Origin: a virus
Lineage: Duplodnaviria; Caudoviricetes
Strand: one strand, 5' to 3'
IMG/VR virus record: IMGVR_UViG_3300014205_000174
Length of the DNA stretch: 64,000 nt
Shown: positions 1-64,000 of the stretch, piece after piece
Position numbering within the stretch: position 1 is the stretch's first letter
Layout: the number at the start of each line of letters is the position of its first letter
Position numbers and translations under genes: made by a program
The notes under the pieces: model-generated
What the model saw: only the letters and a program-made list of their open reading frames with translations
Database searches by the model: none
Told to the model about the DNA's origin: nothing

Positions 1-339
1 AAGTCAAAGGCTACCGCGAATAAAGCTGCGCATAAACCGACACCAGCCAAAGCGGATATGCCGTCTCTCGAAAAGAGAGTAGGTGCACTGGAGATGCTGC
101 ACGGGATTCCCCCTCGTGGCAATCCCGGAAACGGCCAAGGCCCTATAGCGGGTGCTTTTTCCGTGCCTTTTATCGGCCCTTTACTCATGAGTGATGATTG
201 TGACGAGTGCAAGGAAGCTGCTTATCGTAAGCAAAAGCTGCAACGCAAAGTGGTTATGAATGTCTTTGTGATGGGTATAGGCGTAGGTATGATACTTTCC
301 TCATTTATTATCTCCTCTCTTATGAGGCGGTACGACTAA
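1..339 (+). CDS. hypothetical membrane protein, probably 5'-truncated by the window edge
   Basis: Frame is open from base 1; C-terminal hydrophobic helix (VVMNVFVMGIGVGMILSSFIISSLM) followed by RR. Confidence 0.6.
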   Translation, partial: KSKATANKAAHKPTPAKADMPSLEKRVGALEMLHGIPPRGNPGNGQGPIAGAFSVPFIGPLLMSDDCDECKEAAYRKQKLQRKVVMNVFVMGIGVGMILSSFIISSLMRRYD

Positions 340-344
340 AATAT

Positions 345-3300
345 ATGGGCGTAACAAAGGCCACTAAAAATAAACCGACCAGTAAAAAGCCTTCTGCCGC
401 GAAGGCCGGTGTTGTATTGCCTGTACCGGCAACGCCAGCTCAATTGCGCCGTCGCTGGAATAAAAAAACTAGCCAGGTGGAAAAGCTGGCAAATAATATC
501 CAAAGCCTGCGGTATAATCTCACTACTGATATGAAGAGTGATGACCAGAAGGTGTTTCTGACGGCTCTTTGTGTAAAGTGCATGGAGCTTACTGGTGAGC
601 GTGTCGGCAATGACGAAAGCGCTGCTAATGGGCATAGGGGTATTACTGGATTGCTTAAATCCCAGGTAAAGGTAGAAGGTAATAAGGTTTCATTCCGGTA
701 TACCGGTAAGTCCGGGGTTAACCAGGATAAATCCGTAACGGATGAAAAACTCGCTGATGGCATACGTCGTGCGAAGGAAATATCCAAAGCGAAGTATCTT
801 TTTTGTACAGATGACGGGTTTAAGATAAAGAATGACCGCGTCAACAGGTATCTGGCTGACTTTGAGATTACGGCAAAGGACTTGAGGGGCTTTTCTGCCA
901 ACCGCTGGCTGATACAGAAGTTAGTGGCCAATGATATCGCTGACGAGGAGAAGGACAGAAAAAAAGACTTCAATGCATTTGCAAAGGTTGTTGCTGCGAA
1001 AGTGGGCCACGGTACCGGCATGCTGAAAAACCAATACCTCATACCGGGGTTGGAAAAGGCGTATGTAGAGGAAGGCAAAATAATAGACATCAAGGATATT
1101 GCCGGATATAAAAAAGGTGGTGGCGTTGAAAAGATGGAAAAGGGTGGTGTTGTGGCTAAAAAAGAATCCACTAAAAAACCAAGTCCCAGTGAACCTGCGG
1201 GAAAGACAATAAAATATTCCGAGTTTAAAGAAGATATCCAAACGTTTATATTTCAGTTCCTAGAGGATAGCGGGGCTCCGGATAAGATTCTCGATAACCT
1301 ATACCGCGCAAGGTTTGTGGTTAAGCCGTATCCTATAAAAAATATTTCTCCGGAAGTAAATGAGGCGTCCCTGGATAAAGACCGGGGTGTACAACATGCG
1401 GCAAAGTTCAAAAAAGACAAGTACCAGCCGGTAATATTTTTCAACAACAAACTGATTGATGGCTTCCACAGGGCCTATTCTGAAAAACAAAAGGGTGCAT
1501 CGGTTCTGTATGGTATCGAGCTGTCTGATGTTTTGCATGAAAAGAAGGCGGAGCTGAAGGCCGGCGGCCAGGTATCCAAGCCCGACCCATTTAACGAATG
1601 GTTTGCCGGCAGTAAAGTTGTCGATAGCAAGGGCCAGCCACTTATTGTTTATCATGGCACCGATGCTGAAAATATTACAACATTCAATATTGATTTAGTT
1701 CGCGATAAATTTGGTTTCTGGTTTTCTGACGATAAGGAGTTCTCGGAAATGTTTGGCACTACAGCCATACCGGTATACCTGTGCATTAAAAACCCGCATG
1801 TAATAAGCAAAGAAAAATGGGACGATATCCGACGTGCGCATGCAAAAGATGCAGTGTGGTTTGCATCATGGCGTGACCAGTTAATATCCAAAGGTAAAGA
1901 TGCGCTGATAATTGAAAGCAGCGATACGACCTTTGCTGGCACGAAAATACGTAATCCAGAAATTTATGCGGTATTCCATCCAACGCAAATAAAGCTTGCT
2001 GACGGCTCCAATACCACATTTGACGGCAACAACCCAGACATTCGATTTGAGAAGGGCGGCCATATATATCGCAGTGTTGGCATGGAAGGTTACCTGGTGG
2101 GTAAAAGCAGGTGTCCATATATCGGCAAAGAAAAAGAAATTGATGCTTACGACACGGATATCCGTTGCTTCGTTTCCGAAACCAACGATACCTACCGGTT
2201 TATTTATGTTGTAAACAAAAAGAATGTTTCCGTTCTTCATATTCAAAAGGAAGGTGCTGACTGGGTAATCCGCAATGCATTTACCTTAGAGCATCACCGC
2301 AGACATGGGTATGGCCGGAGTCTTTACCTTGAGGCGCAGAAACATTTGCGCAGAGTTGTATTTTCGTCCAATTTGAGCCAGGAAGGCAAGGCATTTAAAG
2401 AAAATGTTACTCTAGAAATGCATATTGGTAATAATACGGAAATCGGTAGGATTGACGATGAAACAGATACCCAGTTTCAGATAAAAGGAACGTGGTATGC
2501 AAAATGGATAATAAAGCCAGCGGCGGTCGCTGAAGATAATGAAGGTATACTTGTTCCGGATAAGATAAAGCCGACGATGATTATATCTGCATTTTCAAAT
2601 GAGATGGATTGGGATAAGGTAGAGCGGTATGCTGATATTATGAAGGAAAGTGGTATGGAGCATGGTTTCCCTGCTATATCTGGGTATCCTATTATTATTG
2701 ATGAAAACGAAATTGGAGACCAGTTTCTTACCGGTGAGGAAGTGTCTGAACATCATGTTGGTCAGTTAGCGTGGAAGGTAACCAACGGCCATCATCGTTC
2801 TTTGGGGGCCATAAAGGCAGCTCTGCCATGGATTGACGTTGAGCTTGATTATAGTACGGTAACTAACATGGAGCGCCATAAGCGCACAAACGGCAAGTAC
2901 TACGAATCTGGCGGCATTACCGAAGATGATGAACCGAAGTCGACATTAGACCAGCTAAAAGAAGATGTTTCCGCTTGCAGGAACTTTGACATTTTCAGGG
3001 GCAGAATTGCCCTGCGCGAACCAGATGAGGTTAACGAGATAATGACTGTCCTTGGTCTTGAAAAAGCAACTACCAGGGAAATTGGTGATATTAATCTGAA
3101 AAAGCTGAAGGACTTTTATACTCAGGAAAAGCGCATAGTAAATGAGCGTCGTAAGATAAGGGGCAATGAGGCGGCAGCTATCCGCACTGAAAAAAATGTT
3201 GAGAATATCTTTGACCTTGCTAAAATATTAGGTGACGACATGGATAAGGCTGTACTGGATTACGAAGAAAAGAAAGCCGCTATCAAATACCCGGTACAAT

Positions 3301-4814
3301 TAATTACCGTGGAGCCATCTATTTTAGATGTGCTCAATGGCCTTTCGGATAAAGGATGCAGGGCGCTGATAGTTGGTGGCGCTGTCCGTGACGCTATTCT
3401 GGGCATCACCCCGAAAGATATAGACATAGAGGTTTATAACATAACCTACGCAGACCTGAGCGAATACTTATCGCAGTACGGGAGAGTTAACCTTGTTGGT
3501 AAGAACTTTGGGGTTATTAAGTTTAATCCGGCAGCAGGTGGAATGGAATACGACTTCTCCGTTCCAAGAAGGGAAAACAAGATAGGTGTAGGCCACAAAG
3601 AATTTGAAGTGACCTTTGATACCACCATGACCATAAAGGATGCCGCAATGCGCAGGGACTTTACGTTTAACTCCCTTGCGTATGACCCGGTATCCAATAC
3701 GGTGTATGATTACTTTAATGGCCTGATGGATATCCGGCTCAAAGTAATAAGGCACACGTCTGAAAAGTTTACTGAGGACGCGCTGAGAATACTCAGGGCC
3801 ATGCAGTTCCAAGCCAGATTTGATTTCACCATCGCTGAGGATACCAATACCTTAATGCGGGAAATGCTTACTACCTCTGATGAGTTTGCATCCTTGCCAA
3901 AGGAGCGTGTTTTCGAAGAGTGGTACAAGTGGGCCTCAAAGGGCGTCCGCCACGACCTTATATTCTCGTTCATGCGGGATTGCGGCCTTATCGACTGCTA
4001 CCCGGTATTAAAGGCGCTGGCAGAAACGCCGCAGGACGCTGTGTATCACCCGGAGGGGAATGTGGAGGTGCACACTACCTTATGTCTGACTTATATGGAC
4101 TCTATCTTGTCCCGGATGCCGGATATCCCGGCTGACGAGAAAGTAGTGCTGGTAATGTCCACGCTGCTTCATGATGTCGGTAAGCCTGCAACTACAGAGG
4201 AGCAGCTAAAGAATGGCAGAATGACGATTACAAGCAATGGCCATGAGGCATTGGGCGGTAAGATGTGTCATGATTTTTTACCTTCGCTTGGGTTCCATAA
4301 AGATTTGGTAGACCCTATAGCTAATATTGTAGCTAATCATTTGGCTGGCGTGAATATTACCATGATACCGCATGAGAGTGGCAGGGTAAAGGCAGTAAAG
4401 AAGCTAAGTAAGCGATTGTACCCGGCAACTATCCAGCAATTGCTGCATGTGATGGATGCAGACAGTAATGGGCGTGGCTGGGAAGAATACAAAGAACCTA
4501 CCGGTGCAAAGGAGCTGACGACCATAGCCGCAGACATAAACGTGACGGACAGGCCCTATGAATTTATACTTCTGGGGCGTCACCTTATAGAAGCAGGGCT
4601 AAAGCCGTCTCCTGCATTCGGGGAGATTTTACGTAAAGCAAACGAGGCCCAGTTAAACGGCGAATTTAATGATATTACCGGTGGCAGGCAGTGGCTGAAG
4701 GATAATTTGGATAGCTTTGTCAATGGCGGCATTATTAGTGCACCAGTTGATTTGTTTGCCGACTCGCCTGGTGCACCAGTTGTAAATAGTGCAGTGCCGG
4801 ACTTATTTCAATAA
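345..4814 (+). CDS. polyvalent polyprotein: topoisomerase IB catalytic domain + ParB-like + ART-PolyVal ADP-ribosyltransferase + GNAT + ParB-like + class II CCA-adding nucleotidyltransferase with HD domain
   Basis: TopoIB residues RVGN, GKSG, KDLR, GH, QY. ParB-like LIDGFHR and VTNGHHR. ART: SKVVDSKGQPLIVYHGT..GFWFS..PVYLCIKNP..QIK. GNAT: HRRHGYGRSLY. CCA: VGGAVRD..KDIDIEV, RRDFTFN, EDALRILRAMQF. HD: YHPEG..HT..LLHDVGK. Confidence 0.9.
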   Translation: MGVTKATKNKPTSKKPSAAKAGVVLPVPATPAQLRRRWNKKTSQVEKLANNIQSLRYNLTTDMKSDDQKVFLTALCVKCMELTGERVGNDESAANGHRGITGLLKSQVKVEGNKVSFRYTGKSGVNQDKSVTDEKLADGIRRAKEISKAKYLFCTDDGFKIKNDRVNRYLADFEITAKDLRGFSANRWLIQKLVANDIADEEKDRKKDFNAFAKVVAAKVGHGTGMLKNQYLIPGLEKAYVEEGKIIDIKDIAGYKKGGGVEKMEKGGVVAKKESTKKPSPSEPAGKTIKYSEFKEDIQTFIFQFLEDSGAPDKILDNLYRARFVVKPYPIKNISPEVNEASLDKDRGVQHAAKFKKDKYQPVIFFNNKLIDGFHRAYSEKQKGASVLYGIELSDVLHEKKAELKAGGQVSKPDPFNEWFAGSKVVDSKGQPLIVYHGTDAENITTFNIDLVRDKFGFWFSDDKEFSEMFGTTAIPVYLCIKNPHVISKEKWDDIRRAHAKDAVWFASWRDQLISKGKDALIIESSDTTFAGTKIRNPEIYAVFHPTQIKLADGSNTTFDGNNPDIRFEKGGHIYRSVGMEGYLVGKSRCPYIGKEKEIDAYDTDIRCFVSETNDTYRFIYVVNKKNVSVLHIQKEGADWVIRNAFTLEHHRRHGYGRSLYLEAQKHLRRVVFSSNLSQEGKAFKENVTLEMHIGNNTEIGRIDDETDTQFQIKGTWYAKWIIKPAAVAEDNEGILVPDKIKPTMIISAFSNEMDWDKVERYADIMKESGMEHGFPAISGYPIIIDENEIGDQFLTGEEVSEHHVGQLAWKVTNGHHRSLGAIKAALPWIDVELDYSTVTNMERHKRTNGKYYESGGITEDDEPKSTLDQLKEDVSACRNFDIFRGRIALREPDEVNEIMTVLGLEKATTREIGDINLKKLKDFYTQEKRIVNERRKIRGNEAAAIRTEKNVENIFDLAKILGDDMDKAVLDYEEKKAAIKYPVQLITVEPSILDVLNGLSDKGCRALIVGGAVRDAILGITPKDIDIEVYNITYADLSEYLSQYGRVNLVGKNFGVIKFNPAAGGMEYDFSVPRRENKIGVGHKEFEVTFDTTMTIKDAAMRRDFTFNSLAYDPVSNTVYDYFNGLMDIRLKVIRHTSEKFTEDALRILRAMQFQARFDFTIAEDTNTLMREMLTTSDEFASLPKERVFEEWYKWASKGVRHDLIFSFMRDCGLIDCYPVLKALAETPQDAVYHPEGNVEVHTTLCLTYMDSILSRMPDIPADEKVVLVMSTLLHDVGKPATTEEQLKNGRMTITSNGHEALGGKMCHDFLPSLGFHKDLVDPIANIVANHLAGVNITMIPHESGRVKAVKKLSKRLYPATIQQLLHVMDADSNGRGWEEYKEPTGAKELTTIAADINVTDRPYEFILLGRHLIEAGLKPSPAFGEILRKANEAQLNGEFNDITGGRQWLKDNLDSFVNGGIISAPVDLFADSPGAPVVNSAVPDLFQ

Positions 4815-4834
4815 CACACGCTTAATCACACAAT

Positions 4835-7336
4835 ATGTCAGTAAAAACTTTACCAAAACCAAATAGGGGTACTGGGTACCTGGCTGGCAAGCAGAACGGC
4901 AAGACTGTTATACATACAGATGGCGACCTTGGGGGCGTACTCGTTGGTGCGCGGCACAGCGATGGCGGCATACCTGCTGTCAACGAGAGCACCAATAAGC
5001 CGCTGGAGGTGGAAAAGGGTGAGGTGAGCATTACGTCTAAGGCCGTGACCAATACTGAAGTATATAATTTTGATGGGCAAGAAATGACCGCTAAGGAAGT
5101 GCTTTCGAAAATAAATAGTGACGCCGGCGGGGTTAAGTTTAAAAAGGGCGGTACGGTTGAGCGTACCTATAGCCTGAATGGTCAGCAAATGACCGATAAG
5201 CAGATTGAGCAAAAACTGCATGGGAATAAAATTGAAGACAAAAGGGACGGGAATAAAATTTCCTACTCCGGTGGCGAAATTATAATTACCCGACCCGCTG
5301 TTATGTCTAAGGAGACCCATAATTTCTGCGGTAGTCAGCTTACGAACTTTCAAATCCTATCTAAGATTAATGTGGATAGTGGCGGCATAGCCTTTGCGGA
5401 TGACAATGCAGACGTATCAGTAAAGCCTAATGACCTGGAATATGAATTTGGTGGGAAGGTCATGAAGGGATATGAGATAGTTGAGCAATATGCATGCGGA
5501 TGTAAAATGGAAGATGGTGGTGTGGTGAATGATTATCCAACTGTAAAGTTATCAACCATCAAGAAGCTGCAATGGTATGTGCGTCCTGACGGCAAGACAG
5601 AGTTACAGGCGGAAATTAATGGGGAGCATAAAAAAGCCGTATTTGATGATGCCGATAATAAAATAGGCTATTATGGTTTATGTAATACTGCGGACAATGC
5701 ACTTAAGTTACTTGAAAAGTATTTTAAGATAAAAATAAAACGCGATAAGTATCCTGGGTACTTTGATTCTGGTGGTGAAATAGCAGACACCGACTATGAA
5801 ATAATTCCCGCAGAGAATAGCGGGCGTGGCGTGACAGAAAAAGTTCGTATTACTGATGATAAAGGCAGGGTGGCCGAATATTCTATTTTCGGCGGCGATA
5901 TACCTTATGCCATACAGTGTGCGCGGCAATCATTAAAGTGGCAGCAGGAAATTGACGATATAGTTGGCCCTGAAGGGGATTTATCTGAATATGCACAGTC
6001 TATTTATGACAATGCGCTGACCAGGTATAAAAAAGCGGATGATAGAAAGAAAAAGGAACTATTGCGTAAGCTCAGGTTTAATATATCCATGATTAGGCCC
6101 GTTCTTAATTCAGTACAGGCTGGCAGTATTGAAAACATAGAATTTGTCCGCGCCGGTGAAAAATTCCTCAAAGACCACGCCCCTGATTTCATGAGACATG
6201 GTGGTGTCGCAGAAGGCGGCAGGCAGTCAAACTTTGATTTCCTCAGTGAAAAAATATCCTCTGGTGATTTAATCATTGACCGTAATGGCATAGTGAGAAC
6301 ATACGCATGGCATAGCGGTGATGGCAGGCTCGTCGTTGAATCCGATAATATACCAAGCCGCCATGGGCCAGTTACTATGTACAAAATAAAAGTAGACGGT
6401 GTTGAAAAAGAAACTACCGATGATTACGCCATGGCCCTGAATCATACGCGGGAATATTTCTTAAAGCATCAGGCTGGCTCTCACATGGAAGAAGGGGGCG
6501 TTATAGAAAGCCTTACTCCTCAGCAGCAATATGACATAGGGAATTACCTGCCAGTTAGAATAGGAGGCATAAATAATGGGTGTGCCTGGGCTGACGTATT
6601 TAATGACGAGGGCCTGCTATCTTCGGAGCCGAAGTCGCTGGATTACTATTATCAGATTGCCATTAAAATAAAACCCGGAGCGGCATACCTTGAAAGGGAG
6701 GGGTTCTGGGATGATTTCGCAGACCGCATGGAAGAGTTAGGGCGGCCGTTGTCGTATGAGCAAGGCGGTAGGCTCCAGGGTCGGGAAAATTGCACTTACG
6801 AGCAACTGGTTGCAAAATATCCAATGCGTGACGGCTATAGCATCGGCAATCTCCAGCTCGATAATGCTGCAACGGGTAAGACTACACCCTATTGCGTTGT
6901 AAATAAAAAAACCGGTGTATTAAATAAGCATGGGCGTGATGAAATGGAAGTTGTAGCATATTACCAGCAGATAGGGCAAAATACACTGCAACTATGCGAA
7001 AATCCATATGCTGCACGTAGCCAGGAGAAAGCGTTGGATAAGGACGTTATTGAAGATGTGTCCATAGAAATGGCTGATGTTAGTCAGGATAGTATGGAAG
7101 ATAATATAGCAGAATGCATAAAAAACCAGAATGCTCTTTACAAAAAAGTCAAGGCATCGAACTGGGACAGGCTTGCGAAAGCTACTTTTTATAGCATGAA
7201 ACTTACTGAAGCAAAGGCTAATTTCAGTACGTATCAAAATATAGAAGGGGAATTCATGTCGGAACTAATGAATATGTGCGATTGGTTGATGAACAAGTGG
7301 CAGAATGCGCTTGACGAGGTGCGGGTGCAAAAGTAG
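4835..7336 (+). CDS. modular polyprotein of unknown function with GG-delimited modules
   Basis: 833 aa; duplicated N-terminal unit (GE..IT..AV..E..NF.G..T..ILSKIN.D.GG); separators FKKGG, YEFGG, MEDGG, FDSGG, MRHGG, MEEGG, YEQGG. Confidence 0.75.
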   Translation: MSVKTLPKPNRGTGYLAGKQNGKTVIHTDGDLGGVLVGARHSDGGIPAVNESTNKPLEVEKGEVSITSKAVTNTEVYNFDGQEMTAKEVLSKINSDAGGVKFKKGGTVERTYSLNGQQMTDKQIEQKLHGNKIEDKRDGNKISYSGGEIIITRPAVMSKETHNFCGSQLTNFQILSKINVDSGGIAFADDNADVSVKPNDLEYEFGGKVMKGYEIVEQYACGCKMEDGGVVNDYPTVKLSTIKKLQWYVRPDGKTELQAEINGEHKKAVFDDADNKIGYYGLCNTADNALKLLEKYFKIKIKRDKYPGYFDSGGEIADTDYEIIPAENSGRGVTEKVRITDDKGRVAEYSIFGGDIPYAIQCARQSLKWQQEIDDIVGPEGDLSEYAQSIYDNALTRYKKADDRKKKELLRKLRFNISMIRPVLNSVQAGSIENIEFVRAGEKFLKDHAPDFMRHGGVAEGGRQSNFDFLSEKISSGDLIIDRNGIVRTYAWHSGDGRLVVESDNIPSRHGPVTMYKIKVDGVEKETTDDYAMALNHTREYFLKHQAGSHMEEGGVIESLTPQQQYDIGNYLPVRIGGINNGCAWADVFNDEGLLSSEPKSLDYYYQIAIKIKPGAAYLEREGFWDDFADRMEELGRPLSYEQGGRLQGRENCTYEQLVAKYPMRDGYSIGNLQLDNAATGKTTPYCVVNKKTGVLNKHGRDEMEVVAYYQQIGQNTLQLCENPYAARSQEKALDKDVIEDVSIEMADVSQDSMEDNIAECIKNQNALYKKVKASNWDRLAKATFYSMKLTEAKANFSTYQNIEGEFMSELMNMCDWLMNKWQNALDEVRVQK

Positions 7337-7338
7337 GT

Positions 7339-7779
7339 TTATTGTTCACTGCATGGCGGGTGGCCATATCGGGAAAAGTACCGGAGCGGGCGCATCATTT
7401 TGCCCTTAATCCAAAATCCCCAGTTCCGTAATGGTCGGCCAGTGATTAATATTGTCCAGCATCCACCTTTTTCTACATCTACATAATGTTTATGTAGTGC
7501 GGGCCGGTACCGGATACAGCCACGAGTAAGTTGCTCCTTCACAATTACACCGTCTTTTGATTCGGATACATCAGTATAGCTGCCACTTAAAACCAATGTA
7601 ACAAACCACCAGGCATGGTCGTGAAGATACCTTTTATCGTCACTCCTTAAAAAGTGATGTATGCGAATGGAGAAGCCGAATAATATCAGCACCCAGCGGT
7701 AGGCATATGGGCAGGATTTTTCGCCTAACGGCTCATTCCACCTGAGCTGAATGTTTTTTGTTTTCCAGAAAGGTTTCAT
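7339..7779 (-). CDS. cupin-fold protein
   Basis: IHHFLRSDDKRYLHDHAWWFVTLVLSGSY...HKHYV...WTILITG pattern of phage cupin-like proteins. Confidence 0.7.
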   Translation of the reverse strand: MKPFWKTKNIQLRWNEPLGEKSCPYAYRWVLILFGFSIRIHHFLRSDDKRYLHDHAWWFVTLVLSGSYTDVSESKDGVIVKEQLTRGCIRYRPALHKHYVDVEKGGCWTILITGRPLRNWGFWIKGKMMRPLRYFSRYGHPPCSEQ

Positions 7780-8309
7780 CGTTTATATATTCTAAGCATT
7801 GCAGTAGGTACAGTGCGGTCTTTTTCCATAAAGGTATTGTCTGGCAGCATATGGAGGGAGTATTCTTTGTCAGATAACCACTCCCTGAATTTCACCTGGA
7901 TAGGTTCGTTATTTGTCAGCCAATACGGTGATGTGAGCGTCACCAATAATCCTTTCTTCTTCAGGTGGCTGTACATTTTTTCTATATGCAGCACATCGGT
8001 ATTGCCTTTAAAGGGAGGACATGCAATAATTCTGTCGAACTTGATATCTGTTTTGAATTCAAGAAAGTCGGCGTGGTAGATAGTTCTTGATGGGTTGGTC
8101 ATTGCCCCTAAAGAAAGATAGCGACATTTTTCTTTGTTCAATTCCACCATATGATACTGCATGCCGGTGAAAGAATAGCACCTATCTATAGTGTCAATTA
8201 TTTTACCCATGCCTGCTGATGGTTCAAGTAAGGTCATGTTGTCCGACAAGGCAGCCATGTTTATTAAGCCCTTGCAAACGCTATGGGGCGTTTCTCTTAT
8301 TGTGCTCAT
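7776..8309 (-). CDS. SAM-dependent N6-adenine-type methyltransferase-like protein (motif IV is CPPF)
   Basis: LEPSAGMG motif I, VELN, DFL, FDRIIACPPF. Confidence 0.8.
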   Translation of the reverse strand: MSTIRETPHSVCKGLINMAALSDNMTLLEPSAGMGKIIDTIDRCYSFTGMQYHMVELNKEKCRYLSLGAMTNPSRTIYHADFLEFKTDIKFDRIIACPPFKGNTDVLHIEKMYSHLKKKGLLVTLTSPYWLTNNEPIQVKFREWLSDKEYSLHMLPDNTFMEKDRTVPTAMLRIYKR

Positions 8310-8330
8310 TGAATGTAAGATTTGAAATTA

Positions 8331-8374
8331 AAAAGTGGCAATGAAATAGTAAACTAAACTATCACATTGCCACT
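8331..8374 (-). terminator. intrinsic terminator downstream of the tRNA
   Basis: AGTGGCAATG...CATTGCCACT inverted repeat followed by a T run on the - strand. Confidence 0.65.
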
Positions 8375-8384
8375 CACATCATCG

Positions 8385-8546
8385 TCGCGCTTCATGGGCT
8401 CGAACCACGGGCCTCCACCATTGAAACTCAAAAGCTCCGGCATTATTTACACAAAGGCCAGCTTGCAATCCGGCTCCCATGCTTTAGGGCGTTTACTATT
8501 AAGTTTGCGCATCAGGGTGACGCTCTACCAACTGAGCTAAAGCGCG
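8385..8546 (-). tRNA. tRNA with an about 89-nt insertion in the anticodon loop; identity ambiguous (GAT or TCA); CCA not encoded
   Basis: Acceptor CGCGCTT/AAGCGCG+A; D arm GCTC-AGTTGGTA-GAGC; anticodon stem TCACC/GGTGG enclosing 96 nt (8420-8515); T arm CGTGG-TTCGAGC-CCATG. Confidence 0.8.
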
Positions 8547-8583
8547 ATTTATTTAAAGAACTTGTTTGATTTGAATAGTGTAT

Positions 8584-8600
8584 TGCAAAGTGCGTGCCAA
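8584..8600 (-). promoter_or_regulatory. sigma-54-type -24/-12 promoter upstream of the tRNA
   Basis: TTGGCACGCACTTTGCA matches YTGGCACG-N4-TTGCW. Confidence 0.7.
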
Positions 8601-8627
8601 ACTTTCTACCTGTCGCACAAAGGTTTG

Positions 8628-8978
8628 TTAATACCCATCTGCATCGAAAATCGGAAAGAATAATCTATTATCTTCTGTCCAAAAACCCTCAATTACTCTC
8701 TTGTATAAAGTTGTTACTTCAATCTCTTTGGGTGGTGGTATTTTAGCAGATGGATATATTTCCTGAAAATCACACTCCCACATGCAAGCAGCAATGTTTT
8801 TTTTATTGTCAAGTAAATCAACAAATGAATAAGATTGCCAAGAAGCCCTATTTACTCCATTAACTTTCTTAGTTGGTTTGCTATGGAATATGACTATGCA
8901 GTTATAGTGTCCACCATATGACCCTATCCAAACAGGGCGAGAAGAAATCTTCGGTAATTTCAGTTTTACATGATTCAT
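8628..8978 (-). CDS. hypothetical protein
   Basis: 116-aa ORF co-oriented with its neighbours. Confidence 0.55.
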   Translation of the reverse strand: MNHVKLKLPKISSRPVWIGSYGGHYNCIVIFHSKPTKKVNGVNRASWQSYSFVDLLDNKKNIAACMWECDFQEIYPSAKIPPPKEIEVTTLYKRVIEGFWTEDNRLFFPIFDADGY

Positions 8979-9008
8979 TTTACAATAGCTTTAAGTGCGT
9001 CATTAATG

Positions 9009-9323
9009 TTATGCGGCCACCCGCTTGTAGCTAATAGTATAGATGTCATGTATGGGTACGTCGATAAACCCGCCATTGGTTTCCGGGTCTGTATCTTCGT
9101 CATTTATGTTTTCCTGCCGGTGGTGGTCTACGTTGAACTGGTACCCCTCCGCCTGAAATGAATCTTCGCCCAGGTTGTTCATTACACATTGGATAACTCC
9201 ACCGTTGATATCACCATGGCTAAAATGGAAGTAATAAGCATCTCCGTACTTTTCCAGGATACGCTGTATGGTAGCTTGATGTGTTTCTGCTACAGTATCG
9301 GTATTTGATTGTATCGTTGTCAT
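9009..9323 (-). CDS. hypothetical protein (start revised to ATG at 9323)
   Basis: MTTIQSN... lies just downstream of the sigma-54-type promoter; the longer ORF call runs through the promoter and a terminator. Confidence 0.6.
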   Translation of the reverse strand: MTTIQSNTDTVAETHQATIQRILEKYGDAYYFHFSHGDINGGVIQCVMNNLGEDSFQAEGYQFNVDHHRQENINDEDTDPETNGGFIDVPIHDIYTISYKRVAA

Positions 9324-9348
9324 AAAATAAACGTTGATACTTAGGTAA

Positions 9349-9365
9349 TGCAATTGGCGTGCCAA
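9349..9365 (-). promoter_or_regulatory. sigma-54-type -24/-12 promoter
   Basis: TTGGCACGCCAATTGCA. Confidence 0.7.
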
Positions 9366-9691
9366 ACTTTGGCAATCCCGTAATATTATTGCCAAACTTT
9401 TAAAACACAAAAGCCCCCCGGAATCCGTTGGGCTTTTGCTTTGATTTAGAACTTGTACGCTTGCGGCCATTTCCTGCCATTTCCGCCCGAGCTTGTCCAG
9501 TATGCTCGGTTCGTTTCTTGAAAGCTGCGGTATGTGGCCACCTTCCCGTCGCTTTCCTTTTAATCTTTCTCTTAAATCAGTACTACAAAATATAAATCAA
9601 ATATAACAAATTTCATGCCAAAATATATTATTGTTATAATCCGATTTGTCTCGGTTCCACTTTTTTAATAAATTTACAGGAAAGATTCAAA

Positions 9692-10234
9692 ATGACACCA
9701 GATAAAGTAAAGAAAAGAATTTCCCCATACCTTGAAACCATTACAGAAGCATGTATATTTTATCCTTTATTGGATACTAAAGGATATGGCAGCATTCAAT
9801 ATAGGGTGCCAGGGAAGAAAGTGCATTACAGAGCGCATAGGGTCTCTTTTGAATTAGCAAATAACTGCGAATTACTGCAAGCAGATGTAATATTACACTC
9901 CTGCGATAATCCAGCATGCATTAACCCGCGCCATCTTACTAAGGGTACTCACGAAGATAATCAGCGGGATAAGATGGCTAAGGGCAGGCAGGCCAAGGGT
10001 AAAACCAATGGCAGATACGTGCATGGTTATTATTCAAAGTTTGAGCCTGTGGCAAAACCTGTTCCGGATTTTCAGACTTTATGTAACAGAAGTATTTCTC
10101 TTGAAACTGCAAAAGCGATTAAAAGCAGAATTAAAGTCGGCGGCTGCAAGTTAATAGACCTATCTAAGGAGTTCGGCATACCGTACCAAACTATAAAAGA
10201 TATTAGTGCAGGAAGGGCATATAAAAACGTATAG
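9692..10234 (+). CDS. HNH homing endonuclease
   Basis: GYGSI..AHRVSF..LHSCDNPACINPRHL..GTHEDNQRD plus a C-terminal HTH-like segment. Confidence 0.9.
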   Translation: MTPDKVKKRISPYLETITEACIFYPLLDTKGYGSIQYRVPGKKVHYRAHRVSFELANNCELLQADVILHSCDNPACINPRHLTKGTHEDNQRDKMAKGRQAKGKTNGRYVHGYYSKFEPVAKPVPDFQTLCNRSISLETAKAIKSRIKVGGCKLIDLSKEFGIPYQTIKDISAGRAYKNV

Positions 10235-10253
10235 CTGTCCAAAATTTTGATTT

Positions 10254-10277
10254 TTGGCACGAGTTTTGCTATATTTG
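10254..10277 (+). promoter_or_regulatory. overlapping sigma-54-type promoter and Bacteroidota -7 box upstream of tmRNA
   Basis: TTGGCACGAGTTTTGCT (10254-10270) and TATATTTG (10270-10277). Confidence 0.65.
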
Positions 10278-10283
10278 TGTTGC

Positions 10284-10690
10284 ACGTTTGTTGAGGCTTT
10301 TTGAGAATCTGTAAGACCCGAGTTCGACTCTCGGCGACTCCTCAAAATTGCGGTTAGTAATATATGTTGGTGTACAACAATTTATATGAAAGGGTGTATC
10401 CATTATTGCAGCTCCTGGAATTCAAACGGTTGAGCGCGAAAAAAATACACGGCGGCAGCCCGCAATGATATTATTAGTCATGAGTAAGTACATGACTCGC
10501 CACCCTATCAACACGGGGTCGACTGGCTATCGATTGCAGAGGATGGAAAGTGGAGAATGTGTAACATTGAACGGCAACACAATTGCTTTTACTCCGGTTT
10601 ACTCTATGAGAAAAACTGCGTAGTACGAAATTAAGCTCCAGCGAAAACGGGGCCAGAAGGAGCAGGCGTAAGTCTGCTCCTTTGCTTTTG
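10284..10690 (+). ncRNA. ssrA: circularly permuted (two-piece) tmRNA; outer ends approximate
   Basis: Acceptor piece first: TCTGTAA-GAC, T arm CCGAG-TTCGACT-CTCGG, CGACTCC (10335-10341). Coding piece later: GGGGTCG (10515-10521) pairs with it including G3-U70; TTGCAGA pairs with TCTGTAA; tag ORF 10573-10623 GNTIAFTPVYSMRKTA*; terminator hairpin near 10656-10690. Confidence 0.8.
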
Positions 10691-10695
10691 CGAAT

Positions 10696-10712
10696 TTGGC
10701 CCGATATTTGCG
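10696..10712 (+). promoter_or_regulatory. sigma-54-type promoter
   Basis: TTGGCCCGATATTTGCG upstream of the ATG at 10747. Confidence 0.55.
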
Positions 10713-10746
10713 AATAAATAAAATACAAAATACAAATAGCACAATC

Positions 10747-10914
10747 ATGACAGCAGAAGATATATCTACAAGCATTGAATCCATCCTGAACGGCGCTTCC
10801 AAAGAGTTAGGCCCTATGGATTATAAGCGTCTCTTGCGCGACATCCGTTCTGAAATTGATATTAGGATTGATTGTTTGGAATTGGATGAGCAGAATGCCC
10901 AGGCTGAGGGCTAA
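10747..10914 (+). CDS. small hypothetical protein
   Basis: MTAEDIST... with an A-rich leader. Confidence 0.55.
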   Translation: MTAEDISTSIESILNGASKELGPMDYKRLLRDIRSEIDIRIDCLELDEQNAQAEG

Positions 10915-11147
10915 GCGGTCATTTTTATTTCCATCGTAATGGCTAATTTAGCTTTTTGCCTTTCTGTTTTAGGGCTAATTACTTTATTTGGCTGGCAAAA
11001 TATGCACGAACATGGCTTTCCATGAGACCGGAATGCGTGGAGGTTACTGGTATCGGATTCCTTCAGACCATAATTTTTAAGACGCTTTTTGTACTTAAGC
11101 ATCTTCTTTTCATGTCGTAGGGCTTTGTTTGCGTTTTTCATTACCAT
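10911..11147 (-). CDS. small basic protein with a CSCxxC motif
   Basis: Lys/Arg-rich; HGKPCSCIFCQP. Confidence 0.6.
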   Translation of the reverse strand: MVMKNANKALRHEKKMLKYKKRLKNYGLKESDTSNLHAFRSHGKPCSCIFCQPNKVISPKTERQKAKLAITMEIKMTA

Positions 11148-11328
11148 CGTTTTTGATATCCAGCATGATAGATGCCGCTGTTAAAGATACACCAATAGTC
11201 ATGGCTGTATTCCACCTGTATGCATCCGGATTGGTTGCCTGTGATATCGCATAAACAAACGCGCCAAGAGCTATAATGGATAAGCACTGCGACAATTCAC
11301 TTTTTTTACCACCCTCAATCGTGTACAT
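11110..11328 (-). CDS. small two-helix membrane protein
   Basis: Two hydrophobic segments. Confidence 0.45.
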   Translation of the reverse strand: MYTIEGGKKSELSQCLSIIALGAFVYAISQATNPDAYRWNTAMTIGVSLTAASIMLDIKNDGNEKRKQSPTT

Positions 11329-11448
11329 AGTAATCTGGCTGCTTAATAAAGAGAAATATTTGTAAATATATGAAATCTACTTTAAAATAGGTCGGCAATA
11401 GTTTTTTTTATCGAATTAAACAACTATTTTTGTAAATATTTTAATTTT

Positions 11449-11928
11449 ATGCTGTTTACTAATAGCCAGATAATCAAGAGTGGAAAGGATTATATGATAG
11501 GCGCTGCTAATACTAAAAGCGAGGTATCGTATAACAACTATATACTTGCGGTGGAAAATCGCATACTAACGCTTGTGGTGCATTCTGTGAAAGAGAATAT
11601 GTCACATGGCGCTACTAAAGAAAAGGCTATTTCGGACATTGTTACGTTTATTTATTCCAAAATATCCATACGTAATAAAACATACCCTGATACAGAAGAG
11701 GGGATTGTGGATGAAATCATGGAGTCTGAGGAATTTCGGAACTGGAGTTATGATATCTGGTATAAGTTCAAAAATACACATCTGGGCGTAGTTGGTAAGG
11801 ATACGCCAATATCGGCACACGGGAAATTGCATCCCGATATTGATGCCGATACTGTGGAGCTGGTAGAAAAGGAAGATTCATTGCAATTGGTTATTGACGG
11901 GCTTGCAGGATTAAATTTTACTGACTAA
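11449..11928 (+). CDS. hypothetical protein
   Basis: First ORF of the long + strand operon. Confidence 0.65.
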   Translation: MLFTNSQIIKSGKDYMIGAANTKSEVSYNNYILAVENRILTLVVHSVKENMSHGATKEKAISDIVTFIYSKISIRNKTYPDTEEGIVDEIMESEEFRNWSYDIWYKFKNTHLGVVGKDTPISAHGKLHPDIDADTVELVEKEDSLQLVIDGLAGLNFTD

Positions 11929-11943
11929 ATAATTAGTTTTCTC

Positions 11944-14900
11944 ATGGCGGATACAACCCTTAAGGAATTAACGGAGATTGTAGAAAATGATGGTAAAAGA
12001 TTAGAAAAAAATCTTTCCATTGTAAGTGATGTTATTGTAAAGGAGGAGACTATCTATGACGGCACCGATGCCGGAGAAGATGAATTTAAAGTGATACCCA
12101 CGCCGAATTTTAGCGATGCAAAATCTGTAGGTACCGTGCTCCCTATCAACATGGTGAGCGAAACGGTAAATAATCTTTCCCAGTTAGCCAACCAGTTTGA
12201 CCTGGTAGACCATGTAAAGGAAAAACTAAATTACGCAAGCAGGATTGAGGTGATACGTATATTCTCCAGTGAGCAGGTGGACGCCATTGTGTTGGCTATC
12301 CGCCAGTTTGAGAAAGGGAATGCCTTTATCCTTGGTGATTCTGCCGGTATAGGTAAGGGCCGCGTTGTTGCGGGCATGCTTCGTTACGCATACCAGAACA
12401 AGCATATCCCTATATTCGTTACACATAAGCCATTCCTGTTTTCGGATATCTATCGCGACATTAAAAAAATAGGTGGTTTTGGCGCTGAGAAAGCTGGCAA
12501 AATCATTGAGCCGGTACCATTTATTTTAAATTCAGGCAATAAAGAAGAATGCATCATCAAGGACTTTGATGGGCGGATAGTGGCGTCGCCACTAAGTAGC
12601 GGCATGACGCTTAAGGTGTGCGAAAGTCTCGAACTGCCGAAAAAAGGGAACCGTAAGTTTGATTTCTGGTTTAACTGCGTGTTCATGACTTATTCGCAGT
12701 TGTCCAATATTCGCACAGATACAAAGCAGCGTTTCTTAGAAGCAATTATTTCTAATTCGGTAATAACTTTCGATGAAAGCCATAATGCCGCAAGCACAAA
12801 TGCCGCTTCGAAAGTGCTTTTGCGCTCACTCCCATTGATAGAACAGGCAAAGGGCGTATTATTCTCATCGGCCACCTATGCCAAGAACCCGGACGTTTTC
12901 CCGCTGTATGTTGCGCGCACATCACTGCGCTCTGCGGTGCCAGACCTCGCGGTTGTTTCTGATGCCTTGAAGGTTGGCGGGGAGAATGTTTCTGAGTATA
13001 TAGCTAGTGGTCTTGTGAAAGAAGGGCAGATGATACGCCGTGAGCGCAGTTTTGGCGACTGCGAAAAAGTTACTTTATACGTTGATGATGCAAACCAGCG
13101 TCCTTTTTACGATGAGGCCATAAGCTATTTTAAAGAGCTCCGTGACTTTTCGAAAAGCCAGTTTGCGCAGAGCGCTATACGGGCGGCTATTTACAGAAAA
13201 TGCGACAGCATTGACAGGGAGATAGCCGACATGGAAGCATATAGGGCCTGTTTTGGTGGTAGCCAGGAAGAGCGTGACATTGCTCGCAGGAACTTCATTG
13301 GTGAAAATCGCGGCAAATACGTTCTGAAATACACTACAGACTCTATTACCCGGTATAAAATGTTCTTCAAGGAGAATTTATTTTATGCCATTAAGGCGAA
13401 ATTTGCCGCAGATAAAATAATAGAGACGCTGAATAGCCCGGTACAATACACCAATGTGGACGGACGTTCCTATACAGCCCCTAAAAAGCCAATTATTGCC
13501 ATCCGCAATACGAATGAGAGCATATTCAACATGCTTGATTTCGAAGAGGGGTCAACAACCAATAATGACTTTTCGGAGTATCTGCGTGCGATATTCAAAA
13601 AAATATTCGCAGGTGCATTTACGCTCAGAAAGGTTGATAATTACGTATTCGAGTCGAGGCCGGCATTGATTGAGCGCGGCATTGATATTGAGGAGTTGTT
13701 TGAAAAGTACGACTATGAAGTGCAGATGTCCGACTTTTCGGATAATGGCACAAGGGTACAGGCTATTCAAAGTCGCCTGAATGCCTATACGTCGCAGCTC
13801 CCCATGTCGTTTATTGATTACTTTAAGGACAGGATTAATACTGCCGAAAGGTCTTCTGTGTATTTCAATGATGACGGTACCGCTAAATATGGCAACGCCA
13901 GCCCGTATTACCGGTTCAATGAGGCGACGGGCCGCAAGTCGATGCTGAAGCGGGAGGGGGATTCGTTCGTGTATACACGAAATGATAAAATGGCAAGCAC
14001 TACCGATGCCTTCAGGGCCTATAATAACGGCACCACGGACGTGCTCATGATTAATGTGAGCGCATCTACCGGTGGTTCGGCCCAGTCGAGCCCGGATGAG
14101 GGCGCTGACACAAGGCCAAGGGATATGTTTATTGTCCAGTTCGAACTGGATATCAATGTGGAGGTGCAGAAACGCGGTCGTATTAATAGGACGGGGCAAT
14201 TAAATAACCCTACCTACACCTATGTAATCTCCAAAATACCGGTAGAATTAAGGACATACCTGATGTTCCGCAGGAAACTGCGTAAGCTTGACGCCAATAC
14301 CAGCGCTAACCAGTCCGCATCATCCGAACTGTCAGAAATACCTGACGCATATGGTAACCCGATACAGGACTTGTTTAATGTGTATGGGTTTGAGGTGTTC
14401 AAGAATGAATTCATCAATGAGCCTGGGTATGCGGATTATAAAGTAATATTCGACGAACTTATAGGCGAAGGCGCTATTGGTTCAGATAAAGAGGCCGAGG
14501 ATTATATCGCCGAGGAAGTAGAGTTCAATATTGAGACATTCAATAAGTTTATCAGGGAACTGGAGTTATATCCTGCGGACTTCCAGGAAACATTCTTTGA
14601 CGTAATGAATGTAAAGTACATTGATTACGTAGAGAAGCTAAAGCAGACCGGCGACTACCAACTGGAATTAGTAGCAAAAAACTACAAGGCCTCTCCGAAA
14701 CAGCGGGTAGTAATCCGCCTTAACAGCGGCAGCACTATCTTCTCTATGCCTTTATTTCTCGAAGATGATTATACGCTGGAGGATACAAGGGCGTGGACTA
14801 AGGAGCGCGTGGAAACAAAAGTAAATGAGCTCGCCGGCGGAAAGCCATTTATGGAATTCCATACGGAACTGCTAAGGGATTATAATGCGCGTTTCCAGCA

Positions 14901-16611
14901 ATATAAAGCAGATACGATAGCCAATATACGCTCCGGCGCTCCGGTAAGAAGTGAATACGAGTCGCAGATTGAATACGATGAGGCTGTGGTGAAATTAGAC
15001 CGCAGGGTGGCAATGACCATACAAGCCCTTGACACCCAGAAGGCGGACATGCTCAGCATGATGATATACTTCACGCCTAAGCGTAAGGTGAGCTATGGCG
15101 GTAACCTCGGCATGTTTGTGGGGTATAAGATAAAAGAGGGTACCAATAAGTTTAAGTATTCCGCTGGCAGCATACAGTTTATATTCTGCTTCCTGAACAA
15201 GTACCCGGTACTGCACCTTAAACTATCTTCCGACCTGGAAGCGTTGACTGAAATACAAAATCAGTCCAACCAGGTATTTGCTGCGGGGGCTCCGAGAGAA
15301 ACATGGGATGCTATTACAAGGTGGCGTCCGAATCCCGACAAGCGAACTGTACGTCGTTTCCTCAGCGGCAATGTGCTCAGTGCGATTGTAGAGGCCAATA
15401 AAAGAAAGCAGAAAAAAACAATCAAGAATTTTTCTCTTGTACGTTATACAAATATAGACAGTAGCATCTCTACGGCTATAGAGCTCAAGTATACGGTTGA
15501 CCTAAGAGAGTCTGACCGTATACCGGAAAGCGCCACGCCTTTATCTGTGGCCTGTACGAACGAAAAGTTTATCGACTACATAAAATTAATGCCGATAACC
15601 TACGAGAATATGGCGGTTATTCCTGTTTGGGATGAAAATTTACGGGTTGTTCTTGTAAAGAAAATGGAGAACGATACCTCCATGCTGTATATCAATGTTA
15701 TCGGGTACATTTATAAGAATGAGCTGGTGAACTCAGCATCAAAAAATTACAACCCGGTATATGTAGACGCTACCCTTGAACGCACATACGCCAGTCATTT
15801 TGTGGATAGTGAGGGTAAGATAAAGGTAAACTACTTTCCCAAGGGGAAGATGGAGGCAATTGAAGGGCAGGGTCTGCAATGGGTTGAGAATACGGAGGGC
15901 AATAAGGGCGTGTACGTGAAGTCCTATGTTTTTGATTTGGAGAACGAAAGACATCTGGAGCGCCTGAAGAACTTCTTTACGGACGTGTATACCCGACACG
16001 AAATGACCTTTAACTTCCGTTCGAGCATCGACGACTATTATTTCATTGAATTGCAGTCTGATACGTATAATCCTAATGACCAGGGCGCTGTAGCGGAGCG
16101 TTTTGAGGTGGGAGAGTATGAGTATAAATTCAGTAAAATGACTCCGGAAAGTGTTGTCAGGAGTATCCCCGGATTTGTACGCTCGGTGTCAAACGGGTTT
16201 AATGGCGGGGTAATCTTAAATAAACCATTGCCGCCTACTATGCTGCCATCATACAATCTTAAGCCATATGGCTTAACTAATGAAATGATGATTAACATGT
16301 TTTTGTCCGAGCTGAATATTACGGACAAGACAGAGTTCAGGCAGAATCTTAGGGAAATTGCTGGAAGGGGTAATGATTTCGAAACGGGGCAATATGCGGA
16401 AAGGTTTATCCGCACAAAATCGGTACCCATCGTATATTTCTTTGGCGACTTGCGCTCTTCCGATTACGGCAAAATACTAAGTAATTATATCCTTGACCAG
16501 GATTATTCGACATTAGCTTTTGAGTCATCTGAGCAAAGAGGGGAGCTAAAGCCATTAAAAACAGCGCCGACATTTGAAGATGCTGAAAACTTTTTGATAT
16601 ATTTGCTGTAA
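11944..16611 (+). CDS. Strawberry-notch-family SF2 helicase/NTPase
   Basis: FILGDSAGIGKGR, TYSQL, FDESHNA, SSATYA, GQMIRRERSF, QKRGRINRTGQLNNPTY, KLRKLDANTS. Confidence 0.88.
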   Translation: MADTTLKELTEIVENDGKRLEKNLSIVSDVIVKEETIYDGTDAGEDEFKVIPTPNFSDAKSVGTVLPINMVSETVNNLSQLANQFDLVDHVKEKLNYASRIEVIRIFSSEQVDAIVLAIRQFEKGNAFILGDSAGIGKGRVVAGMLRYAYQNKHIPIFVTHKPFLFSDIYRDIKKIGGFGAEKAGKIIEPVPFILNSGNKEECIIKDFDGRIVASPLSSGMTLKVCESLELPKKGNRKFDFWFNCVFMTYSQLSNIRTDTKQRFLEAIISNSVITFDESHNAASTNAASKVLLRSLPLIEQAKGVLFSSATYAKNPDVFPLYVARTSLRSAVPDLAVVSDALKVGGENVSEYIASGLVKEGQMIRRERSFGDCEKVTLYVDDANQRPFYDEAISYFKELRDFSKSQFAQSAIRAAIYRKCDSIDREIADMEAYRACFGGSQEERDIARRNFIGENRGKYVLKYTTDSITRYKMFFKENLFYAIKAKFAADKIIETLNSPVQYTNVDGRSYTAPKKPIIAIRNTNESIFNMLDFEEGSTTNNDFSEYLRAIFKKIFAGAFTLRKVDNYVFESRPALIERGIDIEELFEKYDYEVQMSDFSDNGTRVQAIQSRLNAYTSQLPMSFIDYFKDRINTAERSSVYFNDDGTAKYGNASPYYRFNEATGRKSMLKREGDSFVYTRNDKMASTTDAFRAYNNGTTDVLMINVSASTGGSAQSSPDEGADTRPRDMFIVQFELDINVEVQKRGRINRTGQLNNPTYTYVISKIPVELRTYLMFRRKLRKLDANTSANQSASSELSEIPDAYGNPIQDLFNVYGFEVFKNEFINEPGYADYKVIFDELIGEGAIGSDKEAEDYIAEEVEFNIETFNKFIRELELYPADFQETFFDVMNVKYIDYVEKLKQTGDYQLELVAKNYKASPKQRVVIRLNSGSTIFSMPLFLEDDYTLEDTRAWTKERVETKVNELAGGKPFMEFHTELLRDYNARFQQYKADTIANIRSGAPVRSEYESQIEYDEAVVKLDRRVAMTIQALDTQKADMLSMMIYFTPKRKVSYGGNLGMFVGYKIKEGTNKFKYSAGSIQFIFCFLNKYPVLHLKLSSDLEALTEIQNQSNQVFAAGAPRETWDAITRWRPNPDKRTVRRFLSGNVLSAIVEANKRKQKKTIKNFSLVRYTNIDSSISTAIELKYTVDLRESDRIPESATPLSVACTNEKFIDYIKLMPITYENMAVIPVWDENLRVVLVKKMENDTSMLYINVIGYIYKNELVNSASKNYNPVYVDATLERTYASHFVDSEGKIKVNYFPKGKMEAIEGQGLQWVENTEGNKGVYVKSYVFDLENERHLERLKNFFTDVYTRHEMTFNFRSSIDDYYFIELQSDTYNPNDQGAVAERFEVGEYEYKFSKMTPESVVRSIPGFVRSVSNGFNGGVILNKPLPPTMLPSYNLKPYGLTNEMMINMFLSELNITDKTEFRQNLREIAGRGNDFETGQYAERFIRTKSVPIVYFFGDLRSSDYGKILSNYILDQDYSTLAFESSEQRGELKPLKTAPTFEDAENFLIYLL

Positions 16612-16652
16612 GTAATAATAGTAGTTAAAACTAAGTTTTTTATCACTGTCTT

Positions 16653-17165
16653 ATGGAGAACAGCACGAGATTTCTTATTGGTGTAGTTGGCGTAGGGACG
16701 CTCGGGTTCTTTATACACCCTTGGCTATTTCCCCGTACCGGTACTGCTACAAAGGATACGAAGACTAGGCCGAGCGTAAAAAATCTTGTAAATAACATAA
16801 AGCAGGGCATCGGCCCCGACCAGGCGTACATCGATAGCGTAAAAGCGGAAAAACTTCAAATAAAAAAAGAATCCCAGCCGCCAATTACGAATGCCTACCA
16901 GTGGGACGCGCCTGAGAATGTCAAGGACTTGCCTTATTGGGGAGATGTTGCAAGTAAGGCGCTGGACAAAGAAAAAAAAACAGGTGAATTTTTGGCGTCT
17001 ATTGGAGGGTTTAGCGGTAGTCAATACTATTACCCAAATGCAGAGCGAATACTCATGATAAAATATGCTATCGAAAATGGGCTAATGGACAAACCAACAA
17101 CACCTCCGACAGTGCAATACGCTTCGTTTACCGAAGATGAGCGCAGGTGGCAGGAATTTAGGTAA
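16653..17165 (+). CDS. single-TM protein, paralogue of 50057 and 53532
   Basis: N-terminal TM MENSTRFLIGVVGV; C-terminus YASFTEDERRWQEFR. Confidence 0.7.
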   Translation: MENSTRFLIGVVGVGTLGFFIHPWLFPRTGTATKDTKTRPSVKNLVNNIKQGIGPDQAYIDSVKAEKLQIKKESQPPITNAYQWDAPENVKDLPYWGDVASKALDKEKKTGEFLASIGGFSGSQYYYPNAERILMIKYAIENGLMDKPTTPPTVQYASFTEDERRWQEFR

Positions 17166-17199
17166 TGCAGAACGATAAATAACGTAAAACTTTTTCAAT

Positions 17200-19464
17200 A
17201 TGCCTAACGAAAACGAAATCATACAGCAAGCAATAGACCAGGTAAGACGCGATATTCTTGCGAACAAGGATTTTGTGCGCGGTATACTGAAGGATATTAA
17301 GCTCACAAAAGACAACATTGACCCCAATTTAATCTACGCGCTCATGACACAATTTGCTTCAAATCAGCAGCCAAGAAGGCCGCAATCGAATGCGCCAAAA
17401 GAAATTGCAGACGGCGACAAGGCCGTAGCAAAGCCAATTGCCATTTCCGTGGACAGCCTTGAATCAAAGGTTGTGGCGGACTTGCTGTCCGGTAATAACG
17501 TGTATTTATACGGCAAGGCCGGTAGCGGTAAGGCTCAGCCGTTGTATTCGAAGATAGCCACACCCGATGGCTGGAAGGCCATGGGTGACTTGTCAAAAGG
17601 GGATACTGTTTATTCTTCTGACGGTAAGCCAACTAAGGTGACTGGCGTATTTGACAGGGGCGTGAGGGATATTTATCGCATTACCTTTTCTGATGGGTCG
17701 TATACTGATTGTTGCGACGAGCATTTATGGGCTGTGTATAATTATAATTACATGGCTGGTAAAGAAACAAAGGTGATGGCGCTGAGTGCTTTTAAGGATA
17801 ATATTATTAAGAAGCACGGAGGTGGTAAGTATAGAATACCTATAAGCCAGGCTGTTCAATACAAGGCTAAGAAGCATGTAATACACCCATATGTATTGGG
17901 CGTAATATTGGGTGATGGCGGCATGACAAATGAGAATATTACTATCACCACGCCGGATACTTTTATTGTAAAAAAAGTATCCGCATTACTACCGGATACT
18001 TTGGAGCTGAGGCTGTTTAAGCAAGAAGAAGGCAAGTGCCCAACATACGGTATCCGGCTAAAAGATAAAAAGACTAAAATAAATGTTTATCGGCATGAAT
18101 TAATAAGGCTGGGCCTGATGTATAAGAAGTCAATAGATAAATCAATACCGGCAGAATATCTGTTTGATTCTATTGAAAACAGGCAGCAATTATTACTGGG
18201 TCTTAATGATACGGATGGTTCTGCTAGCGTATCAATGGAGTTTAGCACTTCATCTGAGAAATTATCACAGGATTACGTGGAGCTGATTCAGTCCCTTGGC
18301 GGTACATGCAGGGTGAAATCAAGGATACCGAAATTCAAAAACAGTAAAGGGGAAGTTGCTTATGGCCATGTAAGCTTCCGGCTTTATCCAAAAGTGATGA
18401 ATGAGCTGGAGCTGTTTTCGTTGCCGTCTAAAAAGAGTAAAGTTCCCAAGCGTACAAAGTATTTCCCGTCAAGGGTGATTTATAGTGTTGAATTTATAGG
18501 TAAGCTGCCAGCAAGATGTATATCTGTTGCGAATGAAAGTCATTTATATCTTACCGATAGCTACATCGTAACGCATAATACCTACCTCGCCGAAGCCATA
18601 GCAACAACTATCATGGGCCAGAAGAAGTTCCTGATAAATTGTTCGCAATGGACGTCCCCTGTGCAGCTTATTGGCGGCCAGACCATTAAGGGCTACCAGG
18701 AAGGGGAATTGATTAAGGCGTGGGCTCAGGGTGGGATACTTATACTTGATGAGTTGCCCAAGCTTGACCCGAATACGGCCAGTCTGCTTAATGCTGCACT
18801 GGCAGAGACAGCCGCTCAGCCGAAATACGATGATGCGGGAAATGTAATACCCAGCACTATTCCTTCTATCACCAATGGTCGTGGTGATGTTATTTATAAG
18901 GGACAAGACCAGGCCGACCCGGCATTGAAATTCAGGTTTGGGGTAATTGGTACCGGTAACACGGATATGAAGACCGTGGGTAATAAATACGGCGGTAACC
19001 AAAAGCAGGACTATTCACTTGTGGACAGGTTTGCCGGCTCTTATTACCTGCTTGATTATTCACGTGATACGGAGATGCGCCTCACCTACCCTTATGTGTA
19101 CGGTGTATGTGCTGCCATACGTAAATTCCTTGACGCACGTGATTCCGTGGAAAGCATATCGCTTCGTACCATGCTCAACATGAACAGGACATATGAGCAG
19201 GAGATGCTGTATAAGCTGGAGAACAGCCCGTTTGCCGATGAGATTTTCGACAACAACGGGAATGAAATCCCTCCAAAAACTATTGATAATTCCATCGATA
19301 GCTTTTTGTCTATGCTGGACAAGCAAAAGATGAATGACCTGCTCGACGATACCGACTTTAAGAACGCGCGTAACAGCACGGATAATAATGTCGAGACATT
19401 CATCCGGCACTTTAAAGCCAAGTATCATCTTGACCCGATTACCGGAGAAAGAGTCAAGAAGTAG
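17200..19464 (+). CDS. MoxR/CbbQ-like AAA+ ATPase containing an intein
   Basis: Walker A GKAGSGK|T split by the intein; Walker B ILILDE; GTGNT sensor; LVDRF arginine finger; ISLR. Confidence 0.88.
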   Translation: MPNENEIIQQAIDQVRRDILANKDFVRGILKDIKLTKDNIDPNLIYALMTQFASNQQPRRPQSNAPKEIADGDKAVAKPIAISVDSLESKVVADLLSGNNVYLYGKAGSGKAQPLYSKIATPDGWKAMGDLSKGDTVYSSDGKPTKVTGVFDRGVRDIYRITFSDGSYTDCCDEHLWAVYNYNYMAGKETKVMALSAFKDNIIKKHGGGKYRIPISQAVQYKAKKHVIHPYVLGVILGDGGMTNENITITTPDTFIVKKVSALLPDTLELRLFKQEEGKCPTYGIRLKDKKTKINVYRHELIRLGLMYKKSIDKSIPAEYLFDSIENRQQLLLGLNDTDGSASVSMEFSTSSEKLSQDYVELIQSLGGTCRVKSRIPKFKNSKGEVAYGHVSFRLYPKVMNELELFSLPSKKSKVPKRTKYFPSRVIYSVEFIGKLPARCISVANESHLYLTDSYIVTHNTYLAEAIATTIMGQKKFLINCSQWTSPVQLIGGQTIKGYQEGELIKAWAQGGILILDELPKLDPNTASLLNAALAETAAQPKYDDAGNVIPSTIPSITNGRGDVIYKGQDQADPALKFRFGVIGTGNTDMKTVGNKYGGNQKQDYSLVDRFAGSYYLLDYSRDTEMRLTYPYVYGVCAAIRKFLDARDSVESISLRTMLNMNRTYEQEMLYKLENSPFADEIFDNNGNEIPPKTIDNSIDSFLSMLDKQKMNDLLDDTDFKNARNSTDNNVETFIRHFKAKYHLDPITGERVKK
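17533..18579 (+). mobile_element. class 3 intein (349 aa) with a LAGLIDADG homing endonuclease
   Basis: Starts AQPL, ends VTHN before Thr; W in EHLW, C in RCISV, T in VTHN (WCT triad); LGVILGDGG and LLGLNDTDGS motifs. Confidence 0.88.
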
Positions 19465-19493
19465 TTTCATTACCCATTACTAAACAACGATGA

Positions 19494-20816
19494 ATGGCCG
19501 CAGAATTAATTGGCTTTAGAGATAGTCCAAGGGCATATACGGATTATACAATACAGACCTTTCCTGACTGGCGGGCCTTGGATGCGTTTGCAAAGAAGAT
19601 TGATGCGGTATATCCTGATTCTGTTGCCAAAGAAGCGAATGAGAATTATAAAAAAGCAGTAGATAATTTGCTAATTAATGGCCAGAGCGGCACGAGCCGA
19701 TTAAGTCGCGCGAATTTCGGTCTGTTTGGTAAAGCGCCCAATAGCTTTGATGATGGCATGAAGCGAGACCATTTCGTGTATTACGAGGAGTATAAAAAAA
19801 TAAAAGAAGCGGTAGACAAGAAAATACGCGAAGAATTAGCAAAGTCGTCAGTAGCCGAGGCTATGAAGCCAAGATTGGTTTTTAACGACCGTGAACTGGG
19901 TGAGTTTGTTTATGAGCGTGCGGCAATGTCACTGGTGCCCGAACTGTATTATTACTCTCCGTCTCAAAAAAGAGAGATAAACGCCAACGAGGAAAAGGTA
20001 ATTCCCGTCGGTGACAAATACAAGCTGGAGGCCGACGGCAGCGAGGTGGTTTTTGTATTCAAAGTAGATTTGCCGGACGGTGGGATAGAATACGTGGAAG
20101 CTGATGGCGAAGAAAGTTTGCTGAGAGCCAATAGCCTTGGTATTATTAATGTCTCCAGCAATAATAAAAAAGTGTACCTCTATAAGGAAAAGAAACCAAA
20201 GGTACACAATGCGATAAAAATCATAGTGGGCCTTACGGCAGGAGGATTTACCAACTGGGACAATGATTTTTATACCGGTGTGGCCGCTGGGTGTGCACTT
20301 GAAATTTTAGAGAGCCTTGGTTATACAGTCCATATAGAAGTGGTGCTTGGTGGCGGAAGATGCCAGGGTTGCAGGGTAGGCAGTAGCCCAGGGCTTAATT
20401 TTCCAACTAAGTATGGCCGCAGGTTCTTTTCATTTGCCGCTAAAACATTTGACGACCCGGTAGATATGGATGGCCTACTGTATACTATGTGCGACCCATC
20501 CTTTCACCGGATAAAATTTATACCGTATTTAAACTATTTCTATAGCTTGTACGGGGATGCGATAGACACTGCCGCAAATCCAGCCATGACGTGGCACGGA
20601 ATTGCGCAGGAAGACATGACCAACCCTATAGGTATGTATATCAAGCATCGTGACCATAAGGCCGGTAACGATAACCTGATACACTTTTACATACACCAGG
20701 TAAAAACAGAAGCTGACGTTATTGCTCAGATACTCGACCTTGTGCTGACGGCGGAAAATATTAACATGACAGTACTTAAAAAAGCAGGTTCCCATGAGTT
20801 TGAAGAAGATGAATGA
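19494..20816 (+). CDS. probable vWA-like partner of the MoxR ATPase
   Basis: Directly downstream of MoxR; IKIIVGL..GVAAGCALEILESLGYTVHIEV alpha/beta pattern. Confidence 0.55.
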   Translation: MAAELIGFRDSPRAYTDYTIQTFPDWRALDAFAKKIDAVYPDSVAKEANENYKKAVDNLLINGQSGTSRLSRANFGLFGKAPNSFDDGMKRDHFVYYEEYKKIKEAVDKKIREELAKSSVAEAMKPRLVFNDRELGEFVYERAAMSLVPELYYYSPSQKREINANEEKVIPVGDKYKLEADGSEVVFVFKVDLPDGGIEYVEADGEESLLRANSLGIINVSSNNKKVYLYKEKKPKVHNAIKIIVGLTAGGFTNWDNDFYTGVAAGCALEILESLGYTVHIEVVLGGGRCQGCRVGSSPGLNFPTKYGRRFFSFAAKTFDDPVDMDGLLYTMCDPSFHRIKFIPYLNYFYSLYGDAIDTAANPAMTWHGIAQEDMTNPIGMYIKHRDHKAGNDNLIHFYIHQVKTEADVIAQILDLVLTAENINMTVLKKAGSHEFEEDE

Positions 20817-21123
20817 AATTTTAGACAGCATAGAGCATAAGGCAAATATGTTCAGGCTGCAATCGTCATTATCCTATAAAGGAAATGCCGAGGATATGGT
20901 GCCATACAAAGAAAAGATTGTGACCAATGACAAGTACCCGGATTTTTATTTCCTGGTCACGGAGAATATGATTTTTTCCGGCAGCGGTTCGCTAAAAGAC
21001 AGTTCCTACAATGTGTTGTCCTTTAATAAGGATGGCATATTCATCAGGCAGGAAGATGTTGCAGAACTTGGGAAAGAATTTTTCAGAAGTATGAAAATAT
21101 TGAAGGAACTGGAACAAACATAA
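20794..21123 (+). CDS. hypothetical protein
   Basis: Operon-linked ORF. Confidence 0.6.
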   Translation: MSLKKMNEILDSIEHKANMFRLQSSLSYKGNAEDMVPYKEKIVTNDKYPDFYFLVTENMIFSGSGSLKDSSYNVLSFNKDGIFIRQEDVAELGKEFFRSMKILKELEQT

Positions 21124-21135
21124 CAGAACACAAAC

Positions 21136-23271
21136 ATGCGCATAGCAAAAGATGTTTTACAATCTTACAATCTATTCGACAGCTTGCCGCCGGAATTCAA
21201 GTCCCTGTCCGGTGGTGATTACTTTGTTATGTACTATACTACCAATGAAAAAGAACTTAAGCTTAATGTCTTCGACTATGATGTAGTTAAGCAGGTGAAT
21301 GTTTCATTGTACAGGGGGTTGTCCGCCAAGGAAGATAAGAACAATGTGATATCATTAAACATTGCTTACTTTTCGGGAGATACATACGAGACAAGGGACG
21401 GTATTTTCTTCCTGTTCTTAAGGACATATAATTCCGCCGAATCCGTTGAAGCTTTCTACAGGGATATAATGCAGCAGGATACGGCCAGCGATATAAATAT
21501 TTCCATTAACGCAGTAACGGATATATACTCTCCGGATGACTTCCGTAAGTCACTTTCTTATTTCTCGCCAAACAGGATTCAGTCCATCATGTTCGTATAT
21601 GACATGGTAGCTGACGCCTTTAAGCGCCGGCTGTCTACTGATTTATACGGTGGGATGATAAAGAAGGTGGTGAATCTCATTAAGTACGATGGCGGGGTTC
21701 TAAATGAGTTAGGGGGTGAGCTGAGGTACATGGTAATTGGTGAGCACAGCAGGTTGAATAAAAATCAAGCTGTAAAGCTGAATGCTGCAAAAATCCTGCT
21801 TCGCTCCATGCAGTCCCCGGAGGAAATATATAAGAGTACCGGCTGGTACTTCAGTGATAAAGACGGAAAGTGGAGAACGAATATTTCCGACGATGAGGCT
21901 GCAATATCGGAAATATATCTTTCGGACGTGCAGGGCCGGAAATTATACAGGCCCTCTGCCGGTAATTCAACCAACGAGGATGTTTTATCCCTTGTGGGCA
22001 AACCAGAAAGGATATATGCATACAACTACCAGGGTAAATTGTCGGAAGTATTAAAGCACCCGACGCTGTATGAATATTACCCGCAACTAGCAAACCTGCC
22101 AATACTTTATTTTGTATCAGACGACACTACAAGGGATTTCCCGCAGGAATTCTATTATGCGCCTAACGACCGTGGCGGATACATAGTGATAAACGGTTCG
22201 AACCTGTACGGCCCTATACTATCTACGTTGCTGCATGAGACACAGCATGCGGTGCAGCGCATAGAAGATTTTGCTACAGGTGGTAATGAGTTTGTTGCGC
22301 GGTTTGTAGCTTCTATTGGCGGTAAATCAGTGAGAAAAGTATTCTCATCAGTAAACAGACTGGAAAGATTTTTTAAAGAAAACTTACTTTCTGATAGTAG
22401 TCGCATAGAATTACTAGCCAAACTAAATAAAGAAAGACCAAGAAATGATTCTGCGGCATCGGCATTGAATCAGTTGCTGCCATTAATGCAGGACTTTGAG
22501 ACCTACAGCCTTTCGTACAAGAACATAAACTTTCTTCTGGCGATATACATTGCGGAAAATAAAGATTTCGCCAATAATGGAATAGTGATATACCTGAATA
22601 ATATAATTGGGGATATCATTTTTGACCTGATAGGGAATATTTCGTCCGGGTATAATGAAGCGATGGTAGTAATGACCAAGCTGTCCGGCGATGGGTTTAA
22701 GAAGGATGATATACAAACGATACTATTTGCCAGCTATCAGAACCTGTACGGGGAAATGGAAAGCCGCTCGGTACAGGCGTCGAGGTATGTGACCAGTGAG
22801 TATAAGAATTATTTTTGGCTGACGGAATGGGAGCGCTCTCCTATAAAGCAATTGGTAGTCATTGATGGTATAGAGACTGTTATAGATACCAAGAGCATAA
22901 AGGCCGCAGTAGAAAAGAAGGGCGATGAATACGTAATGCACTTTTCTAAGTCAGCCTCCTGTGTTCCCTTCCTGCATGAATTGGGGCACATGGTTCATGA
23001 CGGCATGATTCAGGCGGGGTTTGGGCCAGATATTGAAAAGTGCTACGAGAATAATTATTCATTTGAAGACATTGGGGAGTATTTCGTTAGTCGCTTCCTT
23101 GGGTACATAGGCAAAAACATTGACGACGATAATATTGCCAATGATATGAAAGTGGATTTCTCCATTGACTCGGAGCCCTGCATGAATGAATTGTTTGATT
23201 CTTTTTTTACGGAGTCTGGTTACGATGAGCGACTGGAGTATTTACAAACGTTGTTAGTTTCTATTATATAA
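21136..23271 (+). CDS. polyvalent protein: LPD23-like domain + zincin metallopeptidase (MPTase), with a second HExxH
   Basis: IYKSTGWY..DGKWRTNISD; LLHETQHAVQRIEDFATGGN; YQNLYGEMESR; FLHELGH. Confidence 0.8.
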   Translation: MRIAKDVLQSYNLFDSLPPEFKSLSGGDYFVMYYTTNEKELKLNVFDYDVVKQVNVSLYRGLSAKEDKNNVISLNIAYFSGDTYETRDGIFFLFLRTYNSAESVEAFYRDIMQQDTASDINISINAVTDIYSPDDFRKSLSYFSPNRIQSIMFVYDMVADAFKRRLSTDLYGGMIKKVVNLIKYDGGVLNELGGELRYMVIGEHSRLNKNQAVKLNAAKILLRSMQSPEEIYKSTGWYFSDKDGKWRTNISDDEAAISEIYLSDVQGRKLYRPSAGNSTNEDVLSLVGKPERIYAYNYQGKLSEVLKHPTLYEYYPQLANLPILYFVSDDTTRDFPQEFYYAPNDRGGYIVINGSNLYGPILSTLLHETQHAVQRIEDFATGGNEFVARFVASIGGKSVRKVFSSVNRLERFFKENLLSDSSRIELLAKLNKERPRNDSAASALNQLLPLMQDFETYSLSYKNINFLLAIYIAENKDFANNGIVIYLNNIIGDIIFDLIGNISSGYNEAMVVMTKLSGDGFKKDDIQTILFASYQNLYGEMESRSVQASRYVTSEYKNYFWLTEWERSPIKQLVVIDGIETVIDTKSIKAAVEKKGDEYVMHFSKSASCVPFLHELGHMVHDGMIQAGFGPDIEKCYENNYSFEDIGEYFVSRFLGYIGKNIDDDNIANDMKVDFSIDSEPCMNELFDSFFTESGYDERLEYLQTLLVSII

Positions 23272-25133
23272 TGGCCAAAAACGCGACATTAAATAAAAAA
23301 AATGCAGACATCTCTGCCAGCATCCAGAATGAACTGGGCCTGGAGGAGTTGCCGGTAATCAGGTTATATCATTCCGGCGATGAGCTTATAGATAATTTAT
23401 ACCTCACCACGGATAATAAGGGCATTGCCGCGTCATCTACAGGCGAAATTCGCGACCCGAATAAGCCGGCCGGCCCAGCGCGTGGCGGAGGTTCCGGTAA
23501 AGGCAAACAAGGGCAAGGGCAGGGCCAAGGTGGACAGCAGGGCGGAGATAGTGAGGGTGAGGGCGATAATGGTGCAGATGAGCCGGATACTGACGGCATT
23601 AAGCTGCCTGGTGAAGGTGAAGGTGGCGAACCTGGAGATGAAGAAGGCGAGGGTGAGGGTAGTTCTGGGGATGACAATGAAAATGACGATAATGCCGGAG
23701 GTGAAGATGATAACGAAAATAATGATGGAGATTCCGGCGATAGCAATAAAATAAAAGTAGGTGATAAGGTAAGAATCAAAAGTACTAACCAGGAAGGTGT
23801 CGTTACTTTCATGAATGAGGACGGAACATTTGTTGTGTCGCCAGTGCCAGAAGTATCAACCCCAACCGCCGCCGCAGGCATGTTGGTTCCAGAAGGGGTA
23901 GAGGTGCTGGGTGATTTCCCGGCAGACGACCTTGAAAAAATCACCCCCGAGTCTAAGGGTGGCGGTAAAGGGAATTCTAAGCCAGGTAATAAGGGTGGTG
24001 GTAAAGGCGAAGGTCAGGGTAAGGGTAAGCCTGGAGCGGGGGAGAAAGGGCAGGGCGGCGAGCAAGGCGAAGGTCAGGGCGAGGGTGAACAAGGCGAACA
24101 GGGTGAATCTGAGGGTGGCCAGCAGGGCCAGTCCGGGCAGGGCCAGGGGCCGCAGCAAAATCAGCCTGTTCTTGACAGGGAAAGTTTAATTGCCCGCATG
24201 AATGAATTGCGCACAATTACCTTTAAGCTTCCTGCATTTGCATATGCGTTTTACGGAGAGCGCATGGACATTACCCGTAATGAAATGTTCAGCACTAAAG
24301 GCCGTTTGGCCCTGTTGCAGCGCTATGCAAAAAGTGTGTTCAGTAAAAAGACGCCATTCACGACTAAGCAGGCTACTGATTATACGCAAATGATAGGGCG
24401 TTATGATAATCTCATCAGTTTCTACAAGGGTAATGCGGTATTTAGGGACGGTAGTTTTTATTACAATACAGAGAGCGCTTCCTTCCAGCAAATGGAGGAA
24501 ATTCTTAGCGATGAACTGGCGGATACCGGCTTGGGTATTGTATTCGACTGGTTAAAGCCCATAGATGAACTGATTATCCGCGATGAGGAGTTCTACCGGT
24601 TTATGTCTTTGACTGCGTTTCTGAAACCAGCTTTATTTGGCAGCGACTTTTTGCAGGAGCACATAGATTACATGTTCCGTTATTTAAAGATAAGGCAGAT
24701 ACCGTTTACTAACGCCCCTTCTATATCTGTAGTGCACGAAGCGCTTACGTATGAGAAGATATATACCATGATTACCGGCGGGTCATTGAATGTGTATACG
24801 TTATTCAGAACACAAGACCGTAATGATTTTGCGTTCCTGGAAATAAAAAATGCGATAGATGCCACAAGTGGGAATGGCGGGACACCGGCACCAGTTACAT
24901 ACAGGAACTTACTGCTTAGTGACCTGAAGAATGATGCTTTTGATGACAGCGGCAGTATAAGGGTGTATTTTGCTACGGAAATAAGACATTTCTATTATTC
25001 CGCCTTGAATTTAAGGGATAATTCCGGTTATAAAGATACCATTATGAAAAATATAGAATTTGTGTTAGATTTGCAAAACAGTAAAATGAAAGTGCCTTTA
25101 TCCGAATTTGCCTTAGAGGTGGCGATTTCGTAG
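23271..25133 (+). CDS. hypothetical protein with G/E/Q low-complexity tracts and a KOW/SH3-like module
   Basis: IKVGDKVRIKSTNQEGVV between acidic and Gly-rich linkers. Confidence 0.7.
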   Translation: MAKNATLNKKNADISASIQNELGLEELPVIRLYHSGDELIDNLYLTTDNKGIAASSTGEIRDPNKPAGPARGGGSGKGKQGQGQGQGGQQGGDSEGEGDNGADEPDTDGIKLPGEGEGGEPGDEEGEGEGSSGDDNENDDNAGGEDDNENNDGDSGDSNKIKVGDKVRIKSTNQEGVVTFMNEDGTFVVSPVPEVSTPTAAAGMLVPEGVEVLGDFPADDLEKITPESKGGGKGNSKPGNKGGGKGEGQGKGKPGAGEKGQGGEQGEGQGEGEQGEQGESEGGQQGQSGQGQGPQQNQPVLDRESLIARMNELRTITFKLPAFAYAFYGERMDITRNEMFSTKGRLALLQRYAKSVFSKKTPFTTKQATDYTQMIGRYDNLISFYKGNAVFRDGSFYYNTESASFQQMEEILSDELADTGLGIVFDWLKPIDELIIRDEEFYRFMSLTAFLKPALFGSDFLQEHIDYMFRYLKIRQIPFTNAPSISVVHEALTYEKIYTMITGGSLNVYTLFRTQDRNDFAFLEIKNAIDATSGNGGTPAPVTYRNLLLSDLKNDAFDDSGSIRVYFATEIRHFYYSALNLRDNSGYKDTIMKNIEFVLDLQNSKMKVPLSEFALEVAIS

Positions 25134-25162
25134 TTTGTTATAAATATAAATTATCAAAAAAC

Positions 25163-25840
25163 ATGGCATATAAATTCTTTACTAAGCGACTTTTGCAGGA
25201 TGGGTCTGTAGACCTTGCTTCCGTATTCCCGGAAAAGCAATTGATAGCCAAGCAACAAAATAATACGGCCTATGGCTTTCCGGAAATAGTAGACTATCTG
25301 CGCCGGGCTACTGAAGAATTTAAATTTTCCGACCAGAAGTACATCGATATGGATAATGCCATACGTGCTATTATGGCGAAGTACTATACAAGCCGCAATG
25401 AGCCAAATCCATTTGAAGATAGTGAGGTGATTGTCGAAGAGGGTGATTTCGAAAGGGGCCGTATACCAAGAACGCCCGCTATTGTCGAAGAGGGGCACAT
25501 AAGGGGTAAAGGGAAAGACAAAATAAAGCCTGGTGCACCAGATAATGTGAAGCAGGAGTTCGTTAATCCGGATGTTTCCGCGCCAGTATCCACCGGTACA
25601 GAAAAAGTGCTCGATGATGTAGTCCCGGATTCAATACCGCAGGTAGCGCCTGTTGACGACGCTATATCTGAACCAGCATTACCTCCTGTTGAGCCTGTTG
25701 CTGCGCCAACGGCCACTACGGAAGAAGAGCCGTCAGCTCAGGAAATATTGGATGCCATTGAAGTGCTGCAATTTCTTGTAGATGATGGTGATGAGAGCGC
25801 AAGAGAAGCGCAGGATGCACTGAAGTTATTGTTACCATAG
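25163..25840 (+). CDS. hypothetical protein
   Basis: 225 aa, Pro/acidic linker. Confidence 0.65.
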   Translation: MAYKFFTKRLLQDGSVDLASVFPEKQLIAKQQNNTAYGFPEIVDYLRRATEEFKFSDQKYIDMDNAIRAIMAKYYTSRNEPNPFEDSEVIVEEGDFERGRIPRTPAIVEEGHIRGKGKDKIKPGAPDNVKQEFVNPDVSAPVSTGTEKVLDDVVPDSIPQVAPVDDAISEPALPPVEPVAAPTATTEEEPSAQEILDAIEVLQFLVDDGDESAREAQDALKLLLP

Positions 25841-25891
25841 TAATCACTGCAATTAACTAACTAACTTTTATCCAATATTAAAATCACACTT

Positions 25892-27919
25892 ATGGATATC
25901 GCAAAAATAAATCAAGACATTGCTACGATAGAAAAAGCGCTAGGCAACCCAGCTCTTAATGAGGCTATGAAAAAAGCCCTTGGCAATAAGCTTGCGGCTT
26001 TGAAATCGCAGATTACCACGGCTGCTGAGGCTTCTGAAAAGAAAGAGGAAGCTGTACAGGATAAATCCGATGATGAGGAAAAAAAGCTGAGAGATGTAAT
26101 AATGAAGATATGGAAGGGCCTGGAAAACAAACAGGTTCCGGAAGCTGCCAAGGGCGCACTTCGTAAGAAACTAAAAGACGCGGAGGCTCGTGTAATTGAA
26201 ATTGAAAAAGAAAAGGAAGCTGCGGCTAAAGCTAAGGAGGACGCGGCCAAAGAAGTAAAAGAGGTAGTTAAAACAGTGGATGCCGCAATAGCTGATGTAA
26301 AAAAGGGTAAAACCGTAAAGAAGGGCTCGATAAAAAAAGCAGGGGAAAAGCTAAAGAAAGTAGCTGCCGGTAAAAAGGAAAGGACGCAAGCTGCTACTAC
26401 GCATGAGAAAAAGTACAAAAAAGAAATCGATGAGCTACTAGCTTTCGTGAAGAATAATCCGAAGCTTAAGGTTGCGTATAAGGGCTATAGCAAAGATAGC
26501 CTGGAGCGTGACGCCAAGCGCCATGCTCTTCCTCCGGGCAAGCGCATATCTGAGTCTGGCAATGTGTACTACGAGCGTCGTAGGAACCGTGTTGACCTGA
26601 CTAAGCGTAAAAGATATCCTTTCTTTGAGGATGGTGGGGAGTTGAAGGAGCATACTGCTACTATTCCAAATAACTATGTATTTGCAACTCCGGAAGAGGT
26701 GTGGGACGGGTGGAATCTGAAACAGCGCAAACACTTCATGGATGACCATAATTTAATCTTCGAGATACAAAAATTAGCAAATAAGTCATTTGCTAAAATA
26801 TCAGCAACGGAATTAGCTGAAGGGGAAGGTTTTGTTGATAAGCTTACAGAGCATATAAAAAGAGGCCAGTACAAATCCGGCGGCAAGCTTAAGCAGGGCA
26901 ACCCGCAGGGTGAGCATTACAGCCAGATGGCGGACAAAAAGAAAGACGCAAAGCCCGTTGGTTGGAGGTTTACCGAAGAGTTTATCAATAGCCGTGCAGG
27001 AAAACGCCTGAATCTTACTTCTTCCAGTAAGCCAACTGATGAGCAGATAGAAAAATACAAGGATAAGGCCTGTGGCGATGGTCGTTGTGTTTACCAGGAA
27101 AAGAGGGCCGACCATAGCGATAAGAATGCGAAGCGTTATTTAGCAGATGGTGGTGTTGTTGGCGACGGGAAATGCACGTACAAAGCATTTTATAAGGGGA
27201 AAGAGATTGATGTAAAAGCAGATACCCAGTACGCTGCTCAGAAAACTGCTGCCACTCACTTTAAGGCTAAAAAAAGTTACGATGTGAATGTTGTAATAAT
27301 GCACGATGGTGATAAAGAGGTGGTGCACTCTACTGCCGGGTTTAAAAAAGGCGGCAAGCTTAAGCAGGGCAACCCCCAGGGCGAGCACTACAGTCAACAG
27401 GCGGACAAAAAGAAAGACGCCAAGCCAGTTGGCTGGAGATTTACCGAAGAGTTTATCAATAGCCGTGCAGGAAAACGCCTGAATCTTACTTCTTCCAGTA
27501 AGCCCACCGAAGAACAGGTAGATAAATACAAGGATAAAGCTTGCGGTGACGGGCGTTGCGTTTACCAGGAAGCAAGAGCTGACCATAGTGACAAAAATGC
27601 GAAGCGTCATTTAGCAGATGGTGGCGATATAGAACATGGTTATAAAAAAGGCGGTAAAATCAAGCAGGGTAGCCCGCAGGGTGAGCATTACACAGAAGGA
27701 GCTGATGCCGTTAAGCATTCAAAGCCTGTGGGCTGGCGCTTTACAAATAAGTTCCTGAAGACACCTGCCGCAAAGCTAAGAAACCTTACTGCCCGCAGTG
27801 CGCCAACGAAGGCGGATATTGCAAAGTACAAGGACAGGACGTTTAAGGATGGGGCGCGTTATCTTTACCAGGAAGCACGTGCCGACCATAGTGACAAACA
27901 AAAGAAGTCTGGGTTATAA
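25892..27919 (+). CDS. Lys-rich coiled-coil polyprotein with three copies of a basic module of about 90 aa
   Basis: K[LI]KQG.PQGEHY..KPVGWRFT..YQE.RADHSDK x3; separators FEDGG, YKSGG, LADGG, FKKGG, LADGG, YKKGG. Confidence 0.8.
   Translation: MDIAKINQDIATIEKALGNPALNEAMKKALGNKLAALKSQITTAAEASEKKEEAVQDKSDDEEKKLRDVIMKIWKGLENKQVPEAAKGALRKKLKDAEARVIEIEKEKEAAAKAKEDAAKEVKEVVKTVDAAIADVKKGKTVKKGSIKKAGEKLKKVAAGKKERTQAATTHEKKYKKEIDELLAFVKNNPKLKVAYKGYSKDSLERDAKRHALPPGKRISESGNVYYERRRNRVDLTKRKRYPFFEDGGELKEHTATIPNNYVFATPEEVWDGWNLKQRKHFMDDHNLIFEIQKLANKSFAKISATELAEGEGFVDKLTEHIKRGQYKSGGKLKQGNPQGEHYSQMADKKKDAKPVGWRFTEEFINSRAGKRLNLTSSSKPTDEQIEKYKDKACGDGRCVYQEKRADHSDKNAKRYLADGGVVGDGKCTYKAFYKGKEIDVKADTQYAAQKTAATHFKAKKSYDVNVVIMHDGDKEVVHSTAGFKKGGKLKQGNPQGEHYSQQADKKKDAKPVGWRFTEEFINSRAGKRLNLTSSSKPTEEQVDKYKDKACGDGRCVYQEARADHSDKNAKRHLADGGDIEHGYKKGGKIKQGSPQGEHYTEGADAVKHSKPVGWRFTNKFLKTPAAKLRNLTARSAPTKADIAKYKDRTFKDGARYLYQEARADHSDKQKKSGL
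26870..27610 (+). repeat. 270-nt intragenic direct repeat (26870-27139 and 27341-27610)
   Basis: Near-identical DNA copies, each starting at a GG motif. Confidence 0.85.
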
Positions 27920-27961
27920 TTGTAGTTTCTGAGTTTAAGAATAAAAACAAACCAAAAAAAT

Positions 27962-28387
27962 ATGAAAAAGATTGAAGCGATTTTCAAAAAATACAGCGCA
28001 AAGCCATCTGACTTATCCGATGGCTTGTTGGCTGAATTTAATGAGCTCCAGGAGGTCATTAAGAAGTACAATAATGCCGTGGATACTTATGAGGCCTCTG
28101 GGGAGAAAGATGCCGATACTGACGATAGCCTTGATGCAATGGAAGATTTGATTGAGGCAAATGAAACCAGTATCGCTGAAAAAATAACCGCAGAGCTGGA
28201 GGCGAAAAAAATCGCAGCAGCAACTCCGGAACCAACCCCAACTCCGGAACCAACCCCAACCCCGGAGCCAGTAGTAACCCCCGAACCGGTTGCCGGCGCA
28301 GAAGAAAGTAAAGATGGGTGGGGATGGTTGATTGCCGGTGCCTTGGGCCTTGTTGGCTTAGGATGGCTGTATAAAAAAAGCAGGTAG
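27962..28387 (+). CDS. acidic helical protein with a PT linker and C-terminal TM anchor
   Basis: TPEPTP repeats (18-nt units from 28221); GWGWLIAGALGLVGLGWLYKK. Confidence 0.75.
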   Translation: MKKIEAIFKKYSAKPSDLSDGLLAEFNELQEVIKKYNNAVDTYEASGEKDADTDDSLDAMEDLIEANETSIAEKITAELEAKKIAAATPEPTPTPEPTPTPEPVVTPEPVAGAEESKDGWGWLIAGALGLVGLGWLYKKSR

Positions 28388-28408
28388 AAATTTTAAATTA
28401 TCTATAAC

Positions 28409-31400
28409 ATGACCACAACTATACGTACATATACCATAGCGGATTATCATAGCAACAACAGCGGACAACATTATGGTTGTTTTGATGTTGAATTGTCGTG
28501 GGATAAGAACGAGAAGTGGTGTGTGCGTGCCGGTGGGGACTTGGATAAGTATGCTCCTCTTTATAAAAATACCCATAATAGGTCTATCAAAGACGCTCTG
28601 GCGATATATAAGCGCCAGGTGGCAAAGGCAAAAAAAGATTCGGGTAAAGAAGGTGAAGAGTGGATGACGTCTCGCTATGATGAGTATGTCGAAGCTGATG
28701 CAAAAGATAATGCATCGTTAGCTGAAGGTGGTCAGGTAGGGCCTGCACCAGAGATGACCGAAGACCAGCGCATAGCATCTATTATTATTCAGCAATTGGG
28801 TGGTCGCAACAGGCTGAATATAATGACAGGTGCATATAATTTCTATGCAGTAAAAAAAGGCGTTGCTTTCAGGATTAAAAACCAGAAGGCCAACTATATA
28901 AAAATAGTATTGGAGCCCACCGACCTATATGCCATTGAGATTGGCCGCATCAGGGGCAATACATACAAGATAGTGTATGAACATAGCGGTATTTACAATG
29001 ACCAGTTAAAAGGCATCATTGAGAAGTATACCGGTATGTACCTTTCTTTGAAGGATGGGGGCAGGATAGATGTAAATGACGATGACCATAATCAGGACTT
29101 GGAGCATTTGAAAAAAGAGGCTATTGCCAATGCAAAAAGGTACGGTCGCAATAAGGCATTTGCATATCTTGTTCTTGTAGAAAAAGAATACGATGGGGTA
29201 AAGCCAACCCGTGTGGATATACAGTTAAAATCCGGGTTTGAATTAATGCCGCAATCTTATCGTGATGCTTTTGATATAATTTACGATACATCGGCTGAAA
29301 ATGAAGAAAAAAAATCGGCACCAGCGGCACCATCTTCGTCAGAATCATTTAAGCCAACGGTTGGCCAGGTATTCCACAGTAATTCAAGTGGCAAGGATTT
29401 TGAAATTACCGACATTGATGAAGATGGCTGGATAACTACTTACCAGGTAGGGAAACCACACCAGATTCAGTACATGGATAAATCAAATACACCATCCTTC
29501 CTTATGTACATGAGAAGGGGCGCGTTTGAGTTGATTAATAAAGATGCAACCCCTATCAGCGACAGTGACTACATTTGCCGCATAGGCAGTGAGATAGTAA
29601 TTAAAAAGTTAGAATACGACAGGAATGTGAAAATGAAGCTTATGCAAATAATTCCTTTGAAAGAGGGGGGCATTGAGGCTGGCATGGGTAAATACACGTA
29701 TAAATTTGTTGGTAGTAAGGACAGGGTGAAATACATTACTGAATCTGCATTGAGAGGGATGATATATGCTAATCAAATTGTTTTTATTAAACAATTAGAA
29801 GATGGCGGCCCTGTTGATATGACGGAGCGGGAGTTCCTTGATAAATATTTTGGGGTTAACGTTTTCCCCAAGGAGATTACCGACATGTTTGAAATTGAAA
29901 ATAAATCCTCATCAAATAAAGATAAAGTAGCAGCGTACATTGATGACCTAAAGCAAAGGGGTTTTACGGTAAAAAAGAAATCGTACAGTGATTTTGTTTC
30001 TATCATGGGCGCAAAAAAGAAGATGGCTGCCGGCGGCCCTGTGTCTTCCATGGACGATGAGATTTTAGATTACATCTTCCGTAATTACCCTGACAAGGAG
30101 TTTAATGACAAGGAATTCATTTCCATGATTCACGCTATATTCTCAACTAAAATAGAGAACAGCACTATTTCTGATAAAGACATTCAGGCTGCAATGAACA
30201 GGTCTCTGGTTAGTAAGGCTAAGCAATATAAAACTGAGTTCGGGAAAACCGTGCTCGGGTTTGAGTCTATTAGCGCCAAGGGCTTTGAACAATACCAAGG
30301 CTGTCCGATTATTTATTTCTCTGAGCTGGTAGATATTTCAGATAGCTTTATGACCTGCTCAGGTATCTTATTTGAAGGCGAAATCGTAAATGGCAGCGAA
30401 TGCTTTGATGATTGGTTTGCAAATGAAGAGGACGCATTAGATGTAGCCTATAAGATGGCCAATGATGTACCGGTGTACGAGGGAGGCAATGAGCCGTATG
30501 CTGATGGCGGAGAATTGGAAAGGAAAGCTGCCGCTGTAAGAAAAGCAGTAGAAATTGCAGGAATTGCTAATAGCAACAATATCCGCGCATCTAATCTGAC
30601 ATTGAAGCAGTATTCAGAAAAAATATTTGATGCGACTAAGATTGCATACCCCGTATCTGACCTTGCGCTTGCTTACGAGGCTATGAAGAGTACTGGCTAT
30701 GCGGACGGCGGCCAGGTAACTGGTGCGGCTAAGGTTTTAGTGCAGGGGTATCCGTATTTCCTTAAAAAAATAGACAGCACGCATCTGTACGTGACCAACA
30801 CGGAAAATGCTCCGGGTATGGCCTCTCATGTTGGCCAGTTCAAAGATGCAAAGGGTGACCAGGCTTTCTACAATGATATCAAGGATTGGCTTCAAGGTAA
30901 AATTGATATAGAGGGCCGGGAGTATGCGGATTTCTATGCTGATGGCGGCCAGGTTGATGGTGCCATTAAGGTTAGTATAGAAGGATATCCCTACTACCTT
31001 AAGAAAATAGACGTTACGCACCTGTTTGTATCTAATAACGAGCGCATGGAAGGCACTTGTTATCATATAGGTCAGTTCAGGACGCAAAATGGTGACCAGA
31101 CTTTCTATAATGATATCAAGGACTGGCTTAAAGGTAAAATCGATATAGCAGGAAGGGTATATGAGAAATTTTATGCTGATGGCGGTGAATTAGAAAGAAA
31201 GGCCGCCGCTATAAAAACTGCAATAGAAATAGCTGAAATTGCCAACAAAAATAATATCCGTGCATCGCACCTTACATTGAAACAGTATTCGGAGAAAATA
31301 TTTGATGCGACTAAGATTGCATACCCCATAGCAGACCTTGCGCTTGCTTATGAGGCTATGAAGAGTACGGGGTATAAGAATGGCGGAGAGCTTCCTGCCG

Positions 31401-34400
31401 GGGAATTTAAGAAAGCAGAAAAGGAGACGTTTGAAATATATGACGAAGAAAGTAAATTCGTAAGGGGCGAGAGTTTTTGGTTCGCATATAAAGAGCTTAA
31501 TGACGGGAAAGATATTCTTTGTGTTAGTTACGGTAAGAATCTACCGGATGATTCACTTCCTCCATATAGCTGTTCGGTTGATATTTGCCCACTACAGAAT
31601 ATCCTTAGTTACCAGAATGACGAAATTAAGACATTAGCTGACGCAGTTCGCCAGTTCTGGATAGAAATGATACCAACCGACAGGTTTACTATTTCTTATT
31701 TTAAAACACTGCAAGAAGCAAAGGAGTTTGCTGAAGACAAGATAAATATTAGCGAGGCGGTGGTATTAAGTAAGGAAGTAAAATGGATGAAGCCCGACAG
31801 CCTCGATTATATACTGTTTATACTCAATAATGGCTGGCTTATCAAAGGGGATTGCCAGGGTGGCGATAGTTTGTTGTTTAAGGTATACGAGCCGACTACC
31901 GGGCTTGACCAGCACGAGTCTGTTTCTGAGTTTATAATAGACGAAAAGAATACAATGATGGGCCTGGTTATCTCAAGAAAGAGTATGACAAGGCTTGAAT
32001 CTATTCCGGAAGCCTATAAGTGCATATACTCTGCTCTTCCTGAATTGAAAGAAGTGGGCAATCAAACGCCATTTGGATTATTTGTTGAGCTGAAAGATAT
32101 GTCGCCAGCTATGTTTGATGAGGCGGTAATTAATCAATACATGCTTGGCACAAAAGAGTCGTTAGACGCGAACTTCTGGTCTGATTTGGCTCATTTGTGG
32201 AAGACTAATAATCTTCGTTTTGAAAATAATAAATGGGTAAATACCGGCTTGTGGAGGACGGGTGCTTTTAAGGAAAGTAACACTAATCCTAAGACCGGTC
32301 ATGAGTTAACCGATGTTGATGTAACTGTGATATGTAGTTTAGCAAATAGCTATAACGTCACAGTGGCTGATATCAAAACAAATAATCCTGATTTCACCAC
32401 CTTTGAAATATATAACCAGAGAGGGAATAATTTCAAGGCGGGCGGGCAGATACCGGGACACTTTGCTTCCGGTAAAAATATGGAGGTGTTTGGGTATCAG
32501 ACGCAAAATTTCGATATCAGCAAGGCGCTTTGTAATCTGTTTACAGATATAATAAACAACAGCTCTCATACTGAGCAGTGGTGTATTAAGCATGCTGCCA
32601 TTGAATTTGATGATGTGCTGAGTATGGAGAAATATGTGGTTCGTACCGGTGAGGCTATACCTGGGGGCTTTAAGGAGGCTACAAAAGCTGCGCTTCTCGG
32701 CTGTAAATTATTACAAAAAGGAGGGTATGATGAAGTAGCTTCCACGACCATCATGTCCGACCATCTGCTTGAAATTGCCCGTCGCCTTCCTAAACAATAC
32801 CGTGACGGTGGGGTGGTAAAACAACATATTCTACAGATAGGCAATGATGCCGTTGCCCTTGATGCCCTGATACATGGCGATAGCCAATTGGAAGACTGGG
32901 TACAGTCAAGGATAGCCCGCGCTGCTACAGATATGGGTGATGTGGTTAACTACCTCAACTATGAGCTTGACGGTGACGGCATCGGTGGTGATGGGAAAGA
33001 ACCACATGTGGTCAAGTATATCGACCTTGATGGCTCCGATGACCAGGAGCCGAAAGAAATTATCGTTGAGGCCGTAACGCCGCATGAGGCAAGGGAGATT
33101 GTGCAGGAAGAGCTTGGCGATGACGGTATTGTTACGGGGGCGGTTCTTATCGATGATGATTACAAGGCCCCGGAAGCCGATATCCCGGCGGTAGCGGTAT
33201 CGGAGCCTGCGCCACAGGAAATGATGGCCCGTGGTGGCCTGATTGAAAAGGAAACCGACTATGCACCGTATGTCATAGCAGAAGGCGTTGCCTTTACGCT
33301 GATGGATAAGCATTTTCCAGAAAGCAGAGACCAGCAGGCTGCGGAGTATGCGGAAGAAATGGCTGATTACCTGTATAAAACGGCCCAGAAGCAGTACAAA
33401 GATTCTAATGCAACGTTAAAGCATAGTATAGGCAAGGGGTCAAACATAGGCCGTGACCGTTTTTACGGTATAATGGAGGGCTGGGGTGAGCTGTATATGC
33501 TCAAGCACCCATTCACTCCCGTTAAGGCATCTGCATCCATGGCCCGTGGCGGAATGATTGAGAAGGAGACCGGATATTTCCCGGACGCATTGGCGTCATT
33601 AGTTGCCGATGAAATTGTTGACGATAAATTCCCGGATAGCGACCCAGGGGATGCGACTGCTTATGCCGATGAAATGGCCGAACATCTTGTGACCACTGCG
33701 GAACTAATGTATAAAAACTCTAATTCTTCATTACGCAAGGCTATAGGTAGCGGTTCTGAAGAAGGCAGGGATAAGTTTGCCGCACTCATGAAGGTGTGGG
33801 CGGAGCTTTGGATGGTTGACCACCCGTTCGAGGAAACGGCGCTGGCGTATGCAAAGGGTGGCGAAGTACGCAATCTTAAGTTTGGCCGCGTGATGCATGA
33901 GTTTAAAGAAGGGAAACTAACTGACCGCTGGGGCAACAAGGTTACTGACCGTGGACAGGCCCTGGCTATTGCATATAGCTCTTCGTCTCCCAAGATGAAA
34001 GATGGCGGTGAAGTTAATGGTTGGGTCAAACAAAAGGAATGGCACGGCAATCCTTCATTAGGGTATGAAAGCTGGAAGAAGAATTTCAAAACGCCAGGCG
34101 GAAGAGCAGTGCCTGTTTATCTGTTTGGCAAAGAGGGTAAAGGCAAGAATACTATAATATATACTCAAGATGAGCAAGGTAAAACAATTCCTAGCGGGAA
34201 TACGTTTGATGCGCCCGACTGGAGTTATTGCGTATCTGCTGGGCCTAATAGCGACTATACTCATTCCGGTGGGTTTTATCCTGAGACGCCTTCATTGCAG
34301 GAGGCTATGGATAAAATAGATGCGCTGGATAAAATAAAAAGGTTAATATACGAAAGCGGCGGCACAATCGAGTTGGTGGAAAACACTTACGCTGACGGCA

Positions 34401-35224
34401 CAAGGTCATACAAGCTTGGTGACAAATACAGCGAAGACTTCGATTATGATGGGCTTATGGCCACTGGTTTATCCGCAGATGCAACATGGAGTATTGAAGA
34501 TTTAAAACTCCTGCAAAATAGTTTTACCGATGTAAATTATCATAAGGAGGCAGCATTGGTTGGTTCGGTTATAAAGGCATTGGGAAGAGGAGGGAAGCCT
34601 GCGGCAAAAGCACATATTAAATATCTTCACGAAAAGCTGATAGATAATATTACTGACGGCGCTGACGACCAATTACAGGATGGTGATGAGGTTTACGAAG
34701 TGTCATTGGAAGCTGTCCCAAATCACGACTTTGGCCCGGAAGCTCACGAGAGTTCTGTGCGTATTGCTAAGCATATGGTACCTGCAAAGAGCATAGATGA
34801 CGCTGTGCGCATAGTTCATGCGTTTTGCGTGGACAATGACCTGGGCGGCGGCAATTTTATCAATGCTAAGCTATATGTTGCTGGTGTTGAAATCGGACAT
34901 ATTTCATACAATGGGCGCGTGTGTGGCCTGAATGGTAAGCCTATGGTTTATGAAAAAGGTGGCGTATTGTCAGTAAGCAGTCTTCGTAGTAAAACAAAGG
35001 AGGAGCTTGCCCAGATGTACCAGGATAAGTTTGGACTTCCGGCTCTTCACCAAGATATAGGGACGCTGATTGCGGCATTGCACTTTGAAAAGCGCATAAA
35101 GAACCTGACTGACGCGGAGCGTGAATTTGCTGCCGATATTGAAGAAAAAATTCAGGATGCGGAGGATGCTATTGTGAAAGAGAATGGCGGGACAGTTGGC
35201 AAAACAGACAGCATCGCTACATAA
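28409..35224 (+). CDS. giant modular polyprotein (2271 aa) with at least 17 GG separators; includes a DUF6496-like module
   Basis: YADGG x4, MARGG x2, LAEGG, LKDGG, MAAGG and others; KFGRVMHEFKEGKL..KVTDRGQALAIAYS. Confidence 0.8.
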   Translation: MTTTIRTYTIADYHSNNSGQHYGCFDVELSWDKNEKWCVRAGGDLDKYAPLYKNTHNRSIKDALAIYKRQVAKAKKDSGKEGEEWMTSRYDEYVEADAKDNASLAEGGQVGPAPEMTEDQRIASIIIQQLGGRNRLNIMTGAYNFYAVKKGVAFRIKNQKANYIKIVLEPTDLYAIEIGRIRGNTYKIVYEHSGIYNDQLKGIIEKYTGMYLSLKDGGRIDVNDDDHNQDLEHLKKEAIANAKRYGRNKAFAYLVLVEKEYDGVKPTRVDIQLKSGFELMPQSYRDAFDIIYDTSAENEEKKSAPAAPSSSESFKPTVGQVFHSNSSGKDFEITDIDEDGWITTYQVGKPHQIQYMDKSNTPSFLMYMRRGAFELINKDATPISDSDYICRIGSEIVIKKLEYDRNVKMKLMQIIPLKEGGIEAGMGKYTYKFVGSKDRVKYITESALRGMIYANQIVFIKQLEDGGPVDMTEREFLDKYFGVNVFPKEITDMFEIENKSSSNKDKVAAYIDDLKQRGFTVKKKSYSDFVSIMGAKKKMAAGGPVSSMDDEILDYIFRNYPDKEFNDKEFISMIHAIFSTKIENSTISDKDIQAAMNRSLVSKAKQYKTEFGKTVLGFESISAKGFEQYQGCPIIYFSELVDISDSFMTCSGILFEGEIVNGSECFDDWFANEEDALDVAYKMANDVPVYEGGNEPYADGGELERKAAAVRKAVEIAGIANSNNIRASNLTLKQYSEKIFDATKIAYPVSDLALAYEAMKSTGYADGGQVTGAAKVLVQGYPYFLKKIDSTHLYVTNTENAPGMASHVGQFKDAKGDQAFYNDIKDWLQGKIDIEGREYADFYADGGQVDGAIKVSIEGYPYYLKKIDVTHLFVSNNERMEGTCYHIGQFRTQNGDQTFYNDIKDWLKGKIDIAGRVYEKFYADGGELERKAAAIKTAIEIAEIANKNNIRASHLTLKQYSEKIFDATKIAYPIADLALAYEAMKSTGYKNGGELPAGEFKKAEKETFEIYDEESKFVRGESFWFAYKELNDGKDILCVSYGKNLPDDSLPPYSCSVDICPLQNILSYQNDEIKTLADAVRQFWIEMIPTDRFTISYFKTLQEAKEFAEDKINISEAVVLSKEVKWMKPDSLDYILFILNNGWLIKGDCQGGDSLLFKVYEPTTGLDQHESVSEFIIDEKNTMMGLVISRKSMTRLESIPEAYKCIYSALPELKEVGNQTPFGLFVELKDMSPAMFDEAVINQYMLGTKESLDANFWSDLAHLWKTNNLRFENNKWVNTGLWRTGAFKESNTNPKTGHELTDVDVTVICSLANSYNVTVADIKTNNPDFTTFEIYNQRGNNFKAGGQIPGHFASGKNMEVFGYQTQNFDISKALCNLFTDIINNSSHTEQWCIKHAAIEFDDVLSMEKYVVRTGEAIPGGFKEATKAALLGCKLLQKGGYDEVASTTIMSDHLLEIARRLPKQYRDGGVVKQHILQIGNDAVALDALIHGDSQLEDWVQSRIARAATDMGDVVNYLNYELDGDGIGGDGKEPHVVKYIDLDGSDDQEPKEIIVEAVTPHEAREIVQEELGDDGIVTGAVLIDDDYKAPEADIPAVAVSEPAPQEMMARGGLIEKETDYAPYVIAEGVAFTLMDKHFPESRDQQAAEYAEEMADYLYKTAQKQYKDSNATLKHSIGKGSNIGRDRFYGIMEGWGELYMLKHPFTPVKASASMARGGMIEKETGYFPDALASLVADEIVDDKFPDSDPGDATAYADEMAEHLVTTAELMYKNSNSSLRKAIGSGSEEGRDKFAALMKVWAELWMVDHPFEETALAYAKGGEVRNLKFGRVMHEFKEGKLTDRWGNKVTDRGQALAIAYSSSSPKMKDGGEVNGWVKQKEWHGNPSLGYESWKKNFKTPGGRAVPVYLFGKEGKGKNTIIYTQDEQGKTIPSGNTFDAPDWSYCVSAGPNSDYTHSGGFYPETPSLQEAMDKIDALDKIKRLIYESGGTIELVENTYADGTRSYKLGDKYSEDFDYDGLMATGLSADATWSIEDLKLLQNSFTDVNYHKEAALVGSVIKALGRGGKPAAKAHIKYLHEKLIDNITDGADDQLQDGDEVYEVSLEAVPNHDFGPEAHESSVRIAKHMVPAKSIDDAVRIVHAFCVDNDLGGGNFINAKLYVAGVEIGHISYNGRVCGLNGKPMVYEKGGVLSVSSLRSKTKEELAQMYQDKFGLPALHQDIGTLIAALHFEKRIKNLTDAEREFAADIEEKIQDAEDAIVKENGGTVGKTDSIAT
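30497..31372 (+). repeat. A-B-B-A module duplication (201, 237, 237, 201 nt)
   Basis: Each unit starts at YADGG (30497, 30698, 30935, 31172); the last ends before YKNGG at 31373. Confidence 0.85.
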
Positions 35225-35294
35225 AACCTAACTAAATGTATTTATCTTTACTCAAACAATTGTATTTTTAATTCAAATAGATAAGATTCACAGA

Positions 35295-36635
35295 ATGCCA
35301 CTTTATAAGTCCAGAAAAATACGATTAGAGCCGAACAACAAGCAGCTTACGCTACTCCGTAAGCATGCAGGTTGTGCGCGGTATGCGTATAACTGGGCCA
35401 TTGCAATAAGCGAGCGGATATACGAAGAATATAAAATAACCATCACAGCCATAGACCTAAACAAAATGTTTGTGAAGATGGAGAAGTCGCAGCATAACTG
35501 GCTGTATGAAGTCAGCAAGTGCGCTACACAGCAGGCCATACGCAACTACGAGACAGCGAGAAAGAACTTCCACAGGATACAGAAAGACAGTGGGTACACT
35601 AAGAAGCGTCTGCTAAATAAACGCTCCGAAGACGGAAAGAAAGTATACATCCTTGAGGGTCTGCCGCAGAAAAAGAAAAAAAACAAGAGCCGCGATAGTT
35701 TTTACCTTGAGAATGATGGCGTAAAACCAATACAAACAAAAAAGGGGTATATTAAACTGCCAAAGATAGGTTGGGTGAGAACGTCCGAGGATATTTCACC
35801 GGAAGTGTCATTCCTTAGCTGCACCATAAGTAGGCGTGCTGATGACTGGTACGTAAGCTACAAGTACGAGTTTGAGCCTACGGAGCACAGAAACATAAGA
35901 ACTGTTGGCGTAGACCTTGGCATAAAGACACTAGCTACACTGAGCACCGGTATAACCTTTGATACCCCCAAAAGGTACAAAGAGCTTAATCGCAGACTGC
36001 GCCGCGAGCAGAAAAGCCTGTCTCGTAAGTATGAATCTTGGAAGCTGCACAAAAACGACCAGCGTCCACAGAGCCAAAATTACAAGAAGCAAAAAACCAA
36101 AATAGCAAAGTTGCATAAACGCATTGTAGACCATCGCTTAGATGGCCTGCATAAGCTCACTACCCACCTCACCAAAAACCACAGTGAGATAGTTATTGAG
36201 GATTTGAATATAAAGGGCATGTTGAGCAACCACAATCTGGCCAGAAGTATTGCCAATGGGAGTTTCCGTGAGCTGCGCCGCCAGTTGAAATACAAAGGCG
36301 ACTGGTATGGCTGTAGAATTACCGTAGCTAACAGGTTCTTCCCGAGCAGTAAGATGTGCAGTGTCTGCGAAGCAATCAACAAGACCCTTAAGTTAAAAGA
36401 CCGGGAGTGGGACTGCGAGGGTTGCGGCACCCATCACGACCGTGATAATAATGCATGCCAGACACTGGAGCAGTACCCAACTATGCATGCATATAAATAT
36501 TTGCCGGTTAGCCAAACCGGATATGCGGAGAGTTCCACCGTGAAAGCCTGTGGAGCCGGGAGTTCTGCGAGAGTTTCGCATAGCCTGGCTATTAGTACGA
36601 AGCAGGAAGTAAACACTAAAAACCCGCGTGAGTAG
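35295..36635 (+). CDS. tnpB: TnpB RNA-guided nuclease (IS607/IS605-type), no TnpA
   Basis: N-terminal RLEPNNKQ..HAGCARYAYN; RuvC GVDLGIK, IVIEDL, DRDNNA; Zn finger CSVC/CEGC. Confidence 0.92.
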   Translation: MPLYKSRKIRLEPNNKQLTLLRKHAGCARYAYNWAIAISERIYEEYKITITAIDLNKMFVKMEKSQHNWLYEVSKCATQQAIRNYETARKNFHRIQKDSGYTKKRLLNKRSEDGKKVYILEGLPQKKKKNKSRDSFYLENDGVKPIQTKKGYIKLPKIGWVRTSEDISPEVSFLSCTISRRADDWYVSYKYEFEPTEHRNIRTVGVDLGIKTLATLSTGITFDTPKRYKELNRRLRREQKSLSRKYESWKLHKNDQRPQSQNYKKQKTKIAKLHKRIVDHRLDGLHKLTTHLTKNHSEIVIEDLNIKGMLSNHNLARSIANGSFRELRRQLKYKGDWYGCRITVANRFFPSSKMCSVCEAINKTLKLKDREWDCEGCGTHHDRDNNACQTLEQYPTMHAYKYLPVSQTGYAESSTVKACGAGSSARVSHSLAISTKQEVNTKNPRE

Positions 36636-36657
36636 GTTTAGGTAAGTTTTACAGAAC

Positions 36658-36797
36658 GGCAAGAAAGCAATACTTGTTGCTTCAGGCTTATTGTTCGGGG
36701 CCATAGGCCTTGTGCTATTACTGATGTGGAGCGTGAATTAGCGGAGCATGTTGAAGGTGAGATTCAGAAATCTGAAGATGCGTGTATAGGCAGTTGA
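36658..36797 (+). pseudogene. two diverged gene fragments at the TnpB guide position
   Basis: 36658-36720 matches 36886-36948 (20/21 aa, 48/63 nt); 36720-36782 matches 35108-35170 (12/21 aa). Confidence 0.85.
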
Positions 36798-36834
36798 TAA
36801 AAAATATTAGTTACGCAAAACTGAAAAATAATTT

Positions 36835-37023
36835 ATGCAACCAGAACTAATCGAAAAGATAAAAGACATAGACCTTAGTAAGGTAGGCAAAAAAGCAATA
36901 CTTGTCGTTTCTGGGCTGCTCTTTGGCGCGATAGGCCTTGTGCTGCTGAATAAATTCGTAGAGGATAACTTTGATTTCCGAGTGGACAGAATTTCCAACA
37001 AGCCACCAAACGATAAGAAATAA
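36835..37023 (+). CDS. small single-TM protein
   Basis: KKAILVVSGLLFGAIGLVLLNK. Confidence 0.7.
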   Translation: MQPELIEKIKDIDLSKVGKKAILVVSGLLFGAIGLVLLNKFVEDNFDFRVDRISNKPPNDKK

Positions 37024-37065
37024 AACTTAGTTTTTAATTTTATAAACAAACCAAAAACAAACCAC

Positions 37066-37686
37066 ATGTACAAGTACGAACTAAAATTACAAGAAGTGGG
37101 CATGCAGGTTACAGACCTTAGTAAGGGCATGCAGGATAAGATAAAGAAATTCCTTAAGGGGGTTGCCGCCGCTGATAAGATGAGGGAAAGGCTGAAAGGA
37201 AATATTACCCAGGCGACCAGGGAAAGTATTGAAGCGGAGTTGGCTGATATGGACATTGATGCTGGCGATATGAAGCTGGTAAAGGGCATTGAAGACGGTA
37301 TAAAAAATAAAGACAAGTACGATGCCCTTGCTGCTAATTTGCAGAAGAAAAGGCTAGAGAAAGGGATGTCTGGCTCAAAGCCGCCGGCAGCGACACCAAT
37401 ACCTATTCCGCCAGCAACAAATCCAGCACCACAACCAATACCTATTCCGCCAGCAACGAGTCCAGCACCACAACCAACGCCAGCCTCGGTTGCTCCGGCT
37501 CCCGTTGCTCAAGTACCAACCACGCCACCCGCCTCAACTCCTTCTCCTGCTCCGGCAGATAAAGGCAAGGAAGAAGAGGTAGCTAAAGATGGGAGTAGTA
37601 ATGTCAGTGGCTGGGCCTTTGCAGGAATAGTGGTATTGTCGCTACTTGGGCTTGGGGCCTGGGCAAAAAAAACGGGCAGGATATAG
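37066..37686 (+). CDS. helical protein with a Pro-rich linker and C-terminal TM anchor
   Basis: 39-nt tandem duplication at 37395-37472; GWAFAGIVVLSLLGLGAWAKK. Confidence 0.75.
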   Translation: MYKYELKLQEVGMQVTDLSKGMQDKIKKFLKGVAAADKMRERLKGNITQATRESIEAELADMDIDAGDMKLVKGIEDGIKNKDKYDALAANLQKKRLEKGMSGSKPPAATPIPIPPATNPAPQPIPIPPATSPAPQPTPASVAPAPVAQVPTTPPASTPSPAPADKGKEEEVAKDGSSNVSGWAFAGIVVLSLLGLGAWAKKTGRI

Positions 37687-37723
37687 GGCATTGTATTTTT
37701 TAAATCGTAAATTTGATTAAGCA

Positions 37724-37936
37724 ATGAGTTACTTGAAGTATAAAAAAGAAAAGCAGCAGAAAGAGAGTAAAAAACTCGCTACCGTCGGGTTTGTAGTAGG
37801 AGCTGCCTTGGCGCTCGATGATAGCGACAGTAATTACGAAGATGTTGTAGCTGGCGGTGTGGTCGGGGTTTTGGTAGTGGGACTATTCGAATACTTATTC
37901 CCGAAAGCAAGCAGTAAAATTGCGCAAATGATATAA
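37724..37936 (+). CDS. small membrane protein
   Basis: Two Gly-rich hydrophobic segments. Confidence 0.6.
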   Translation: MSYLKYKKEKQQKESKKLATVGFVVGAALALDDSDSNYEDVVAGGVVGVLVVGLFEYLFPKASSKIAQMI

Positions 37937-37938
37937 AC

Positions 37939-38526
37939 ATGGCTAGTAAATACACAGAATCTCTGATAAGAACGTTTGTAAACCAGTACGGTGTGTCTAT
38001 AGCAAGGGCTATAGCACAGACCAACTTGTTTTTTCCTGCGGTTGTAGCCCAACTATCTGTGGAAAGCGCAAATGGTACATCTGGTCTCTCTGTGCGTGCA
38101 AATAATTTCGGTGGGATTAAGGGCAACCAGGATAATGGTATACTTATGGATACCACTGAGACGGATAAGCATATTGCGTCAAGGGCCTATTTTAGGAAAT
38201 ATGCAAACTTCGATGAGTTTATAGACCATTACGTGAGTATTCTGCGAACACCAAGGTATATAAATGGGGGAGTATTTGAAGCCACTTCCCCTGAAGACCA
38301 GATTAAGGCTATGGTTAAAGCTGGATACTCTACCATGACCCCGAACGCATATTTAAAGCAAGGAGTAAAAGACAGAATAGATGCAACCAGGGATATATAT
38401 AAAATCGGAAAAATAGGCAACATATCATCCGCCTATGCTGCTCTAGGGTTCGCCCCGCAACAGGAGGCAAATCCCGGAGCTGCCGCAGTGCCGAACTTTT
38501 TGTGGGATAATATTTTGCGTTTGTAA
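37939..38526 (+). CDS. GH73 glucosaminidase / FlgJ-like peptidoglycan hydrolase
   Basis: AQLSVESANG..NNFGGIKG..FRKYAN..PRY..AGYST. Confidence 0.85.
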   Translation: MASKYTESLIRTFVNQYGVSIARAIAQTNLFFPAVVAQLSVESANGTSGLSVRANNFGGIKGNQDNGILMDTTETDKHIASRAYFRKYANFDEFIDHYVSILRTPRYINGGVFEATSPEDQIKAMVKAGYSTMTPNAYLKQGVKDRIDATRDIYKIGKIGNISSAYAALGFAPQQEANPGAAAVPNFLWDNILRL

Positions 38527-38538
38527 AACTATCATCAA

Positions 38539-38715
38539 ATGAGCGACAACAGAACGAGGAATTTGCATATATTGTTATTTTGTGTAACTTTGGCTGGTGT
38601 AGGCACTGGTATTTACACTATTTATGAGTACCAGCGCGTTAAGAAAATAAATGAAACAGTGGTTACATTGCAGGATGCGGAGCAAATCATCAGGATGAAC
38701 GCTGCTGCAAATTAA
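38539..38715 (+). CDS. small single-TM protein (58 aa, not in the ORF track)
   Basis: MSDNRTRNLHILLFCVTLAGVGTGIYTIY... Confidence 0.6.
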   Translation: MSDNRTRNLHILLFCVTLAGVGTGIYTIYEYQRVKKINETVVTLQDAEQIIRMNAAAN

Positions 38716-38760
38716 GTTTACGACATTACAAAGCTTTATTCATTTTTAATTTCATAAACC

Positions 38761-39495
38761 ATGCAGACCCGGATAATCATAAATAATATAGAAAAAAATT
38801 TCCAGGATAATTTCAGGCCCAGGGTTCTTCGTGGGCGGAAAGACGCTTTTGTAAATTCGGGAGGCGGCCTTGAGGGCGCGCCTACTGGCGGTATGATTGG
38901 TACCGGAGGCCCAACCCCGCCAGCGCCGAAGCCAAAGTACGATAAGTACGCAGCAAGGGTAATACCAAAACCCGGAATCGAAAGCCTTCCGCCTGTAATA
39001 AATGCTACGCCAACAACTGTTTTACCACCACCACCACCTACGCCACCACCAGTAGTGCATCCTGCTGCCGGTACGATACTGGAGACTTATTGTGCCGGTA
39101 CGAATAGAATGCGTGCATATGCGGATGGTCGTGGCGGAGCAACTACATCTGTATTGGAGACAAACAGCACTAGTTGCGGGTATACTCCTGCGCCACCACC
39201 ACCGCCGGATACAACGACAACTACTACAGTTGTAACCCAGCCTGCGCCTATACCGGATTACGGCAGTAGTGGGCCAGTTAGCGGTGGAAGTATAGGTGGT
39301 GGAGGCGGTGGCGGAAGTGAAGCGCCAATGTCTCCGGGTGGCGGTGCCGGTATGGGCATGCCGGAACCAGAGGCCCCTGTATTGCCGGAAAGCATTCTGA
39401 AAAAAGAAGTAATCAACTGGCCGTTAATTATAGGTGTAGTTGGTTGTTTTGGTGGAGTGTATTGGTACTTAGGCAGGAAGCAGGCAGCAGCGTAG
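38761..39495 (+). CDS. Pro-rich protein with a C-terminal TM and a small Cys-pair module
   Basis: FVNSGG motif; GTILETYC..YADGRGG..ETNSTSCGY; paralogue of 39520. Confidence 0.75.
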   Translation: MQTRIIINNIEKNFQDNFRPRVLRGRKDAFVNSGGGLEGAPTGGMIGTGGPTPPAPKPKYDKYAARVIPKPGIESLPPVINATPTTVLPPPPPTPPPVVHPAAGTILETYCAGTNRMRAYADGRGGATTSVLETNSTSCGYTPAPPPPPDTTTTTTVVTQPAPIPDYGSSGPVSGGSIGGGGGGGSEAPMSPGGGAGMGMPEPEAPVLPESILKKEVINWPLIIGVVGCFGGVYWYLGRKQAAA

Positions 39496-39519
39496 TCACC
39501 AGCAAAATCAGAAACCGAA

Positions 39520-39999
39520 ATGCGAAAAATCATAAATGACATAGACGCTAAATTTAGCAATGCCAATGGAGGTAGTGCTAAGGTGTTATACAATGGAGGT
39601 GGTGCTCAGACATTAGCTCCATTGGAGCCGTCATTTATCGGGATAGGAAATGTTACGCCATCCCAAAGACCGAAGTATGATAAGTATGCACCAAGGGATG
39701 TTGGCAATCCCAATTCAATCGAGTCTGTAGTTCCGGGTATGGGTGGCCCTCCGCCTCCGTCAGATAATCCGGTAGACAATGACATCGATACTGGCGACAA
39801 TACTGGCGACAACTATCCTGGCGGCAATAACAACCAGGGAGACCCGGAATACAACAACAACGACGTTATAACAAATAAGGATGTTAGTTCTTCGGTAGAA
39901 GAAAGCAAGGATAATAAGTCTCTGTTCATTTTTGCAGGGGTTGGCGTAGTTGGTTTATTGGCCGGCATATATTTTTACTTAAAAGGCAAAGAACAATGA
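39520..39999 (+). CDS. C-terminal TM protein
   Basis: FSNANG motif; PKYDKYA shared with 38761. Confidence 0.75.
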   Translation: MRKIINDIDAKFSNANGGSAKVLYNGGGAQTLAPLEPSFIGIGNVTPSQRPKYDKYAPRDVGNPNSIESVVPGMGGPPPPSDNPVDNDIDTGDNTGDNYPGGNNNQGDPEYNNNDVITNKDVSSSVEESKDNKSLFIFAGVGVVGLLAGIYFYLKGKEQ

Positions 40000-40469
40000 A
40001 TGAACAACAAAAGAAATTAGCGGGACAAATTCTTCTTGGGCTTACTGTAGTTGGCGGTATATACCTTTTATATCGCAACAACAGGAAGAATAAGGCAGCC
40101 GTCAGCAATACGGTTATGGATATGCCTCAGCCGCCTGTGATGCCGGTTGTGAATCCAATTAGCCAGGTAGAGAACACTACGCCTATAGATAACTTTGACG
40201 TGGTGAAAGATGTGGTGCCGCCAGTGCCAGATATCCCTATAGTGCCAGTTAATACTGTGGTGCCGCCAGTCACTACACCGGTTAAGCGCGAAGATGTGTT
40301 AATCGGTAATCTCATGAAGGCAATAAATATTCTACCAGGTGGTACTAATCTTGATAAAGCAAAAAGATTCCTTGACGCAAACGGCGTAGACATAAGTACG
40401 CTGGCGGATTCAACCGACCAGGGTATTGTTAATTTTGCAGTAGCTAATGGGTGGAACCCAGCGGCATAA
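39996..40469 (+). CDS. N-terminal TM protein
   Basis: TM followed by a basic cluster and a Pro/Val linker. Confidence 0.7.
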   Translation: MNEQQKKLAGQILLGLTVVGGIYLLYRNNRKNKAAVSNTVMDMPQPPVMPVVNPISQVENTTPIDNFDVVKDVVPPVPDIPIVPVNTVVPPVTTPVKREDVLIGNLMKAINILPGGTNLDKAKRFLDANGVDISTLADSTDQGIVNFAVANGWNPAA

Positions 40470-40480
40470 ATACAGGAACA

Positions 40481-40861
40481 ATGGATAACATACAACTAGG
40501 AAATAATCCGGCTCCAGCGTTGGAAATGCCAAGTCCGGCATTAAGCGCGCCTATGGCCCCACCCGCACCAACCCCAACACCAGCTCCGGTATTGGCCCCA
40601 ACTCCGCCAATGCCTATGCAGTCGCCTGCTATGGGAATTGGGGGTAGTGGGAAGTTTGATTGGCTGCGCGATATCAACTGGATGGAAACAATCATTTGCG
40701 GCTTAGCAGTTGGTGCGCTTAGCTATGTTATTGCCTACTACCGGTTTAAGCTGAAAGAGGATAAGCTCATTGGTGCAGATACACAGCGCCAGTTGGATAA
40801 TCTTGGGTTGAGGCTAGGAAAGACCGAGTCCTCTTTGATACAGGCCGGCATTGCTGTTTAA
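40481..40861 (+). CDS. Pro-rich single-TM protein
   Basis: Likely start at ATG 40481; central TM. Confidence 0.65.
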   Translation: MDNIQLGNNPAPALEMPSPALSAPMAPPAPTPTPAPVLAPTPPMPMQSPAMGIGGSGKFDWLRDINWMETIICGLAVGALSYVIAYYRFKLKEDKLIGADTQRQLDNLGLRLGKTESSLIQAGIAV

Positions 40862-40890
40862 ATCATTAATCACACATAGTTTATAAAAGA

Positions 40891-40917
40891 CGAAAGCCCC
40901 CAAATTGGGGGCTTTCG
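40891..40917. terminator. intrinsic terminator hairpin
   Basis: CGAAAGCCCCCAA-A-TTGGGGGCTTTCG perfect inverted repeat. Confidence 0.75.
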
Positions 40918-41071
40918 CTTACGTGGCAATAGTAAAGAAAAAAACAAACCGAAGTAAAGATAATCAAAATAATTTATTTTTAAAATCAAGGCATTGCGTT
41001 TTTATTTTTCATATTCCTTTATTATCTTTGAAAATCTTTCCAAGTTAGTTTCAAAGCAAACCAATTTAATT

Positions 41072-41515
41072 GTGGCAAATAGGCAACGCACTGACACACA
41101 TAAGCTATTGCATGAGGTTACGCGAACGGTCGAGGAGATAGGAGCAAAGGAGACTTGTGATATACTCATTGAGGCAAGAGCAAAGAATAAGGCCATTGAT
41201 TTTATGGACTTTGTTATTAAGGTGGTCTGTGAAAAATACAATGTTTCTCCCGACGATGTGATTAAAAGTCATAGTGCAGAAAACAAACGGGTTTCTGCAC
41301 TGCGCTTTATTTGTTTTTATTGCTATAATCACGGCATTAAGGGATTGAAAATTAACCAGGAAGAAATTGGTAGTAAACTGAATCGGCGTCAACCACTGAT
41401 TAATAGGTATTCTCAGGAAATGAAGGCGAAAAGGCTGGAGAAGAATACGCAACTGCAAAAGTATTTTACATACTTCGATGTTCAGATAAAGTCATACGGT
41501 AAGAAAACTAAATAA
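41072..41515 (+). CDS. DnaA C-terminal-like HTH DNA-binding protein
   Basis: VIKVVCEKYNVSPDDV..RVSALRFICFY..QEEIGSKLNR; GTG start downstream of a TATCTTTG box (41023-41030). Confidence 0.6.
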   Translation: MANRQRTDTHKLLHEVTRTVEEIGAKETCDILIEARAKNKAIDFMDFVIKVVCEKYNVSPDDVIKSHSAENKRVSALRFICFYCYNHGIKGLKINQEEIGSKLNRRQPLINRYSQEMKAKRLEKNTQLQKYFTYFDVQIKSYGKKTK

Positions 41516-41546
41516 TTAAATCGTTTTATTTAAAATCACACACATC

Positions 41547-42662
41547 ATGCGTAGAGCAAGAAACAACCAGGACGAATTTGAGAATGAAATAACAGAAGGT
41601 GGAGAAAGTAGCTCACAGGTTATAAATGCGGAATCTGTTGAGATAAAGGACGAAAAGAAAAGCGAGTCCATTGCACAAGAGCCATCTAATCCTTACATGA
41701 CTGGTGTGCTCGATGAAAAGACGTATACGCAGGGCGCTCCCATAGACCCTAATTTGGCAAATATGCCGATAGAGGAGCCTGTGTTTATTCCACCCCCTCC
41801 GCCTCCACCGGTATCGGAGCCGGCAGGGCCACCCCCTCCGCCAGTTAACCCGGCACTTAAAGACCTGAATCCCAAGGATAAAAATGTTGCTGCAAAAAGA
41901 GCCGCTGAAATGGCTTTGCAGATGTATGAATACATTCATGAGCTCGGCAATAAGGCGATAACTATCCCCGAGAGCAAATTAAATAAACTTCAGAAGCAGG
42001 CGCTGATAGATTTGGAGACGCCTATGATGTTTAATGGTCAGCAAATAACTATGAAGCAATTCATAGAAGTTTTCAACCAGCAGGCCGAAGGTACGTTTAA
42101 GGTAAGCCAGAAGTTCAAGGATGAAGTGATGCCGCTTCTTATTGAGATATTTGAGAAGAAGGGTATTGGCATGACTACTGAGCAGCAGTTAATGTTCCTT
42201 GTTGGTAAAGACATTGCTGGCAAACTTTCCCTTGCATGGGTTGCTATTCAGCAGCGTAAGGAGATGATTGAAGTAATGAAGGAGCAGACGGAAGCATTCA
42301 AGGCTCAGGCGGAACAGTATAAAGCATGGATGCATGCTCAGCAATCTACCCCGCCGCCACCACCGCCACCACCACCTGCGGCGGAGCAGCCAGTCCCAGT
42401 TCCACCACCACCGCCACCACCTACTCCTAATTTCCCTGGTTCTTACCAGGATTCACAACCTGTTGTTCATTTTAATCAGGACGATGTAATGCTCCCTGAC
42501 CCTGAAGAGCATCGTGGAGTGCCTGGGGAGTTGAATGCACAAGGGTTTGTTGAGAATATGATTAATCCCGGTAAGGCTAAAAGGAATACGGTTAAGCTGC
42601 CGGATAACTCAACTGTGCTAACTGGAAAATCAAGAGGTAAAAATAAATTAAAAGTAAAATAA
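41547..42662 (+). CDS. Pro-rich protein directly upstream of the packaging ATPase
   Basis: 371 aa, poly-Pro tracts flanking a helical core. Confidence 0.75.
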   Translation: MRRARNNQDEFENEITEGGESSSQVINAESVEIKDEKKSESIAQEPSNPYMTGVLDEKTYTQGAPIDPNLANMPIEEPVFIPPPPPPPVSEPAGPPPPPVNPALKDLNPKDKNVAAKRAAEMALQMYEYIHELGNKAITIPESKLNKLQKQALIDLETPMMFNGQQITMKQFIEVFNQQAEGTFKVSQKFKDEVMPLLIEIFEKKGIGMTTEQQLMFLVGKDIAGKLSLAWVAIQQRKEMIEVMKEQTEAFKAQAEQYKAWMHAQQSTPPPPPPPPPAAEQPVPVPPPPPPPTPNFPGSYQDSQPVVHFNQDDVMLPDPEEHRGVPGELNAQGFVENMINPGKAKRNTVKLPDNSTVLTGKSRGKNKLKVK

Positions 42663-42664
42663 TC

Positions 42665-43552
42665 ATGCCTGGTACAAGGGATTGTTTAGTTACGTTAGTG
42701 GTTGGTAAAAAAAAGGTAGGTAAAACACACACTACAATTCAGATGCTTGATGATATCGTCCGTGGCGATATTGCCAATGGCATTAAGCCAAGGAAGGCGC
42801 TGATATTTGATGTGAACAATGAGTTTTCCGACTTTAAGTTTAAGGGCCAGCAGCGAGCTATAAAAGCGTTGTACATAAGGGATATCGCAAGGTTTAGCTC
42901 CAGCAATATTATCGAGATAAGGCGAATACGGCCCTACTTTGACGATGGAAGCCGCATGTCTACTGAGGATATGTCGAAGGTGCTGGCCATCATTATGGAT
43001 AATTACCGGCGCGGGGTGCTACTCGTAGAGGATATAAATAAATATGTTACCGACTCAATCAATGGAGATTTGATAGGCAACCTCGCCACTGCTCGACATA
43101 TAGGATTAGATGTTATATGCCACTATCAGCAGATTTCTCGTGCCGGAAATCCTAAATTATTCGGTAACGCTAACTTTATTCGTTTTCATAAAACCAATGA
43201 TACGGTAGCGCGTCATGAACTGAAGTTCCAGGAGAAGACGGAGCTGTTGCAGTTGGCCGAGAATATAGTTAACTACTACTATAACGTCAAGGGGTATGAG
43301 GAAGACGAAAAGTATAAGTACTTCTTTCTTTGGGTTGATGTAGATGAATCTAAAATAAAGGCTGGCAATTTCAAAATAACGGACGAGGATATTGAGCGTA
43401 GCATTAATGAATATGTATCAGGCAATACCACCAGGCTATTAAAGCCACTCATGCAGCGTCTGGATTTAACAACAAACAAGAAAGTGTTTGCTTCAGAGTC
43501 AGAAGGTATCCGGTATATTATTAAGCAACTCAAGAGAACATACTTTGAATAA
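42665..43552 (+). CDS. A32/P9-like genome-packaging ATPase (FtsK-HerA superfamily)
   Basis: Walker A GKKKVGKT near the N-terminus; Walker B VLLVED; ARHIGLDVICHYQ signature; 295 aa. Confidence 0.8.
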   Translation: MPGTRDCLVTLVVGKKKVGKTHTTIQMLDDIVRGDIANGIKPRKALIFDVNNEFSDFKFKGQQRAIKALYIRDIARFSSSNIIEIRRIRPYFDDGSRMSTEDMSKVLAIIMDNYRRGVLLVEDINKYVTDSINGDLIGNLATARHIGLDVICHYQQISRAGNPKLFGNANFIRFHKTNDTVARHELKFQEKTELLQLAENIVNYYYNVKGYEEDEKYKYFFLWVDVDESKIKAGNFKITDEDIERSINEYVSGNTTRLLKPLMQRLDLTTNKKVFASESEGIRYIIKQLKRTYFE

Positions 43553-43571
43553 TAGTAAGCACTAAGAAACC

Positions 43572-43763
43572 ATGCAAAAAATACTCTCCGACTCTACGCT
43601 GAAAAGATACATCCGCGAAGACAGCAAACTTTCCGACCTACAAAAGACCGCACTCCAGCGCCATAACCACGAAGCACCCGAGTCGTTCGATGCTTGGTTC
43701 TACAATATTCTGGATGACGATGAGCGCGAGGACGTTCGCGAGTTCTTGAATATCAAACACTAA
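43572..43763 (+). CDS. small hypothetical protein
   Basis: 63-aa ORF after the ATPase. Confidence 0.55.
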   Translation: MQKILSDSTLKRYIREDSKLSDLQKTALQRHNHEAPESFDAWFYNILDDDEREDVREFLNIKH

Positions 43764-43847
43764 AAAAGTATTCAAATAATTTTGTTATTCTGGAAACTAT
43801 ATTTACATTTATGCTTTATATATTTTTCAACTAAAATTTTAATTACA

Positions 43848-44039
43848 ATGCAAGAGGGCACAGTTAAGTTTTTTAATGACTCCAAAGGATTTGGATTCAT
43901 TACGCCATCCACAGGTGGCAAAGATATTTTCGTTCATGTATCCGGCACAAAGGATGAAATCCGGGAGAACGACAGGGTATCCTACGAAGTAGAAAATGGT
44001 AAGAAGGGCTTAAATGCCATAAACGTAAGAGTAATCTAG
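43848..44039 (+). CDS. cspA: cold-shock protein
   Basis: MQEGTVKFFNDSKGFGFIT..DIFVHVSG (RNP1/RNP2); ATG at 43848. Confidence 0.95.
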   Translation: MQEGTVKFFNDSKGFGFITPSTGGKDIFVHVSGTKDEIRENDRVSYEVENGKKGLNAINVRVI

Positions 44040-44063
44040 CGCACACACACCACTTTCATTCAG

Positions 44064-44093
44064 AAAAAACCACGCCACCAGCGTGGTTTTTTT
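44064..44093 (+). terminator. intrinsic terminator after csp
   Basis: AAAAAACCACGC-CACCA-GCGTGGTTTTTT. Confidence 0.8.
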
Positions 44094-44409
44094 ATTTTTA
44101 AATATTCCCACAATCTTCATGTCGCTGAAATCCGCTCTACAAGCCACACACAGGCTATTCCACTTTGATAATTATTGTTAATAAAAGGTAAGTGTATTTA
44201 TAAAAAAAGTACAATATTGATAGTATTTCAATAACAGCAAATTACGTAAAAATTAGATTTGTTTACTATTGTTTGTAGATTTGTTTTCCGAAAGGCTATT
44301 TGCATAGCTGATTAAACAAAAAGCATACCAGTACTAATATTCGCTATTTGTATAGCAAAACAATAAATCATTTTTAACTCATTAATCAAACAACTTAAAA
44401 CTAACTTTT

Positions 44410-44538
44410 ATGATGGAGCAAGTTAAGAAACACCTCGGTTTAGGCATTACAGTTGTTGTTGCGGTATTGGTAACAACTAATCTGATTCAGCCAATGATTA
44501 ACAAAGCGAAAATAAGTTCTCCTTCAGTTTCCCAGTAA
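44410..44538 (+). CDS. 42-aa single-TM protein preceding the capsid candidate (not in the ORF track)
   Basis: MMEQVKKHLGLGITVVVAVLVTTNLIQPMINK. Confidence 0.6.
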   Translation: MMEQVKKHLGLGITVVVAVLVTTNLIQPMINKAKISSPSVSQ

Positions 44539-44606
44539 TTCTGGTCTGATGAGTTCAAGGCATTATTAATTGAAATCATTTTGTTTAACTCAAAAAAAAT
44601 CATAAA

Positions 44607-45353
44607 ATGAACAACCGTATTCAAAAGTATTTAAGCCGTAGCCACCGCGAGGCTAATGAAACATATAGCAACTTCGGTGGCGCACAGGGCTTTCAAAGTT
44701 TTGCCGGTGGCCAGGAGCGTTATTTTAACGCTGACGGCGCTGGCGCGGTAATGGCGGATGCGAGCGAATCGCAGCCATATATCCTGCAAATATCAAACTC
44801 TGCGGCTTCTGCTGTATCGAGCTTTGACGTTCTGGGTGCGAGCACCTATTTGCAGAATGTGAGCAACGGTACCTGGTCTTCTGGCAGCCTTACTGTGAGT
44901 GGCGTAACTATCAGTTCGCTGATAACCAACGTAACTTACCAGGACTTCCTGTCACAGTCAAACATCAACCCATTCACCATCGGCCTTACTTACGTACAGG
45001 CAGTTGTGAATAACGCGCAGCCATTCCAGCCGTACACGATAAACACCAAGGACTCAAACGGTAACCAGGCGTTACGTACCATCTCTCCTTTCCTTGACCC
45101 TTACCAGTTCCAGGCAGGTGTGAGCGTGAACAAAACTCCTTACCGCATCGACGGCCTGACAAAGATTACCTTTGCGGCTGTTCTGCCTTCTGCTGTGTTC
45201 TATCTGTTCTTATTCCCTGCTGCAAACGTAAACCCTGCAAGGGCGCTGGGCGACGGCAGCCAGGTTCGCGGCTACGGAAACCCGGATGTAATCCGCAGCA
45301 ACGTTGCCGTAATCAACGGCGGTGGTGCAGTTGCGAAACGCATCGGCGGATAA
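44607..45353 (+). CDS. candidate major capsid protein (beta-rich, possibly single jelly-roll)
   Basis: Strong AAC/TTC/TAC/ATC codon bias; own AT-rich leader and terminator; about 170-aa beta-strand-like core; close to the packaging ATPase. Confidence 0.55.
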   Translation: MNNRIQKYLSRSHREANETYSNFGGAQGFQSFAGGQERYFNADGAGAVMADASESQPYILQISNSAASAVSSFDVLGASTYLQNVSNGTWSSGSLTVSGVTISSLITNVTYQDFLSQSNINPFTIGLTYVQAVVNNAQPFQPYTINTKDSNGNQALRTISPFLDPYQFQAGVSVNKTPYRIDGLTKITFAAVLPSAVFYLFLFPAANVNPARALGDGSQVRGYGNPDVIRSNVAVINGGGAVAKRIGG

Positions 45354-45373
45354 GCAAAATATATTTACCTTTT

Positions 45374-45421
45374 AAAACGGGTGAGGATGGAAGACACATT
45401 CCACCTTCACCCGTTTCTTTT
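45374..45421 (+). terminator. intrinsic terminator after the capsid candidate
   Basis: AAACGGGTGAGG..TGGAA/TTCCA..CCTTCACCCGTTT followed by a T-rich run. Confidence 0.75.
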
Positions 45422-45438
45422 GTATTTAAACTTATTTT

Positions 45439-45807
45439 ATGAATACTACACAATATATAGCTAATACAGCATCTGATGCGGCTGTTGATGTGCTGGGTAA
45501 ATATGGTTTGCAGCCGACCGATAATTCGGAGACATCAATTTCCCGCGCTCTGGATATTATGATAGCAGAAAACGGGGAGCCTGCGCTGAAAGATATGCTG
45601 AATATCCATCCTGATAAGGACGATATTCTTCATTATTTTCAGGCGACAGCCCAGCCACCCGCTATGCAAGGGAATAATAATCACAACGATTACCTCCGTG
45701 ATTCCCGCAATAGCGGGATGAACAATATGTTTGAGGGGGTTTCCAATAAGACAGTGGTGGTAGTTGGTGCAATCCTGATGGCTGCGCTTATTTTACGTAA
45801 TAATTAA
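45439..45807 (+). CDS. C-terminal TM protein
   Basis: IHPDKD motif; C-terminal hydrophobic helix. Confidence 0.7.
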   Translation: MNTTQYIANTASDAAVDVLGKYGLQPTDNSETSISRALDIMIAENGEPALKDMLNIHPDKDDILHYFQATAQPPAMQGNNNHNDYLRDSRNSGMNNMFEGVSNKTVVVVGAILMAALILRNN

Positions 45808-45814
45808 TACTCCT

Positions 45815-46519
45815 ATGGGGCACGAAATGAACGACACAGGGTATAGCGGGTTTGCAGATGCAAGCCAGGACGCGCTGGGTAACTACGGCAGGGATATGAT
45901 ATATTATTCCGTGGTTAACAGGCCCGCTGACGTCGTGACGATATTAAACAGTAACGGAGTTGTGGTGCAAAAGAATGTAGATACTAAAAAACTACACTTC
46001 ATTGCATTAAAGTCAATGACCGAAAGCACAAACATAAAGAATGAGATGGCGGATTTGCTGTATCACGTAGCGACAGGCAATAAGGGGCCGTTTTCGGCAA
46101 CAAAACGAAAGAGCCAGTCACCACGCTACCATGCCACCACGGTCATTAGCACCACTACGACCCGGCATCGTGCAAGTAATTCCTTTGACGGCATTTCCAG
46201 TGATTTGGACTGCGGGGTAAAAGGAGATGCGCCATACAGCTCATTTGCTGACGGGACTACCGACAGCACCAAGGAGGCCGACACGCTTACGTTTAAGGAC
46301 TTATTGGGCAAGAGTTTAGACCTTGCCATCGTGTATATGGCTACACAGGGGAATAAGGGGGTAAGCAAGGAGGTGAATAATGCTGAAGCTGTAGCGAAAG
46401 CAAAAGCTGCCGCCGAGGAAAAGTCAAGACAGCAAAGAAGAAGCTTCCAGATATTTGCCGGGGTACTGATACTTGGCGCATTAGGCTTCGCGGCCTATAA
46501 GTACAGTCAGAAGAAGTAA
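45815..46519 (+). CDS. C-terminal TM protein
   Basis: YSGFAD and YSSFADG motifs; TM followed by KK. Confidence 0.7.
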   Translation: MGHEMNDTGYSGFADASQDALGNYGRDMIYYSVVNRPADVVTILNSNGVVVQKNVDTKKLHFIALKSMTESTNIKNEMADLLYHVATGNKGPFSATKRKSQSPRYHATTVISTTTTRHRASNSFDGISSDLDCGVKGDAPYSSFADGTTDSTKEADTLTFKDLLGKSLDLAIVYMATQGNKGVSKEVNNAEAVAKAKAAAEEKSRQQRRSFQIFAGVLILGALGFAAYKYSQKK

Positions 46520-46566
46520 AAAAAAACTAAGTTTTTTCATCCATTTTATCACATAAAAATTATTGT

Positions 46567-46740
46567 ATGAGTAAAAATCAAAAGTACTTGTTAATCGGGG
46601 TTGCAATAGTCGGCGTGGTTTTGTATTTGAACCACAGCAAAAAAGAAAAAGCAACTGCCGGTGCTGCGCCAGCGCCACCAGATGCAGCCACGACAAATTT
46701 TGCCGGTAATGAGCGAATGTTCTCAAGAATTATTGCATAA
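46567..46740 (+). CDS. 57-aa single-TM protein (not in the ORF track)
   Basis: MSKNQKYLLIGVAIVGVVLYL...TNFAGNERMFSRIIA. Confidence 0.7.
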   Translation: MSKNQKYLLIGVAIVGVVLYLNHSKKEKATAGAAPAPPDAATTNFAGNERMFSRIIA

Positions 46741-46970
46741 TGGCGGAAAATAAGGCACAATCCATAATGGATAAGGTAAAGGCGCTTCAAAACGCTGACC
46801 AAGACCAGCTCCTCCTTGAAAAAAGTAGAGGGACGATTACCTCTACTCTTATAGGCGCAGGAGCTGGCCTGGTCATCGCCTACAACCGTAAATGGAGCAT
46901 GATAATGGGCGCTATAGTTGGGGCCACAATAGCCGGACTTGTAAGTAATATTATTATCAATAAAAAGTAA
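46740..46970 (+). CDS. glycine-zipper membrane protein
   Basis: GAGAGL / GAIVGATIAG. Confidence 0.65.
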   Translation: MAENKAQSIMDKVKALQNADQDQLLLEKSRGTITSTLIGAGAGLVIAYNRKWSMIMGAIVGATIAGLVSNIIINKK

Positions 46971-46974
46971 TTTT

Positions 46975-47205
46975 ATGCAGGAGCAGGATATCGCCAAAGA
47001 CAATGCTGACTTGAAAGACGAAATTGCTCGTCTTCATAAGCCATCAATGTCTAATGGTCTGGCTGCAATAGGTAGCGGGATAGGGCTTATTTACGGCATC
47101 GCCAACCAGAAACGCTGGTGGTTTGTTATACTGCTTATGGTGGCCGGAGGTGGTATTGGCCGTGGGGCTGGTTACGTTATTGAAAGTAACAAAAAGTGTA
47201 AGTAA
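46975..47205 (+). CDS. glycine-zipper membrane protein
   Basis: GSGIGLIYG / GGGIGRGAG. Confidence 0.65.
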   Translation: MQEQDIAKDNADLKDEIARLHKPSMSNGLAAIGSGIGLIYGIANQKRWWFVILLMVAGGGIGRGAGYVIESNKKCK

Positions 47206-47232
47206 TATTATAAATAACAGCTTCATAAAATA

Positions 47233-47271
47233 GTATAGTTTGTATTATTAACGTATAGTTTGTATATTTAA
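47233..47271 (+). repeat. 19-bp direct repeat immediately upstream of the TnpB-like gene
   Basis: GTATAGTTTGTATATTTAA at 47233-47251 and 47253-47271. Confidence 0.85.
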
Positions 47272-47280
47272 GAAGCAATT

Positions 47281-48894
47281 ATGACGACCATCTTATTAAA
47301 AATAAGCAACAGCAAGGACGTAGGCCGGAGCATACTGGATATGCAGCGGAACTACTCCGGCATGTTCCGGCATATGTACAGACATGCGGAGTTGCTTAAA
47401 GATAAGGGGTTTGAGATGGAGTGCCGCAATCGTTTTGGCCTGGATAGCTGGATGTACCGGAGCTGCCTGGTAGACGTCCTTACCAAGCTGCAACAGATAA
47501 AGACCATCAACAAAAATAAGTCAGACCTGCTGGAATCGCTTGAGCAGGAATTAACCGAACTTAATGCGGCTACAGAAAAAGGCATAAAGTACCGCCGTCA
47601 CAAGTTCAGCGTTATGCGCAAGATTGCACACCTGCGGCAATCAATAGACCGGGAAGTTACCTTTGGCGGACGCCAGACACTGCGTAAGATATCTTATCTG
47701 CACAATACAACCACGCGCACAAGGAAAGAAAAAGATAAAAAGCAGCGGGACATAACCGCGTGGACTGAAAAGTATCATCAAACCAGATTGCAGCCTATAA
47801 CTATTATTGGCGAGGCCCCACAGCGCTCAAACCGAAAGTTTGACTTCGATTTCACGAACAAGCGCGTAATATACAAGCCATGCATGGGCATAAAGATACC
47901 GGTACTCTTCTACTGCTCGCAGGGCCAGTCCAGGCAACTGGAGCAACTTCAGGGCCTTATTGGCAATCTGGCAATAACCGTTCAACTTGCCGGCGATAAG
48001 CTTTACATCGTCTATGACGAAGAGAGTGTCGCGGGCTACGCCTTCAATGATAATGCCTGCTCCCGAGAAATGAGGCTGATACCAAAAGGAAGCGATAAGC
48101 AGGTGTTCAGGGACTGTAAGAAGAAGTGGCACAAAGAGCGCGAGGAGCGCATGTTATCGGGCAAGAAAGAGAGCAGGGTCATATCCTTTGACCTGAATCC
48201 GGAATATATAGGCGTGGCGGTACTGGAAAAGATAAGCGGCACCAACTACCGCATCCTCCATAAGATAGTATATAACCTTACCGGCCTAAATACCCGCATG
48301 GGGCTATCATCATCAAACCCTACGCAGGTCTACCAGAATAACAGGCGCGACCATGAGATTAAGGAAATATGGAAACAGATATTCAACATTGCCAAACACT
48401 ATAATGTAAGCGGCTGTGCATATGAAGACCTTGAATTTAAGAGCAAAGGCGTGAATGACGCCCCGAAGCAGGCCAATAGGAAAACAAAGAATATCTGGCA
48501 CAGGGAGCTTACATTAAAACTGATTACTAAACACTGCTCTGTACTGGGCATAAAAAAGATTGCGGTGAACGCATGTTACACTACGTTCATCGGTAATATC
48601 AAGCATCCTTACTTCGACCCATTAAATGCCGCTATAGAAACCGGCAGGCGGGGAATGATGCAATTTGAAGGTGGATTCTACCCATCGTTGGAGAGAACAG
48701 ACCTTGACACCATGTCCCGTTTGTTCGGGTTGGATGTTCAGGGTAAAACTATTTCTACGTGGTTGGATGCACACAAAGCTTTCAAAACTGCGCAATTGAG
48801 ATACCGCAGGGACTTGCAGCAATGTAAGTTCGAAGAAACAAATCTGTTAACTCATAAAAATCCAGTCAAACAACTGAATTTTTATACAAACTAA
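47281..48894 (+). CDS. divergent TnpB/Cas12f-like RuvC nuclease without a Zn finger
   Basis: ISFDLNPEYIG (RuvC-I), AYEDLEF (II), VNACYTTFIG, DPLNAAIETGRRG (III). Confidence 0.75.
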   Translation: MTTILLKISNSKDVGRSILDMQRNYSGMFRHMYRHAELLKDKGFEMECRNRFGLDSWMYRSCLVDVLTKLQQIKTINKNKSDLLESLEQELTELNAATEKGIKYRRHKFSVMRKIAHLRQSIDREVTFGGRQTLRKISYLHNTTTRTRKEKDKKQRDITAWTEKYHQTRLQPITIIGEAPQRSNRKFDFDFTNKRVIYKPCMGIKIPVLFYCSQGQSRQLEQLQGLIGNLAITVQLAGDKLYIVYDEESVAGYAFNDNACSREMRLIPKGSDKQVFRDCKKKWHKEREERMLSGKKESRVISFDLNPEYIGVAVLEKISGTNYRILHKIVYNLTGLNTRMGLSSSNPTQVYQNNRRDHEIKEIWKQIFNIAKHYNVSGCAYEDLEFKSKGVNDAPKQANRKTKNIWHRELTLKLITKHCSVLGIKKIAVNACYTTFIGNIKHPYFDPLNAAIETGRRGMMQFEGGFYPSLERTDLDTMSRLFGLDVQGKTISTWLDAHKAFKTAQLRYRRDLQQCKFEETNLLTHKNPVKQLNFYTN

Positions 48895-49009
48895 TACATT
48901 TGGTTTATCTTAGTAATACAAGAAACGAAAAACATTTTTTAGTTGTGCTGGGGTTTGCTGTATTGGTGGCTATTTCGGCAATTACTTTTTTTGTACAAAA
49001 TGCGGCGTA

Positions 49010-49216
49010 ATGGAAAATACCGAAGTGAAAGCGAAAGACAGAACTATTAATTACGGTGAAATGTTCGCCGGTGTTGCTGTGCTGTGCGGTATTTTTTACG
49101 GCATGAAAAGGAAGAAAGATTTCATAGGGACTGGTGTATACGCAATAGCGTTTGGAATTGCCGGTGGTTTTATCGGTAACGCCATAAATAAATATCAAAC
49201 ATTAAATAGCAATTAA
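49010..49216 (+). CDS. small two-helix membrane protein
   Basis: Two Gly-rich hydrophobic segments. Confidence 0.65.
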   Translation: MENTEVKAKDRTINYGEMFAGVAVLCGIFYGMKRKKDFIGTGVYAIAFGIAGGFIGNAINKYQTLNSN

Positions 49217-49228
49217 AAAATATCCTGT

Positions 49229-50029
49229 ATGTATAGAGCGATTAATAACCTGGATAATTTTGGCCGTGTTCTTACGGGAGCGGAAAATTTCTTTAACCAG
49301 GACGGGCAGGGTGATGGCGGCCTTAGTCTCGATGGCCTGGATTGCATGGCTCTGTCTCAATTGCATGAACAGGCGCGAAACAGCTATGACGCAGCCATGG
49401 CTCATGCTGCGGCTAACCCTGATATTCAGTATATTATGGCTCCGGGGACTGCCGAAAAAGCCACCATGAATACTATTATGAGCAAGATGGTGAATATGGG
49501 GTGCCAGATAAATGTTCAAAATAAACCAAGCATAGTCTCTATGCCGCCAGTTTACGCTACTTCCGGCCCTGATGTAATGCCGGAAAGCACGACTACAGGC
49601 CAGACACTTCCGACTGGAGCTGGAGCGCCGGGTTCAACCGGTAATAATGCGCCATGTGGTTGTGGTTGCAAGGATTGCGGCGGCAAGACAAATGAAATAT
49701 TAAACGACGTTGGTAGCGCCGGTAAAGGGCTGGGCAATGCGGTATTCAATACGGGTAAAGATGTCATGGATGCTATCTCCGGTATTTTGCGTGATATAGG
49801 CCAGGCTGTAGGTATTATAGGGCCGGATAAGACAGCGGCAAAGATGCCCGCGCAGTCCGTTAATTATGCTAATGCTTCTGGTAATGGAGGTGCATCAAGA
49901 GGCGGGAGCGCTATGCGCACTGTTGGGGGTGATTCCCAGGTGTCGACAGATGCAAGGGCTGCGTCCATAAGAAACAATCATCACGTTGGTTACCACAATG
50001 GAGACCGTGGGACTATGGGTATCAGGTAA
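49229..50029 (+). CDS. hypothetical virion-region protein
   Basis: FFNQDG and YANASG motifs; CGCGCKDC. Confidence 0.7.
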   Translation: MYRAINNLDNFGRVLTGAENFFNQDGQGDGGLSLDGLDCMALSQLHEQARNSYDAAMAHAAANPDIQYIMAPGTAEKATMNTIMSKMVNMGCQINVQNKPSIVSMPPVYATSGPDVMPESTTTGQTLPTGAGAPGSTGNNAPCGCGCKDCGGKTNEILNDVGSAGKGLGNAVFNTGKDVMDAISGILRDIGQAVGIIGPDKTAAKMPAQSVNYANASGNGGASRGGSAMRTVGGDSQVSTDARAASIRNNHHVGYHNGDRGTMGIR

Positions 50030-50056
50030 TTTAATTGCGTGGAATAAAAATCGACT

Positions 50057-50599
50057 ATGGAGAATAAAAATTTGATAATTTTTGGTTTACTGGCTGTAAG
50101 CGGCATTTCATTCTATTTATATAAGAAGGAAGCTGACAAGGTGGCTGTACCTAAAAGTTCTTCAAATAAAAAGGCGGTTTTAGAGAATAAAGTACTCACT
50201 CAAAAAGTGAATTATGTATCAAATACAGATTCTGCGCCATTGAACGCCGAAGCGGCCCTGTCAGTCGATGGGCTCCAAAGAGTACCCAACCCTAGTAAAT
50301 ATATATTTCTTAAAGACGTTAGTGTTGAAGGTCAATATTGTGATTTTAAAATTGATGAAATAACAAGAGAAGGCGCTAGTGTATGTACGAAAGGTATAAA
50401 ATCTTACAAAAAAGGAGATTCTATATTAGGTCACTTTTCAGAGTCAACAACCGGCGCATTAATGCCACCAACTATCTCCTGGATAGAAGATGATAGGAGG
50501 GCATATGCGATTGTCGGAGATGACGCCAAGGCTATGGCAGACGCAGCAGGAAGTACATCATTTTCGGGTAACGAACAATATTGGCAGGCATTCAGATAA
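50057..50599 (+). CDS. single-TM protein, paralogue of 53532
   Basis: KYIF.KD..YKKG.SI.G.F; ends FSGNEQYWQAFR. Confidence 0.75.
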   Translation: MENKNLIIFGLLAVSGISFYLYKKEADKVAVPKSSSNKKAVLENKVLTQKVNYVSNTDSAPLNAEAALSVDGLQRVPNPSKYIFLKDVSVEGQYCDFKIDEITREGASVCTKGIKSYKKGDSILGHFSESTTGALMPPTISWIEDDRRAYAIVGDDAKAMADAAGSTSFSGNEQYWQAFR

Positions 50600-50627
50600 A
50601 AATTATTATTTTTAAACGCACACAACT

Positions 50628-50831
50628 ATGGAAAATAGTCAAAAAAATTTACTGATATTTGGTGGTATAGCGCTACTGGTTTGGTGCGGATACCGGACAA
50701 CAAGTAAATTACCGCTGCTCCCTATGAAGCCAGCTCCGGAAGAATCAGGGGCCGCTACTGGTAGTAGTAGCTTTACTGGTTATGCCGAGATGAACGGCGA
50801 TAATTCAATGCCTACTATAGTCAGTATGTAA
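50628..50831 (+). CDS. small single-TM protein
   Basis: MENSQKNLLIFGG; SSFTG motif. Confidence 0.65.
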   Translation: MENSQKNLLIFGGIALLVWCGYRTTSKLPLLPMKPAPEESGAATGSSSFTGYAEMNGDNSMPTIVSM

Positions 50832-50872
50832 GGGTGAGCGATAATATTTATTATCTTAAATTAACGCAAAGT

Positions 50873-51142
50873 ATGAAAAACGTTTTTAAAATTGGAATAG
50901 GACTAGTTGCGACCGCTGCCGTCTATTATGGCTTGAAAGAGTATTATGTTGACAAGCTAGCGAAACTGTATGCTGCTAACGGGCCGATATCCGATGGGTC
51001 GAGGATGATTACCAGAGAAGAGCAGATAAAATCTGAGAAAAAAGGACTTAGAAAGTATAATTTATTCAAACTTATCAAAGATGTCCCATCGGCTAAAAGT
51101 TTTGCTGAAGCAGAGCTGAATAGAGGAGACGCTATAAGTTAA
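50873..51142 (+). CDS. single-TM protein, paralogue of 54132
   Basis: KEYY..K.A..EQI...KK.LRK; ATG at 50873. Confidence 0.65.
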   Translation: MKNVFKIGIGLVATAAVYYGLKEYYVDKLAKLYAANGPISDGSRMITREEQIKSEKKGLRKYNLFKLIKDVPSAKSFAEAELNRGDAIS

Positions 51143-51172
51143 TTGTAGCGCAGTAACCATAAAACATAACCA

Positions 51173-51478
51173 ATGAATACTGTAAAATCAAGAAATCAAC
51201 TATACCGGGAAAGCGGCAGTTTGCTGCCATTTAAGGCGTGGCTACAGCAGCACATGAATAACGTGGTGCATCAGGCGCTGGTAGAATCTGAGTACCTGAA
51301 CTATGACGGACAGGCTGCCTCGGATAGTTTGGCAACCGAACCTAACCTGCCATTCAAGCCGGTACTTGAAAAGACTTCTATTCTCGGGATACCGAAGAAT
51401 TATCTTTATGCTGGTCTTATGGGCCTGGTACTTTATTCTGCTTACAAACTAAGCGAAAGCACGCTTTTCAATAAATAA
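51173..51478 (+). CDS. C-terminal TM protein
   Basis: NQLYRESG..FKAW; YLNYDG motif. Confidence 0.7.
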   Translation: MNTVKSRNQLYRESGSLLPFKAWLQQHMNNVVHQALVESEYLNYDGQAASDSLATEPNLPFKPVLEKTSILGIPKNYLYAGLMGLVLYSAYKLSESTLFNK

Positions 51479-51486
51479 ACATCCAA

Positions 51487-51831
51487 ATGGAAATAAGCAC
51501 AGAAGGTAAATACGGATTTTTCGCCACTCTTATTGGGATTGGATGGATATCTTATGTGATTTATAATAACCATAAGAACAGCAAGGACATAGCTGCTATC
51601 AAAAGCCGCCAGGATAAGCTGGATGCCAATATCTCAATGACTAATAAGAGTCAGTCACAGCCTATTGGTATGTCTTTCTCTGGCTTTGCCGGGCAGCCGG
51701 ATAGTATGAAGTCCTATGGGCCGGCAGAAGGGTCTATTCAGGATTTCGACACCCGTCAACCAATTACTTATCCAAAGCTGGTTGTGAAGAAAGTTTTTGG
51801 CCGGGATGTTATTGAAACAATGTGCGGGTAA
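51487..51831 (+). CDS. N-terminal TM protein
   Basis: FSGFAG motif. Confidence 0.7.
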   Translation: MEISTEGKYGFFATLIGIGWISYVIYNNHKNSKDIAAIKSRQDKLDANISMTNKSQSQPIGMSFSGFAGQPDSMKSYGPAEGSIQDFDTRQPITYPKLVVKKVFGRDVIETMCG

Positions 51832-51852
51832 TAACTAAAAGCAGATAGAATA

Positions 51853-52650
51853 ATGATATACACTATACCTACAAGATTCGAAGAATTTACACTGGCCGTC
51901 AAGGTGGCTACCGCGTCGCCGCAGGTAATTCGGATAATTTTGAAAGATGTAGACCTCCCAAACACTGAATTTACAAACAGGTATAAGACGGTGAACGGCG
52001 AATTTACCTTCTTTATCCGCGTTCCGGTGTCAGGCAGAGAGGCGAAGCTGATTATTTATAATGAAGACATAGGCAATATTCCGAGTGCAAGCGATAGGAC
52101 ATTCCAGGTGCTGAATATAGAAAAACAGCCACTGGAAAAGAGGCTGGATATGATTGACTTCAGCATTAATCCGCTGCTTAAATCGTTCGTTAAATTCGCG
52201 ACGAGGTTTTGTTATAATGCCGGGGCGTTAAGGCCTGATAATTATACATCCGCTGACCGGCGCTTTATTATTCAGTACCTGCCCACAATTATCAATGAAC
52301 GTGGGCAAGTAGTGAATACATCGGCTCGAATCAGCAAGCAGACCGGTATAATACAGGTTTCGCAGGATAAGTTCATTCCCATGACGTTCCCTATGCGCAT
52401 GGCTATTTTGTTTCATGAGTTTTCGCATTTTTATCTAAATGACGAAATCAATGACGAGGTAGAAGCCGATATCAATGCGCTGATTATTTATCTTGGCCTT
52501 GGATATCCGCGAATAGAAGCCCATGACGCATGGTTAGTGGCATTTATGGGAGCGCCCACAGAGGAGAATGAACATAGGTATAAGATACTGAAGGAGTTTA
52601 TTGAAGACTTTGATAATACAAAAACATTAATTAATATTCCGTACCCATGA
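51853..52650 (+). CDS. zincin-like metallopeptidase
   Basis: ILFHEFSHFY...EVEAD (HExxH plus downstream E). Confidence 0.75.
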   Translation: MIYTIPTRFEEFTLAVKVATASPQVIRIILKDVDLPNTEFTNRYKTVNGEFTFFIRVPVSGREAKLIIYNEDIGNIPSASDRTFQVLNIEKQPLEKRLDMIDFSINPLLKSFVKFATRFCYNAGALRPDNYTSADRRFIIQYLPTIINERGQVVNTSARISKQTGIIQVSQDKFIPMTFPMRMAILFHEFSHFYLNDEINDEVEADINALIIYLGLGYPRIEAHDAWLVAFMGAPTEENEHRYKILKEFIEDFDNTKTLINIPYP

Positions 52651-52943
52651 TGAGCGAAAACAAGAAGACTTTGATATTTGTGGCCATATTTGCCGCATTA
52701 ATTACAGGTGCGTACTTTGTATCGAAGAAATTGTCAGAAAAAAAGAAAGACGATAATATCGGCAAGGAGGCAAAGGTGCTTTTTATTTTAAAAAATAGCG
52801 GCGGCTCCGGGGATGTGAATTTTTTGATTACGCTTCATGACGATTATATAGACGCATGGTATGATGCAGTAAAAAACAAGGCCGCTTATTTTAATTCCGG
52901 CGGCGGGAAGTTTGATGCGGTTACGGGGAAGGCAAGGGCATAA
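52647..52943 (+). CDS. N-terminal TM protein
   Basis: TM followed by a Lys cluster. Confidence 0.7.
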   Translation: MMSENKKTLIFVAIFAALITGAYFVSKKLSEKKKDDNIGKEAKVLFILKNSGGSGDVNFLITLHDDYIDAWYDAVKNKAAYFNSGGGKFDAVTGKARA

Positions 52944-53004
52944 CGCATAATATTCTTTTTGTGACGAAATATTTTAGTGCAATTACAGGTAAACATGTTT
53001 AATT

Positions 53005-53523
53005 ATGAGTGACGGTAATGTAATGAGGATTTATGATGGACTGCCTTCTTACGGCAGGGCTCTTGTTATTGTCGGTGGCTTAGGCGTTATCGCCTGGACT
53101 GGGTTTATGGTGTATAATGGGATAGACAGACGAATAAAAAACAAGAAGGCCACTGAAAAAGCGAACGAAACCTTAAGGGCAACAGGCGGCGCTCTTGCGG
53201 ACTTATCGGCAAAGGGCGTTCATCCATCATTTTCTGATGCGCAGTATAAAGTATGGGCAGACCAGCTTGAGGCTTGTTTTCAGGGATGGGGTACATGCTA
53301 TGTTTATAAAGATGTTTTTGAATCATTAAAAAATGATGCGGATGTTGTTCGGCTGATACAGGCATACGGTGTAAGGACTATCAGCTCTGGCAAGTGGAAC
53401 CCGACCCCAGATTATGTAGGTGGTCTATCAGGTATATTAACCGAGGAACTAAATTCGCTGGAAGTAATAGGTCTTATGAATCGAATGGAGGAAAGGGGTA
53501 TCAAGTTTAAAATATTAGGATAA
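53005..53523 (+). CDS. TM protein with an annexin-repeat-like segment
   Basis: ADQLEACFQGWGT..DVFESLKNDAD..LIQAYG. Confidence 0.6.
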   Translation: MSDGNVMRIYDGLPSYGRALVIVGGLGVIAWTGFMVYNGIDRRIKNKKATEKANETLRATGGALADLSAKGVHPSFSDAQYKVWADQLEACFQGWGTCYVYKDVFESLKNDADVVRLIQAYGVRTISSGKWNPTPDYVGGLSGILTEELNSLEVIGLMNRMEERGIKFKILG

Positions 53524-53531
53524 TATTTATT

Positions 53532-54113
53532 ATGGAGAACAGCACAAAAATATTGCTTGGTGTAGGCGCAGGTGCAGGTATAGCACTTGTGTTGCTATAC
53601 AATAAATATGGCCGGACTAGCTCAGGGAATAGTAAAACTAAATCTGGCTCAATTTCGGCAGGTGCAGGCGTAGCGACGGTGGTAAAGGGACAAATAATGG
53701 GTGTATCGAGTAATGGTATGAGGGATAATAACGTTCCATTACCAAATTGTCAAAAATACATTTTTCATAAAGACATGACTATAGGTGCCGATGGCCCTTT
53801 GCATATGCCTTGTTCGTTATCGGAAGGTCAGAAATACCCTAAGTGCGAGACTCCGACTAAAACTTACAAAAAAGGAGAAAGTATTTGCGGTGTGTTTCGC
53901 CAAGGGTCAGACCCAGGGTCAAGAGCCGGCGGCGGAACTGGGCCGCAACCTGGTGCTGCTTCAGAATCACCAAATCTTAGGTGGGTAGATGGAGGCGCGC
54001 AATACTCTGTGATTGGACAAGATGCCGTCGATATGCACAAATTTAGTACTGATACAACTCACATGTATGCAGGTTTTGCAGGTAATGAACGTAGGTGGCA
54101 GAATTTCAGATAA
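53532..54113 (+). CDS. single-TM protein, paralogue of 50057 and 16653
   Basis: Ends YAGFAGNERRWQNFR. Confidence 0.75.
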   Translation: MENSTKILLGVGAGAGIALVLLYNKYGRTSSGNSKTKSGSISAGAGVATVVKGQIMGVSSNGMRDNNVPLPNCQKYIFHKDMTIGADGPLHMPCSLSEGQKYPKCETPTKTYKKGESICGVFRQGSDPGSRAGGGTGPQPGAASESPNLRWVDGGAQYSVIGQDAVDMHKFSTDTTHMYAGFAGNERRWQNFR

Positions 54114-54131
54114 CGCTTAAAAACTTAAAGC

Positions 54132-54395
54132 ATGAAAAAAAGTATAGTAGTAGCGCTTGGCGCAGCAGTGGTCGTGGCTGTTGGATATTATGCAGGTAAG
54201 GAGTATTATATTAGTAAGATAGCCGAAAAGTGGAATGAAATTCCTGTAACAAATGGGTTAACTAACGTAACCGCAATTGACACGGAGCAGATACAGAGAG
54301 ATAAAAAAAAGCTTAGAAAACAGCCTCTTTGGGGATTAATGAAAGAATGGAAGTTAGCGCAGTCTATGCCAACAGCGGTCGGTGCGTATGATTAA
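54132..54395 (+). CDS. single-TM protein, paralogue of 50873
   Basis: KEYYISKIAE..EQIQRDKKKLRK. Confidence 0.7.
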   Translation: MKKSIVVALGAAVVVAVGYYAGKEYYISKIAEKWNEIPVTNGLTNVTAIDTEQIQRDKKKLRKQPLWGLMKEWKLAQSMPTAVGAYD

Positions 54396-54431
54396 TTTAT
54401 TTTGAATTATCAGTTTTAAATTTCAGGCATA

Positions 54432-54698
54432 ATGAACATGAATATATTTAAGAGCATAAATAAAAAACACATCTTGTATGCGTCGGTAATAACGGGAGTT
54501 ATTGTTGCCGGGTTGGTGTACCGTAGCTGGAAGAAAAAAAACACATCAACACCAGCCGTTGCTCAAAAACAAAATGATGTTGGTTATATTCTTGCTTACC
54601 AGTATGCTGTAGATAAACAAAATGGCGACTTAAAGAAGTTCGGGCGGTCGGATATTAATCTGGCAAATCCGGACACGTGGCCATCATTGGTTAGTTAG
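54432..54698 (+). CDS. N-terminal TM protein
   Basis: TM followed by WKKK. Confidence 0.65.
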   Translation: MNMNIFKSINKKHILYASVITGVIVAGLVYRSWKKKNTSTPAVAQKQNDVGYILAYQYAVDKQNGDLKKFGRSDINLANPDTWPSLVS

Positions 54699-54724
54699 TT
54701 AATTAGTATTAAAAATATTTTATA

Positions 54725-55234
54725 ATGGTGAAACCAATAAATCTTCGTCCGGATGAACAGGGGTATAGCAATATGAACGGCATAGAGCGCGTCGCTAATA
54801 ATGTTATAGATACGCTACGCGCTCCATTTGTTGCGAAGAAAAATAAAAAGTCGAAGCCTGAAGCGGACTCTGGAGAGTCTGTTTCTACCGGAGATTCTAT
54901 GGCGACTAAAAAGATTACACCAGTTATTGCTCCGACTACAGTAACGGAGCCGGAGGATAGTTGGCCGGAGGGGTGGTCATTGCCTGTATATCCGTATAAG
55001 GACGAAGAAGTTATTGCTCCGTCACCGAATAAAATGAATGAAGTTGACAGAGTGAGCACGATGATTTTTGGTAAGCCGGCGAATGAAGTCGGAGATTATT
55101 ATACTTCAAATATTTCCGGTAAGGGGAGTGGAAAAAAACCAAATAATGCATGGATTGGCTGGGTTATATTGGCGGTGGTTGTTGGGGCGGGAGGATTTTA
55201 TGCTTACAAAAAGTTTCATAAAAAAGACGCGTAA
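54725..55234 (+). CDS. C-terminal TM protein
   Basis: YSNMNG motif; TM followed by KK. Confidence 0.7.
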   Translation: MVKPINLRPDEQGYSNMNGIERVANNVIDTLRAPFVAKKNKKSKPEADSGESVSTGDSMATKKITPVIAPTTVTEPEDSWPEGWSLPVYPYKDEEVIAPSPNKMNEVDRVSTMIFGKPANEVGDYYTSNISGKGSGKKPNNAWIGWVILAVVVGAGGFYAYKKFHKKDA

Positions 55235-55608
55235 TGATTAAAAAAGAAATTTTCGGAGCGGGTATGACAACCCCATTTTTAAATGCATCTGGCGATAGTA
55301 CCAATGGATTTAGAATGGACTTGTATCCATTAGGCACTGAGCCGCCATATACTAATCCGTATCTACCACCACTACCTACTGAAGGGACTGCGGTAGATGC
55401 TGATAAACAACATAATGAAGCGGCTGACGTGCACATTGCAATTCAGGACTTTCTTCTCGGTAAGCCAGATGTTGATATGGATGCGCCGAGGTCAAAAAAT
55501 AAAAATAGCAGTACTCCAAATAAAAAACCTAATAATACGCCGTATATTGTAGCGGGTGTGGCGGTAGTCGTGATAATTATTGGAATTGTTGTTATTGTAA
55601 AAAAATAA
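55234..55608 (+). CDS. C-terminal TM protein
   Basis: FLNASG motif. Confidence 0.7.
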   Translation: MIKKEIFGAGMTTPFLNASGDSTNGFRMDLYPLGTEPPYTNPYLPPLPTEGTAVDADKQHNEAADVHIAIQDFLLGKPDVDMDAPRSKNKNSSTPNKKPNNTPYIVAGVAVVVIIIGIVVIVKK

Positions 55609-55611
55609 ATA

Positions 55612-55959
55612 ATGCCAGATTTTTTAAACCAGGATGGTACATCGTTTAATTGGGGGGCAATTGGCGGCGGCTTAAATGCCCTTGGCGGCGTTGCCGGACA
55701 ATACTTTTCGGCACAAGCTAATGCGGATGCAATGAAAGCTATTGAGGGTGGTAGAAATGCAGCATCGAAAGAAATAGCAGAAATAAATGCACAGGCGGCA
55801 ATTGAAATTGCAAGAAATCAAACTAATGCTGCTCTTGCGGCGGCAAGAGCTCAATCGGGGTCTGGGGCAGGAATGGGAATAAGCGGTACGACTTTAATAA
55901 TAGGCGGTGTAGTAGCACTAATAGCCACAATCGCTATTACTGTAGCTTTAATGAGATAA
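55612..55959 (+). CDS. Ala/Gly-rich C-terminal TM protein, paralogue of 62366
   Basis: FLNQDG motif. Confidence 0.7.
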   Translation: MPDFLNQDGTSFNWGAIGGGLNALGGVAGQYFSAQANADAMKAIEGGRNAASKEIAEINAQAAIEIARNQTNAALAAARAQSGSGAGMGISGTTLIIGGVVALIATIAITVALMR

Positions 55960-55968
55960 ATTTAACAG

Positions 55969-56730
55969 ATGAAAAAATCAATCATTTCCGATTTAGACGC
56001 ATTAAATATAACAGGGGCTAAAGATAGCCAATGGTTATATTCTCCTGGCAAAAAGGGAGTAAGGAGTGATATTGACTTTTTGAATGCAGATGGTGATGGT
56101 ACTTTCCGTTTTGATATGTACCCGAATCAGGAATCAGTAAAGGTTCACCCATTAGACATGACGCCAGGAGGCGAAGGTACTTTTCGCTTCGATTACGATA
56201 GCACCCCGGAACTTTATGACCAACATCGCGATACTGGTGGCTTTAATTTAATGGACTGGGGTAGCGAATTATTGCGTGGGAGTGACAGTAATAGCACGTC
56301 AGGTGGCGGTGGTGATTTTAATTTAATGGACTGGAGTAGCAGTTTGCTTAAGCCAGATAGTCAGCCAGGCGGATGGACTAAGCCGCCAAATGAGACAATA
56401 AATAAATTAGAGCCAGCGCCTTTAGAGAAGATGAATACCACGCCCAAGGCGCAGGGTAAAGTAGCTACATTACCTAAAACATGGATAACTGACCTGTTTA
56501 AATCAGTTGGCAATGCTGCCAGTCAGGCACTTTCGGCGGCGGCAAAAAATAGTGGTCAGTCTGCTCAAAAGCAAACACCGCAGAAGCAACAGCAAACTGC
56601 TGGTACCGCCGGTGCATCTGCGGGTGAAGCAACAAAGCCAAATACGTCGCTTATAATAGCGGTTGTGATTGGATTAGGTGTAGTAACTACCGTTGGAGTT
56701 GTGTTGTTTACTGGTTCAAAAAAGAAATAG
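55969..56730 (+). CDS. C-terminal TM protein with internal repeats
   Basis: FLNADG; GTFRFD x2; FNLMDW x2. Confidence 0.75.
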   Translation: MKKSIISDLDALNITGAKDSQWLYSPGKKGVRSDIDFLNADGDGTFRFDMYPNQESVKVHPLDMTPGGEGTFRFDYDSTPELYDQHRDTGGFNLMDWGSELLRGSDSNSTSGGGGDFNLMDWSSSLLKPDSQPGGWTKPPNETINKLEPAPLEKMNTTPKAQGKVATLPKTWITDLFKSVGNAASQALSAAAKNSGQSAQKQTPQKQQQTAGTAGASAGEATKPNTSLIIAVVIGLGVVTTVGVVLFTGSKKK

Positions 56731-56779
56731 TGAGTAACGTCATAGACGCGTAAAAAAACATTAATTTAGCTAAGCAAAA

Positions 56780-58069
56780 ATGTTAAAATCGTTCAAATAC
56801 AGGTTAGATTTAAATGAGGAACAGAAAACGTTCTTCAATAAATCATTTGGCTGCGCAAGGGTGGTGTACAACCGCTGTCTTGACCGCCGAAAGGAACTGT
56901 ATGCGGACAACAAACAGACAATAAGCGCCTACGATTTAATTAATGAAATTACGTTACTAAAAAATACAGAAACGTATTATTGGCTTTCGGAAGTTGTTGC
57001 TCAAACACTACAGTGCGCTGTAATGAATCTCGACACCGCCTATAAGCAATTCTTTAATGGTGGTTTTGGTTTTCCAAAATACAAAAGTAAGTATGCTCGT
57101 CAGAGTTGCCAGTTCCCACAAAATGTAAGAATTAATTTTGATAACAACAAGGTGTGGTTCCCGAAACTCGGCTGGACACGAACACATATCAGCCGCCAGT
57201 TTACCGGCAAGATAAAAACCACTACCGTCAGTAAAAATGCTTCCGGCTATTACTACGTGAGTATCCTTGTTGACAATTCAAAGCCATTACCCGAGAAATC
57301 ACCGGTAGCGGCAGATACGGCCATAGGTATAGATGTAGGTGTGAAAACCCTTGCTACCTTCAGCGATGGCACAAAGATGGAGAATCCCAAGTACTACGCC
57401 AAGTCGCAACAGAGACTGGCAATATTGCAAGAACGTTTAAGCCGTAAGGATAAGAACCGGTATCCAACGTCAACAACGGACAAAAGCAGTAAACGGAGAG
57501 TGAAAGCTAAAAAAGCGGTTGCGAAACAGCACCAAAAAATCGTAAATCAGCGAACCGACTACTTACATAAACAGTCCACGAGAATAATCCGTGAGAACCA
57601 AACGATTATAATCGAGGACTTGAATATAGCTGGCATGACCAGCAGGGTGAAAACAAAGAAGCAGGACGAGAATGGCGCGTATCTACCAAACGGCCAGGCT
57701 GCGAAGTCCGGACTGAACAAAGCAATACTTGACGTAGGTATAGGTCAGTTCTTTGACATGCTGGAATACAAAGCAGAATGGTACGGTAGGAACTTAATCC
57801 GTATCGGACGCTTTGAGCCCAGTAGCAAGACCTGCTCAAACTGCGGTTACGTCAATCAAGCCCTTACACTTAAAGGCAGAGAGTGGATGTGCCCTGTGTG
57901 TGGAGTAAACCACGACCGGGACATAAACGCTGCTGTCAACGTTAAGGACATGGGGCTAAAACAATACTACTCAGAAATGAGAAAGGAATTTAAATTAAAG
58001 ACAGGGGAGGGCATCCCCAGTGTGGACAGTTCGGCTATAGATGTAAAATCTGGGGCCAAAGCTGTCTAG
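56780..58069 (+). CDS. tnpB: TnpB RNA-guided nuclease (IS200/IS605 family), no TnpA
   Basis: FKYRL..FGCARVVYN; GIDVGVK, IIIEDL, DRDINAA; CSNC/CPVC. Confidence 0.93.
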   Translation: MLKSFKYRLDLNEEQKTFFNKSFGCARVVYNRCLDRRKELYADNKQTISAYDLINEITLLKNTETYYWLSEVVAQTLQCAVMNLDTAYKQFFNGGFGFPKYKSKYARQSCQFPQNVRINFDNNKVWFPKLGWTRTHISRQFTGKIKTTTVSKNASGYYYVSILVDNSKPLPEKSPVAADTAIGIDVGVKTLATFSDGTKMENPKYYAKSQQRLAILQERLSRKDKNRYPTSTTDKSSKRRVKAKKAVAKQHQKIVNQRTDYLHKQSTRIIRENQTIIIEDLNIAGMTSRVKTKKQDENGAYLPNGQAAKSGLNKAILDVGIGQFFDMLEYKAEWYGRNLIRIGRFEPSSKTCSNCGYVNQALTLKGREWMCPVCGVNHDRDINAAVNVKDMGLKQYYSEMRKEFKLKTGEGIPSVDSSAIDVKSGAKAV

Positions 58070-58142
58070 TCAGAAACAAGCGTAGGCAACTACCTTAAAG
58101 TATGACATGCCACGGCTCTGATGCGTCGCAGGCGGTATAAGA

Positions 58143-58202
58143 CTTGGCTTAGGAATACTTACTACCGTTGGTGTTGTTTTGTTTACCCGTAAAAAGAAAT
58201 AA
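58143..58202 (+). pseudogene. diverged duplicate of the 3' end of gene 55969-56730 at the TnpB guide position
   Basis: LGLGILTTVGVVLFTRKKK* versus IGLGVVTTVGVVLFTGSKKK* (56668-56730). Confidence 0.85.
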
Positions 58203-58207
58203 TTGCG

Positions 58208-58453
58208 ATGTCTCTATTGCCTAAAAACTGGTTCAATGATTTAGTGAAATCCGTTAGCGATTCGGCCTCAAAGGCAATTGAAAAAGCCGCAAACGGAAAT
58301 GAAAATCCTGAGAAGGAAGAAAAAGAAGAAACAAAAGTAGTTGTGGTAGAGAAGGAAGTAATATCAACTCCAGTAATTATTTGTACATTAGTTGGCGTTG
58401 CAATAATTGCAGGCGTAGTAGTTCACTTATTCAAGAACAAAAAAAATAATTAA
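58208..58453 (+). CDS. C-terminal TM protein
   Basis: LPKNWFNDLVKSV resembles LPKTWITDLFKSV of 55969. Confidence 0.7.
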   Translation: MSLLPKNWFNDLVKSVSDSASKAIEKAANGNENPEKEEKEETKVVVVEKEVISTPVIICTLVGVAIIAGVVVHLFKNKKNN

Positions 58454-58454
58454 A

Positions 58455-59279
58455 ATGGAGACATCAACCAAAGTAATAATAGGGTCTGTAGTTTTCCTTT
58501 CTTTAGCCGGCGTGGCGTACTTCGCGTTTGGAAGAAAGAAAAACCAGTCTTCGGATGGTACAATCTATCCGGAGCCCGGCGGCACAGGTGGCTTTAATCA
58601 GCCGCCTGGAAAAACTACACCTATTGCCGACCCGACCACGGACGCTCCTTATGTGAACACTAAGGCCAGCCCCCAAAACCAGGCTGTTATCGTAGTGAAT
58701 AAAAATGCACCGGTAGCATACGTTGATTTCGGTAATATTATGTCGGCAAATGCGCAGCAGGTAGTAGAAGAAAAACCACCTAAAAAGGAAGTCGGAATCC
58801 CTTTTGAGCAACGTAGTTTTGATTGGGCCGACAAGAATGATTTTCCGGCGGCCACATTGATGTTAATTGACGGCATTACAAGTAAGCTGTCTTGGCAGAA
58901 GACATTTATGAATGATTACGAATATAAGGTGAAGAATGAAAAAGACAAGTATATGGGTGGCTTGTTCTACAAGGTACTAGACAGGATGTTTGATGAAGGG
59001 TGGAAGCATCGCACCTGTAGCAGAAGTAGGAATGCGGGAGATTTTTTAAATAGAACAAGTACGCAAATAAAAGCAATACTAAATTTACCAGAGTCGGATA
59101 TCCCAACAAGAAATCTTGTCTGCGGGCAGCCTACCATAGATTTCTTACAGGCATATGCGAACTGTAAGGATTGGGAGGCCATTGATACTGCTAACAGAGA
59201 CCCGTATGCCCCACAACATGCGGTATCGTTGGCAATGCGGTTTGTAGCGCAATACAAAAGAATGATGGGGTTTAGTTAG
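58455..59279 (+). CDS. N-terminal TM protein
   Basis: METSTKVIIG..FGRKK. Confidence 0.7.
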   Translation: METSTKVIIGSVVFLSLAGVAYFAFGRKKNQSSDGTIYPEPGGTGGFNQPPGKTTPIADPTTDAPYVNTKASPQNQAVIVVNKNAPVAYVDFGNIMSANAQQVVEEKPPKKEVGIPFEQRSFDWADKNDFPAATLMLIDGITSKLSWQKTFMNDYEYKVKNEKDKYMGGLFYKVLDRMFDEGWKHRTCSRSRNAGDFLNRTSTQIKAILNLPESDIPTRNLVCGQPTIDFLQAYANCKDWEAIDTANRDPYAPQHAVSLAMRFVAQYKRMMGFS

Positions 59280-59338
59280 TACTGTATTGCATTTTAAAAA
59301 CTGTAAAATACTTTTTATATATTTAAATAAACATCGCA

Positions 59339-59632
59339 ATGGAAAAAAGAACGAAAATCATAATCGGAGTTGTTAGTACGCTATTGGTATCAATAGTTGT
59401 GTACGCTATTGTCAAAGCGCAATCTGGCTCAGGCGCAGTGACGTCATCCGTACCGGAATTTGATGCGGATACGCAAATAGACACAGGTGCGATAGACACT
59501 AGCACGATAGTGAATACCAATGCGCCTATACAGAAGATAAACCCGTATGCACCTACGCCAGCGTCCGAGAACCCACCACCAATACCTGGAGGTATAGGGT
59601 ACTATAAAAATAAGCCACGCATGGGAGCATAA
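59339..59632 (+). CDS. N-terminal TM protein
   Basis: MEKRTKIIIGVV. Confidence 0.65.
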   Translation: MEKRTKIIIGVVSTLLVSIVVYAIVKAQSGSGAVTSSVPEFDADTQIDTGAIDTSTIVNTNAPIQKINPYAPTPASENPPPIPGGIGYYKNKPRMGA

Positions 59633-59645
59633 AACATACTTCAAC

Positions 59646-60287
59646 ATGAGCAAACATATAATAGGAGATAGTGACGTAGCTAATAGGGCAATCATTGGCG
59701 GTGCCGATGACCAGTGGGCTAATAGCTTTGGTGATGTTCTGCTCAATGTACTGAGCGGCGGCGTTACCGGGGCTATAACGGTTCATAATAATGGTGGAGA
59801 TGCCGACAGTGTGATGCGGCATGTTCTTACCGGAGGCATGTCATTTACGGCAGATGAAACCGGTATAAGTAAAGGGTTCAAAACTAAAACACAAAGAGAA
59901 TCGGATGCGTGGAATCAAAAAAACCCATACACGCTTTTCCCTCTTCCAGCTAACCCTACATGCCGGAACATGACCGACTTAAAAAACAGGCTCATTTTAG
60001 AACAGGCTTCAGCGCAATATACGTATACCGGGAAAATTATAAAGTATATACAGGAGATAGATAAAGCGCTATCTGATAACAATTGCAAAAAAGCACTTGA
60101 GGATGAGACTGCGGCCAACCAGCAGAATCGTTTATTAAGTGCTGCACAAGCGGCGCTGGGTGTAAACACCAAGTCGTCCGCCTCATCTGGTTCCGGGATG
60201 GGGTTGTCGCCGCTGTCTATTGCATTAATAGTGGGTGGCGTTATGATGACCGCAGTCCTGATAGTTGCATTAAAGCCTGCGAGCTAA
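59646..60287 (+). CDS. C-terminal TM protein
   Basis: Ser/Gly linker followed by a TM. Confidence 0.7.
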   Translation: MSKHIIGDSDVANRAIIGGADDQWANSFGDVLLNVLSGGVTGAITVHNNGGDADSVMRHVLTGGMSFTADETGISKGFKTKTQRESDAWNQKNPYTLFPLPANPTCRNMTDLKNRLILEQASAQYTYTGKIIKYIQEIDKALSDNNCKKALEDETAANQQNRLLSAAQAALGVNTKSSASSGSGMGLSPLSIALIVGGVMMTAVLIVALKPAS

Positions 60288-60323
60288 AACAATATTTATT
60301 TCATTTTTAAAATAATAAGCAAA

Positions 60324-60719
60324 ATGGATGCAAAAAGAATCGGAGTATCGGCAGTAGGTGGTGTGGTAGGATATTGGGCCGGAGGTAGAATTGCTAAAAT
60401 GATGCCGGGAAATAAATACGGCAAGTATTTTGGGCCGGTATTAGGTGTGGCCGCCACGGTAGTTTTATACAATGCTTACGGTGAGGGTATAAAGATTCAG
60501 GCCGGTAATGGTTTCAGCAATGCATCTGGAACTAATCGTGCGCAATATTCGCAACGAGACAGTAATGGTAACGTTGTCATGGCAGCGGCTCCCGGTAAAG
60601 CTGCATTAACCAGTGCTGCGGTTAATAAAACACGGCGGCAACCAGCAAACCCTGGACTCTCTTTTAAAGAGCGCTACGATAAATTCATGAAACAATATTT
60701 TGGCATCGGCAGAGCATAA
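60324..60719 (+). CDS. glycine-zipper membrane protein, paralogue of 60754
   Basis: FSNASG motif. Confidence 0.7.
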   Translation: MDAKRIGVSAVGGVVGYWAGGRIAKMMPGNKYGKYFGPVLGVAATVVLYNAYGEGIKIQAGNGFSNASGTNRAQYSQRDSNGNVVMAAAPGKAALTSAAVNKTRRQPANPGLSFKERYDKFMKQYFGIGRA

Positions 60720-60753
60720 TATACCAATATCAAAAATCCTTAAACAATAGCAG

Positions 60754-61134
60754 ATGGACGGTAAAAAAATAGGTGCGACAATAGTAGGCGGGGTGATAGG
60801 CTCGGTGGTCGGATTCGGCATCGCCAGTTTACTTGCAGACAATAAATATGCTAAATTAATGGGGCCTGCATTCGGGCTTACTGTGGCATTGGCTGTTTAT
60901 ACAAGGTACAAGCCAAGTGTAGCTGGTAGCGACACTGATGCTGGATATAGCAATGCTATAGGTAAAGGAGGATGGGCGACAGGCGGCAGTTATCTTCCAT
61001 CGTTCCCTGCCAGCTCCAGCGGCTCTTCTGCTAAAACAGAGCGCAAGAAATTATGGCCAAAGTACAGCAAGGTGCAAAAATCAGATAGTAAGGAGCGCAA
61101 GGATATAAGCCTGGATACTAGAATATTATATTAA
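60754..61134 (+). CDS. glycine-zipper membrane protein, paralogue of 60324
   Basis: YSNAIG motif. Confidence 0.7.
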   Translation: MDGKKIGATIVGGVIGSVVGFGIASLLADNKYAKLMGPAFGLTVALAVYTRYKPSVAGSDTDAGYSNAIGKGGWATGGSYLPSFPASSSGSSAKTERKKLWPKYSKVQKSDSKERKDISLDTRILY

Positions 61135-61140
61135 AATTAT

Positions 61141-61148
61141 TACCTTTG
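61141..61148 (+). promoter_or_regulatory. Bacteroidota-type -7 promoter box
   Basis: TACCTTTG (TAnnTTTG) 16 nt upstream of the ATG at 61165. Confidence 0.55.
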
Positions 61149-61164
61149 TCGGAAACAAACCGGC

Positions 61165-61602
61165 ATGACAAAGACAATAATTACCGACGAGGAGAGAATA
61201 AAATCAATTATAAGGGAGACATTCGAGGGGGACGTAAACCAAAGACAATATTTTATCTGGAAAACCCACGAAGACTCTATAAAAGATACGTTCGAGAAAA
61301 ATAAAGAAGCGCGTGATTTGTATAGCTCTCATTTTTATGAGTTGACAGCGGAAGATGGCAGATTACTTGGTTTTATAAACATCATCCCATCGCTTAATAT
61401 GCTGTTCAGCTTTGGGCTAAAGCAGGAGGAGCGTACAGAAGAGAATAAGCGTTATTTTATACAGGCTATAGAAGAGGCAATACCAAATGGAGACATAGCT
61501 TGTAGTCTTTATAGTAAAAATACAAGGGGCATACGGTTCCTGGAGAACAATGGGTTTAGCAGGCAGGAGAATACAATAACTTTAGTTAAAAAACGAGAAT
61601 AG
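61165..61602 (+). CDS. GNAT-family acetyltransferase-like protein
   Basis: LLGFINI..SLYSKNTRGIRFLENNGF. Confidence 0.7.
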   Translation: MTKTIITDEERIKSIIRETFEGDVNQRQYFIWKTHEDSIKDTFEKNKEARDLYSSHFYELTAEDGRLLGFINIIPSLNMLFSFGLKQEERTEENKRYFIQAIEEAIPNGDIACSLYSKNTRGIRFLENNGFSRQENTITLVKKRE

Positions 61603-61604
61603 AA

Positions 61605-61970
61605 ATGGCTGTATTGTTAATAGTTGGTGTTGTTGGTGCTGTTGTTGGTCTTACCGGTACCGCAGTTGGTGCCGGGCAGAAGAGTAAGGCCATGAAGCTG
61701 AGCAAGCAAATGGCTATAACGCAGAACCAGCAGAATGCATTACTAAGTGACAGGCAGAACAATACGCAGATAGAAATAGGTATTAACCATGACGTAGGTT
61801 CTGTCATTAGCTCTGTGATTAAAACAAGGCTTGATAACGAGGCGACCATAACGGCAGCGGCCCGGGCCGCAACAATGAGCAAGCAGGGAGACCTGCTTAT
61901 TATGGTTGGCGCTGGAATCACAGTACTCTCTTTGGCGGTTTTGGTTTTCAGGCGAAAAAAGCAAACATAA
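61605..61970 (+). CDS. membrane protein
   Basis: N- and C-terminal hydrophobic helices, RRKK tail. Confidence 0.7.
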   Translation: MAVLLIVGVVGAVVGLTGTAVGAGQKSKAMKLSKQMAITQNQQNALLSDRQNNTQIEIGINHDVGSVISSVIKTRLDNEATITAAARAATMSKQGDLLIMVGAGITVLSLAVLVFRRKKQT

Positions 61971-61999
61971 TTTATTCTTAAGCGCATAAAACACATATT

Positions 62000-62359
62000 A
62001 TGAACAGAGAGATATCGTACCAAAACTGGAATAACTCAAACACGGCATTTGTCAATGCTTCCGGTGATGATGAAAAGACCGGTGCCGGCCAATTTATCAG
62101 CGGACTAGGAAACTGGTTCGGGGATAACTCGGATAATATTTTCAAGCTGGCCGAAACCAAGATTAAGGCAGATACGCAAAAGGCCATAGCCAATGGCAGT
62201 AACATCGATACTACCGGCAATGTAGGTAATGTCGGTGCGTCAACATATGTGCCGGAGCCACCCAGCAACACTGGGTTTTATATTATGGCTACTGTTGGTG
62301 TCCTGGTTGTTGTCGGCGGCATTACTTATTTTGCAATGAAGAAAAAAACCGGGGCGTAA
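62000..62359 (+). CDS. C-terminal TM protein
   Basis: FVNASG motif; TM followed by KKK. Confidence 0.7.
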   Translation: MNREISYQNWNNSNTAFVNASGDDEKTGAGQFISGLGNWFGDNSDNIFKLAETKIKADTQKAIANGSNIDTTGNVGNVGASTYVPEPPSNTGFYIMATVGVLVVVGGITYFAMKKKTGA

Positions 62360-62365
62360 TAAAAC

Positions 62366-62746
62366 ATGGACTATCTCAATGACGTAGGCACCCAACCAAG
62401 TTTCTGGTCATCCAATGGTTCATGGATATCCCAGGGGGTTTCTGCTGTCGGAGGTATAGCGGCAGGTTATCTTTCAGCAAAAGAGCAGGCCAAAACCAAC
62501 AGAGACATAGCGTCAATGGATGTGCGGGGTAAGACCGAGGTGGCTAAATCGCAACTTGACGCGGAGCGGTATATACAGGAGCACCATGATTTGACGGCCA
62601 TAGAGATTGAAAAGATAAGGGCTATGGCCGCGATAAACGCTCCGCAAGCGCCAGCTAAAAGCAACGTAGTGATGATTGGTATTTTTGGTTTTTTAATAGT
62701 AGCAACGGTGGGTATTTTTTATATTGGAAGTATGCAACCTAAATAA
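62366..62746 (+). CDS. C-terminal TM protein, paralogue of 55612
   Basis: YLNDVG; GGIAAGYLSA. Confidence 0.7.
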   Translation: MDYLNDVGTQPSFWSSNGSWISQGVSAVGGIAAGYLSAKEQAKTNRDIASMDVRGKTEVAKSQLDAERYIQEHHDLTAIEIEKIRAMAAINAPQAPAKSNVVMIGIFGFLIVATVGIFYIGSMQPK

Positions 62747-62771
62747 TAATTTTCTCACTTAAATCGCAGTC

Positions 62772-62936
62772 ATGAAAAAGAATAAAATACTTTTTATTTC
62801 ATCGTTTATTTTGGTGTTGTTTTTTATTGCAGACCTGATATATCCCAGTAAAGCAAACAAATCGAATATCAACACCAATACCGACATGAATACGCAGGAA
62901 TACACAAGGCCAATTCAGTCAATAACAAGCAGATAA
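62772..62936 (+). CDS. 54-aa single-TM protein (not in the ORF track)
   Basis: MKKNKILFISSFILVLFFIADLIYP. Confidence 0.5.
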   Translation: MKKNKILFISSFILVLFFIADLIYPSKANKSNINTNTDMNTQEYTRPIQSITSR

Positions 62937-62960
62937 GGTTCATGGTTTAAACCAAGTAAA

Positions 62961-63443
62961 TTGAAAAGAGTTTTTATTTTATTATTGCTTGCAGGGGCCA
63001 TTGGTGGCGGGTTATGGTATTATAAAAGGGAGACCGACCTGTTGAAGAAATTCAAGGTAGACATTGCAGGGTATAAGGTGACGGATTATACCATTGCCAA
63101 CATGAACCTGGTAGTTACGTTTATGATTACATCCTACAATTCCATAGAGGGAGAGATTACGGGGTCTAATCTGGATATCTATATAAATGGTAGTTATGTA
63201 GGCAATGCATTTAATAATGAATCGCAGATAATACCAGCTCACGGATATAATTACGTGAACGTAAATCTAAAGTTGAATAATGCGCAGTTGGTGCAGAGTG
63301 CATTGAATATAATTGCCGCAGATAAAAACAAGGCAATCAGTATCCGCACTGTAGGTACTGTAAAAGTGAAGACCGGATTTATTGCAATGAATATTCCTGT
63401 TGACGACACGCAGACCACATCGTTAACAAAATTGTTGAAATAG
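62961..63443 (+). CDS. LEA_2/WHy-like beta-sandwich membrane protein
   Basis: N-terminal TM; LDIYINGSYVG..QIIPAHG..V.L. Confidence 0.65.
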   Translation: MKRVFILLLLAGAIGGGLWYYKRETDLLKKFKVDIAGYKVTDYTIANMNLVVTFMITSYNSIEGEITGSNLDIYINGSYVGNAFNNESQIIPAHGYNYVNVNLKLNNAQLVQSALNIIAADKNKAISIRTVGTVKVKTGFIAMNIPVDDTQTTSLTKLLK

Positions 63444-63493
63444 TTTTGAGAATAGACATTAAATTATTAAATTTACCAAACACACATACTTAA

Positions 63494-63805
63494 ATGTTCG
63501 GAGGTAATTACGGTTTCTTTGGAGGGGGTGTTGGTGGGTCGTCGGCTGCTATCGTAGATATACAGCAGTATACGGTTAGCCAGTCGGTGGGTGTCCCGCA
63601 GCCGGGAGCGACCAGCTTTACTTTTCCTACTGGCCTGGTGGGGACGAACGTGACTGTTTTTGTGAATGGATATGGGTACCTTGTACCGACTGTTCAGTTC
63701 TCATATACTACAAGCGCAAGTGGCGTAACAGGGATAACATTACTCACCGGATTGCAATTTCAGGAGGGGGAATTTTGGACATTTACTGGATTTGTGGAGC
63801 CGTAG
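63494..63805 (+). CDS. beta-rich hypothetical protein, possibly structural
   Basis: Gly-rich N-terminus; VTVFVNG. Confidence 0.65.
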   Translation: MFGGNYGFFGGGVGGSSAAIVDIQQYTVSQSVGVPQPGATSFTFPTGLVGTNVTVFVNGYGYLVPTVQFSYTTSASGVTGITLLTGLQFQEGEFWTFTGFVEP

Positions 63806-63823
63806 TTTTTTAAAAGTTATTTT

Positions 63824-64000
63824 ATGAAGAGACTTTTTTTAATTTGTTTATTATTTTTGAGTATTAAGGCGTTAGGCCAGGCTCAGCCGTATTATACGAT
63901 ATACAACTATGGCAATGCATTTCAGCGATTAGCGGCATATACGTCGTTACTGATGCCATTGCGGGATACTACGCTACTTACGGACAGTACCAGGGCTGGC
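63824..64000 (+). CDS. signal-peptide protein, 3'-truncated by the window edge
   Basis: MKRLFLICLLFLSIKALG|Q: signal peptide with Gln at +1. Confidence 0.6.
   Translation, partial: MKRLFLICLLFLSIKALGQAQPYYTIYNYGNAFQRLAAYTSLLMPLRDTTLLTDSTRAG

Follow-up and report, generated by a model that had tools for sequence, protein, structure and literature searches.

A recurrent seven-residue Gly-Gly tag at the module ends of giant proteins in a lineage of large bacterial viruses

Why does one short Gly-Gly motif recur throughout several giant proteins of a bacterial virus, and what might read it? The DNA analysed here, hereafter the window, is a 64-kb stretch of the 211-kb genome of an uncultured virus. 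The virus belongs to a lineage of bacterial viruses with large genomes (about 70-211 kb) in which an A32/Zot-like ATPase is present, inverted terminal repeats occur in three relatives, and terminase, portal and HK97-type genes are not recognisable. The lineage is almost unannotated. The original prediction held that four large ORFs in the window carry about 35 copies of [FYML]-x-x-G-G, usually followed by x-[VIL], between recognisable domains, and proposed that they are polyproteins cut into many small effectors or that the motif is a repeated capsid-loading tag. These ORFs and their motif copies are as follows.

345..4814, + strand: ORF 345, polyvalent protein of 1489 aa; by Pfam, TopoIB, an unknown module, ART-PolyVal, a weak GNAT-like region with an unknown module, and a CCA-adding enzyme with HD
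nt 1107-1127, 1134-1154, 1554-1574, 2046-2066, 2901-2921, 4716-4736, + strand: tags (7 aa) of ORF 345
4835..7336, + strand: ORF 4835, tagged multi-module protein of 833 aa without a Pfam or PHROG family
4871..5137, + strand: widespread unnamed module, G-x-R-H-S-x-G-G-I ... E-x-E-G-G-E ... L-S-x-I-N-x-x-G-G-G-V-x-F, with a tag directly after it
nt 5138-5158, 5507-5527, 5762-5782, 6191-6211, 6485-6505, 6755-6775, + strand: tags of ORF 4835
25892..27919, + strand: ORF 25892, tagged multi-module protein of 675 aa with module-plus-tag units repeated internally
nt 26624-26644, 26870-26890, 27140-27160, 27341-27361, 27611-27631, 27641-27661, + strand: tags of ORF 25892, accounting for 6/6 of its G-G sites
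28409..35224, + strand: ORF 28409, giant tagged protein of 2271 aa with about 17-20 modules
nt 28718, 29048, 29795, 30023, 30497, 30698, 30935, 31172, 31373, + strand: strict tags of ORF 28409, first part (start positions, each +20)
nt 32432, 32798, 33224, 33539, 33848, 33995, 34349, 34949, + strand: strict tags of ORF 28409, second part (start positions, each +20)
nt 29657, 32711, 34580, + strand: non-strict copies in ORF 28409

The tag and the modules it follows

It is clear from the counts that the motif is concentrated in these four ORFs. The strict form, [FYML]-x-x-G-G-x-[VILMT], occurs 36 times in them against 1.5 expected, and 4 times against 3.1 expected in the remaining 32 ORFs of the window (10,653 aa). 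The loose form, [FYML]xxGG, has 7, 7, 6 and 20 copies in ORFs 345, 4835, 25892 and 28409, 40 in all, where residue shuffles give 1.3, 1.2, 0.5 and 2.7 (z = 5.1, 5.5, 8.4 and 10.7), so that the predicted number of copies and their enrichment over shuffled sequence are both borne out. The helicase (1555 aa) and MoxR (754 aa) hold one loose copy apiece, in keeping with the prediction that the motif is not used in this way there. V, I, L, M or T stands two residues past G-G in 36 of the 40 loose copies, also as predicted; four copies lack a hydrophobic residue at this position, as at nt 6191-6211 of ORF 4835. Across the 63 G-G sites of the four ORFs, F/Y/M/L lies at -3 in 40 and V/I/L at +2 after G-G in 40, with 10-12 expected per register, and the consensus is the seven-residue tag [FYM]-[AEK]-x-G-G-x-[VIL]. 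Glu occupies position -2 in merely 13-16% of cases and is not a fixed part of the tag. The G-G hexamers likewise vary (GGCGGC 11, GGTGGT 6, GGTGGC 5, GGCGGT 5, others), with no fixed DNA word.

Two copies were rejected as tags: LIVGG at aa 1008 of ORF 345 (nt 3366-3386) is the nucleotidyltransferase GGxVRD motif within the PolyA_pol domain, and YEFGG at aa 203 of ORF 4835 (nt 5441-5461) forms the turn of a folded beta-hairpin in an AlphaFold2 (AF2) model. After removal of false copies, about 32-35 true tags are left in the four ORFs.

The domain map of ORF 345 comprises Topoisom_I (40-226), ART-PolyVal (427-559; PF18760, 4.6e-20), PolyA_pol (1008-1136) and HD (1263-1354). The order first proposed for this protein, TopoIB, ParB, ART, GNAT plus ParB and CCA, therefore holds for TopoIB, ART and CCA; GNAT is represented by sub-threshold matches alone (E about 0.03), and no ParB was detected in ORF 345. 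The claim that its motif copies separate domains stands for the five at aa 255, 264, 404, 568 and 853, which fall between Pfam-confirmed domains, and fails for LIVGG. In alignments with the fused homologue P0005, in which module order differs, the high-scoring segment pairs (HSPs) stop precisely where tags end, at 261, 860 and 1464. The four ORFs are multi-module proteins whose module borders are punctuated by one conserved tag.

A Pfam search assigned no family to ORFs 4835, 25892 and 28409, and Pfam found no peptidase family in any of the four tagged ORFs. Module-plus-tag units are duplicated inside ORFs 25892 and 28409, the homologues of ORF 28409 (P0002-P0006) carry 13-24 copies each against 1.6-4.3 expected, and the last module is untagged in three of the four window ORFs. 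The unnamed module at 4871..5137, which recurs in degenerate form at about nt 5258-5419, has 746 cluster representatives at E<=0.001, with H41, E63, S91 and N94 invariant. It is modelled with pLDDT above 90 in a 335-aa AF2 model, has no Pfam, PDB-sequence or fold match, and is confined to tagged proteins (42/120).

The tag across related viral proteins

The tag is real and is common to hundreds of related viral proteins. Among 149 proteins sharing one module there are 1,024 loose copies against 165 expected, and 119 independently gathered ART-PolyVal proteins contain 876 strict copies against 46 expected. It sits at module ends, continuous with the domain before it and with a variable linker after it: 46% of HSP ends lie within +-10 residues of a tag, compared with 15% for random positions, and in alignments of distant homologues the G-G pair shows 87% identity, with indels increasing in rate from 0.05 to 0.18 immediately past it. 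Its setting is flexible in the one AF2 model considered (335 aa of ORF 4835), where the tags at 102, 225 and 310 lie in segments of pLDDT <50-60 between confidently folded units. Three of the four motif copies in that model thus fall in low-confidence linkers, as the polyprotein proposal would have it, the exception being the YEFGG hairpin.

About 18% of relatives end 2-4 residues past the tag (28/159 within 2 residues of the end of the seven-residue form), as in ...RFKNGGYVRI* and ...FAYGGAV*, most such cases involving a single module type, the ART end (...D-x-R-F-x-x-G-G). The first tag lies within 15 aa of the N-terminus in 3.8% of proteins, tandem tags 10-20 aa apart make up 127 of 819 spacings, and small one- or two-module proteins are likewise tagged. 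The tag is restricted to one lineage. P0183, within a conventional tailed podophage, carries zero tags, and its ART domain shares 52% identity with that of the window; as judged from such sequences, the tag is specific to the lineage and not to the ART domain. We found no description of the seven-residue tag in the literature that could be searched.

What may read the tag

Two further genes of the window bear on this question.

51853..52650, + strand: ORF 51853, stand-alone HExxH (zincin-like) protein of 265 aa, candidate tag reader and processing protease, its link to the tag being inferred
21136..23271, + strand: ORF 21136, LPD23-containing protein (Pfam PF18838, 3.1e-9) in the same operon, a second, weaker protease candidate

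Tentatively, we favour the tag as a recognition signal for a lineage-encoded factor, most likely a processing protease that cuts the modules apart, with ORF 51853 as the best candidate. We infer a reader that acts on the tag in trans, its identity as a protease and specifically as ORF 51853, and packaging or delivery of the products. The zincin would recognise the tag and cut at or directly past it, so that a single translation product would, like a viral polyprotein, yield many separate effectors (TopoIB, ART, the CCA-adding enzyme and unknown modules); at tandem tags, and at tags before short conserved C-terminal tails, extra cuts would remove spacer- or propeptide-like pieces. Polyvalent proteins have been predicted to be processed (Iyer et al., PMC5512222), which gives a precedent for cleavage. 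Further precedents are the ASFV core polyproteins, cut at Gly-Gly-Xaa (PMC7178854), and the ejection proteins of giant phages (PMC5694885).

The zincin is conserved. H188, E189, H192, E202 and D206 are invariant among 25 orthologues of ORF 51853, an orthologue is present in 26/26 related viral records, and its gene order is conserved beside ATPase and capsid-candidate genes. ORF 51853 is the only protease-like core gene found; because it is a core gene, its presence in all relatives does not discriminate between readings. It has no Pfam, NCBIfam or PDB sequence match, weak Atlas leads point to M78, M48 and DUF4344, and no fusion of the zincin to a polyvalent protein was found. Elsewhere in the window, HExxH motifs occur only in ORF 21136, at aa 367 and 614 (HETQH and HELGH), and in none of the four tagged ORFs; ORF 21136 carries a single loose tag and has no homologue in G001, G003 and G004 at E<=1e-4. 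Several observations count against cleavage or against this reader: the tag consensus is unchanged between zincin sub-clades, small one- or two-module proteins are tagged, and a pure separator would be useless in proteins that end right after a tag.

The last two of these features would also suit a tag that is not cut. As a C-terminal address peptide on each module, it could dock into a pocket of a protein of the capsid, scaffold, portal or membrane, which would tether the giant proteins at multiple sites or make their loading efficient; as in T4, the same peptide might also first serve as an address and then be cut. This we regard as possible, if on balance rather unlikely. The extreme C-terminal position in about 18% of relatives, set against the rarity of N-terminal tags, and the retention of the tag by single-module proteins fit such docking, tandem tags would increase avidity, and two hydrophobic anchors flanking a Gly turn would suit a pocket-binding peptide. 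The T4 capsid-targeting sequence is a precedent (PMC3012670, PMC5694885), and the restriction of the tag to one lineage would imply a lineage-encoded receptor. However, packaging of the tagged proteins is putative, the untagged last module in three of the four window ORFs means that not every module is addressed, and the C-terminal cases are not independent because they mostly involve the ART end. Of all readings, the two alternatives of the original prediction, cleavage site or repeated loading tag, are still the strongest. Alternatively, the tag may need no reader and may be a passive beta-hairpin cap or hinge at domain ends, spread by module copying and shuffling and perhaps aiding in-frame cassette exchange. 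The module rearrangement between ORF 345 and P0005, whose breakpoints coincide with tags, the internal module-plus-tag duplications, and the closely similar Y-x-F-G-G-K-x-M, a folded hairpin in the AF2 model, would all be explained. Such a joint is nevertheless unlikely: ordinary linkers do not conserve two hydrophobic positions and G-G over >1,000 copies at <50% identity, the same ART domain dispenses with the tag in the P0183 lineage, low pLDDT at true tags argues against a confident fold element, and seven degenerate codons without a fixed DNA word are too short for homologous recombination.

[quoted passage not shown] The adenain rule is (M/I/L)-x-G-G, with a hydrophobic residue at P4. In the tag, the anchor lies one residue further from G-G, at -3 (P5 if the cut follows G-G) in 40 of 63 sites, and the -2 (P4) register is occupied 3 times against about 10 expected. 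The protease profile searches covered the window ORFs of the 211-kb genome and five relatives, G001-G005, four of them at least 90% complete. Pfam C5 (PF00770) and C48 (PF02902) had no match at E<=0.1 in G001-G005 and none in the window ORFs; divergent folds may escape such HMMs. Such processing thus appears very improbable, even though the invariant core of the tag is G-G, ASFV pp220 and pp62 are cut at Gly-Gly-Xaa (PMC7178854), and the A32/Zot-like ATPase, the lack of a detectable terminase and the inverted terminal repeats of three relatives faintly recall non-tailed dsDNA viruses. The same five relatives gave no match to MPTase-PolyVal (PF18818) or to S78/S77 (PF04586, PF03420; the S77 control matched nowhere), and Pfam found no ClpP protease in the four that are at least 90% complete. 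Export of the double-glycine leader type was rejected, as the tags are internal or C-terminal, with 3.8% near the N-terminus, and C39 (PF03412) is absent from G001-G005, the control matching in 7 genomes.

Relation to known systems and implications

Encapsulin cargo-loading peptides are short, flexible and mostly C-terminal, with alternating Gly and hydrophobic residues, and occur on unrelated cargo enzymes. The tag may resemble them, but encapsulin cargo carries one peptide per protein, unlike the up to about 20 per polypeptide seen here. Polyvalent proteins of phages and conjugative elements, as defined by Iyer, Burroughs, Anand, de Souza and Aravind in 2017 (PMC5512222), are giant proteins that mix many unrelated conflict and takeover domains, with embedded peptidases (MPTase, assemblin-like, LonC) predicted to release them. 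ORF 345 is by its domain content a bona fide member: several unrelated domains (Topoisom_I, ART-PolyVal, PolyA_pol, HD) share 1489 aa, TopoIB and a nucleotidyltransferase stand beside the signature ART-PolyVal (PF18760), and a second signature domain, LPD23 (PF18838), occurs in the neighbouring ORF 21136. ORFs 4835, 25892 and 28409 are assigned to the polyvalent class by architecture and by modules shared with ART-PolyVal proteins. A delivered-effector role is plausible for the tagged proteins by analogy, given the polyvalent nature of ORF 345. Where that work predicts an embedded peptidase, no MPTase-PolyVal is detectable here, and the single conserved protease-like gene is free-standing; polyvalent proteins without tags, such as P0183, also exist, and PMC5512222, in which the words 'linker' and 'glycine' are absent, does not describe a module-end tag.

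A short Gly-Gly-centred motif also recurs in ASFV pp220/pp62 and in the adenovirus precursors, where cuts by pS273R and adenain yield many mature virion proteins, whereas cleavage here is putative, the host is bacterial, the anchor is P5 rather than P4, no clan-CE protease was found, and the modules are enzymes and effectors rather than core-shell proteins. The ejection proteins of giant phages are cleaved by prohead proteases at short A-x-E motifs, of which one protein often has several (PMC5694885). [quoted passage not shown] In those cases the signal is a propeptide at the N-terminus, and a serine protease of the assemblin fold cleaves it after Glu; the present tag, by contrast, is Gly-Gly-centred and C-terminal to its module, and S77/S78 were undetected.

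Polyvalent proteins are regarded as the earliest weapons to enter a cell from an incoming phage or plasmid, and the tag bears on how their domains may be released or packaged. With more than 1,000 copies, this module-end signal is a mutable, testable handle that predicts exact cut or binding sites, and it delimits the module borders of several hundred uncharacterised domains. If it is a code for loading or processing, it could serve to package chosen proteins into virus particles. More speculatively, and doubtful as a whole, the tag may be a universal module address in a previously uncharted lineage, with ORF 51853 as a new stand-alone zincin that would load effector modules and then cut them; if so, any domain gaining the seven-residue tag would become a deliverable cassette in a plug-and-play cargo code. 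The tag also points to an almost unannotated lineage of large bacterial viruses and to a zincin family, also new, that may supply its maturation enzyme.

A Gly-Gly tag in four polyvalent proteins

Among the 36 + strand ORFs of at least 150 aa in the window, the loose form of the tag, [FYML]-x-x-G-G, occurs 7 times in ORF 345 (345-4814), 7 times in ORF 4835 (4835-7336), 6 times in ORF 25892 (25892-27919), and 20 times in ORF 28409 (28409-35224), compared with 1.3, 1.2, 0.5, and 2.7 copies, respectively, when the residues of each protein are shuffled. The original prediction had counted about 35 copies and proposed a comparison with shuffles; the count was correct. Of the 40 loose copies, 36 carry V/I/L/M/T two residues past G-G (1.5 expected) and are therefore strict, and each of the four ORFs lies far above the shuffled expectation (z = 5.1 to 10.7). 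The downstream hydrophobic residue is missing from four loose copies, and the remaining 32 ORFs (10,653 aa) hold 4 strict copies against 3.1 expected. At the 63 G-G sites of the four tagged proteins, F/Y/M/L stands exactly three residues ahead of the first Gly in 40 cases and V/I/L two residues past the second Gly in 40, with adjacent registers at background or lower. Two candidates were rejected: LIVGG in ORF 345 (residue 1008) is the nucleotidyltransferase motif GGxVRD, and YEFGG at residue 203 of ORF 4835 is predicted to be a hairpin turn within a folded unit. BLAST of the tagged proteins against themselves found no internal repeats at E<=1e-3, despite repeats discernible by eye. At the DNA level, the tags share no fixed hexamer that could be an adapter, and their codons slightly favor GGC and GGT (p=0.017).

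Domains recognised in ORF 345 (+ strand, 1489 aa; Pfam)
Residues 40-226: Topoisom_I
Residues 427-559: ART-PolyVal
Residues 1008-1136: PolyA_pol head, with HD a tRNA nucleotidyltransferase in PHROGs
Residues 1263-1354: HD, the partner of PolyA_pol in the same PHROGs annotation

The domain map first drawn for ORF 345 (TopoIB, ParB, ART, GNAT plus ParB, CCA) held for TopoIB, ART, and CCA; support for GNAT stayed below threshold, and the domain scan gave none for ParB. Tags do fall between the recognisable domains, as had been claimed, at residues 255, 264, 404, 568, and 853. No Pfam family was found in ORFs 4835, 25892, or 28409, including when the inter-tag segments were scanned singly. ART-PolyVal is a signature domain of polyvalent proteins (Iyer et al. 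2017, PMC5512222), and the neighboring ORF 21136 contains LPD23 (Pfam); the tagged proteins belong to the polyvalent class. ORF 21136 (21136-23271), part of the polyvalent operon, also contains HExxH twice (HETQH at 367 and HELGH at 614); three relatives searched in full contain no homologue of it.

Position of the tag at module ends

When the proteins were compared all against all by BLAST, a tag stood within 10 residues of 46% of HSP ends, compared with 15% for random positions, and the peak sits just past G-G-x-hydrophobic. ORF 345 shares five modules, in a different order, with the homologous protein P0005 (3,429 aa), and the tag ends at 261, 860, and 1464 of ORF 345 are the exact ends of three of these HSPs. 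The last ORF 345 tag is followed by a stop ~25 residues on, with ORF 4835 starting 20 nt after ORF 345, whereas the P0005 chain runs on uninterrupted where ORF 345 stops. Constraint was measured on distant pairs, as the homologues P0002-P0004 are too alike to be informative (69% three-way identity). Where aligned pairs share less than 45% identity, the G-G positions are 87% identical, and indels occur at a rate of 0.05 at G-G but 0.17-0.20 directly after it; the tag is thus part of the upstream module, with a variable linker next. Predicted structures had been proposed as a check on whether the tags lie in linkers; in one AF2 model, that of ORF 4835 residues 1-335, the folded units have pLDDT >90 and three tags (residues 102, 225, and 310) lie in stretches with pLDDT below 50-60.

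In small ORFs of the metagenome loci L014, L021, and L050, the last tag precedes a short conserved C-terminal tail, for example E-S-G-T-P-D-Y-L-x-F-L-G-K, with further types ...F-T-P-I-x-T-P-L-N* and ...D-E-D-A-K-I-M-Q-S-Q-F-G-K.... Two P-(V)-D-L-F repeats in the ORF 345 tail (4737-4811) are possibly akin to these.

Distribution of the tag and the lineage that carries it

Homologues of ORF 28409 on other contigs contain 13-24 tag copies each (1.6-4.3 expected). An exhaustive HMMER search with ORF 4835 recovered 746 cluster representatives, all sharing its ~90-residue N-terminal module; 149 proteins among the matches listed hold 1,024 loose copies against 165 expected. Another 119 proteins, gathered separately as ART-PolyVal proteins and a few of them lacking the tag, hold 876 strict copies against 46 expected. 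The consensus is [FYM]-[AEK]-[EKD]-G-G-x-[VLI], and the tag is a feature of the whole family, not of the window alone. ORFs 25892 and 4835 as single queries returned no close relatives in IMG/VR, and a profile of the N-terminal module found 41 loci; no copy of the module occurs among 50,697 deposited phage genomes. Against cultured phages, the ORF 28409 match spans only 93 aa, and the sole match to ORF 345 is a stand-alone CCA enzyme.

As judged from sequence comparison, the tag goes with the virus lineage rather than with a domain: P0183, whose ART domain is 52% identical to that of the window, has zero tags, and its context is that of an ordinary tailed podophage (Bbp16 adaptor, tail protein, NinG). 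The tagged lineage shares with the window a gene order of polyvalent ORFs, MoxR, giant tagged ORF, ORF 41547, ORF 42665, ORF 44607, and ORF 51853, in which ORF 42665 is an A32/Zot/FtsK-like P-loop ATPase beside two conserved unknowns, ORFs 41547 and 44607, both candidate structural proteins; together the three genes cover 41547-43552 and 44607-45353. Its members are IMG/VR contigs of 50-102 kb, many rated complete, and three related genomes (G015, G020, and G021) have inverted terminal repeats. Terminase_6N and a protein-primed polymerase were undetected in five complete relatives, as was an HK97-type protease in complete relatives; PHROGs has almost no matches across the lineage, and ten large ORFs of the related genome G003 matched nothing there except one glycosyltransferase. 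For the tagged proteins of this lineage, which spans 70-211 kb, "virion cargo" is an analogy.

Several other genes lie in the window. The MoxR-type AAA+ gene (17200-19464) matches Hom_end and LAGLIDADG_3 at residues ~316-383, ahead of AAA_5, and encodes 754 aa compared with 449-470 aa in relatives, as if an intein or endonuclease had been inserted. There are two TnpB / IS200-IS605-type transposase genes (35295-36635, 39% identical to Microcystis and Nodularia phage copies, and 56780-58069), an HNH / His-Me homing-endonuclease-like ORF (9692-10234), and an endolysin-like GH73 glucosaminidase (37939-38526) that is also at the syntenic place in the metagenome locus L001.

Candidate readers and possible roles of the tag

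Candidate features
51853..52650, + strand: ORF 51853, 265 aa, stand-alone HExxH zincin-like protein
4871..5137, + strand: N-terminal module of ORF 4835, G-x-R-H-S-x-G-G-I type, followed by a tag

The original prediction envisaged a Ulp1/adenain-like protease, and the search came back empty: Pfam C48 and C5, together with S78, C39, MPTase-PolyVal, ClpP, and S77, matched nothing in five relatives (four at least 90% complete), and domain scans found no protease family in the window ORFs. The sole protease-like core gene found is ORF 51853, the best-conserved core protein (47-48% identity), with an orthologue in each of the 26 related records, and with HE[FY][SA]H, E202, and D206 invariant in 25 orthologues. 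It has no Pfam or NCBIfam family and, as a 4-sequence profile, no match among PDB sequences; Atlas gave weak leads to M78, M48, and DUF4344 zincins. Longer fused forms were not found, which is weak evidence, and co-variation does not discriminate because the tag consensus is identical in both zincin sub-clades. ORF 51853 is a core gene anyway, no fused form of it was found, and the tag consensus does not follow its sub-clades; its putative link to the tag is circumstantial. The N-terminal module is confined to tagged proteins, where it is usually terminal (42 of 120 proteins have it). His, Glu, Ser, and Asn residues in it are invariant, and a degenerate second copy lies at ~5258-5419. Foldseek found PDB matches only at E above 1, a VIA-wide comparison gave Z<=2.8 for the 335-aa model and Z<=2.3 for the module alone, and no fold match marks it as a protease or peptide-binding domain; without a detectable fold relative, it cannot be called a processor or reader.

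These observations are consistent with a short signal that is read in trans. We tentatively favor, at somewhat less than an even chance, a processing signal at which a protease acting in trans would cut the modules apart. This reading is favored by the position at module borders, the flexible setting, the small G-G between hydrophobic anchors, tandem tags, tags ahead of short conserved C-terminal tails (e.g., ...YNKGGIT-ESGTPDYLKFLIG*), the conserved zincin, and published precedents (PMC5512222, PMC7178854, PMC5694885). An adenain-type site is a highly improbable form of it, as the analogy originally drawn with adenain and pS273R fails on register, the tag having its hydrophobic residue three before the first Gly at 40 of 63 sites. 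T4 and phiKZ sites differ from the tag in residue type and position, and double-glycine leaders differ in location.

An uncleaved address for docking is somewhat less probable than processing. In its favor, 28 of 159 relatives end within 2 residues past a tag and small one- or two-module proteins retain it; many of the C-terminal examples belong to a single module type, the ART end, and hence are not independent. That the tag is a passive joint appears less probable still. The cleavage and address readings would be reconciled if the tag had both roles, like the T4 capsid-targeting sequence. Neither the paper that defines the polyvalent class (PMC5512222) nor the papers returned by a literature search mention the tag.

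Follow-up and report, generated by a model that had tools for sequence, protein, structure and literature searches.

Introduction

Polyvalent proteins have been described in phages and conjugative elements by Iyer et al. 2017 (PMC5512222). An ART-PolyVal domain directly followed by a GNAT is a dyad described in that work, and signature PolyVal or LPD domains, together with helicase and LPD neighbours, mark proteins for which delivery along with the DNA is predicted. The ParB-like DdrB of phage P1 and the ADP-ribosyltransferase Alt of T4, both summarised there, are carried in the head and injected, and DdrB is proteolytically processed ahead of packaging (PMC5512222). The topoisomerase H6R of vaccinia is known as an enzyme of the virion (PMC1540416), CCA-adding enzymes of jumbo phages have been interpreted as tRNA-end repair enzymes (PMC7824862), and the large African swine fever virus (ASFV) polyproteins pp220 and pp62 are cut at Gly-Gly-X sites to yield virion core components (PMC10308890, PMC8619059).

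The protein described here, P0001, is encoded in a 64,000-nucleotide stretch of viral DNA (the window). It is a modular 'polyvalent' multi-enzyme protein, in which topoisomerase IB (TopoIB), a module at aa 285-405, ART-PolyVal, GNAT, a ParB/sulfiredoxin (Srx) domain, a module X and a CCA-adding nucleotidyltransferase with HD domain (CCA/HD) follow one another. The 'polyvalent effector' proteins known from phages thereby gain two enzyme types, TopoIB and CCA-adding/repair.

One intact gene

The open reading frame (Table 1) is one genuine, intact gene of a large uncultivated dsDNA virus represented by a 211-kb contig. No stop or frame change interrupts it, and an identical protein call was found on two contigs, of 211 kb and 49 kb, which share 14.8 kb of DNA with 0 mismatches. 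The initial annotation had raised the concern of an assembly chimera. Such a mis-joined ORF, that is, a fusion absent in nature, is very improbable. GC3 is 0.56 in the CCA head and 0.41-0.48 in the other modules, and both contigs may derive from the same reads, as a chimera would allow; against it stand the exact agreement of the two assemblies, the unbroken frame and the synteny of the gene with L004. Relatives from other samples also carry the same kinds of module in single ORFs: ART and GNAT are joined in P0034, TopoIB, ART and CCA in P0003 and P0004, and the aa 285-405 module and CCA in P0005.

Table 1. Features of the P0001 gene, with positions in the window
Feature	Positions	Strand	Basis or remark
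Whole gene P0001	345..4814	+	1,489 aa, stop included; single open frame
Lys-rich N-terminal arm, aa 1-39	345..461	+	2F4Q match begins only at aa 40
Topoisomerase IB catalytic domain, aa 40-250	462..1094	+	Pfam PF01028, PDB 2F4Q, pentad
Junction 1: YKKGG (aa 255-259) and MEKGG (aa 264-268)	1107..1148	+	
Module of unproven fold, aa 285-405, possibly ParB/Srx-like	1197..1559	+	DGFHR at aa 372-376
Junction 2: LKAGG, aa 404-408	1554..1568	+	
ART-PolyVal ADP-ribosyltransferase, aa 416-572	1590..2060	+	Pfam PF18760; ends in QIKLADGSNTTFDGNNPDIRFEKGG (junction 3)
Minimal GNAT acetyltransferase, aa 575-690	2067..2414	+	RibT profile match; motif A R652-G657
Predicted ParB/sulfiredoxin-fold domain with N-terminal beta-hairpin extension, aa 705-845	2457..2879	+	TNGHHR at aa 813-818
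Junction 4: YESGG, aa 853-857	2901..2915	+	
Unassigned module X, aa 858-975	2916..3269	+	Homologous to P0010/P0011 C-termini
Class II nucleotidyltransferase (CCA-adding type), head to body, aa 976-1230	3270..4034	+	PF01743, PHROG 2244, PRK10885, PDB
HD phosphohydrolase domain, aa 1231-1440	4035..4664	+	H1235, H1276-D1277; PF01966, TIGR00277 HDIG
Junction 5: FVNGG (aa 1458-1462) and 27-aa C-terminal tail	4716..4811	+	

Domain assignments

Profile searches uphold most of the domains that the initial annotation had read from the sequence: a TopoIB with R, K, R, H and Y motifs, an ART-PolyVal-like domain, a GNAT and a complete class II nucleotidyltransferase with HD domain. Two ParB-like domains had also been proposed, of which the second was confirmed and the first was not.

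The TopoIB module matches Topoisom_I over aa 40-226 with 61 bits (E 1.3e-16), above the Pfam gathering score, in agreement with its match to the Deinococcus TopIB structure 2F4Q (E 1.8e-14). The full pentad is present, R86, K122, R181, H222 and Y231 being aligned with R137, K174, R239, N280 and Y289 of 2F4Q, whose catalytic roles we take as given; it is invariant in four related, diverged TopoIB modules (alignment A4). The 2F4Q match begins at chain residue 90, and the N-terminal DNA-binding domain is missing. The Lys-rich arm, which was also found in related TopoIB modules (A4), stands where cellular and poxviral TopIB have their N-terminal domain. By tblastn, the closest phage match to this TopoIB is 37% identical and lies in an unannotated 485-kb uncultured phage.

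The PolyA_pol head was matched over aa 1008-1136 with 76 bits and HD over aa 1263-1354 with 28 bits, both above their Pfam gathering scores. The class II motifs are GG1011-1012, D1025xD1027, RRD1103-1105 and ED1144-1145xxR1148, and PDB class II enzymes match the module. PHROG 2244 ('tRNA nucleotidyltransferase') spans aa 1007-1440 with E 1.5e-69, and NCBIfam PRK10885 ('multifunctional CCA addition/repair protein') is matched over positions 4-375 of 409 with E 9e-52. Since its NCBIfam score, 176 bits, is below the equivalog cut-off of 451, specificity for CCA addition, A addition or poly(A) synthesis cannot be read from the sequence. The module shows about 30% identity to CCA enzymes from isolated phages.

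ART-PolyVal is matched over aa 427-559 with 73 bits, above the gathering score. H437 is present, and W459 occupies a column at which aligned relatives mostly carry Y or F (176 copies) and which we take as the presumptive Tyr position of the family; the acidic catalytic residue could not be placed in the column alignment of the ART copies. The ART may therefore be inactive or altered. Many relatives' copies carry F at the Tyr position, so that an aromatic residue may suffice. The GNAT alone gave weak Pfam matches (16.8 bits, under threshold) and was confirmed only via a family profile (A1) built from 33 relatives, of which 32 stand alone as proteins about 110-150 aa long. This profile matched the RibT structure 5xxr (E 7e-6) along with more than 25 other GNATs in the PDB; motif A, R652-R-H-G-Y-G657 in P0001, is conserved across the 33 sequences.

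The second ParB-like domain (aa 733-845) is confirmed as having a ParB/Srx fold by its AF2 model (pLDDT 84). Nearly all top Foldseek matches of this predicted structure are to sulfiredoxin, ParB, Noc or KorB, and its comparison with Myxococcus ParB gave Z 9.1. In the DGHHR motif, read as TNGHHR in P0001, H and R do not vary and T and G hardly do (alignment A2, 29 sequences). For the first (aa 285-405), neither a Pfam search nor a fold search against the PDB gave a match; weak matches named ParB were found in a viral structure library, and hhalign against the ParB2 family gave a probability of only 32% over 26 columns. Its sole relative is P0005 aa 53-180 (44% identity). Module X shares 43% identity with the last 145 aa of P0010 and P0011, and a Pfam search with it gave spurious matches only.

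P0001 might also be a partly decayed or decoy protein, in which several modules are catalytically dead and serve for binding, as decoys or as a structural core or cargo scaffold. The altered ART, the truncated TopoIB, the minimal GNAT (about 115 aa) and the two modules with no recognisable fold would suit such a protein. It is nonetheless improbable, given that the TopoIB pentad is kept in diverged modules, that the nucleotidyltransferase and HD motifs form a full set, that GNAT motif A and the H and R of DGHHR are conserved, and that an aromatic residue may be enough in the ART.

Relatives with exchanged modules

The initial annotation had classed the protein among the polyvalent proteins known from phages and plasmids, and it is indeed one as Iyer et al. 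2017 (PMC5512222) use the term, as borne out by the ART-PolyVal and GNAT dyad, the ParB/Srx domain and the neighbours. Among the co-oriented neighbours are a 1,555-aa AAA_34/Helicase_C_4 helicase of the Strawberry-notch type and an LPD23 protein that carries two HExxH motifs.

Judged from sequence comparison, the modules behave as cassettes, which vary among relatives in order, number and combination or occur as separate genes. In P0003, TopoIB is followed by three ART copies and CCA, and in P0004 by GNAT, Kinase-PolyVal, CCA and ART. P0010, at the syntenic position, consists of TopoIB, a YunG-like domain, GNAT, ART and module X, and has no CCA. At L003, a separate 270-aa TopoIB gene lies directly upstream of a ParB1-CCA-LPD3-ART protein. 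Further domains of the relatives are Kinase-PolyVal, LPD3, DUF5661 and NUDIX.

The initial annotation did not know the combination from elsewhere. It does occur elsewhere: TopoIB and ART are found together in 11 metagenomic protein clusters, CCA and ART in eight, and all three in three (P0001, P0003 and P0004), so the gene is not unique. TopoIB and ART parts were found together in 0 of 50,697 records of deposited phage sequences. The accompanying suggestion, by which TopoIB and a CCA enzyme extend the polyvalent repertoire, fits the main texts of PMC5512222 and of two later reviews, from which TopoIB and the CCA/HD enzyme are absent.

Gly-Gly junctions

A conserved [FYML]xxGG motif bounds the modules, and homology to relatives breaks at these junctions. 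Across 86 proteins, the neighbouring P0002 included, the motif was observed 640 times against 173 expected, and 65% of 260 BLAST homology endpoints fall within 15 aa of a junction (11% expected). Breakpoints cluster at aa 400-420 (junction 2), and homology blocks of P0010, P0011 and P0032 begin or stop at junction 4; the C-terminal tail falls within alignments to P0004 and P0008. At junction 3, each Gly is present in all ART copies with a residue there (118 and 117 of 176 copies). G258-G259 of junction 1 is kept in all four aligned TopoIB modules, including the stand-alone L003 gene, in which YKHGG sits 12 residues ahead of the stop; the motif therefore cannot be merely a separator of fused modules. 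Two polyvalent-type proteins, F116 gp60 and Bacteroides phage BF1-TP2 gp68, lack the motif.

P0001 may be cleaved after its GG junctions. The relative P0005 terminates in a Peptidase_C39-like domain (29 bits, cut-off 24) directly after a YSKGG junction, and a double-glycine peptidase at this place suggests processing. The C39 domain was detected in only 1 of the 86 proteins checked and gave no tblastn match within the window, where no protease was recognised; Pfam searches of ten further ORFs gave nothing.

Proposed role

The best explanation, to which we assign a probability of about 60%, is a polyvalent multi-enzyme cassette protein that is likely virion-delivered, early-acting and possibly GG-cleaved. 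The initial annotation had suggested an anti-defence and host-takeover kit active early in infection, a reading that goes beyond what the sequences show. Like other polyvalent proteins, P0001 would be made for the first minutes of infection, most likely being packaged in the virion and entering the cell together with the DNA; the vaccinia enzyme provides a precedent for a delivered viral TopoIB. TopoIB would relax the incoming or replicating genome, as the poxvirus virion topoisomerase does, while ART and GNAT would modify host proteins and the ParB/Srx domain could bind or nick DNA in an NTP-dependent manner. The CCA/HD part would strip 2',3'-cyclic or 3'-phosphate ends from tRNAs that host defence has damaged and restore their CCA; a tmRNA-like RNA of the virus itself, in which CCA is not encoded, could be matured by it as well. 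A candidate permuted tmRNA lies 5.5 kb downstream, with UCAAAA, not CCA, after the acceptor strand.

An intracellular housekeeping fusion of unpackaged, co-expressed enzymes that a 200-kb virus needs for itself is a less likely explanation. TopoIB would then serve replication and transcription of the large genome, CCA/HD would mature the virus's own tmRNA or tRNAs lacking an encoded CCA, ART and GNAT would be ordinary early host modifiers, and the GG junctions would serve as flexible linkers or as joints left by recombination, the latter fitting the breakpoints as well as cleavage sites do. The candidate tmRNA and the window's lack of a recognised protease are in keeping with this; jumbo phages carry TopoIB and CCA enzymes as ordinary, separate genes (PMC7824862), and there are tblastn matches annotated as topoisomerase or tRNA nucleotidyltransferase. 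Immediately upstream lie metabolic-type genes for an acyl carrier protein and a glycosyltransferase, not virion parts, and no structural gene adjoins the ORF. On the other hand, ART-PolyVal, the Kinase-PolyVal and LPD domains of relatives and the helicase and LPD23 neighbours are hallmarks of predicted delivery (PMC5512222), the near-complete conservation of GG and of a hydrophobic residue three positions upstream exceeds what a flexible linker needs, and P0005 is fused to a C39-like peptidase.

Comparison with known systems

As in the proteins of PMC5512222, many unrelated enzymatic domains are united in one viral polypeptide, with the signature ART-PolyVal and GNAT, a ParB/Srx-superfamily domain, helicase and LPD neighbours and rampant domain shuffling between relatives. 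In the main text of that paper, however, 'topoisomerase' appears in a reference title only and 'CCA' not at all, and the Pol-beta nucleotidyltransferase described there is a minimal NTox45-like domain, unlike the class II CCA/HD enzyme of P0001. Processing was ascribed there to zincin-like metallopeptidases, whereas here [FYML]xxGG bounds the modules and a C39-like peptidase occurs in one relative. P0001 shares a ParB-like domain with DdrB and an ADP-ribosyltransferase with Alt, yet the clades differ in both, Alt being of the R-S-E type and the P0001 ART of the H-Y-D family; P0001 has no zincin domain, and its packaging is a prediction.

Vaccinia H6R and Deinococcus radiodurans TopIB have the same catalytic domain with the R-K-R-H-Y pentad. 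They carry an N-terminal domain of about 80-90 aa in place of the 39-aa arm and, unlike the P0001 module, are not fused to other enzymes; the L003 version is likewise a stand-alone gene. The CCA module resembles the E. coli-type enzyme (PRK10885) and the jumbo-phage enzymes (PHROG 2244) in its head, neck and body motifs and C-terminal HD, and a role in rebuilding tRNA 3' ends is predicted for both it and the jumbo-phage enzymes (PMC7824862), which stand alone, whereas the P0001 module is embedded in a polyvalent protein. The Gly-Gly likeness to ASFV pp220 and pp62, cut by pS273R, and to adenovirus protease substrates is one of analogy only. No Ulp1- or adenain-like protease was found in the window; the hydrophobic residue three positions ahead of GG in P0001 would be P5 if the cut fell after GG; and the modules of P0001 are enzymes rather than shell proteins.

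Catalytic modules of P0001

P0001, the 1,489-residue product of the ORF under study, was read in the initial annotation as a fusion of a type IB topoisomerase (TopoIB) with R, K, R, H and Y motifs, an ADP-ribosyltransferase (ART)-PolyVal-like domain, a GNAT domain, two ParB-like domains and a complete class II nucleotidyltransferase with an HD domain. Profile and structure searches recovered each of these modules except the first ParB-like domain, which was confirmed by no search.

Positions of P0001, its modules, neighbouring features and relatives (window nucleotides; aa, residues of P0001; L001, locus of the window's virus; L003, contig of P0005; L004, contig of P0010)
Feature	Position	Strand	Content
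P0001 ORF	345..4814	+	1,489 codons
TopoIB	aa 40-226		Topoisom_I, PF01028
First ParB-like segment	aa 285-405		DGFHR motif
ART	aa 427-559		ART-PolyVal, PF18760
GNAT	aa 575-690
Second ParB-like segment	aa 733-845		TNGHHR motif (TDGHHR in the family alignment)
Module X	aa 858-975		no domain assignment; common to the C-termini of P0010 and P0011
Class II nucleotidyltransferase/HD (CCA/HD)	aa ~976-1440
PolyA_pol head	aa 1008-1136
HD domain	aa 1263-1354		PF01966
CCA head, nucleotides	3270-4034
P0002 gene	4835-7336	+	833 aa; directly after the P0001 gene
Candidate permuted tmRNA	10283-10561	+	RF04321
Strawberry-notch-type helicase	11944-16611	+	1,555 aa; AAA_34 and Helicase_C_4
AAA_5 (dynein-related) type AAA+ ATPase	17200-19464	+	C-terminal part matches Pfam AAA_5; LAGLIDADG homing-endonuclease region inside
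LPD23 protein P0204	21136-23271	+	711 aa
Further large proteins in the run			620, 675 and 2,271 aa
TnpB gene	35295-36635	+	OrfB_IS605 / Cas12f-like
TnpB gene	56780-58069	+	OrfB_IS605 / Cas12f-like
Acyl carrier protein and glycosyltransferase genes	L001:4983-7836; L004:6723-8700		2-5 kb upstream of polyvalent gene
Separate TopoIB gene	L003:5104-5916		270 aa; directly upstream of polyvalent gene
C39-like segment of P0005	L003:10798-11181		PF13529; C-terminus
P0003			TopoIB, three ART copies, CCA/HD
P0004			TopoIB, weak GNAT, Kinase-PolyVal, CCA/HD, ART, DUF5661
P0005			aa 285-405 module, CCA/HD, LPD3, two ART copies, C39-like peptidase
P0010			TopoIB, YunG-like, GNAT, ART, module X
P0031			two ART copies, Kinase-PolyVal, TopoIB, NUDIX
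P0036			DUF3990, TopoIB, NUDIX, three ART copies

The TopoIB module scored 61.1 bits in Pfam against a threshold of 23.7, and its closest solved structure was found to be Deinococcus TopIB 2F4Q (E 1.8e-14). The active-site pentad of type IB topoisomerases is Arg-Lys-Arg-His/Asn-Tyr, and R86, K122, R181, H222 and Y231 of P0001 align with R137, K174, R239, N280 and Y289 of 2F4Q, which we take to be its five active-site positions. Across four divergent TopoIB modules (alignment A4) this pentad does not vary. The match starts at residue 90 of the 2F4Q chain, and the usual N-terminal domain is therefore replaced by a 39-residue Lys-rich arm.

The ART module scored 73 bits, well over the Pfam cut-off of 31. 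ART-PolyVal is of the H-Y-D type, with the catalytic His on strand 1, Tyr on strand 2 and Asp on strand 5 (PMC5512222). The histidine (H437) is in place in P0001, residue 459 is W as against Y in 40 and F in 23 copies among the relatives, and the acidic catalytic residue has no confident placement in the alignment of copies. The GNAT segment alone scored 16.8 bits, under the Pfam cut-off of 20.7, with three GNAT families matching at E ~0.01. Searching 1.84 billion representatives with aa 575-1005 returned many stand-alone proteins of ~115 residues that match this segment, and a profile of 33 relatives (A1) matches RibT 5xxr (E 7e-6), followed by RimI-type and many other GNATs. The GNAT acetyl-CoA motif A, R/Q-x-x-G-x-G/A, is kept as R652-R-H-G655-Y-G657 in P0001 and has the consensus RRKGYA over the 33 sequences.

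The same search returned another stand-alone family, matching the second ParB-like segment, in whose TDGHHR motif the His and Arg are invariant and the Thr and Gly nearly so. A model of this segment built with AF2 on the family alignment (pLDDT 84) has as its best Foldseek matches nearly all sulfiredoxin, ParB, Noc and KorB structures, and superposes on Myxococcus ParB 7bnk with Z 9.1 and an rmsd of 2.9 Å over 79 residues. The modelled fold and the invariant residues place it in the ParB/sulfiredoxin (Srx) superfamily. The first ParB-like segment is related to one stretch of P0005 and to nothing else; among 5.8 billion proteins neither stand-alone nor longer relatives turned up, there was no match in Pfam, and the PDB profile search was empty. 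Comparison with the second ParB-like family by hhalign gave a probability of 32% over 26 columns. Its AF2 model (pLDDT 70, from an alignment of two sequences only) was matched to no PDB entry by Foldseek or by both VIA structure searches (best Z 2.5). Many ParB/Srx-named matches to this model were listed in a viral structure library, all of them weak (E above 0.005), and the ESM Atlas gave a single 0.88 lead to a ParB_N cluster. An alignment of P0010 reaching aa 342-405 was a low-similarity extension of the ART match and was dropped.

In the C-terminal module, the PolyA_pol head lies above the Pfam gathering score and the HD domain scored 28.3 bits against a cut-off of 22; PHROG 2244 (tRNA nucleotidyltransferase) spans aa 1007-1440 (E 1.5e-69). 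The head contains motifs A (GG1011-1012, D1025/D1027), B (RRD1103-1105) and D (ED1144-1145...R1148), and the HD domain keeps H1235 and H1276-D1277. Among NCBIfam models, PRK10885, a multifunctional CCA addition/repair protein, fits best, with model positions 4-375 of 409 covered; PcnB scores lower, at 117 bits. Because the PRK10885 score of 176 bits lies below the equivalog cut-off of 451, the module is filed as a class II nucleotidyltransferase of the CCA-enzyme type and not as a proven CCA equivalog; its specificity may be CCA, A-adding or poly(A).

Integrity of the fusion and its relatives

P0001 is encoded by one open frame without a stop or shift. It was called identically on two contigs, one of 211,455 bp and a 49-kb Logan assembly of run SRR6484325, and the DNA of the latter is identical to the window across all 14,814 bases compared. 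Other samples contain like single-ORF fusions of the same kinds of module. An assembly chimera, named in the initial annotation as a finding that would refute the fusion, is therefore very unlikely.

A search of 5.8 billion clustered proteins found 85 that share parts of P0001. Neither 185,579 species genomes nor IMG/VR yielded a relative in pattern scans with the protein or the TopoIB alignment, and no nucleotide match was found in the phage collection. When whole P0001 and aa 1-575 were compared with the 50,697 records of that collection by tblastn, the CCA, TopoIB and ART parts were matched separately only: no record has TopoIB and ART at one place, and no place covers 80% of either query. 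In metagenomes, the combination of TopoIB, ART and CCA modules is recurrent. The paper that founded the polyvalent class (PMC5512222) and two later reviews by its authors' group mention no TopoIB and no class II CCA enzyme in their main texts, which fits the remark that these enzymes are additions to the repertoire; that the combination is not known from elsewhere does not hold for metagenomic proteins.

The module orders of the relatives differ widely (see table), and the P0005 contig encodes TopoIB as a gene of its own. Synteny links the P0010 contig with the window's virus, the shared order being acyl carrier protein, glycosyltransferase, polyvalent gene, large neighbour and a further large protein, which is the helicase in the window and a 1,529-residue protein without a domain call in the P0010 contig. 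Taken together, the module orders, the separate TopoIB gene and this synteny argue that the enzymes of P0001 behave as cassettes, which relatives join, separate, duplicate and rearrange. The P0010 contig is without a CCA module, which looks like an addition in the lineage of the window's virus. At 0.56, GC3 is somewhat higher in the CCA head than in the remaining P0001 modules (0.41-0.48), base composition being otherwise even; with its absence from the syntenic relative, this suggests that the head may be a more recent acquisition.

Genomic neighbourhood

The P0001 gene leads a co-oriented run of very large genes. PHROG matches, the AAA+ gene with its probable intein and the TnpB genes are present in the window; most ORFs of the window that were scanned had no family match, and no capsid, portal or terminase was recognised within the window, which is part of a 211-kb contig. 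The LAGLIDADG region of the AAA+ gene is probably an intein. It probably also underlies the 'terminase' PHROG matches of this ORF, which were discarded for that reason, and further PHROG matches named 'primase' and 'helicase loader'; the C-terminal part matches AAA_5. A third TnpB lies near the polyvalent gene of the P0005 contig. Helicases of the Strawberry-notch type commonly accompany polyvalent proteins. In another relative (L002), the place matching the helicase is occupied by a 1,701-residue SNF2 helicase and an N6 methylase.

No tRNA was found near the P0001 ORF by ARAGORN or Rfam, and across the whole window ARAGORN reported neither tRNA nor tmRNA. Downstream of the ORF, the permuted tmRNA model gave a match below its threshold (36.1 bits against a gathering score of 47; E 9e-6 in a 500-base search). 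After the acceptor strand CGACUCC of this candidate comes UCAAAA, where the model has ACCA, so it encodes no CCA.

Glycine-glycine junctions and candidate peptidases

Nearly every module of P0001 closes with a hydrophobic-x-x-Gly-Gly motif: YKKGG, MEKGG, LKAGG, FEKGG, YESGG and FVNGG. In a set of 86 proteins, made up of P0001, the neighbouring P0002 and 84 relatives, the junction motif [FYML]xxGG was found 640 times against 173 expected. The enrichment is confined to proteins with ART-PolyVal and/or TopoIB; other CCA fusions are not enriched, nor are the large proteins that match ART in Pseudomonas phage F116 and Bacteroides phage BF1-TP2. The best-conserved part of the ART module is its ~25 final residues, QIKLADGSNTTFDxxNPDIR[FY]xxGG, and the post-ART junction columns are GG in every aligned copy with a residue there (118 and 117 copies). 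BLAST homology endpoints fall within 15 residues of a junction in 65% of 260 cases against 11% expected, a count dominated by ART matches. The stand-alone TopoIB of the P0005 contig retains YKHGG 12 residues before its stop, without a downstream module, which counts against a simple 'separator' role of the motif.

Directly after a YSKGG junction, P0005 ends in a Peptidase_C39-like domain (29.3 bits against a cut-off of 24). This assignment comes from Pfam, as the segment had no significant match among PDB sequences, and a phmmer comparison with 203 proteins found this domain in P0005 only. C39 peptidases are described as cleaving after double glycines (PMC6363468). In the window, no tblastn match to the C39 domain of P0005 was found, and Pfam identified no peptidase in ten further ORFs. 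The LPD23 protein P0204 contains two HExxH motifs (HETQH and HELGH) and gave no peptidase match in Pfam or PDB; these motifs make it a candidate for a zincin-type peptidase, a kind that has been proposed as the processing enzyme of polyvalent proteins. P0002, which has no family match, contains eight motif copies by one count and seven of the form [FYMLIW]xxGG against 1.9 expected, including FKKGG, YEFGG, MEDGG, FDSGG, MRHGG, MEEGG and YEQGG, and thus looks like a further cassette protein of the same system.

Class membership and proposed role

A phage or plasmid is believed to bring polyvalent proteins into the cell as its first weapons. P0001 contains the disparate activities typical of this class in one ORF (TopoIB, ART, GNAT, ParB/Srx, class II nucleotidyltransferase and HD) together with the signature domain ART-PolyVal, and its neighbours include LPD23 and AAA_34/Helicase_C_4 proteins. 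By its domains and neighbours it therefore qualifies as a polyvalent protein, as was originally proposed, and probably works like one; it extends the known class without forming a new one.

The currently available data favour, with a probability of about 0.6, a multi-enzyme kit that is delivered or acts very early and may be cut at its GG junctions. Packaging and injection are predicted for ART-PolyVal proteins, modification of host proteins for the ART and GNAT domains in them, and NTP-regulated DNase activity for the ParB/Srx domains of polyvalent proteins (PMC5512222). In P0001, TopoIB would handle the topology of the genome as it enters, and the ends of tRNA (and tmRNA) would be healed and rebuilt by CCA/HD. 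CCA enzymes of jumbo phages have been read as repairing tRNA 3' ends (PMC7824862), and toxins that target tRNA acceptor ends have been described (PMC11541572). The type IB topoisomerase of vaccinia is carried in the virion (PMC1540416). An intracellular fusion that is not packaged is a weaker alternative, about half as probable as the delivered or early kit. Decay or artefact is improbable: the substitution of W at ART position 459 could be read in that direction, while the catalytic motifs of TopoIB, nucleotidyltransferase, HD, GNAT and ParB/Srx are intact, within a cassette organisation, and the frame is open.

To our knowledge, hardly any polyvalent proteins have been tested at the bench. 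The modules of P0001 are small, mostly have intact catalytic motifs and can be assayed singly, and a computational class therefore becomes a set of simple experiments. With P0001, the polyvalent repertoire reaches DNA topology, via a poxvirus-like type IB topoisomerase, and the upkeep of the translation apparatus, via a CCA-adding-type enzyme and an end-healing HD domain; the latter module bears on viral answers to defences that damage tRNA ends. The GG-junction cassettes, with a double-glycine peptidase in one relative, offer a concrete, testable idea for the dismantling of giant proteins.

More tentatively, and with the odds against it, P0001 and its neighbours may belong to a cargo system that large uncultivated viruses use and that has so far gone undescribed, in which [FYML]xxGG-tagged cassettes would be released in the particle or host by a C39-like double-glycine protease, fused in some relatives and separate in the window's virus, and would bring in with the genome, besides other enzymes, TopoIB and a tRNA 3'-end repair enzyme. 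Asfarviruses and adenoviruses process polyproteins at Gly-Gly-X sites, and the cargo system, if real, would be a bacterial-virus counterpart of these.

What the first reader, a model, noticed from the sequence alone, without database searches (positions are those of the whole stretch)
8385..8546. tRNA with a 96-nt anticodon loop offering two alternative anticodons (GAT or UGA-reading TCA)
Seen: canonical acceptor, D and T arms, with its own promoter and terminator, but the anticodon stem encloses 96 nt. The loop starts CT-GAT-GC and ends TT-TCA-AT, and each end could form a normal 7-nt loop. The 89 extra nt are too short for a typical group I intron. Inference: an unusual mini-intron, a splice-dependent suppressor, or an unspliced tRNA-like decoy against anticodon nucleases.
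Basis: partly seen in the sequence, partly recalled or inferred. Interest (0 to 1): 0.7.

Follow-up and report, generated by a model that had tools for sequence, protein, structure and literature searches.

The report
Phage tRNA-like RNA with enzyme partners
This is a real, conserved phage gene for a transfer-RNA look-alike whose anticodon arm is lengthened by a structured 89-base insert; in unrelated phages it sits beside the same two uncharacterised enzymes, so it looks like a new RNA-plus-enzyme module, not a broken tRNA or an ordinary intron.

Summary
On the minus strand at 8546-8385 lies a tRNA frame whose anticodon stem encloses 96 nt. It has a sigma-54-type promoter element and a strong terminator.

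It is not debris. I found 17 distinct relatives in viral and metagenome contigs, plus one degenerate variant. All share an invariant C1-G72/A73/C74 acceptor end, a tRNA-Ile-like body and an invariant CUGAU after the anticodon stem. All carry an 84-200-nt insert with a covarying core: helix P2, an A-rich internal loop (UAAA opposite GAAUAA), and hairpin P3/P4 whose loop holds a self-complementary hexamer.

The UCA "second anticodon" is not conserved, so the suppressor idea falls. No intron class fits, and no single splice point gives a normal Ile loop in all members.

The RNA travels as a cassette with a small M.TaqI-like methyltransferase that lacks a target-recognition domain, and with a small cupin metalloprotein (over 1000 unnamed homologues). 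In every cupin locus fetched from the viral collection, the cupin lies beside tRNA-like genes, mostly of this C1 type.

My best reading (about 50%) is an unspliced, non-decoding RNA partner of these enzymes. A spliced tRNA-Ile is the main rival. No expression data exist.

The scan had noted this same stretch before in overlapping windows. It had no look-alike on other DNA.

The parts
8585..8599 (-). sigma-54-type -24/-12 promoter element (TGGCACG-N4-TTGC) about 40 nt upstream of the RNA 5' end
   Evidence: Exact match. It is one of 3 exact copies in the window, all within about 1.7 kb (8585-10269). Function is inferred.
8384..8546 (-). gene for the tRNA-Ile-derived long-arm RNA (C1 at 8546, A73 at 8385, conserved C74 at 8384)
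   Evidence: ARAGORN -i; covariance model R1 scores it 127 bits; frame covariation.
8511..8515 (-). invariant CUGAU (positions 32-36, anticodon GAU) directly after the anticodon stem 5' strand (8516-8520)
   Evidence: Identical in all 17 distinct insert-bearing members.
8424..8506 (-). structured insert core. P1 is 8499-8506 with 8424-8431. The A-rich internal loop is UAAA at 8483-8486 (with C60 at 8487) opposite AAAUAA at 8443-8448. The P3/P4 hairpin is 8449-8482.
   Evidence: Family-consistent fold. P2/P3 covariation: 84% paired, 0/500 shuffles, slid controls 20-48%.
8462..8469 (-). 8-nt apical loop A-UUGCAA-G: a self-complementary hexamer flanked by purines
   Evidence: A palindromic hexamer (UUCGAA, UUGCAA, UGUACA; also GUCGAC, seen by eye) sits in a hairpin of 12 of the 16 RNAs scanned by script, and by eye in L161 and L170 too (with A5). 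Dimerisation is inferred only.
   Evidence: The TCA is not conserved in the family.
8329..8375 (-). intrinsic-terminator-like hairpin plus U tract, between the RNA and the methyltransferase gene
   Evidence: Fold of about -23 kcal/mol followed by UUUUU. The hairpin also appears in Rfam chance hits.
7776..8309 (-). 177-aa SAM methyltransferase: M.TaqI-like catalytic domain without a target-recognition domain, motif IV CPPF
   Evidence: 105 homologues. Model pLDDT 93.9; best PDB match M.TaqI, TM 0.78. Its alignment is A1.
7339..7779 (-). 146-aa cupin metalloprotein (HxH...HxH, many invariant Arg). Its start overlaps the methyltransferase stop by 4 nt.
   Evidence: Alignment A3, 58-75% identity. 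Cupin fold. 1171 unnamed homologues. PHROG 4786.
3366..4406 (+). context: CCA-adding (PolyA_pol head + HD) module inside the 1489-aa polyvalent protein. It could supply the CCA end that the RNA gene lacks.
   Evidence: Pfam hits. The link to this RNA is inferred.

Best explanation
The element is a functional gene for a tRNA-Ile-derived RNA that is most likely neither spliced nor used for decoding.

Its acceptor stem (invariant C1-G72, A73, C74), D arm and T arm keep the tRNA shape. So it can plausibly be cut out by RNase P and 3' trimming, and be given CCA by the host or by the phage's own CCA-adding domain.

The 89 extra nucleotides turn the anticodon arm into a long rod. From the stem outward it has a helix P1 closing the insert, a short helix P2, and a conserved A-rich internal loop (UAAA opposite GAAUAA/AAAUAA). 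Then comes a roughly 12-bp hairpin (P3/P4), closed by an invariant G.U pair and tipped by a purine-flanked self-complementary hexamer that may let two RNAs kiss tip to tip.

The RNA works together with the two genes that travel with it: a target-domain-less N6-adenine-type methyltransferase and a small metal-binding cupin.

Inferred division of labour: the tRNA-like end is what the cupin system recognises, because cupin neighbours always keep that end while the anticodon arm varies. The insert is the docking or target site of the methyltransferase, because its A-rich core occurs only where the methyltransferase is present.

Shown: the gene, its conservation, its structure and its linkage. Inferred: no splicing, enzyme-RNA contact, dimerisation and any downstream role.
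For: Family and structure:
- 17 distinct insert-bearing relatives plus one degenerate variant come from many different metagenome samples. All have C1-G72/A73/C74, invariant CUGAU and compensatory changes in every tRNA stem.
- The insert core covaries. P3 is 97% paired with 5 pair types at two positions, and its G.U, A-U and U.G pairs are nearly invariant. P2 has 3 covarying pairs. Overall 0/500 shuffles reach the observed score, and slid controls reach 20-48% against 84%.
- G.U pairs in the stems show that selection acts on RNA, not DNA.

Linkage:
- The RNA is co-oriented with and next to the methyltransferase in nearly all close relatives, in two different gene orders. The flanking genes are otherwise unrelated.
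- The cupin follows the methyltransferase in 15 of 20 loci.
- Starting from the cupin instead, all 16 viral loci have tRNA-like genes beside it. Of distinct tRNA(-like) genes within 1.7 kb of a cupin, 22 of 38 start with C1, against 7 of 68 elsewhere (p=4e-7).
- The A-rich core motif is found in 14 of 18 methyltransferase-positive contexts and in 0 of 5 methyltransferase-negative ones (p=0.004, not corrected for relatedness).

Against simple splicing:
- Position 37 is G in the window and four relatives.
- The 3' junction varies, so no one cut site gives CUGAUAN in all members.
- Cupin-linked relatives have 6-9-nt or otherwise non-decoding loops.
- Some members encode CCA, so the 3' end matters.
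Against: - No RNA data exist for this phage, so the mature size is unknown.
- Invariant CUGAU, and the commonest form CUGAUAA, is exactly a tRNA-Ile(GAU) anticodon loop. That would be expected if a mature tRNA-Ile were the product.
- The enzymes may act on DNA or on something else, and may only share an accessory-gene island with tRNA genes. Some methyltransferase+cupin loci show no such RNA within 3 kb (L166/167, L168).
- Helices P1 and P2 are weak in the window copy.
- Palindromic loops can also be read as short tetraloop hairpins.
- The association statistics do not correct for shared ancestry.
Confidence: 0.5

Rival explanations
1. It is an intron-bearing tRNA-Ile(GAU). The conserved insert is a new kind of small intron, removed by unknown phage or host proteins or by its own chemistry. 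The methyltransferase and cupin modify the precursor, using the insert as a handle, much like intron-dependent modification in eukaryotes and archaea.
For: - CUGAU is invariant, CUGAUAA is the commonest form, and the body resembles tRNA-Ile.
- P1 brings the two ends of the insert together next to the anticodon stem.
- The gene lies in tRNA arrays in several relatives.
- Phage tRNAs with unexplained introns have been reported (PMC6784885).
Against: - There is no ribozyme or intron family hit in the window or in five relatives.
- There is no conserved bulge-helix-bulge and no tRNA-shaped insert.
- No RNA ligase, RtcB or splicing endonuclease domain was found in the 49 window ORFs scanned.
- No single junction gives a canonical loop. 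G37 appears in five members if the cut is after position 38, and U37 in two if it is after position 36.
- No insert-free allele was found.
- Relatives beside the cupin have non-decoding loops.
- ATA, which GAU cannot read, is the phage's commonest Ile codon.
Confidence: 0.27
2. It is an unspliced tRNA mimic that acts alone as a decoy or sponge for a host tRNA-targeting defence, such as an anticodon- or acceptor-end-directed nuclease or transferase. The neighbouring methyltransferase is an ordinary anti-restriction DNA methylase, and the cupin is unrelated cargo of the same accessory island.
For: - The cassette sits in a small minus-strand, lower-GC island of an otherwise plus-strand genome.
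- The methyltransferase domain also occurs inside polyvalent counter-defence proteins and resembles DNA methylases.
- The window strongly avoids restriction-type palindromes.
- The acceptor end is conserved while the anticodon arm is non-standard.
Against: - The three parts are the only genes shared between otherwise unrelated contexts.
- The cupin is more conserved than the methyltransferase and is always beside a tRNA-like gene.
- A plain decoy would not need a covarying internal-loop core that tracks the presence of the methyltransferase.
Confidence: 0.15
3. It is a splice-dependent opal (UGA) suppressor that uses the UUUCAAU end of the insert as its anticodon loop.
For: The window copy ends UU-UCA-AU before the 3' stem strand.
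Against: - The UCA end is present only in the window and the closely related L174/L176/L083/L183 group. Others end CGUU, AAAU, CGAU, CUAA and so on.
- All long ORFs are intact under code 11. Their stops are TAA 28, TAG 12, TGA 4.
Confidence: 0.02
4. It is a dead tRNA gene disrupted by inserted debris.
For: Default tRNA finders and Rfam do not call it.
Against: The insert is conserved and covaries in 17 relatives. The gene has its own promoter-like and terminator-like signals and conserved gene partners.
Confidence: 0.01

Closest known systems
'Enigmatic' introns in tRNA genes of Lak megaphages (Devoto et al. 2019, PMC6784885)
   Same: These are phage tRNA genes with an unexplained insert in the anticodon loop. 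Bacterial tRNA finders miss them, and no Rfam class fits.
   Different: The Lak inserts vary by presence or absence between genomes, and one is itself tRNA-shaped. Here the insert is always present and has a conserved non-tRNA fold (ARAGORN finds no tRNA in any insert). It is also tied to two protein genes.
Group I introns in bacterial tRNA anticodon loops (tRNA-Leu UAA, tRNA-fMet, tRNA-Ile CAU, tRNA-Arg; from my own knowledge)
   Same: The insert is in the anticodon loop of a bacterial-type tRNA, and the flanking exons keep the tRNA fold.
   Different: Known group I introns are about 200 nt or more, with a P1-P9 core. This insert is 89 nt in the window and 84-200 nt in relatives, and has no Rfam intron hit.
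Archaeal/eukaryal protein-spliced tRNA introns, including intron-dependent modification (review PMC4090602; PMC1635329)
   Same: The insert lies next to the anticodon. The idea that an insert can guide modification enzymes to the precursor also applies.
   Different: There is no conserved bulge-helix-bulge and no splicing endonuclease or ligase in the window. Those introns lack a conserved sequence core.
tRNA-like non-coding RNAs such as bacterial Y RNA-like YrlA and tmRNA (from my own knowledge)
   Same: These are tRNA mimics that keep the acceptor/T-arm features but do not decode. The long helix replaces or extends the anticodon arm and binds a protein partner.
   Different: There is no Rfam hit to either. 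YrlA has its ends in the long stem, not in the acceptor stem. This RNA has a full cloverleaf frame with an intact D arm and an anticodon-like CUGAU.
HIV-1 dimerisation initiation site and other kissing loops (review PMC7357161)
   Same: Both have an apical loop holding a six-nucleotide self-complementary sequence flanked by purines.
   Different: This is only a sequence-level likeness. Dimerisation was not tested, and the palindrome could instead close a tetraloop.
M.TaqI-type (gamma-class) N6-adenine methyltransferases, and KsgA/Erm rRNA adenine methyltransferases
   Same: The partner methyltransferase has the same catalytic fold (TM 0.78 to M.TaqI; KsgA/Dim1 are also among the top hits) and the same motif I.
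   Different: It has no target-recognition domain (177 aa in all). The catalytic NPPY motif is (A/C)PPF. Its substrate is unknown.

Membership tests
canonical tRNA (Rfam RF00005) | acceptor, D, anticodon and T stems with tertiary-contact nucleotides | tested here: met
   All four stems are present, with U8, G18G19 and a UUCGA T loop. Stems covary in relatives.
canonical tRNA (Rfam RF00005) | 7-nt anticodon loop; score above the Rfam gathering threshold | tested here: not met
   The loop is 96 nt. The window scores 14.8 bits against a threshold of 29, on a partial match. Two relatives pass only with the insert treated as an insertion.
canonical tRNA (Rfam RF00005) | aminoacylation and use on the ribosome | not testable with these tools
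   This needs charging assays or acid-gel Northern blots.
group I intron in a tRNA | P1-P9 catalytic core, about 200 nt or more, match to the Rfam intron model | tested here: not met
   The insert is 89 nt. No intron or ribozyme hit appears at E<=10 in the window region or at E<=5 in five relatives.
BHB (archaeal-type) tRNA intron | 3-4-3 bulge-helix-bulge at both junctions, conserved across homologues | tested here: not met
   A relaxed search found a G.U-dependent match in the window, and a match elsewhere in the RNA in two near-identical relatives (L176, L083). It found none in the other 13.
BHB (archaeal-type) tRNA intron | splicing endonuclease and RNA ligase available | tested here: inconclusive
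   No such Pfam domain was found in the 49 window ORFs scanned. The other 147 kb of the genome could not be read.
tRNA-shaped ('matryoshka') phage tRNA inserts noted earlier in this scan | the insert itself folds as a tRNA from its first base to its 3' tail | tested here: not met
   ARAGORN finds no tRNA in any of 16 inserts. The insert fold is a rod with an internal loop.
kissing-loop dimerisation element (DIS-like) | self-complementary hexamer in an apical loop, flanked by purines | tested here: met
   The window loop is A-UUGCAA-G. Relatives have G-UUCGAA-A or A-UUCGAA-G. GUCGAC occurs in L179, L184 and L303, seen by eye.
kissing-loop dimerisation element (DIS-like) | RNA forms dimers that depend on the loop | not testable with these tools
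   This needs native gels with loop mutants and compensatory pairs.
gamma-class N6-adenine methyltransferase (partner gene) | Rossmann fold with SAM motif I | tested here: met
   LEPSxGxG is invariant. Foldseek gives M.TaqI at E 8e-12, TM 0.78.
gamma-class N6-adenine methyltransferase (partner gene) | catalytic (D/N)PP(Y/F) motif and a target-recognition domain | tested here: not met
   The motif is CPPF or APPF (APNF in L304). The protein ends after the catalytic domain.
cupin metalloprotein (partner gene) | double-stranded beta-helix fold with His-rich metal site | tested here: met
   The model has pLDDT 88.9. Hits include oxalate decarboxylase, quercetinase and TM1459 cupins. H53, H55, H96, H98 and H140 are invariant.

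The most novel reading that the evidence does not exclude
The RNA, the methyltransferase and the cupin form one ribonucleoprotein machine of a kind not described before. In it, a tRNA-derived RNA with a free CCA end and a dimerising long arm is the specificity or carrier subunit for two bare catalytic domains. For example, it could aim a methylase that has no target domain, or carry an aminoacyl group that the enzymes tailor. The more than 1000 unnamed cupin homologues would then mark a widespread phage system built around C1-type tRNA look-alikes.
Probability: 0.2. Interest if true: 0.9.

Novelty: new variant of a known kind. Interest (0 to 1): 0.72.

Why it matters
Phage tRNA genes are usually read as codon-supply or as anti-nuclease spares. 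This case is a tRNA-derived RNA whose anticodon arm has been rebuilt into a conserved structured domain, and it is inherited together with two enzymes of unknown substrate.

If the three work together, this would be a new RNA-enzyme module of phages. It would assign a first function to a cupin family of over 1000 unnamed proteins, and it would explain why tRNA finders miss a class of phage genes.

Even on the conservative reading it matters. It would be the first phage tRNA insert with a defined, covarying fold and dedicated protein partners, which makes the long-standing puzzle of 'enigmatic' phage tRNA introns directly testable in vitro.

Tried and rejected
- Sequencing runs: one DNA run (landfill metagenome) holds the stretch.
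- Complex prediction on methyltransferase + cupin gave no verdict.
The roughly 100 methyltransferase and over 1000 cupin homologues from Logan/ENA therefore could not be placed on contigs.
- The genome search by locus handles: records not held. No whole genome is held for the window.
- BLAST of 7300-9500 against phage and plasmid records gave no match.
- Exact pattern of the 5' half in viral contigs gave 0 hits.
- The neighbouring small ORFs have no relatives in viral contigs.
- A loose motif scan of viral contigs returned 111 hits, 110 of them chance. A stricter one found only 3 contigs already known.
- Species genomes hold neither the RNA pattern nor the methyltransferase.
- HNH-gene relatives (L001/L002) carry other odd tRNAs, not this family.
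- Thermodynamic folding alone is uninformative: z -0.17 for the whole RNA and +0.29 for the insert.
- P1 is not statistically distinguishable from shuffles in AU-rich members.
- Idea that the loop palindrome marks a DNA methylation site: TTGCAA is neither avoided nor enriched in the window (23 observed, 25.8 expected), so this says nothing either way.
- A cupin fused to another domain was sought. One 312-aa protein turned up, and its extra part is unrelated to the methyltransferase.
- The UAA/GAN internal-loop motif is recalled from memory only. I could not find a paper to cite.

Full report
WHAT IS THERE

The minus strand from 8546 to 8385 reads as a complete tRNA frame:
- acceptor CGCGCUU/AAGCGCG;
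- D arm GCUC/GAGC with the usual AGUUGGUA loop;
- anticodon stem UCACC/GGUGG;
- a 5-nt variable loop;
- T arm CGUGG-UUCGAGC-CCAUG;
- discriminator A73, with no encoded CCA.

The anticodon stem encloses 96 nt that start CUGAUGC and end UUUCAAU. ARAGORN in default mode and Rfam at gathering thresholds call nothing in the whole window.

An exact sigma-54-type element (TGGCACG-N4-TTGC) lies at 8599-8585. The window has three exact copies, all within about 1.7 kb (8585-10269). A hairpin of about -23 kcal/mol followed by U5 lies at 8375-8329.

WHERE IT SITS

The window belongs to a contig of about 211 kb. Earlier notes of this scan read it as a very large Bacteroidota virus. One DNA run from a landfill metagenome holds it. 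Almost all genes are on the plus strand. The stretch 7339-9621 is a minus-strand, lower-GC island. On the minus strand the order is: two orphan ORFs, the RNA, its terminator, a 177-aa methyltransferase (8309-7776), and a 146-aa protein that overlaps the methyltransferase stop by 4 nt (7779-7339). Upstream on the plus strand, a 1489-aa polyvalent protein contains a CCA-adding module.

IT IS A FAMILY, NOT DEBRIS

The methyltransferase has 105 homologues. I fetched loci around its closest relatives from viral and metagenome contigs. Almost every one has, on the same strand and usually within 0-250 nt, a tRNA gene with a large anticodon-loop insert. With one more found from the cupin side, there are 17 distinct sequences, plus a degenerate variant in L084-086.

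All 17 share these features:
- they begin with C1 paired to G72, followed by A73 and C74; one group encodes the full CCA;
- they have a tRNA-Ile-like D arm, variable loop and T arm;
- they read CUGAU immediately after the anticodon stem, most often as CUGAUAAG.

Across 13 of them, 14 of the 21 frame pairs keep pairing through changes on both sides. This includes all five pairs of the anticodon stem that spans the insert. By contrast, the 3' end of the insert varies (CAAU, CGUU, AAAU, CGAU, CUAA and others). The UCA is seen only in the window and one related group.

THE INSERT HAS A CONSERVED FOLD

Aligning the core of 15 members (A5) shows two helices around an A-rich internal loop:
- P2 has three covarying pairs.
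- The loop is N-UAAA on the 5' side and GAAUAA (AAAUAA in the window) on the 3' side.
- P3 has 5 pairs, 97% paired. Positions 2 and 5 each show five pair types. Its G.U, A-U and U.G pairs are nearly invariant.

For the two helices together, 84% of cells pair. None of 500 shuffles reaches the observed covariation, and sliding the partner by 1-3 columns drops pairing to 20-48%.

In the window, P3 runs on into P4, giving a hairpin of about 12 bp (8482-8449) with one A.C mismatch. A helix P1 (AAACUUAA with UUGAGUUU) closes the insert. P1 exists in most members but is statistically weak in these AU-rich sequences.

The apical loop is eight bases: a purine, a self-complementary hexamer, a purine. 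It is A-UUGCAA-G in the window, and G-UUCGAA-A or A-UUCGAA-G in most others. GUCGAC occurs in three others. This is the design of retroviral kissing loops (PMC7357161). A tetraloop closed by one extra pair would also explain part of it, so dimerisation is a hypothesis. The stems contain G.U pairs, which shows that selection acts on RNA rather than on a DNA palindrome. The A-rich loop recalls the UAA/GAN internal-loop motif of large RNAs; that is from memory and was not tested.

THE GENE PARTNERS

An all-against-all comparison of ORFs from 20 loci shows that only two protein families are shared across them: the methyltransferase (20 loci) and the 146-aa protein (15 loci). Other clusters are confined to three loci or fewer, apart from antisense ORFs over the methyltransferase gene. 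So the three parts move as a cassette between otherwise unrelated phage genomes of 30 to 390 kb. Two gene orders occur: RNA-methyltransferase-cupin, and methyltransferase-RNA-tRNA(CUA)-cupin.

The methyltransferase:
- It models with pLDDT 93.9.
- It is closest to the catalytic domain of M.TaqI (TM 0.78), then to KsgA/Dim1 and type I M subunits.
- It has no target-recognition domain.
- Its catalytic motif is CPPF or APPF instead of NPPY.
- The same domain occurs inside large polyvalent phage proteins.

The 146-aa protein:
- It is a cupin with invariant HxH...HxH and many invariant arginines. Members are 58-75% identical, so it is more conserved than the methyltransferase.
- It has 1171 homologues at E<=0.001. 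None has a name or a Pfam family.
- Atlas neighbours are mostly viral.

Starting from the cupin instead, all 16 viral loci have tRNA-like genes beside it. This includes five loci without the methyltransferase. There, the neighbouring C1-G72/A73 tRNA-like genes have 6-9-nt loops or different inserts that cannot decode. Of distinct tRNA(-like) genes within 1.7 kb of a cupin, 22 of 38 start with C, against 7 of 68 elsewhere in the fetched loci (p=4e-7). The A-rich core motif occurs in 14 of 18 methyltransferase-positive contexts and in 0 of 5 negative ones (p=0.004). Neither figure is corrected for relatedness.

SPLICED OR NOT?

For splicing:
- CUGAU is invariant, and CUGAUAA is a textbook tRNA-Ile loop.

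Against splicing:
- No Rfam intron or ribozyme family matches the window or five relatives.
- No bulge-helix-bulge is conserved, and no insert is tRNA-shaped.
- No ligase or endonuclease domain was found in the 49 window ORFs scanned.
- No single cut position gives a canonical loop in all members. Cutting after position 38 leaves G37 in five members, and cutting after position 36 leaves U37 in two.
- The wider cupin-linked set is plainly non-decoding.
- The phage's commonest Ile codon is ATA, which GAU does not read.

I therefore favour an unspliced RNA, at about even odds. Splicing remains the main rival.

The opal-suppressor idea is not supported. The UCA is not conserved, and the ORFs need no recoding: their stops are TAA 28, TAG 12 and TGA 4.

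HOW IT MOST LIKELY WORKS (INFERRED)

- The tRNA-like end lets the transcript be processed and given CCA like a tRNA. This end is the constant feature that goes with the cupin.
- The insert is the extra module that goes with the methyltransferase. Its invariant adenines in an internal loop are the kind of site that adenine methyltransferases of the KsgA/Erm type use.
- The palindromic tip may pair two RNAs.
- What the modified RNA, or the RNA-enzyme complex, then does is open. It could act in counter-defence at the tRNA level, carry an amino acid, or aim the enzymes.

LIMITS

- There are no expression data.
- The rest of the genome could not be read.
- The association tests are not phylogenetically corrected.
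- The same stretch had been noted by other first readers in overlapping windows. The scan held no look-alike on other DNA.

Noticed in passing
window 1-64000: GATC does not occur at all in 64 kb. CTGCAG, CAGCTG, GGCGCC and GGGCCC also occur 0 times against 9-15 expected. This is strong avoidance of restriction-type sites.
   Followed up: partly
window 7339-9621: The cupin, the methyltransferase, the long-arm RNA, two orphan ORFs and a reported orphan small RNA form a minus-strand island. Its GC is about 0.40, in a genome that is otherwise transcribed on the plus strand.
   Followed up: partly
L001:5501-5587 and L002:5499-5585: In about 101-kb viral contigs, a tRNA-Lys(UUU)-like gene with a hairpin inserted in its D loop lies directly upstream of a tmRNA gene and an HNH endonuclease gene related to window 9692-10234.
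   Followed up: no
L084:1483-1560, 2504-2580 (same in L085, L086, L307-L309, L317): Next to the cassette lie two odd genes: a C1-G72 tRNA-Ile(GAU) with a 9-nt anticodon loop, and a tRNA-like gene whose anticodon loop is replaced by a UUCG-capped extended stem.
   Followed up: partly
L161:1074-1076; L304 about 3535: The methyltransferase genes of two relatives contain an in-frame stop (TAG in L161; the codon in L304 was not checked), and tRNA(CUA) genes lie next door. These phages probably read TAG as an amino acid.
   Followed up: partly
L312:3275-3421: A C1-type tRNA-like gene beside a methyltransferase and cupin carries its large insert in the D loop instead of the anticodon loop. The insert includes a CUGAU and an ACGAUCGU palindrome.
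   Followed up: no
L304:3194-3356: Two normal-sized C1-G72/A73 tRNA-Ile genes lie directly upstream of the methyltransferase-cupin pair. One is GAU with pyrimidines at positions 37-38. The other is UAU with an enlarged variable region.
   Followed up: no
window ORFs (44 scanned): ATA is the commonest isoleucine codon (502 ATA, 423 ATT, 198 ATC). That is unusual for a bacterial-type system unless a dedicated AUA decoder exists.
   Followed up: no

Follow-up and report, generated by a model that had tools for sequence, protein, structure and literature searches.

Two-piece tmRNAs, encoded by circularly permuted ssrA genes, are found in the Alphaproteobacteria, some Betaproteobacteria and the Cyanobacteria, and the corresponding Rfam models RF01849, RF01850 and RF01851 have been merged as RF04321 (PMC11915505). 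The tmRNA genes of the Bacteroidota are of the standard form in 24,380 of 24,454 cases (PMC11915505, Supplementary Table 2), and the native Bacteroides tag, GETNYALAA, begins with glycine and acts as a strong degron (bioRxiv 10.1101/2025.03.18.644028). A tmRNA of any kind is carried by about 2.3% of phage genomes (PMC9004378), and huge phages are known to carry tmRNAs (PMC7162821). Two-piece forms occur in aquatic phages, including the OM43 phage Melnitz, pelagimyophages and cyanophages; they are reported to group with alpha, beta/gamma or cyanobacterial host lineages, are called by ARAGORN, and are usually read as keeping the hijacked translation machinery running (PMC9004378). With 53 unique two-piece tmRNAs already reported from phage genomes (PMC9004378), a permuted ssrA gene in a virus, as described by a first-pass annotation of the DNA analysed here, is no novelty by itself.

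The window, a stretch of 64,000 nt of phage DNA, carries at 10281-10690 a real and divergent circularly permuted (two-piece) tmRNA gene. Like the published phage genes it is a phage-borne permuted ssrA with its own, in this case predicted, promoter; unlike them it is missed by ARAGORN, resembles no lineage model and is linked to an HNH endonuclease gene. We consider it probable that the gene belongs to a family of phage tmRNAs that travels with a free-standing HNH gene, and that it works by the mechanism proposed below. As in the Caulobacter model of two-piece tmRNA, the 3′ half precedes the 5′ half, the acceptor stem with G3-U70 forms between the pieces, a long P2 joins them, and the tag frame lies on the 5′-half piece. 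The window copy differs from the bacterial two-piece tmRNAs in scoring under the RF04321 cut-off, with lineage models at 12 bits or less and no pseudoknots predicted, in having a U discriminator without an encoded CCA, a glycine resume codon (GGC) and a tag that does not end in AA, and in residing in a phage whose presumed host phylum is overwhelmingly of the standard form. The glycine resume codon and the G-x-T start of the tag are shared with standard Bacteroides tmRNA, a likeness drawn from the tag alone; unlike the window copy, Bacteroides tmRNA is one-piece and carries a tag that ends in LAA and is a strong degron.

Gene layout, detection and fold

All parts of the gene lie on the plus strand, in the order tRNA-like 3′ half, 172-nt spacer and 5′ half. 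The acceptor piece (10281-10342, 62 nt) comprises one strand each of helices P2c (10281-10289), P2b (10296-10303) and P2a (TCTGTAA, 10308-10314), the T arm (10318-10334; CCGAG / TTCGACT / CTCGG), the acceptor 3′ strand (CGACTCC, 10335-10341) and the discriminator U73 at 10342. The combination of A73 with an encoded CCA is absent, U at 10342 being followed by CAA. The coding piece (10515-10690, 176 nt) runs from the acceptor 5′ strand (GGGGTCG, 10515-10521) through a D-loop analogue with GG (10522-10533, ACTGGCTATCGA) and the opposite strands of P2a (TTGCAGA, 10534-10540), P2b (10544-10551) and P2c (10555-10563) to the tag frame (10573-10623), which starts with GGC at 10573, reads GNTIAFTPVYSMRKTA and stops at TAG (10621-10623); it ends with a terminator-like hairpin at 10657-10682, with a 9-bp stem and a U-rich tail to 10689. 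The acceptor strands of the two halves pair at 7/7 positions with G3-U70 present, TCTGTAA and TTGCAGA also pair 7/7, and the T arm has a 5-bp stem and a TTCRA-type loop. The first-pass annotation had described the T arm with CGACTCC at 10318-10341, GGGGTCG at 10515, the G3-U70 pair, the TTGCAGA/TCTGTAA helix and a spacer of about 172 nt, and each of these was found with a displacement of one base at most; the U discriminator that it had named is the T at 10342.

The intervening segment (10343-10514, plus strand) gave a fold z-score of only -1.7 and had no Rfam match. It is presumably lost by 3′ trimming of the acceptor piece together with an RNase P cut 5′ of G10515. An ORF of 34 codons (ATG to TGA) lies wholly within it at 10364-10468 (+) and may be there by chance.

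Upstream of the gene, a sigma-54-type -24/-12 promoter motif (TGGCACG-N4-TTGC) was found at 10255-10269 (+), with a predicted transcript start near 10281, the first base of helix P2c. The pattern TGGCAC-N5-TTGC has three exact copies in the window, all inside 8585-10269, against an estimated 0.1 expected by chance. The hairpin at the other end was absent from a simple terminator scan, and the 9-bp stem shows up as a weak Rfam hit. As the promoter motif and the hairpin bracket exactly both tmRNA halves, we infer that the halves would form a single transcription unit. The promoter at 10255-10269 is putative. The same sigma-54-type motif was seen at 8585-8599 (-) before a tRNA-like gene at 8385-8545 (-), which is followed by a hairpin at 8334-8374. 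This gene (GCGCTTT..AGCTCAGTTGGTAGAGC..CTGAT, an insert of about 105 nt, then GGTTCGAGCCCATG AAGCGCG-A) looks like a tRNA-Ile(GAU) whose anticodon loop holds a big insert and whose CCA is not encoded; it was called by neither ARAGORN nor Rfam.

Rfam at gathering thresholds returned nothing for the window tmRNA, and ARAGORN found no tmRNA in the window; a local ARAGORN run with thresholds down to 60% gave only a spurious call. In a sensitive 1-kb search, RF04321 (tmRNA_permuted) aligned 10284-10586 at 32.4 bits with E = 1.3e-4, which becomes roughly 0.01 when scaled to the whole window, the score being below the gathering cut-off of 47 bits. The alignment set every helix of the tRNA-like domain in order and handled the spacer as an insertion. 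Thus, of the two programs named in the first-pass annotation as a check, Infernal aligned the locus, under the cut-off, and ARAGORN was silent. The alpha, beta and cyanobacterial lineage models (RF01849, RF01850 and RF01851) had no match listed at E up to 10, and the best clan hit other than RF04321 reached 12.1 bits and covered the T arm alone. For comparison, the alpha-type gene L005, recovered in pattern scans, scored 67.8 bits with alpha_tmRNA, and L009 scored 41.2 bits with cyano_tmRNA. A sequence-only pattern of the two halves was matched in 0 of 100 shuffles; it was drawn up from the window sequence and is hence not independent. No match to the window tmRNA was found by blastn against the INPHARED phages, several exact or degenerate DNA patterns gave nothing or chance hits (L006, L007, L026), and no close homologue of the exact RNA was present in any collection searched.

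Seven other phage copies, L008, L009 and L011-L015, are two-piece genes located in tRNA clusters, with tags such as ANNIVSFRRTLTAVAA and mostly with 7-nt spacers. They were considered as possible members of the family of the window gene and rejected: their tags and the 41-bit cyano_tmRNA hit mark them as cyanobacterial-type, and they were kept as comparators only. Within the spacer of L008 (913-1018, 106 nt) lies a tRNA-like sequence that has motifs of a D arm and a T arm as well as matching ends, and on which ARAGORN made no call; L009 and L011-L015 are the same gene with a 7-nt spacer.

Cofolding of the two pieces with the tRNA-like domain alone constrained gave -75.1 kcal/mol, and the unconstrained optimum was -76.7 kcal/mol. 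The constrained fold consists of the acceptor stem (7 bp), P2a (7 bp), P2b (8 bp; 10544-10551 with 10296-10303), P2c (9 bp; 10555-10563 with 10281-10289) and the T arm, and all 36 base pairs of these five helices are standard pairs. The permuted tmRNAs of two further phage contigs, L062 and L069 (see below), fold separately into the same acceptor / P2a / P2b / P2c / T-arm layout. The strands of P2c are GAAUGUGUA with UGCACGUUU in the window, GAGUACUAU with AUAGUAUUC in L062 and GAGCAUUAA with UUAGUGUUC in L069; all nine positions pair in each of the three, and six of the nine show compensatory two-sided changes. Covariation between the window and these two extends to acceptor pairs 5 and 6 and to three pairs of the T stem. 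Lack of covariation, which the first-pass annotation had named among the grounds against its reading, was thus not what we found. Pairing of the 5′ tail of the acceptor piece with 10633-10650, as seen in unconstrained folds, is ruled out by the P2c covariation.

The resume codon lies 58 nt from the 5′ end in the window, 62 nt in L062 and 61 nt in L069, compared with 83-92 nt in the standard relatives. Between P2c and the resume codon there are just 9 nt, which would leave no room for the pseudoknot PK1, and the window RNA is predicted to be minimal, with no pseudoknots. The tmRNAs of L062, L069 and L068 have degenerate T loops (GGCAGAG, GGCGGTA) and a D-loop analogue without GG; the T loop and the D-loop GG are both kept in the window, L058, L065 and L066. 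This joint loss may be covariation of a tertiary contact.

The HNH-linked family and its presumed hosts

Immediately upstream, at 9692-10234 (+), lies a gene for a free-standing HNH (His-Me finger) homing endonuclease, ending 46 nt before the predicted start of the tmRNA. Its product matched PHROG HNH families (best E = 1.5e-22) and, each slightly under the cut-off, Pfam zf-His_Me_endon and HNH_3. Free-standing homing endonucleases adjoin phage tRNA genes, as do T4 SegB and the Mob HNH family. The present gene is similar to these in being a small intronless HNH gene beside a stable-RNA gene and missing from the closest related genomes; it differs in that the partner is a tmRNA gene, of either form, and a homing role is putative here.

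Homologues of the HNH gene were traced to their contigs and the flanks scanned for tmRNA, giving eight loci including the window. In seven of the eight the HNH homologue adjoins a tmRNA gene, four standard and three permuted (window counted); the exception is L064, where the homologue is present and the flank scan gave no tmRNA. This linkage gives independent support that the window copy is a real tmRNA. The standard genes, in L058 (58.4 bits with Rfam), L065 (57.5 bits), L066 (50.8 bits) and L068 (48.5 bits), are followed by the HNH gene about 75-90 nt downstream. In the permuted loci the order is HNH, then tmRNA: L062 (49.6 bits) and L069 (51.2 bits) both exceed the cut-off of 47, and the window has 32.4 bits. 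The lone event implied by the first-pass annotation therefore does not hold, as the permuted tmRNAs of the phage contigs L062 and L069 likewise have the HNH gene upstream and fold in the same way. ARAGORN missed five to six of the seven tmRNA genes of the family, and our literature search found no paper on a family of free-standing HNH genes that are linked to tmRNA genes of both forms.

The window resembles L062 and L069 in the HNH-upstream order, in the acceptor/P2a/P2b/P2c/T fold and in having its 5′ end 58-62 nt from the resume codon. It is alone among the seven in having U73, a tag ending in KTA and a spacer of 172 nt, those of L062 and L069 being clearly shorter, and alone in that a predicted sigma-54-type promoter of its own separates the tmRNA from the HNH gene. 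In L062 the start of the acceptor piece and the HNH stop codon overlap (4553-4558); co-transcription of nuclease gene and tmRNA is therefore probable at this locus. In L065 a conserved hairpin with CCTCCACGTGG (2423-2482) lies immediately 3′ of the discriminator, between the tmRNA and the HNH gene, and scored weakly as an HDV-like ribozyme (26.9 bits, E = 0.3); similar stretches occupy this position in L066 and L068, the L068 version being CTTCCACGTAG. A self-cleaving RNA at such a hairpin could set the tmRNA 3′ end.

All contigs of the HNH family are Shine-Dalgarno-poor. In the window, Shine-Dalgarno sites preceded 2 of 35 and 3 of 55 genes in two counts, a scarcity which we take to fit a Bacteroidota-type host, and from its sequence the element resembles a large phage of such a host, Shine-Dalgarno-poor and of Bacteroidota type. 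An origin or a host among the Clostridia was also considered. A standard tmRNA at 236-598 (-) of L010, from the Clostridia MAG CALVME010000101, has a 3′ region identical to the window acceptor piece at 43 of 49 positions, the P2b strand included. A 34-mer, allowing up to three mismatches, was found in none of 400 other genomes sampled from the phylum of this MAG, and a 23-mer from this region, also with up to three mismatches, in none of its 30 closest relatives. These negative searches, the lack of Shine-Dalgarno sites and the better core match to L058 speak against a Clostridia source.

The closest helicase relatives of the window (L001-L004, 68% identity) have no tmRNA at the corresponding site, and 60 kb of their sequence gave no tmRNA with either Rfam or ARAGORN. 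No SmpB gene was found among the ten ORFs neighbouring the window tmRNA. A CCA-adding enzyme / HD domain is encoded 6 kb upstream of the tmRNA, at 3363-4664 (+), as residues ~1007-1440 of a 1489-aa polyvalent protein (345-4814); it matched the PHROG tRNA nucleotidyltransferase with E = 1.5e-69 and Pfam PolyA_pol and HD. With CCA not encoded in the tmRNA, this domain is a candidate for maturing it. Neither a CCA-adding nor an HD domain was among the Pfam hits listed for the counterparts of the protein in related contigs (853 and 849 aa). Elsewhere in the window, an AAA_5 ATPase gene at 17200-19464 (+) has a LAGLIDADG / Hom_end segment at residues ~316-383, which suggests that it holds an intein.

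Two lines of evidence bear on the origin of the permutation. In the HNH tree, the window gene joins that of L058, which stands beside a standard tmRNA (support 99/99), and L062 and L069 pair separately (83/80). The tRNA-like core, the last 27 nt of the acceptor piece (GAC, T arm and acceptor strand), is identical to that of L058 at 26 of 27 positions, the one differing base being matched by a compensatory change on the opposite strand. The architecture, that is the HNH-upstream order, the apparent absence of PK1 and the P2 layout, groups the window with L062 and L069. Either two permutation events occurred, or parts of different genes were brought together by recombination around the nuclease gene.

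Tag, discriminator and probable function

The resume codon was set by homology, L062, L069 and L065 all having GGC, and by the upstream U-R-R context; a frame shift of one base would make the window tag read ATQLLLLRFTL instead. The window tag, with its frame, resume codon and stop, is homologous to the tags of the relatives. The non-canonical tag end pointed out by the first-pass annotation stands, the window ending in RKTA and all six relatives in AA (VAA, MAA, LAA and three times IAA). The last codons are AGA AAA ACT GCG TAG (RKTA) in the window and AGA ATA GCT GCG TAA (RIAA) in L068; RKTA thus differs from RIAA by two point changes, in the two residues preceding the last alanine. The two residues before the last alanine of an ssrA tag matter most for ClpX recognition. 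The tag of L069, GETTNMKMAA, resembles the Bacteroides tag GETNYALAA, more closely than the window tag does. The discriminator is A in all six relatives, and none of the six encodes CCA. Among the seven tmRNAs of the family, only the window copy combines U73 with a tag end other than AA. From what is known of tRNA-Ala identity, U73 in place of A73 should reduce charging by AlaRS.

The mechanism that we propose would begin with a single transcript, started by the sigma-54-type promoter near 10281 and ended at the hairpin near 10689. RNase P would cut 5′ of G10515, the acceptor piece would be trimmed to U10342, and CCA would be added to U10342 by a host or phage CCA-adding enzyme. The 62-nt acceptor piece would then be held on the 176-nt coding piece by the acceptor stem together with P2a, P2b and P2c. 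Charging by host AlaRS would proceed via G3-U70, host SmpB and EF-Tu would bring the tmRNA to stalled ribosomes, and translation would resume at GGC, appending A-GNTIAFTPVYSMRKTA. The ribosome would be released with poor or no marking of the product for AA-directed proteases.

We find it highly improbable that the locus is not a tmRNA, being instead a chance tRNA-like match, an attP-type 3′ fragment of a host tRNA or tmRNA gene, or part of a 52-codon ORF at 10465-10623. Phage attachment sites do often bear the 3′ ends of tRNA and tmRNA genes (PMC9004378), and the tag frame runs on upstream without a stop for 36 codons, to an ATG at 10465. However, both halves are present and complementary, three more helices form between them, homologues covary, and an HNH gene accompanies a tmRNA in seven of eight loci; the ORF has no Pfam match, and the sequence before its ATG is G+C-rich, whereas the leaders of window genes are A/T-rich. 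A decoy is likewise quite unlikely. Such an RNA would bind host SmpB or ribosomes, be poorly charged or translated, and thereby block host trans-translation, and there is a precedent in the mycobacteriophage DS6A-like molecule, which consists of the tRNA-like domain only and strongly inhibits tmRNA, perhaps by SmpB titration (PMC4131195, PMC11915505). U73 and the absent CCA could lower charging, but an encoded CCA is missing in all relatives too and its absence is thus the family norm, and the G3-U70 pair, the resume-codon context of the relatives, the 16-codon frame and its stop, all needless for a decoy, have been kept.

The gene could also be a recently inactivated, decaying copy that is kept by carriage with the HNH cassette and, whether transcribed or not, no longer works in trans-translation, which we judge to be unlikely. 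U73 and the lost AA end do fit a copy under relaxed selection, for of the two features found in the window alone, one (A73 to U73) concerns charging with alanine and the other (IAA/VAA to KTA) the degron. The window tmRNA has moreover the lowest Rfam score of the three permuted genes and is a singleton with no close homologue found, and its core is nearly identical to that of L058, so intact stems may reflect recent ancestry and not selection. Against decay, the 36 pairs are all standard, and the P2 helices remain paired although their sequences depart from those in L062 and L069; the T loop and D-loop GG are canonical, better than in L062, L069 and L068; and neither the promoter motif, the terminator hairpin nor the open frame of 16 codons, stop codon included, is disrupted. 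A working tmRNA remains our preferred reading. Judged by its sequence, the window tmRNA is likely to function in trans-translation, and it is plausible that it would free ribosomes while marking their products poorly, or not at all, for host AA-directed proteases.

We also put forward, tentatively and as a rather doubtful extension, that the HNH gene repeatedly reshuffles tmRNA genes, the two forms interconverting or recurring in phages of Bacteroidota-type hosts, and that the window copy has been retuned to rescue without proteolysis. If this is true, the retuned tag would shield incomplete viral proteins from degradation or save protease capacity in the infected cell. ARAGORN misses most genes of this family, and the window copy also falls under the Rfam cut-off, which means that phage annotation pipelines undercount such genes. 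Two-piece tmRNA is a textbook example of a permuted RNA gene; to our knowledge, how a tmRNA gene becomes permuted is known solely from old bacterial lineages. A young phage family in which both gene forms lie beside the same mobile nuclease makes the intermediate steps reconstructable and testable, and the window copy, a natural variant with the two residues before the final alanine changed, offers a simple test of whether ribosome rescue can be uncoupled from proteolysis.
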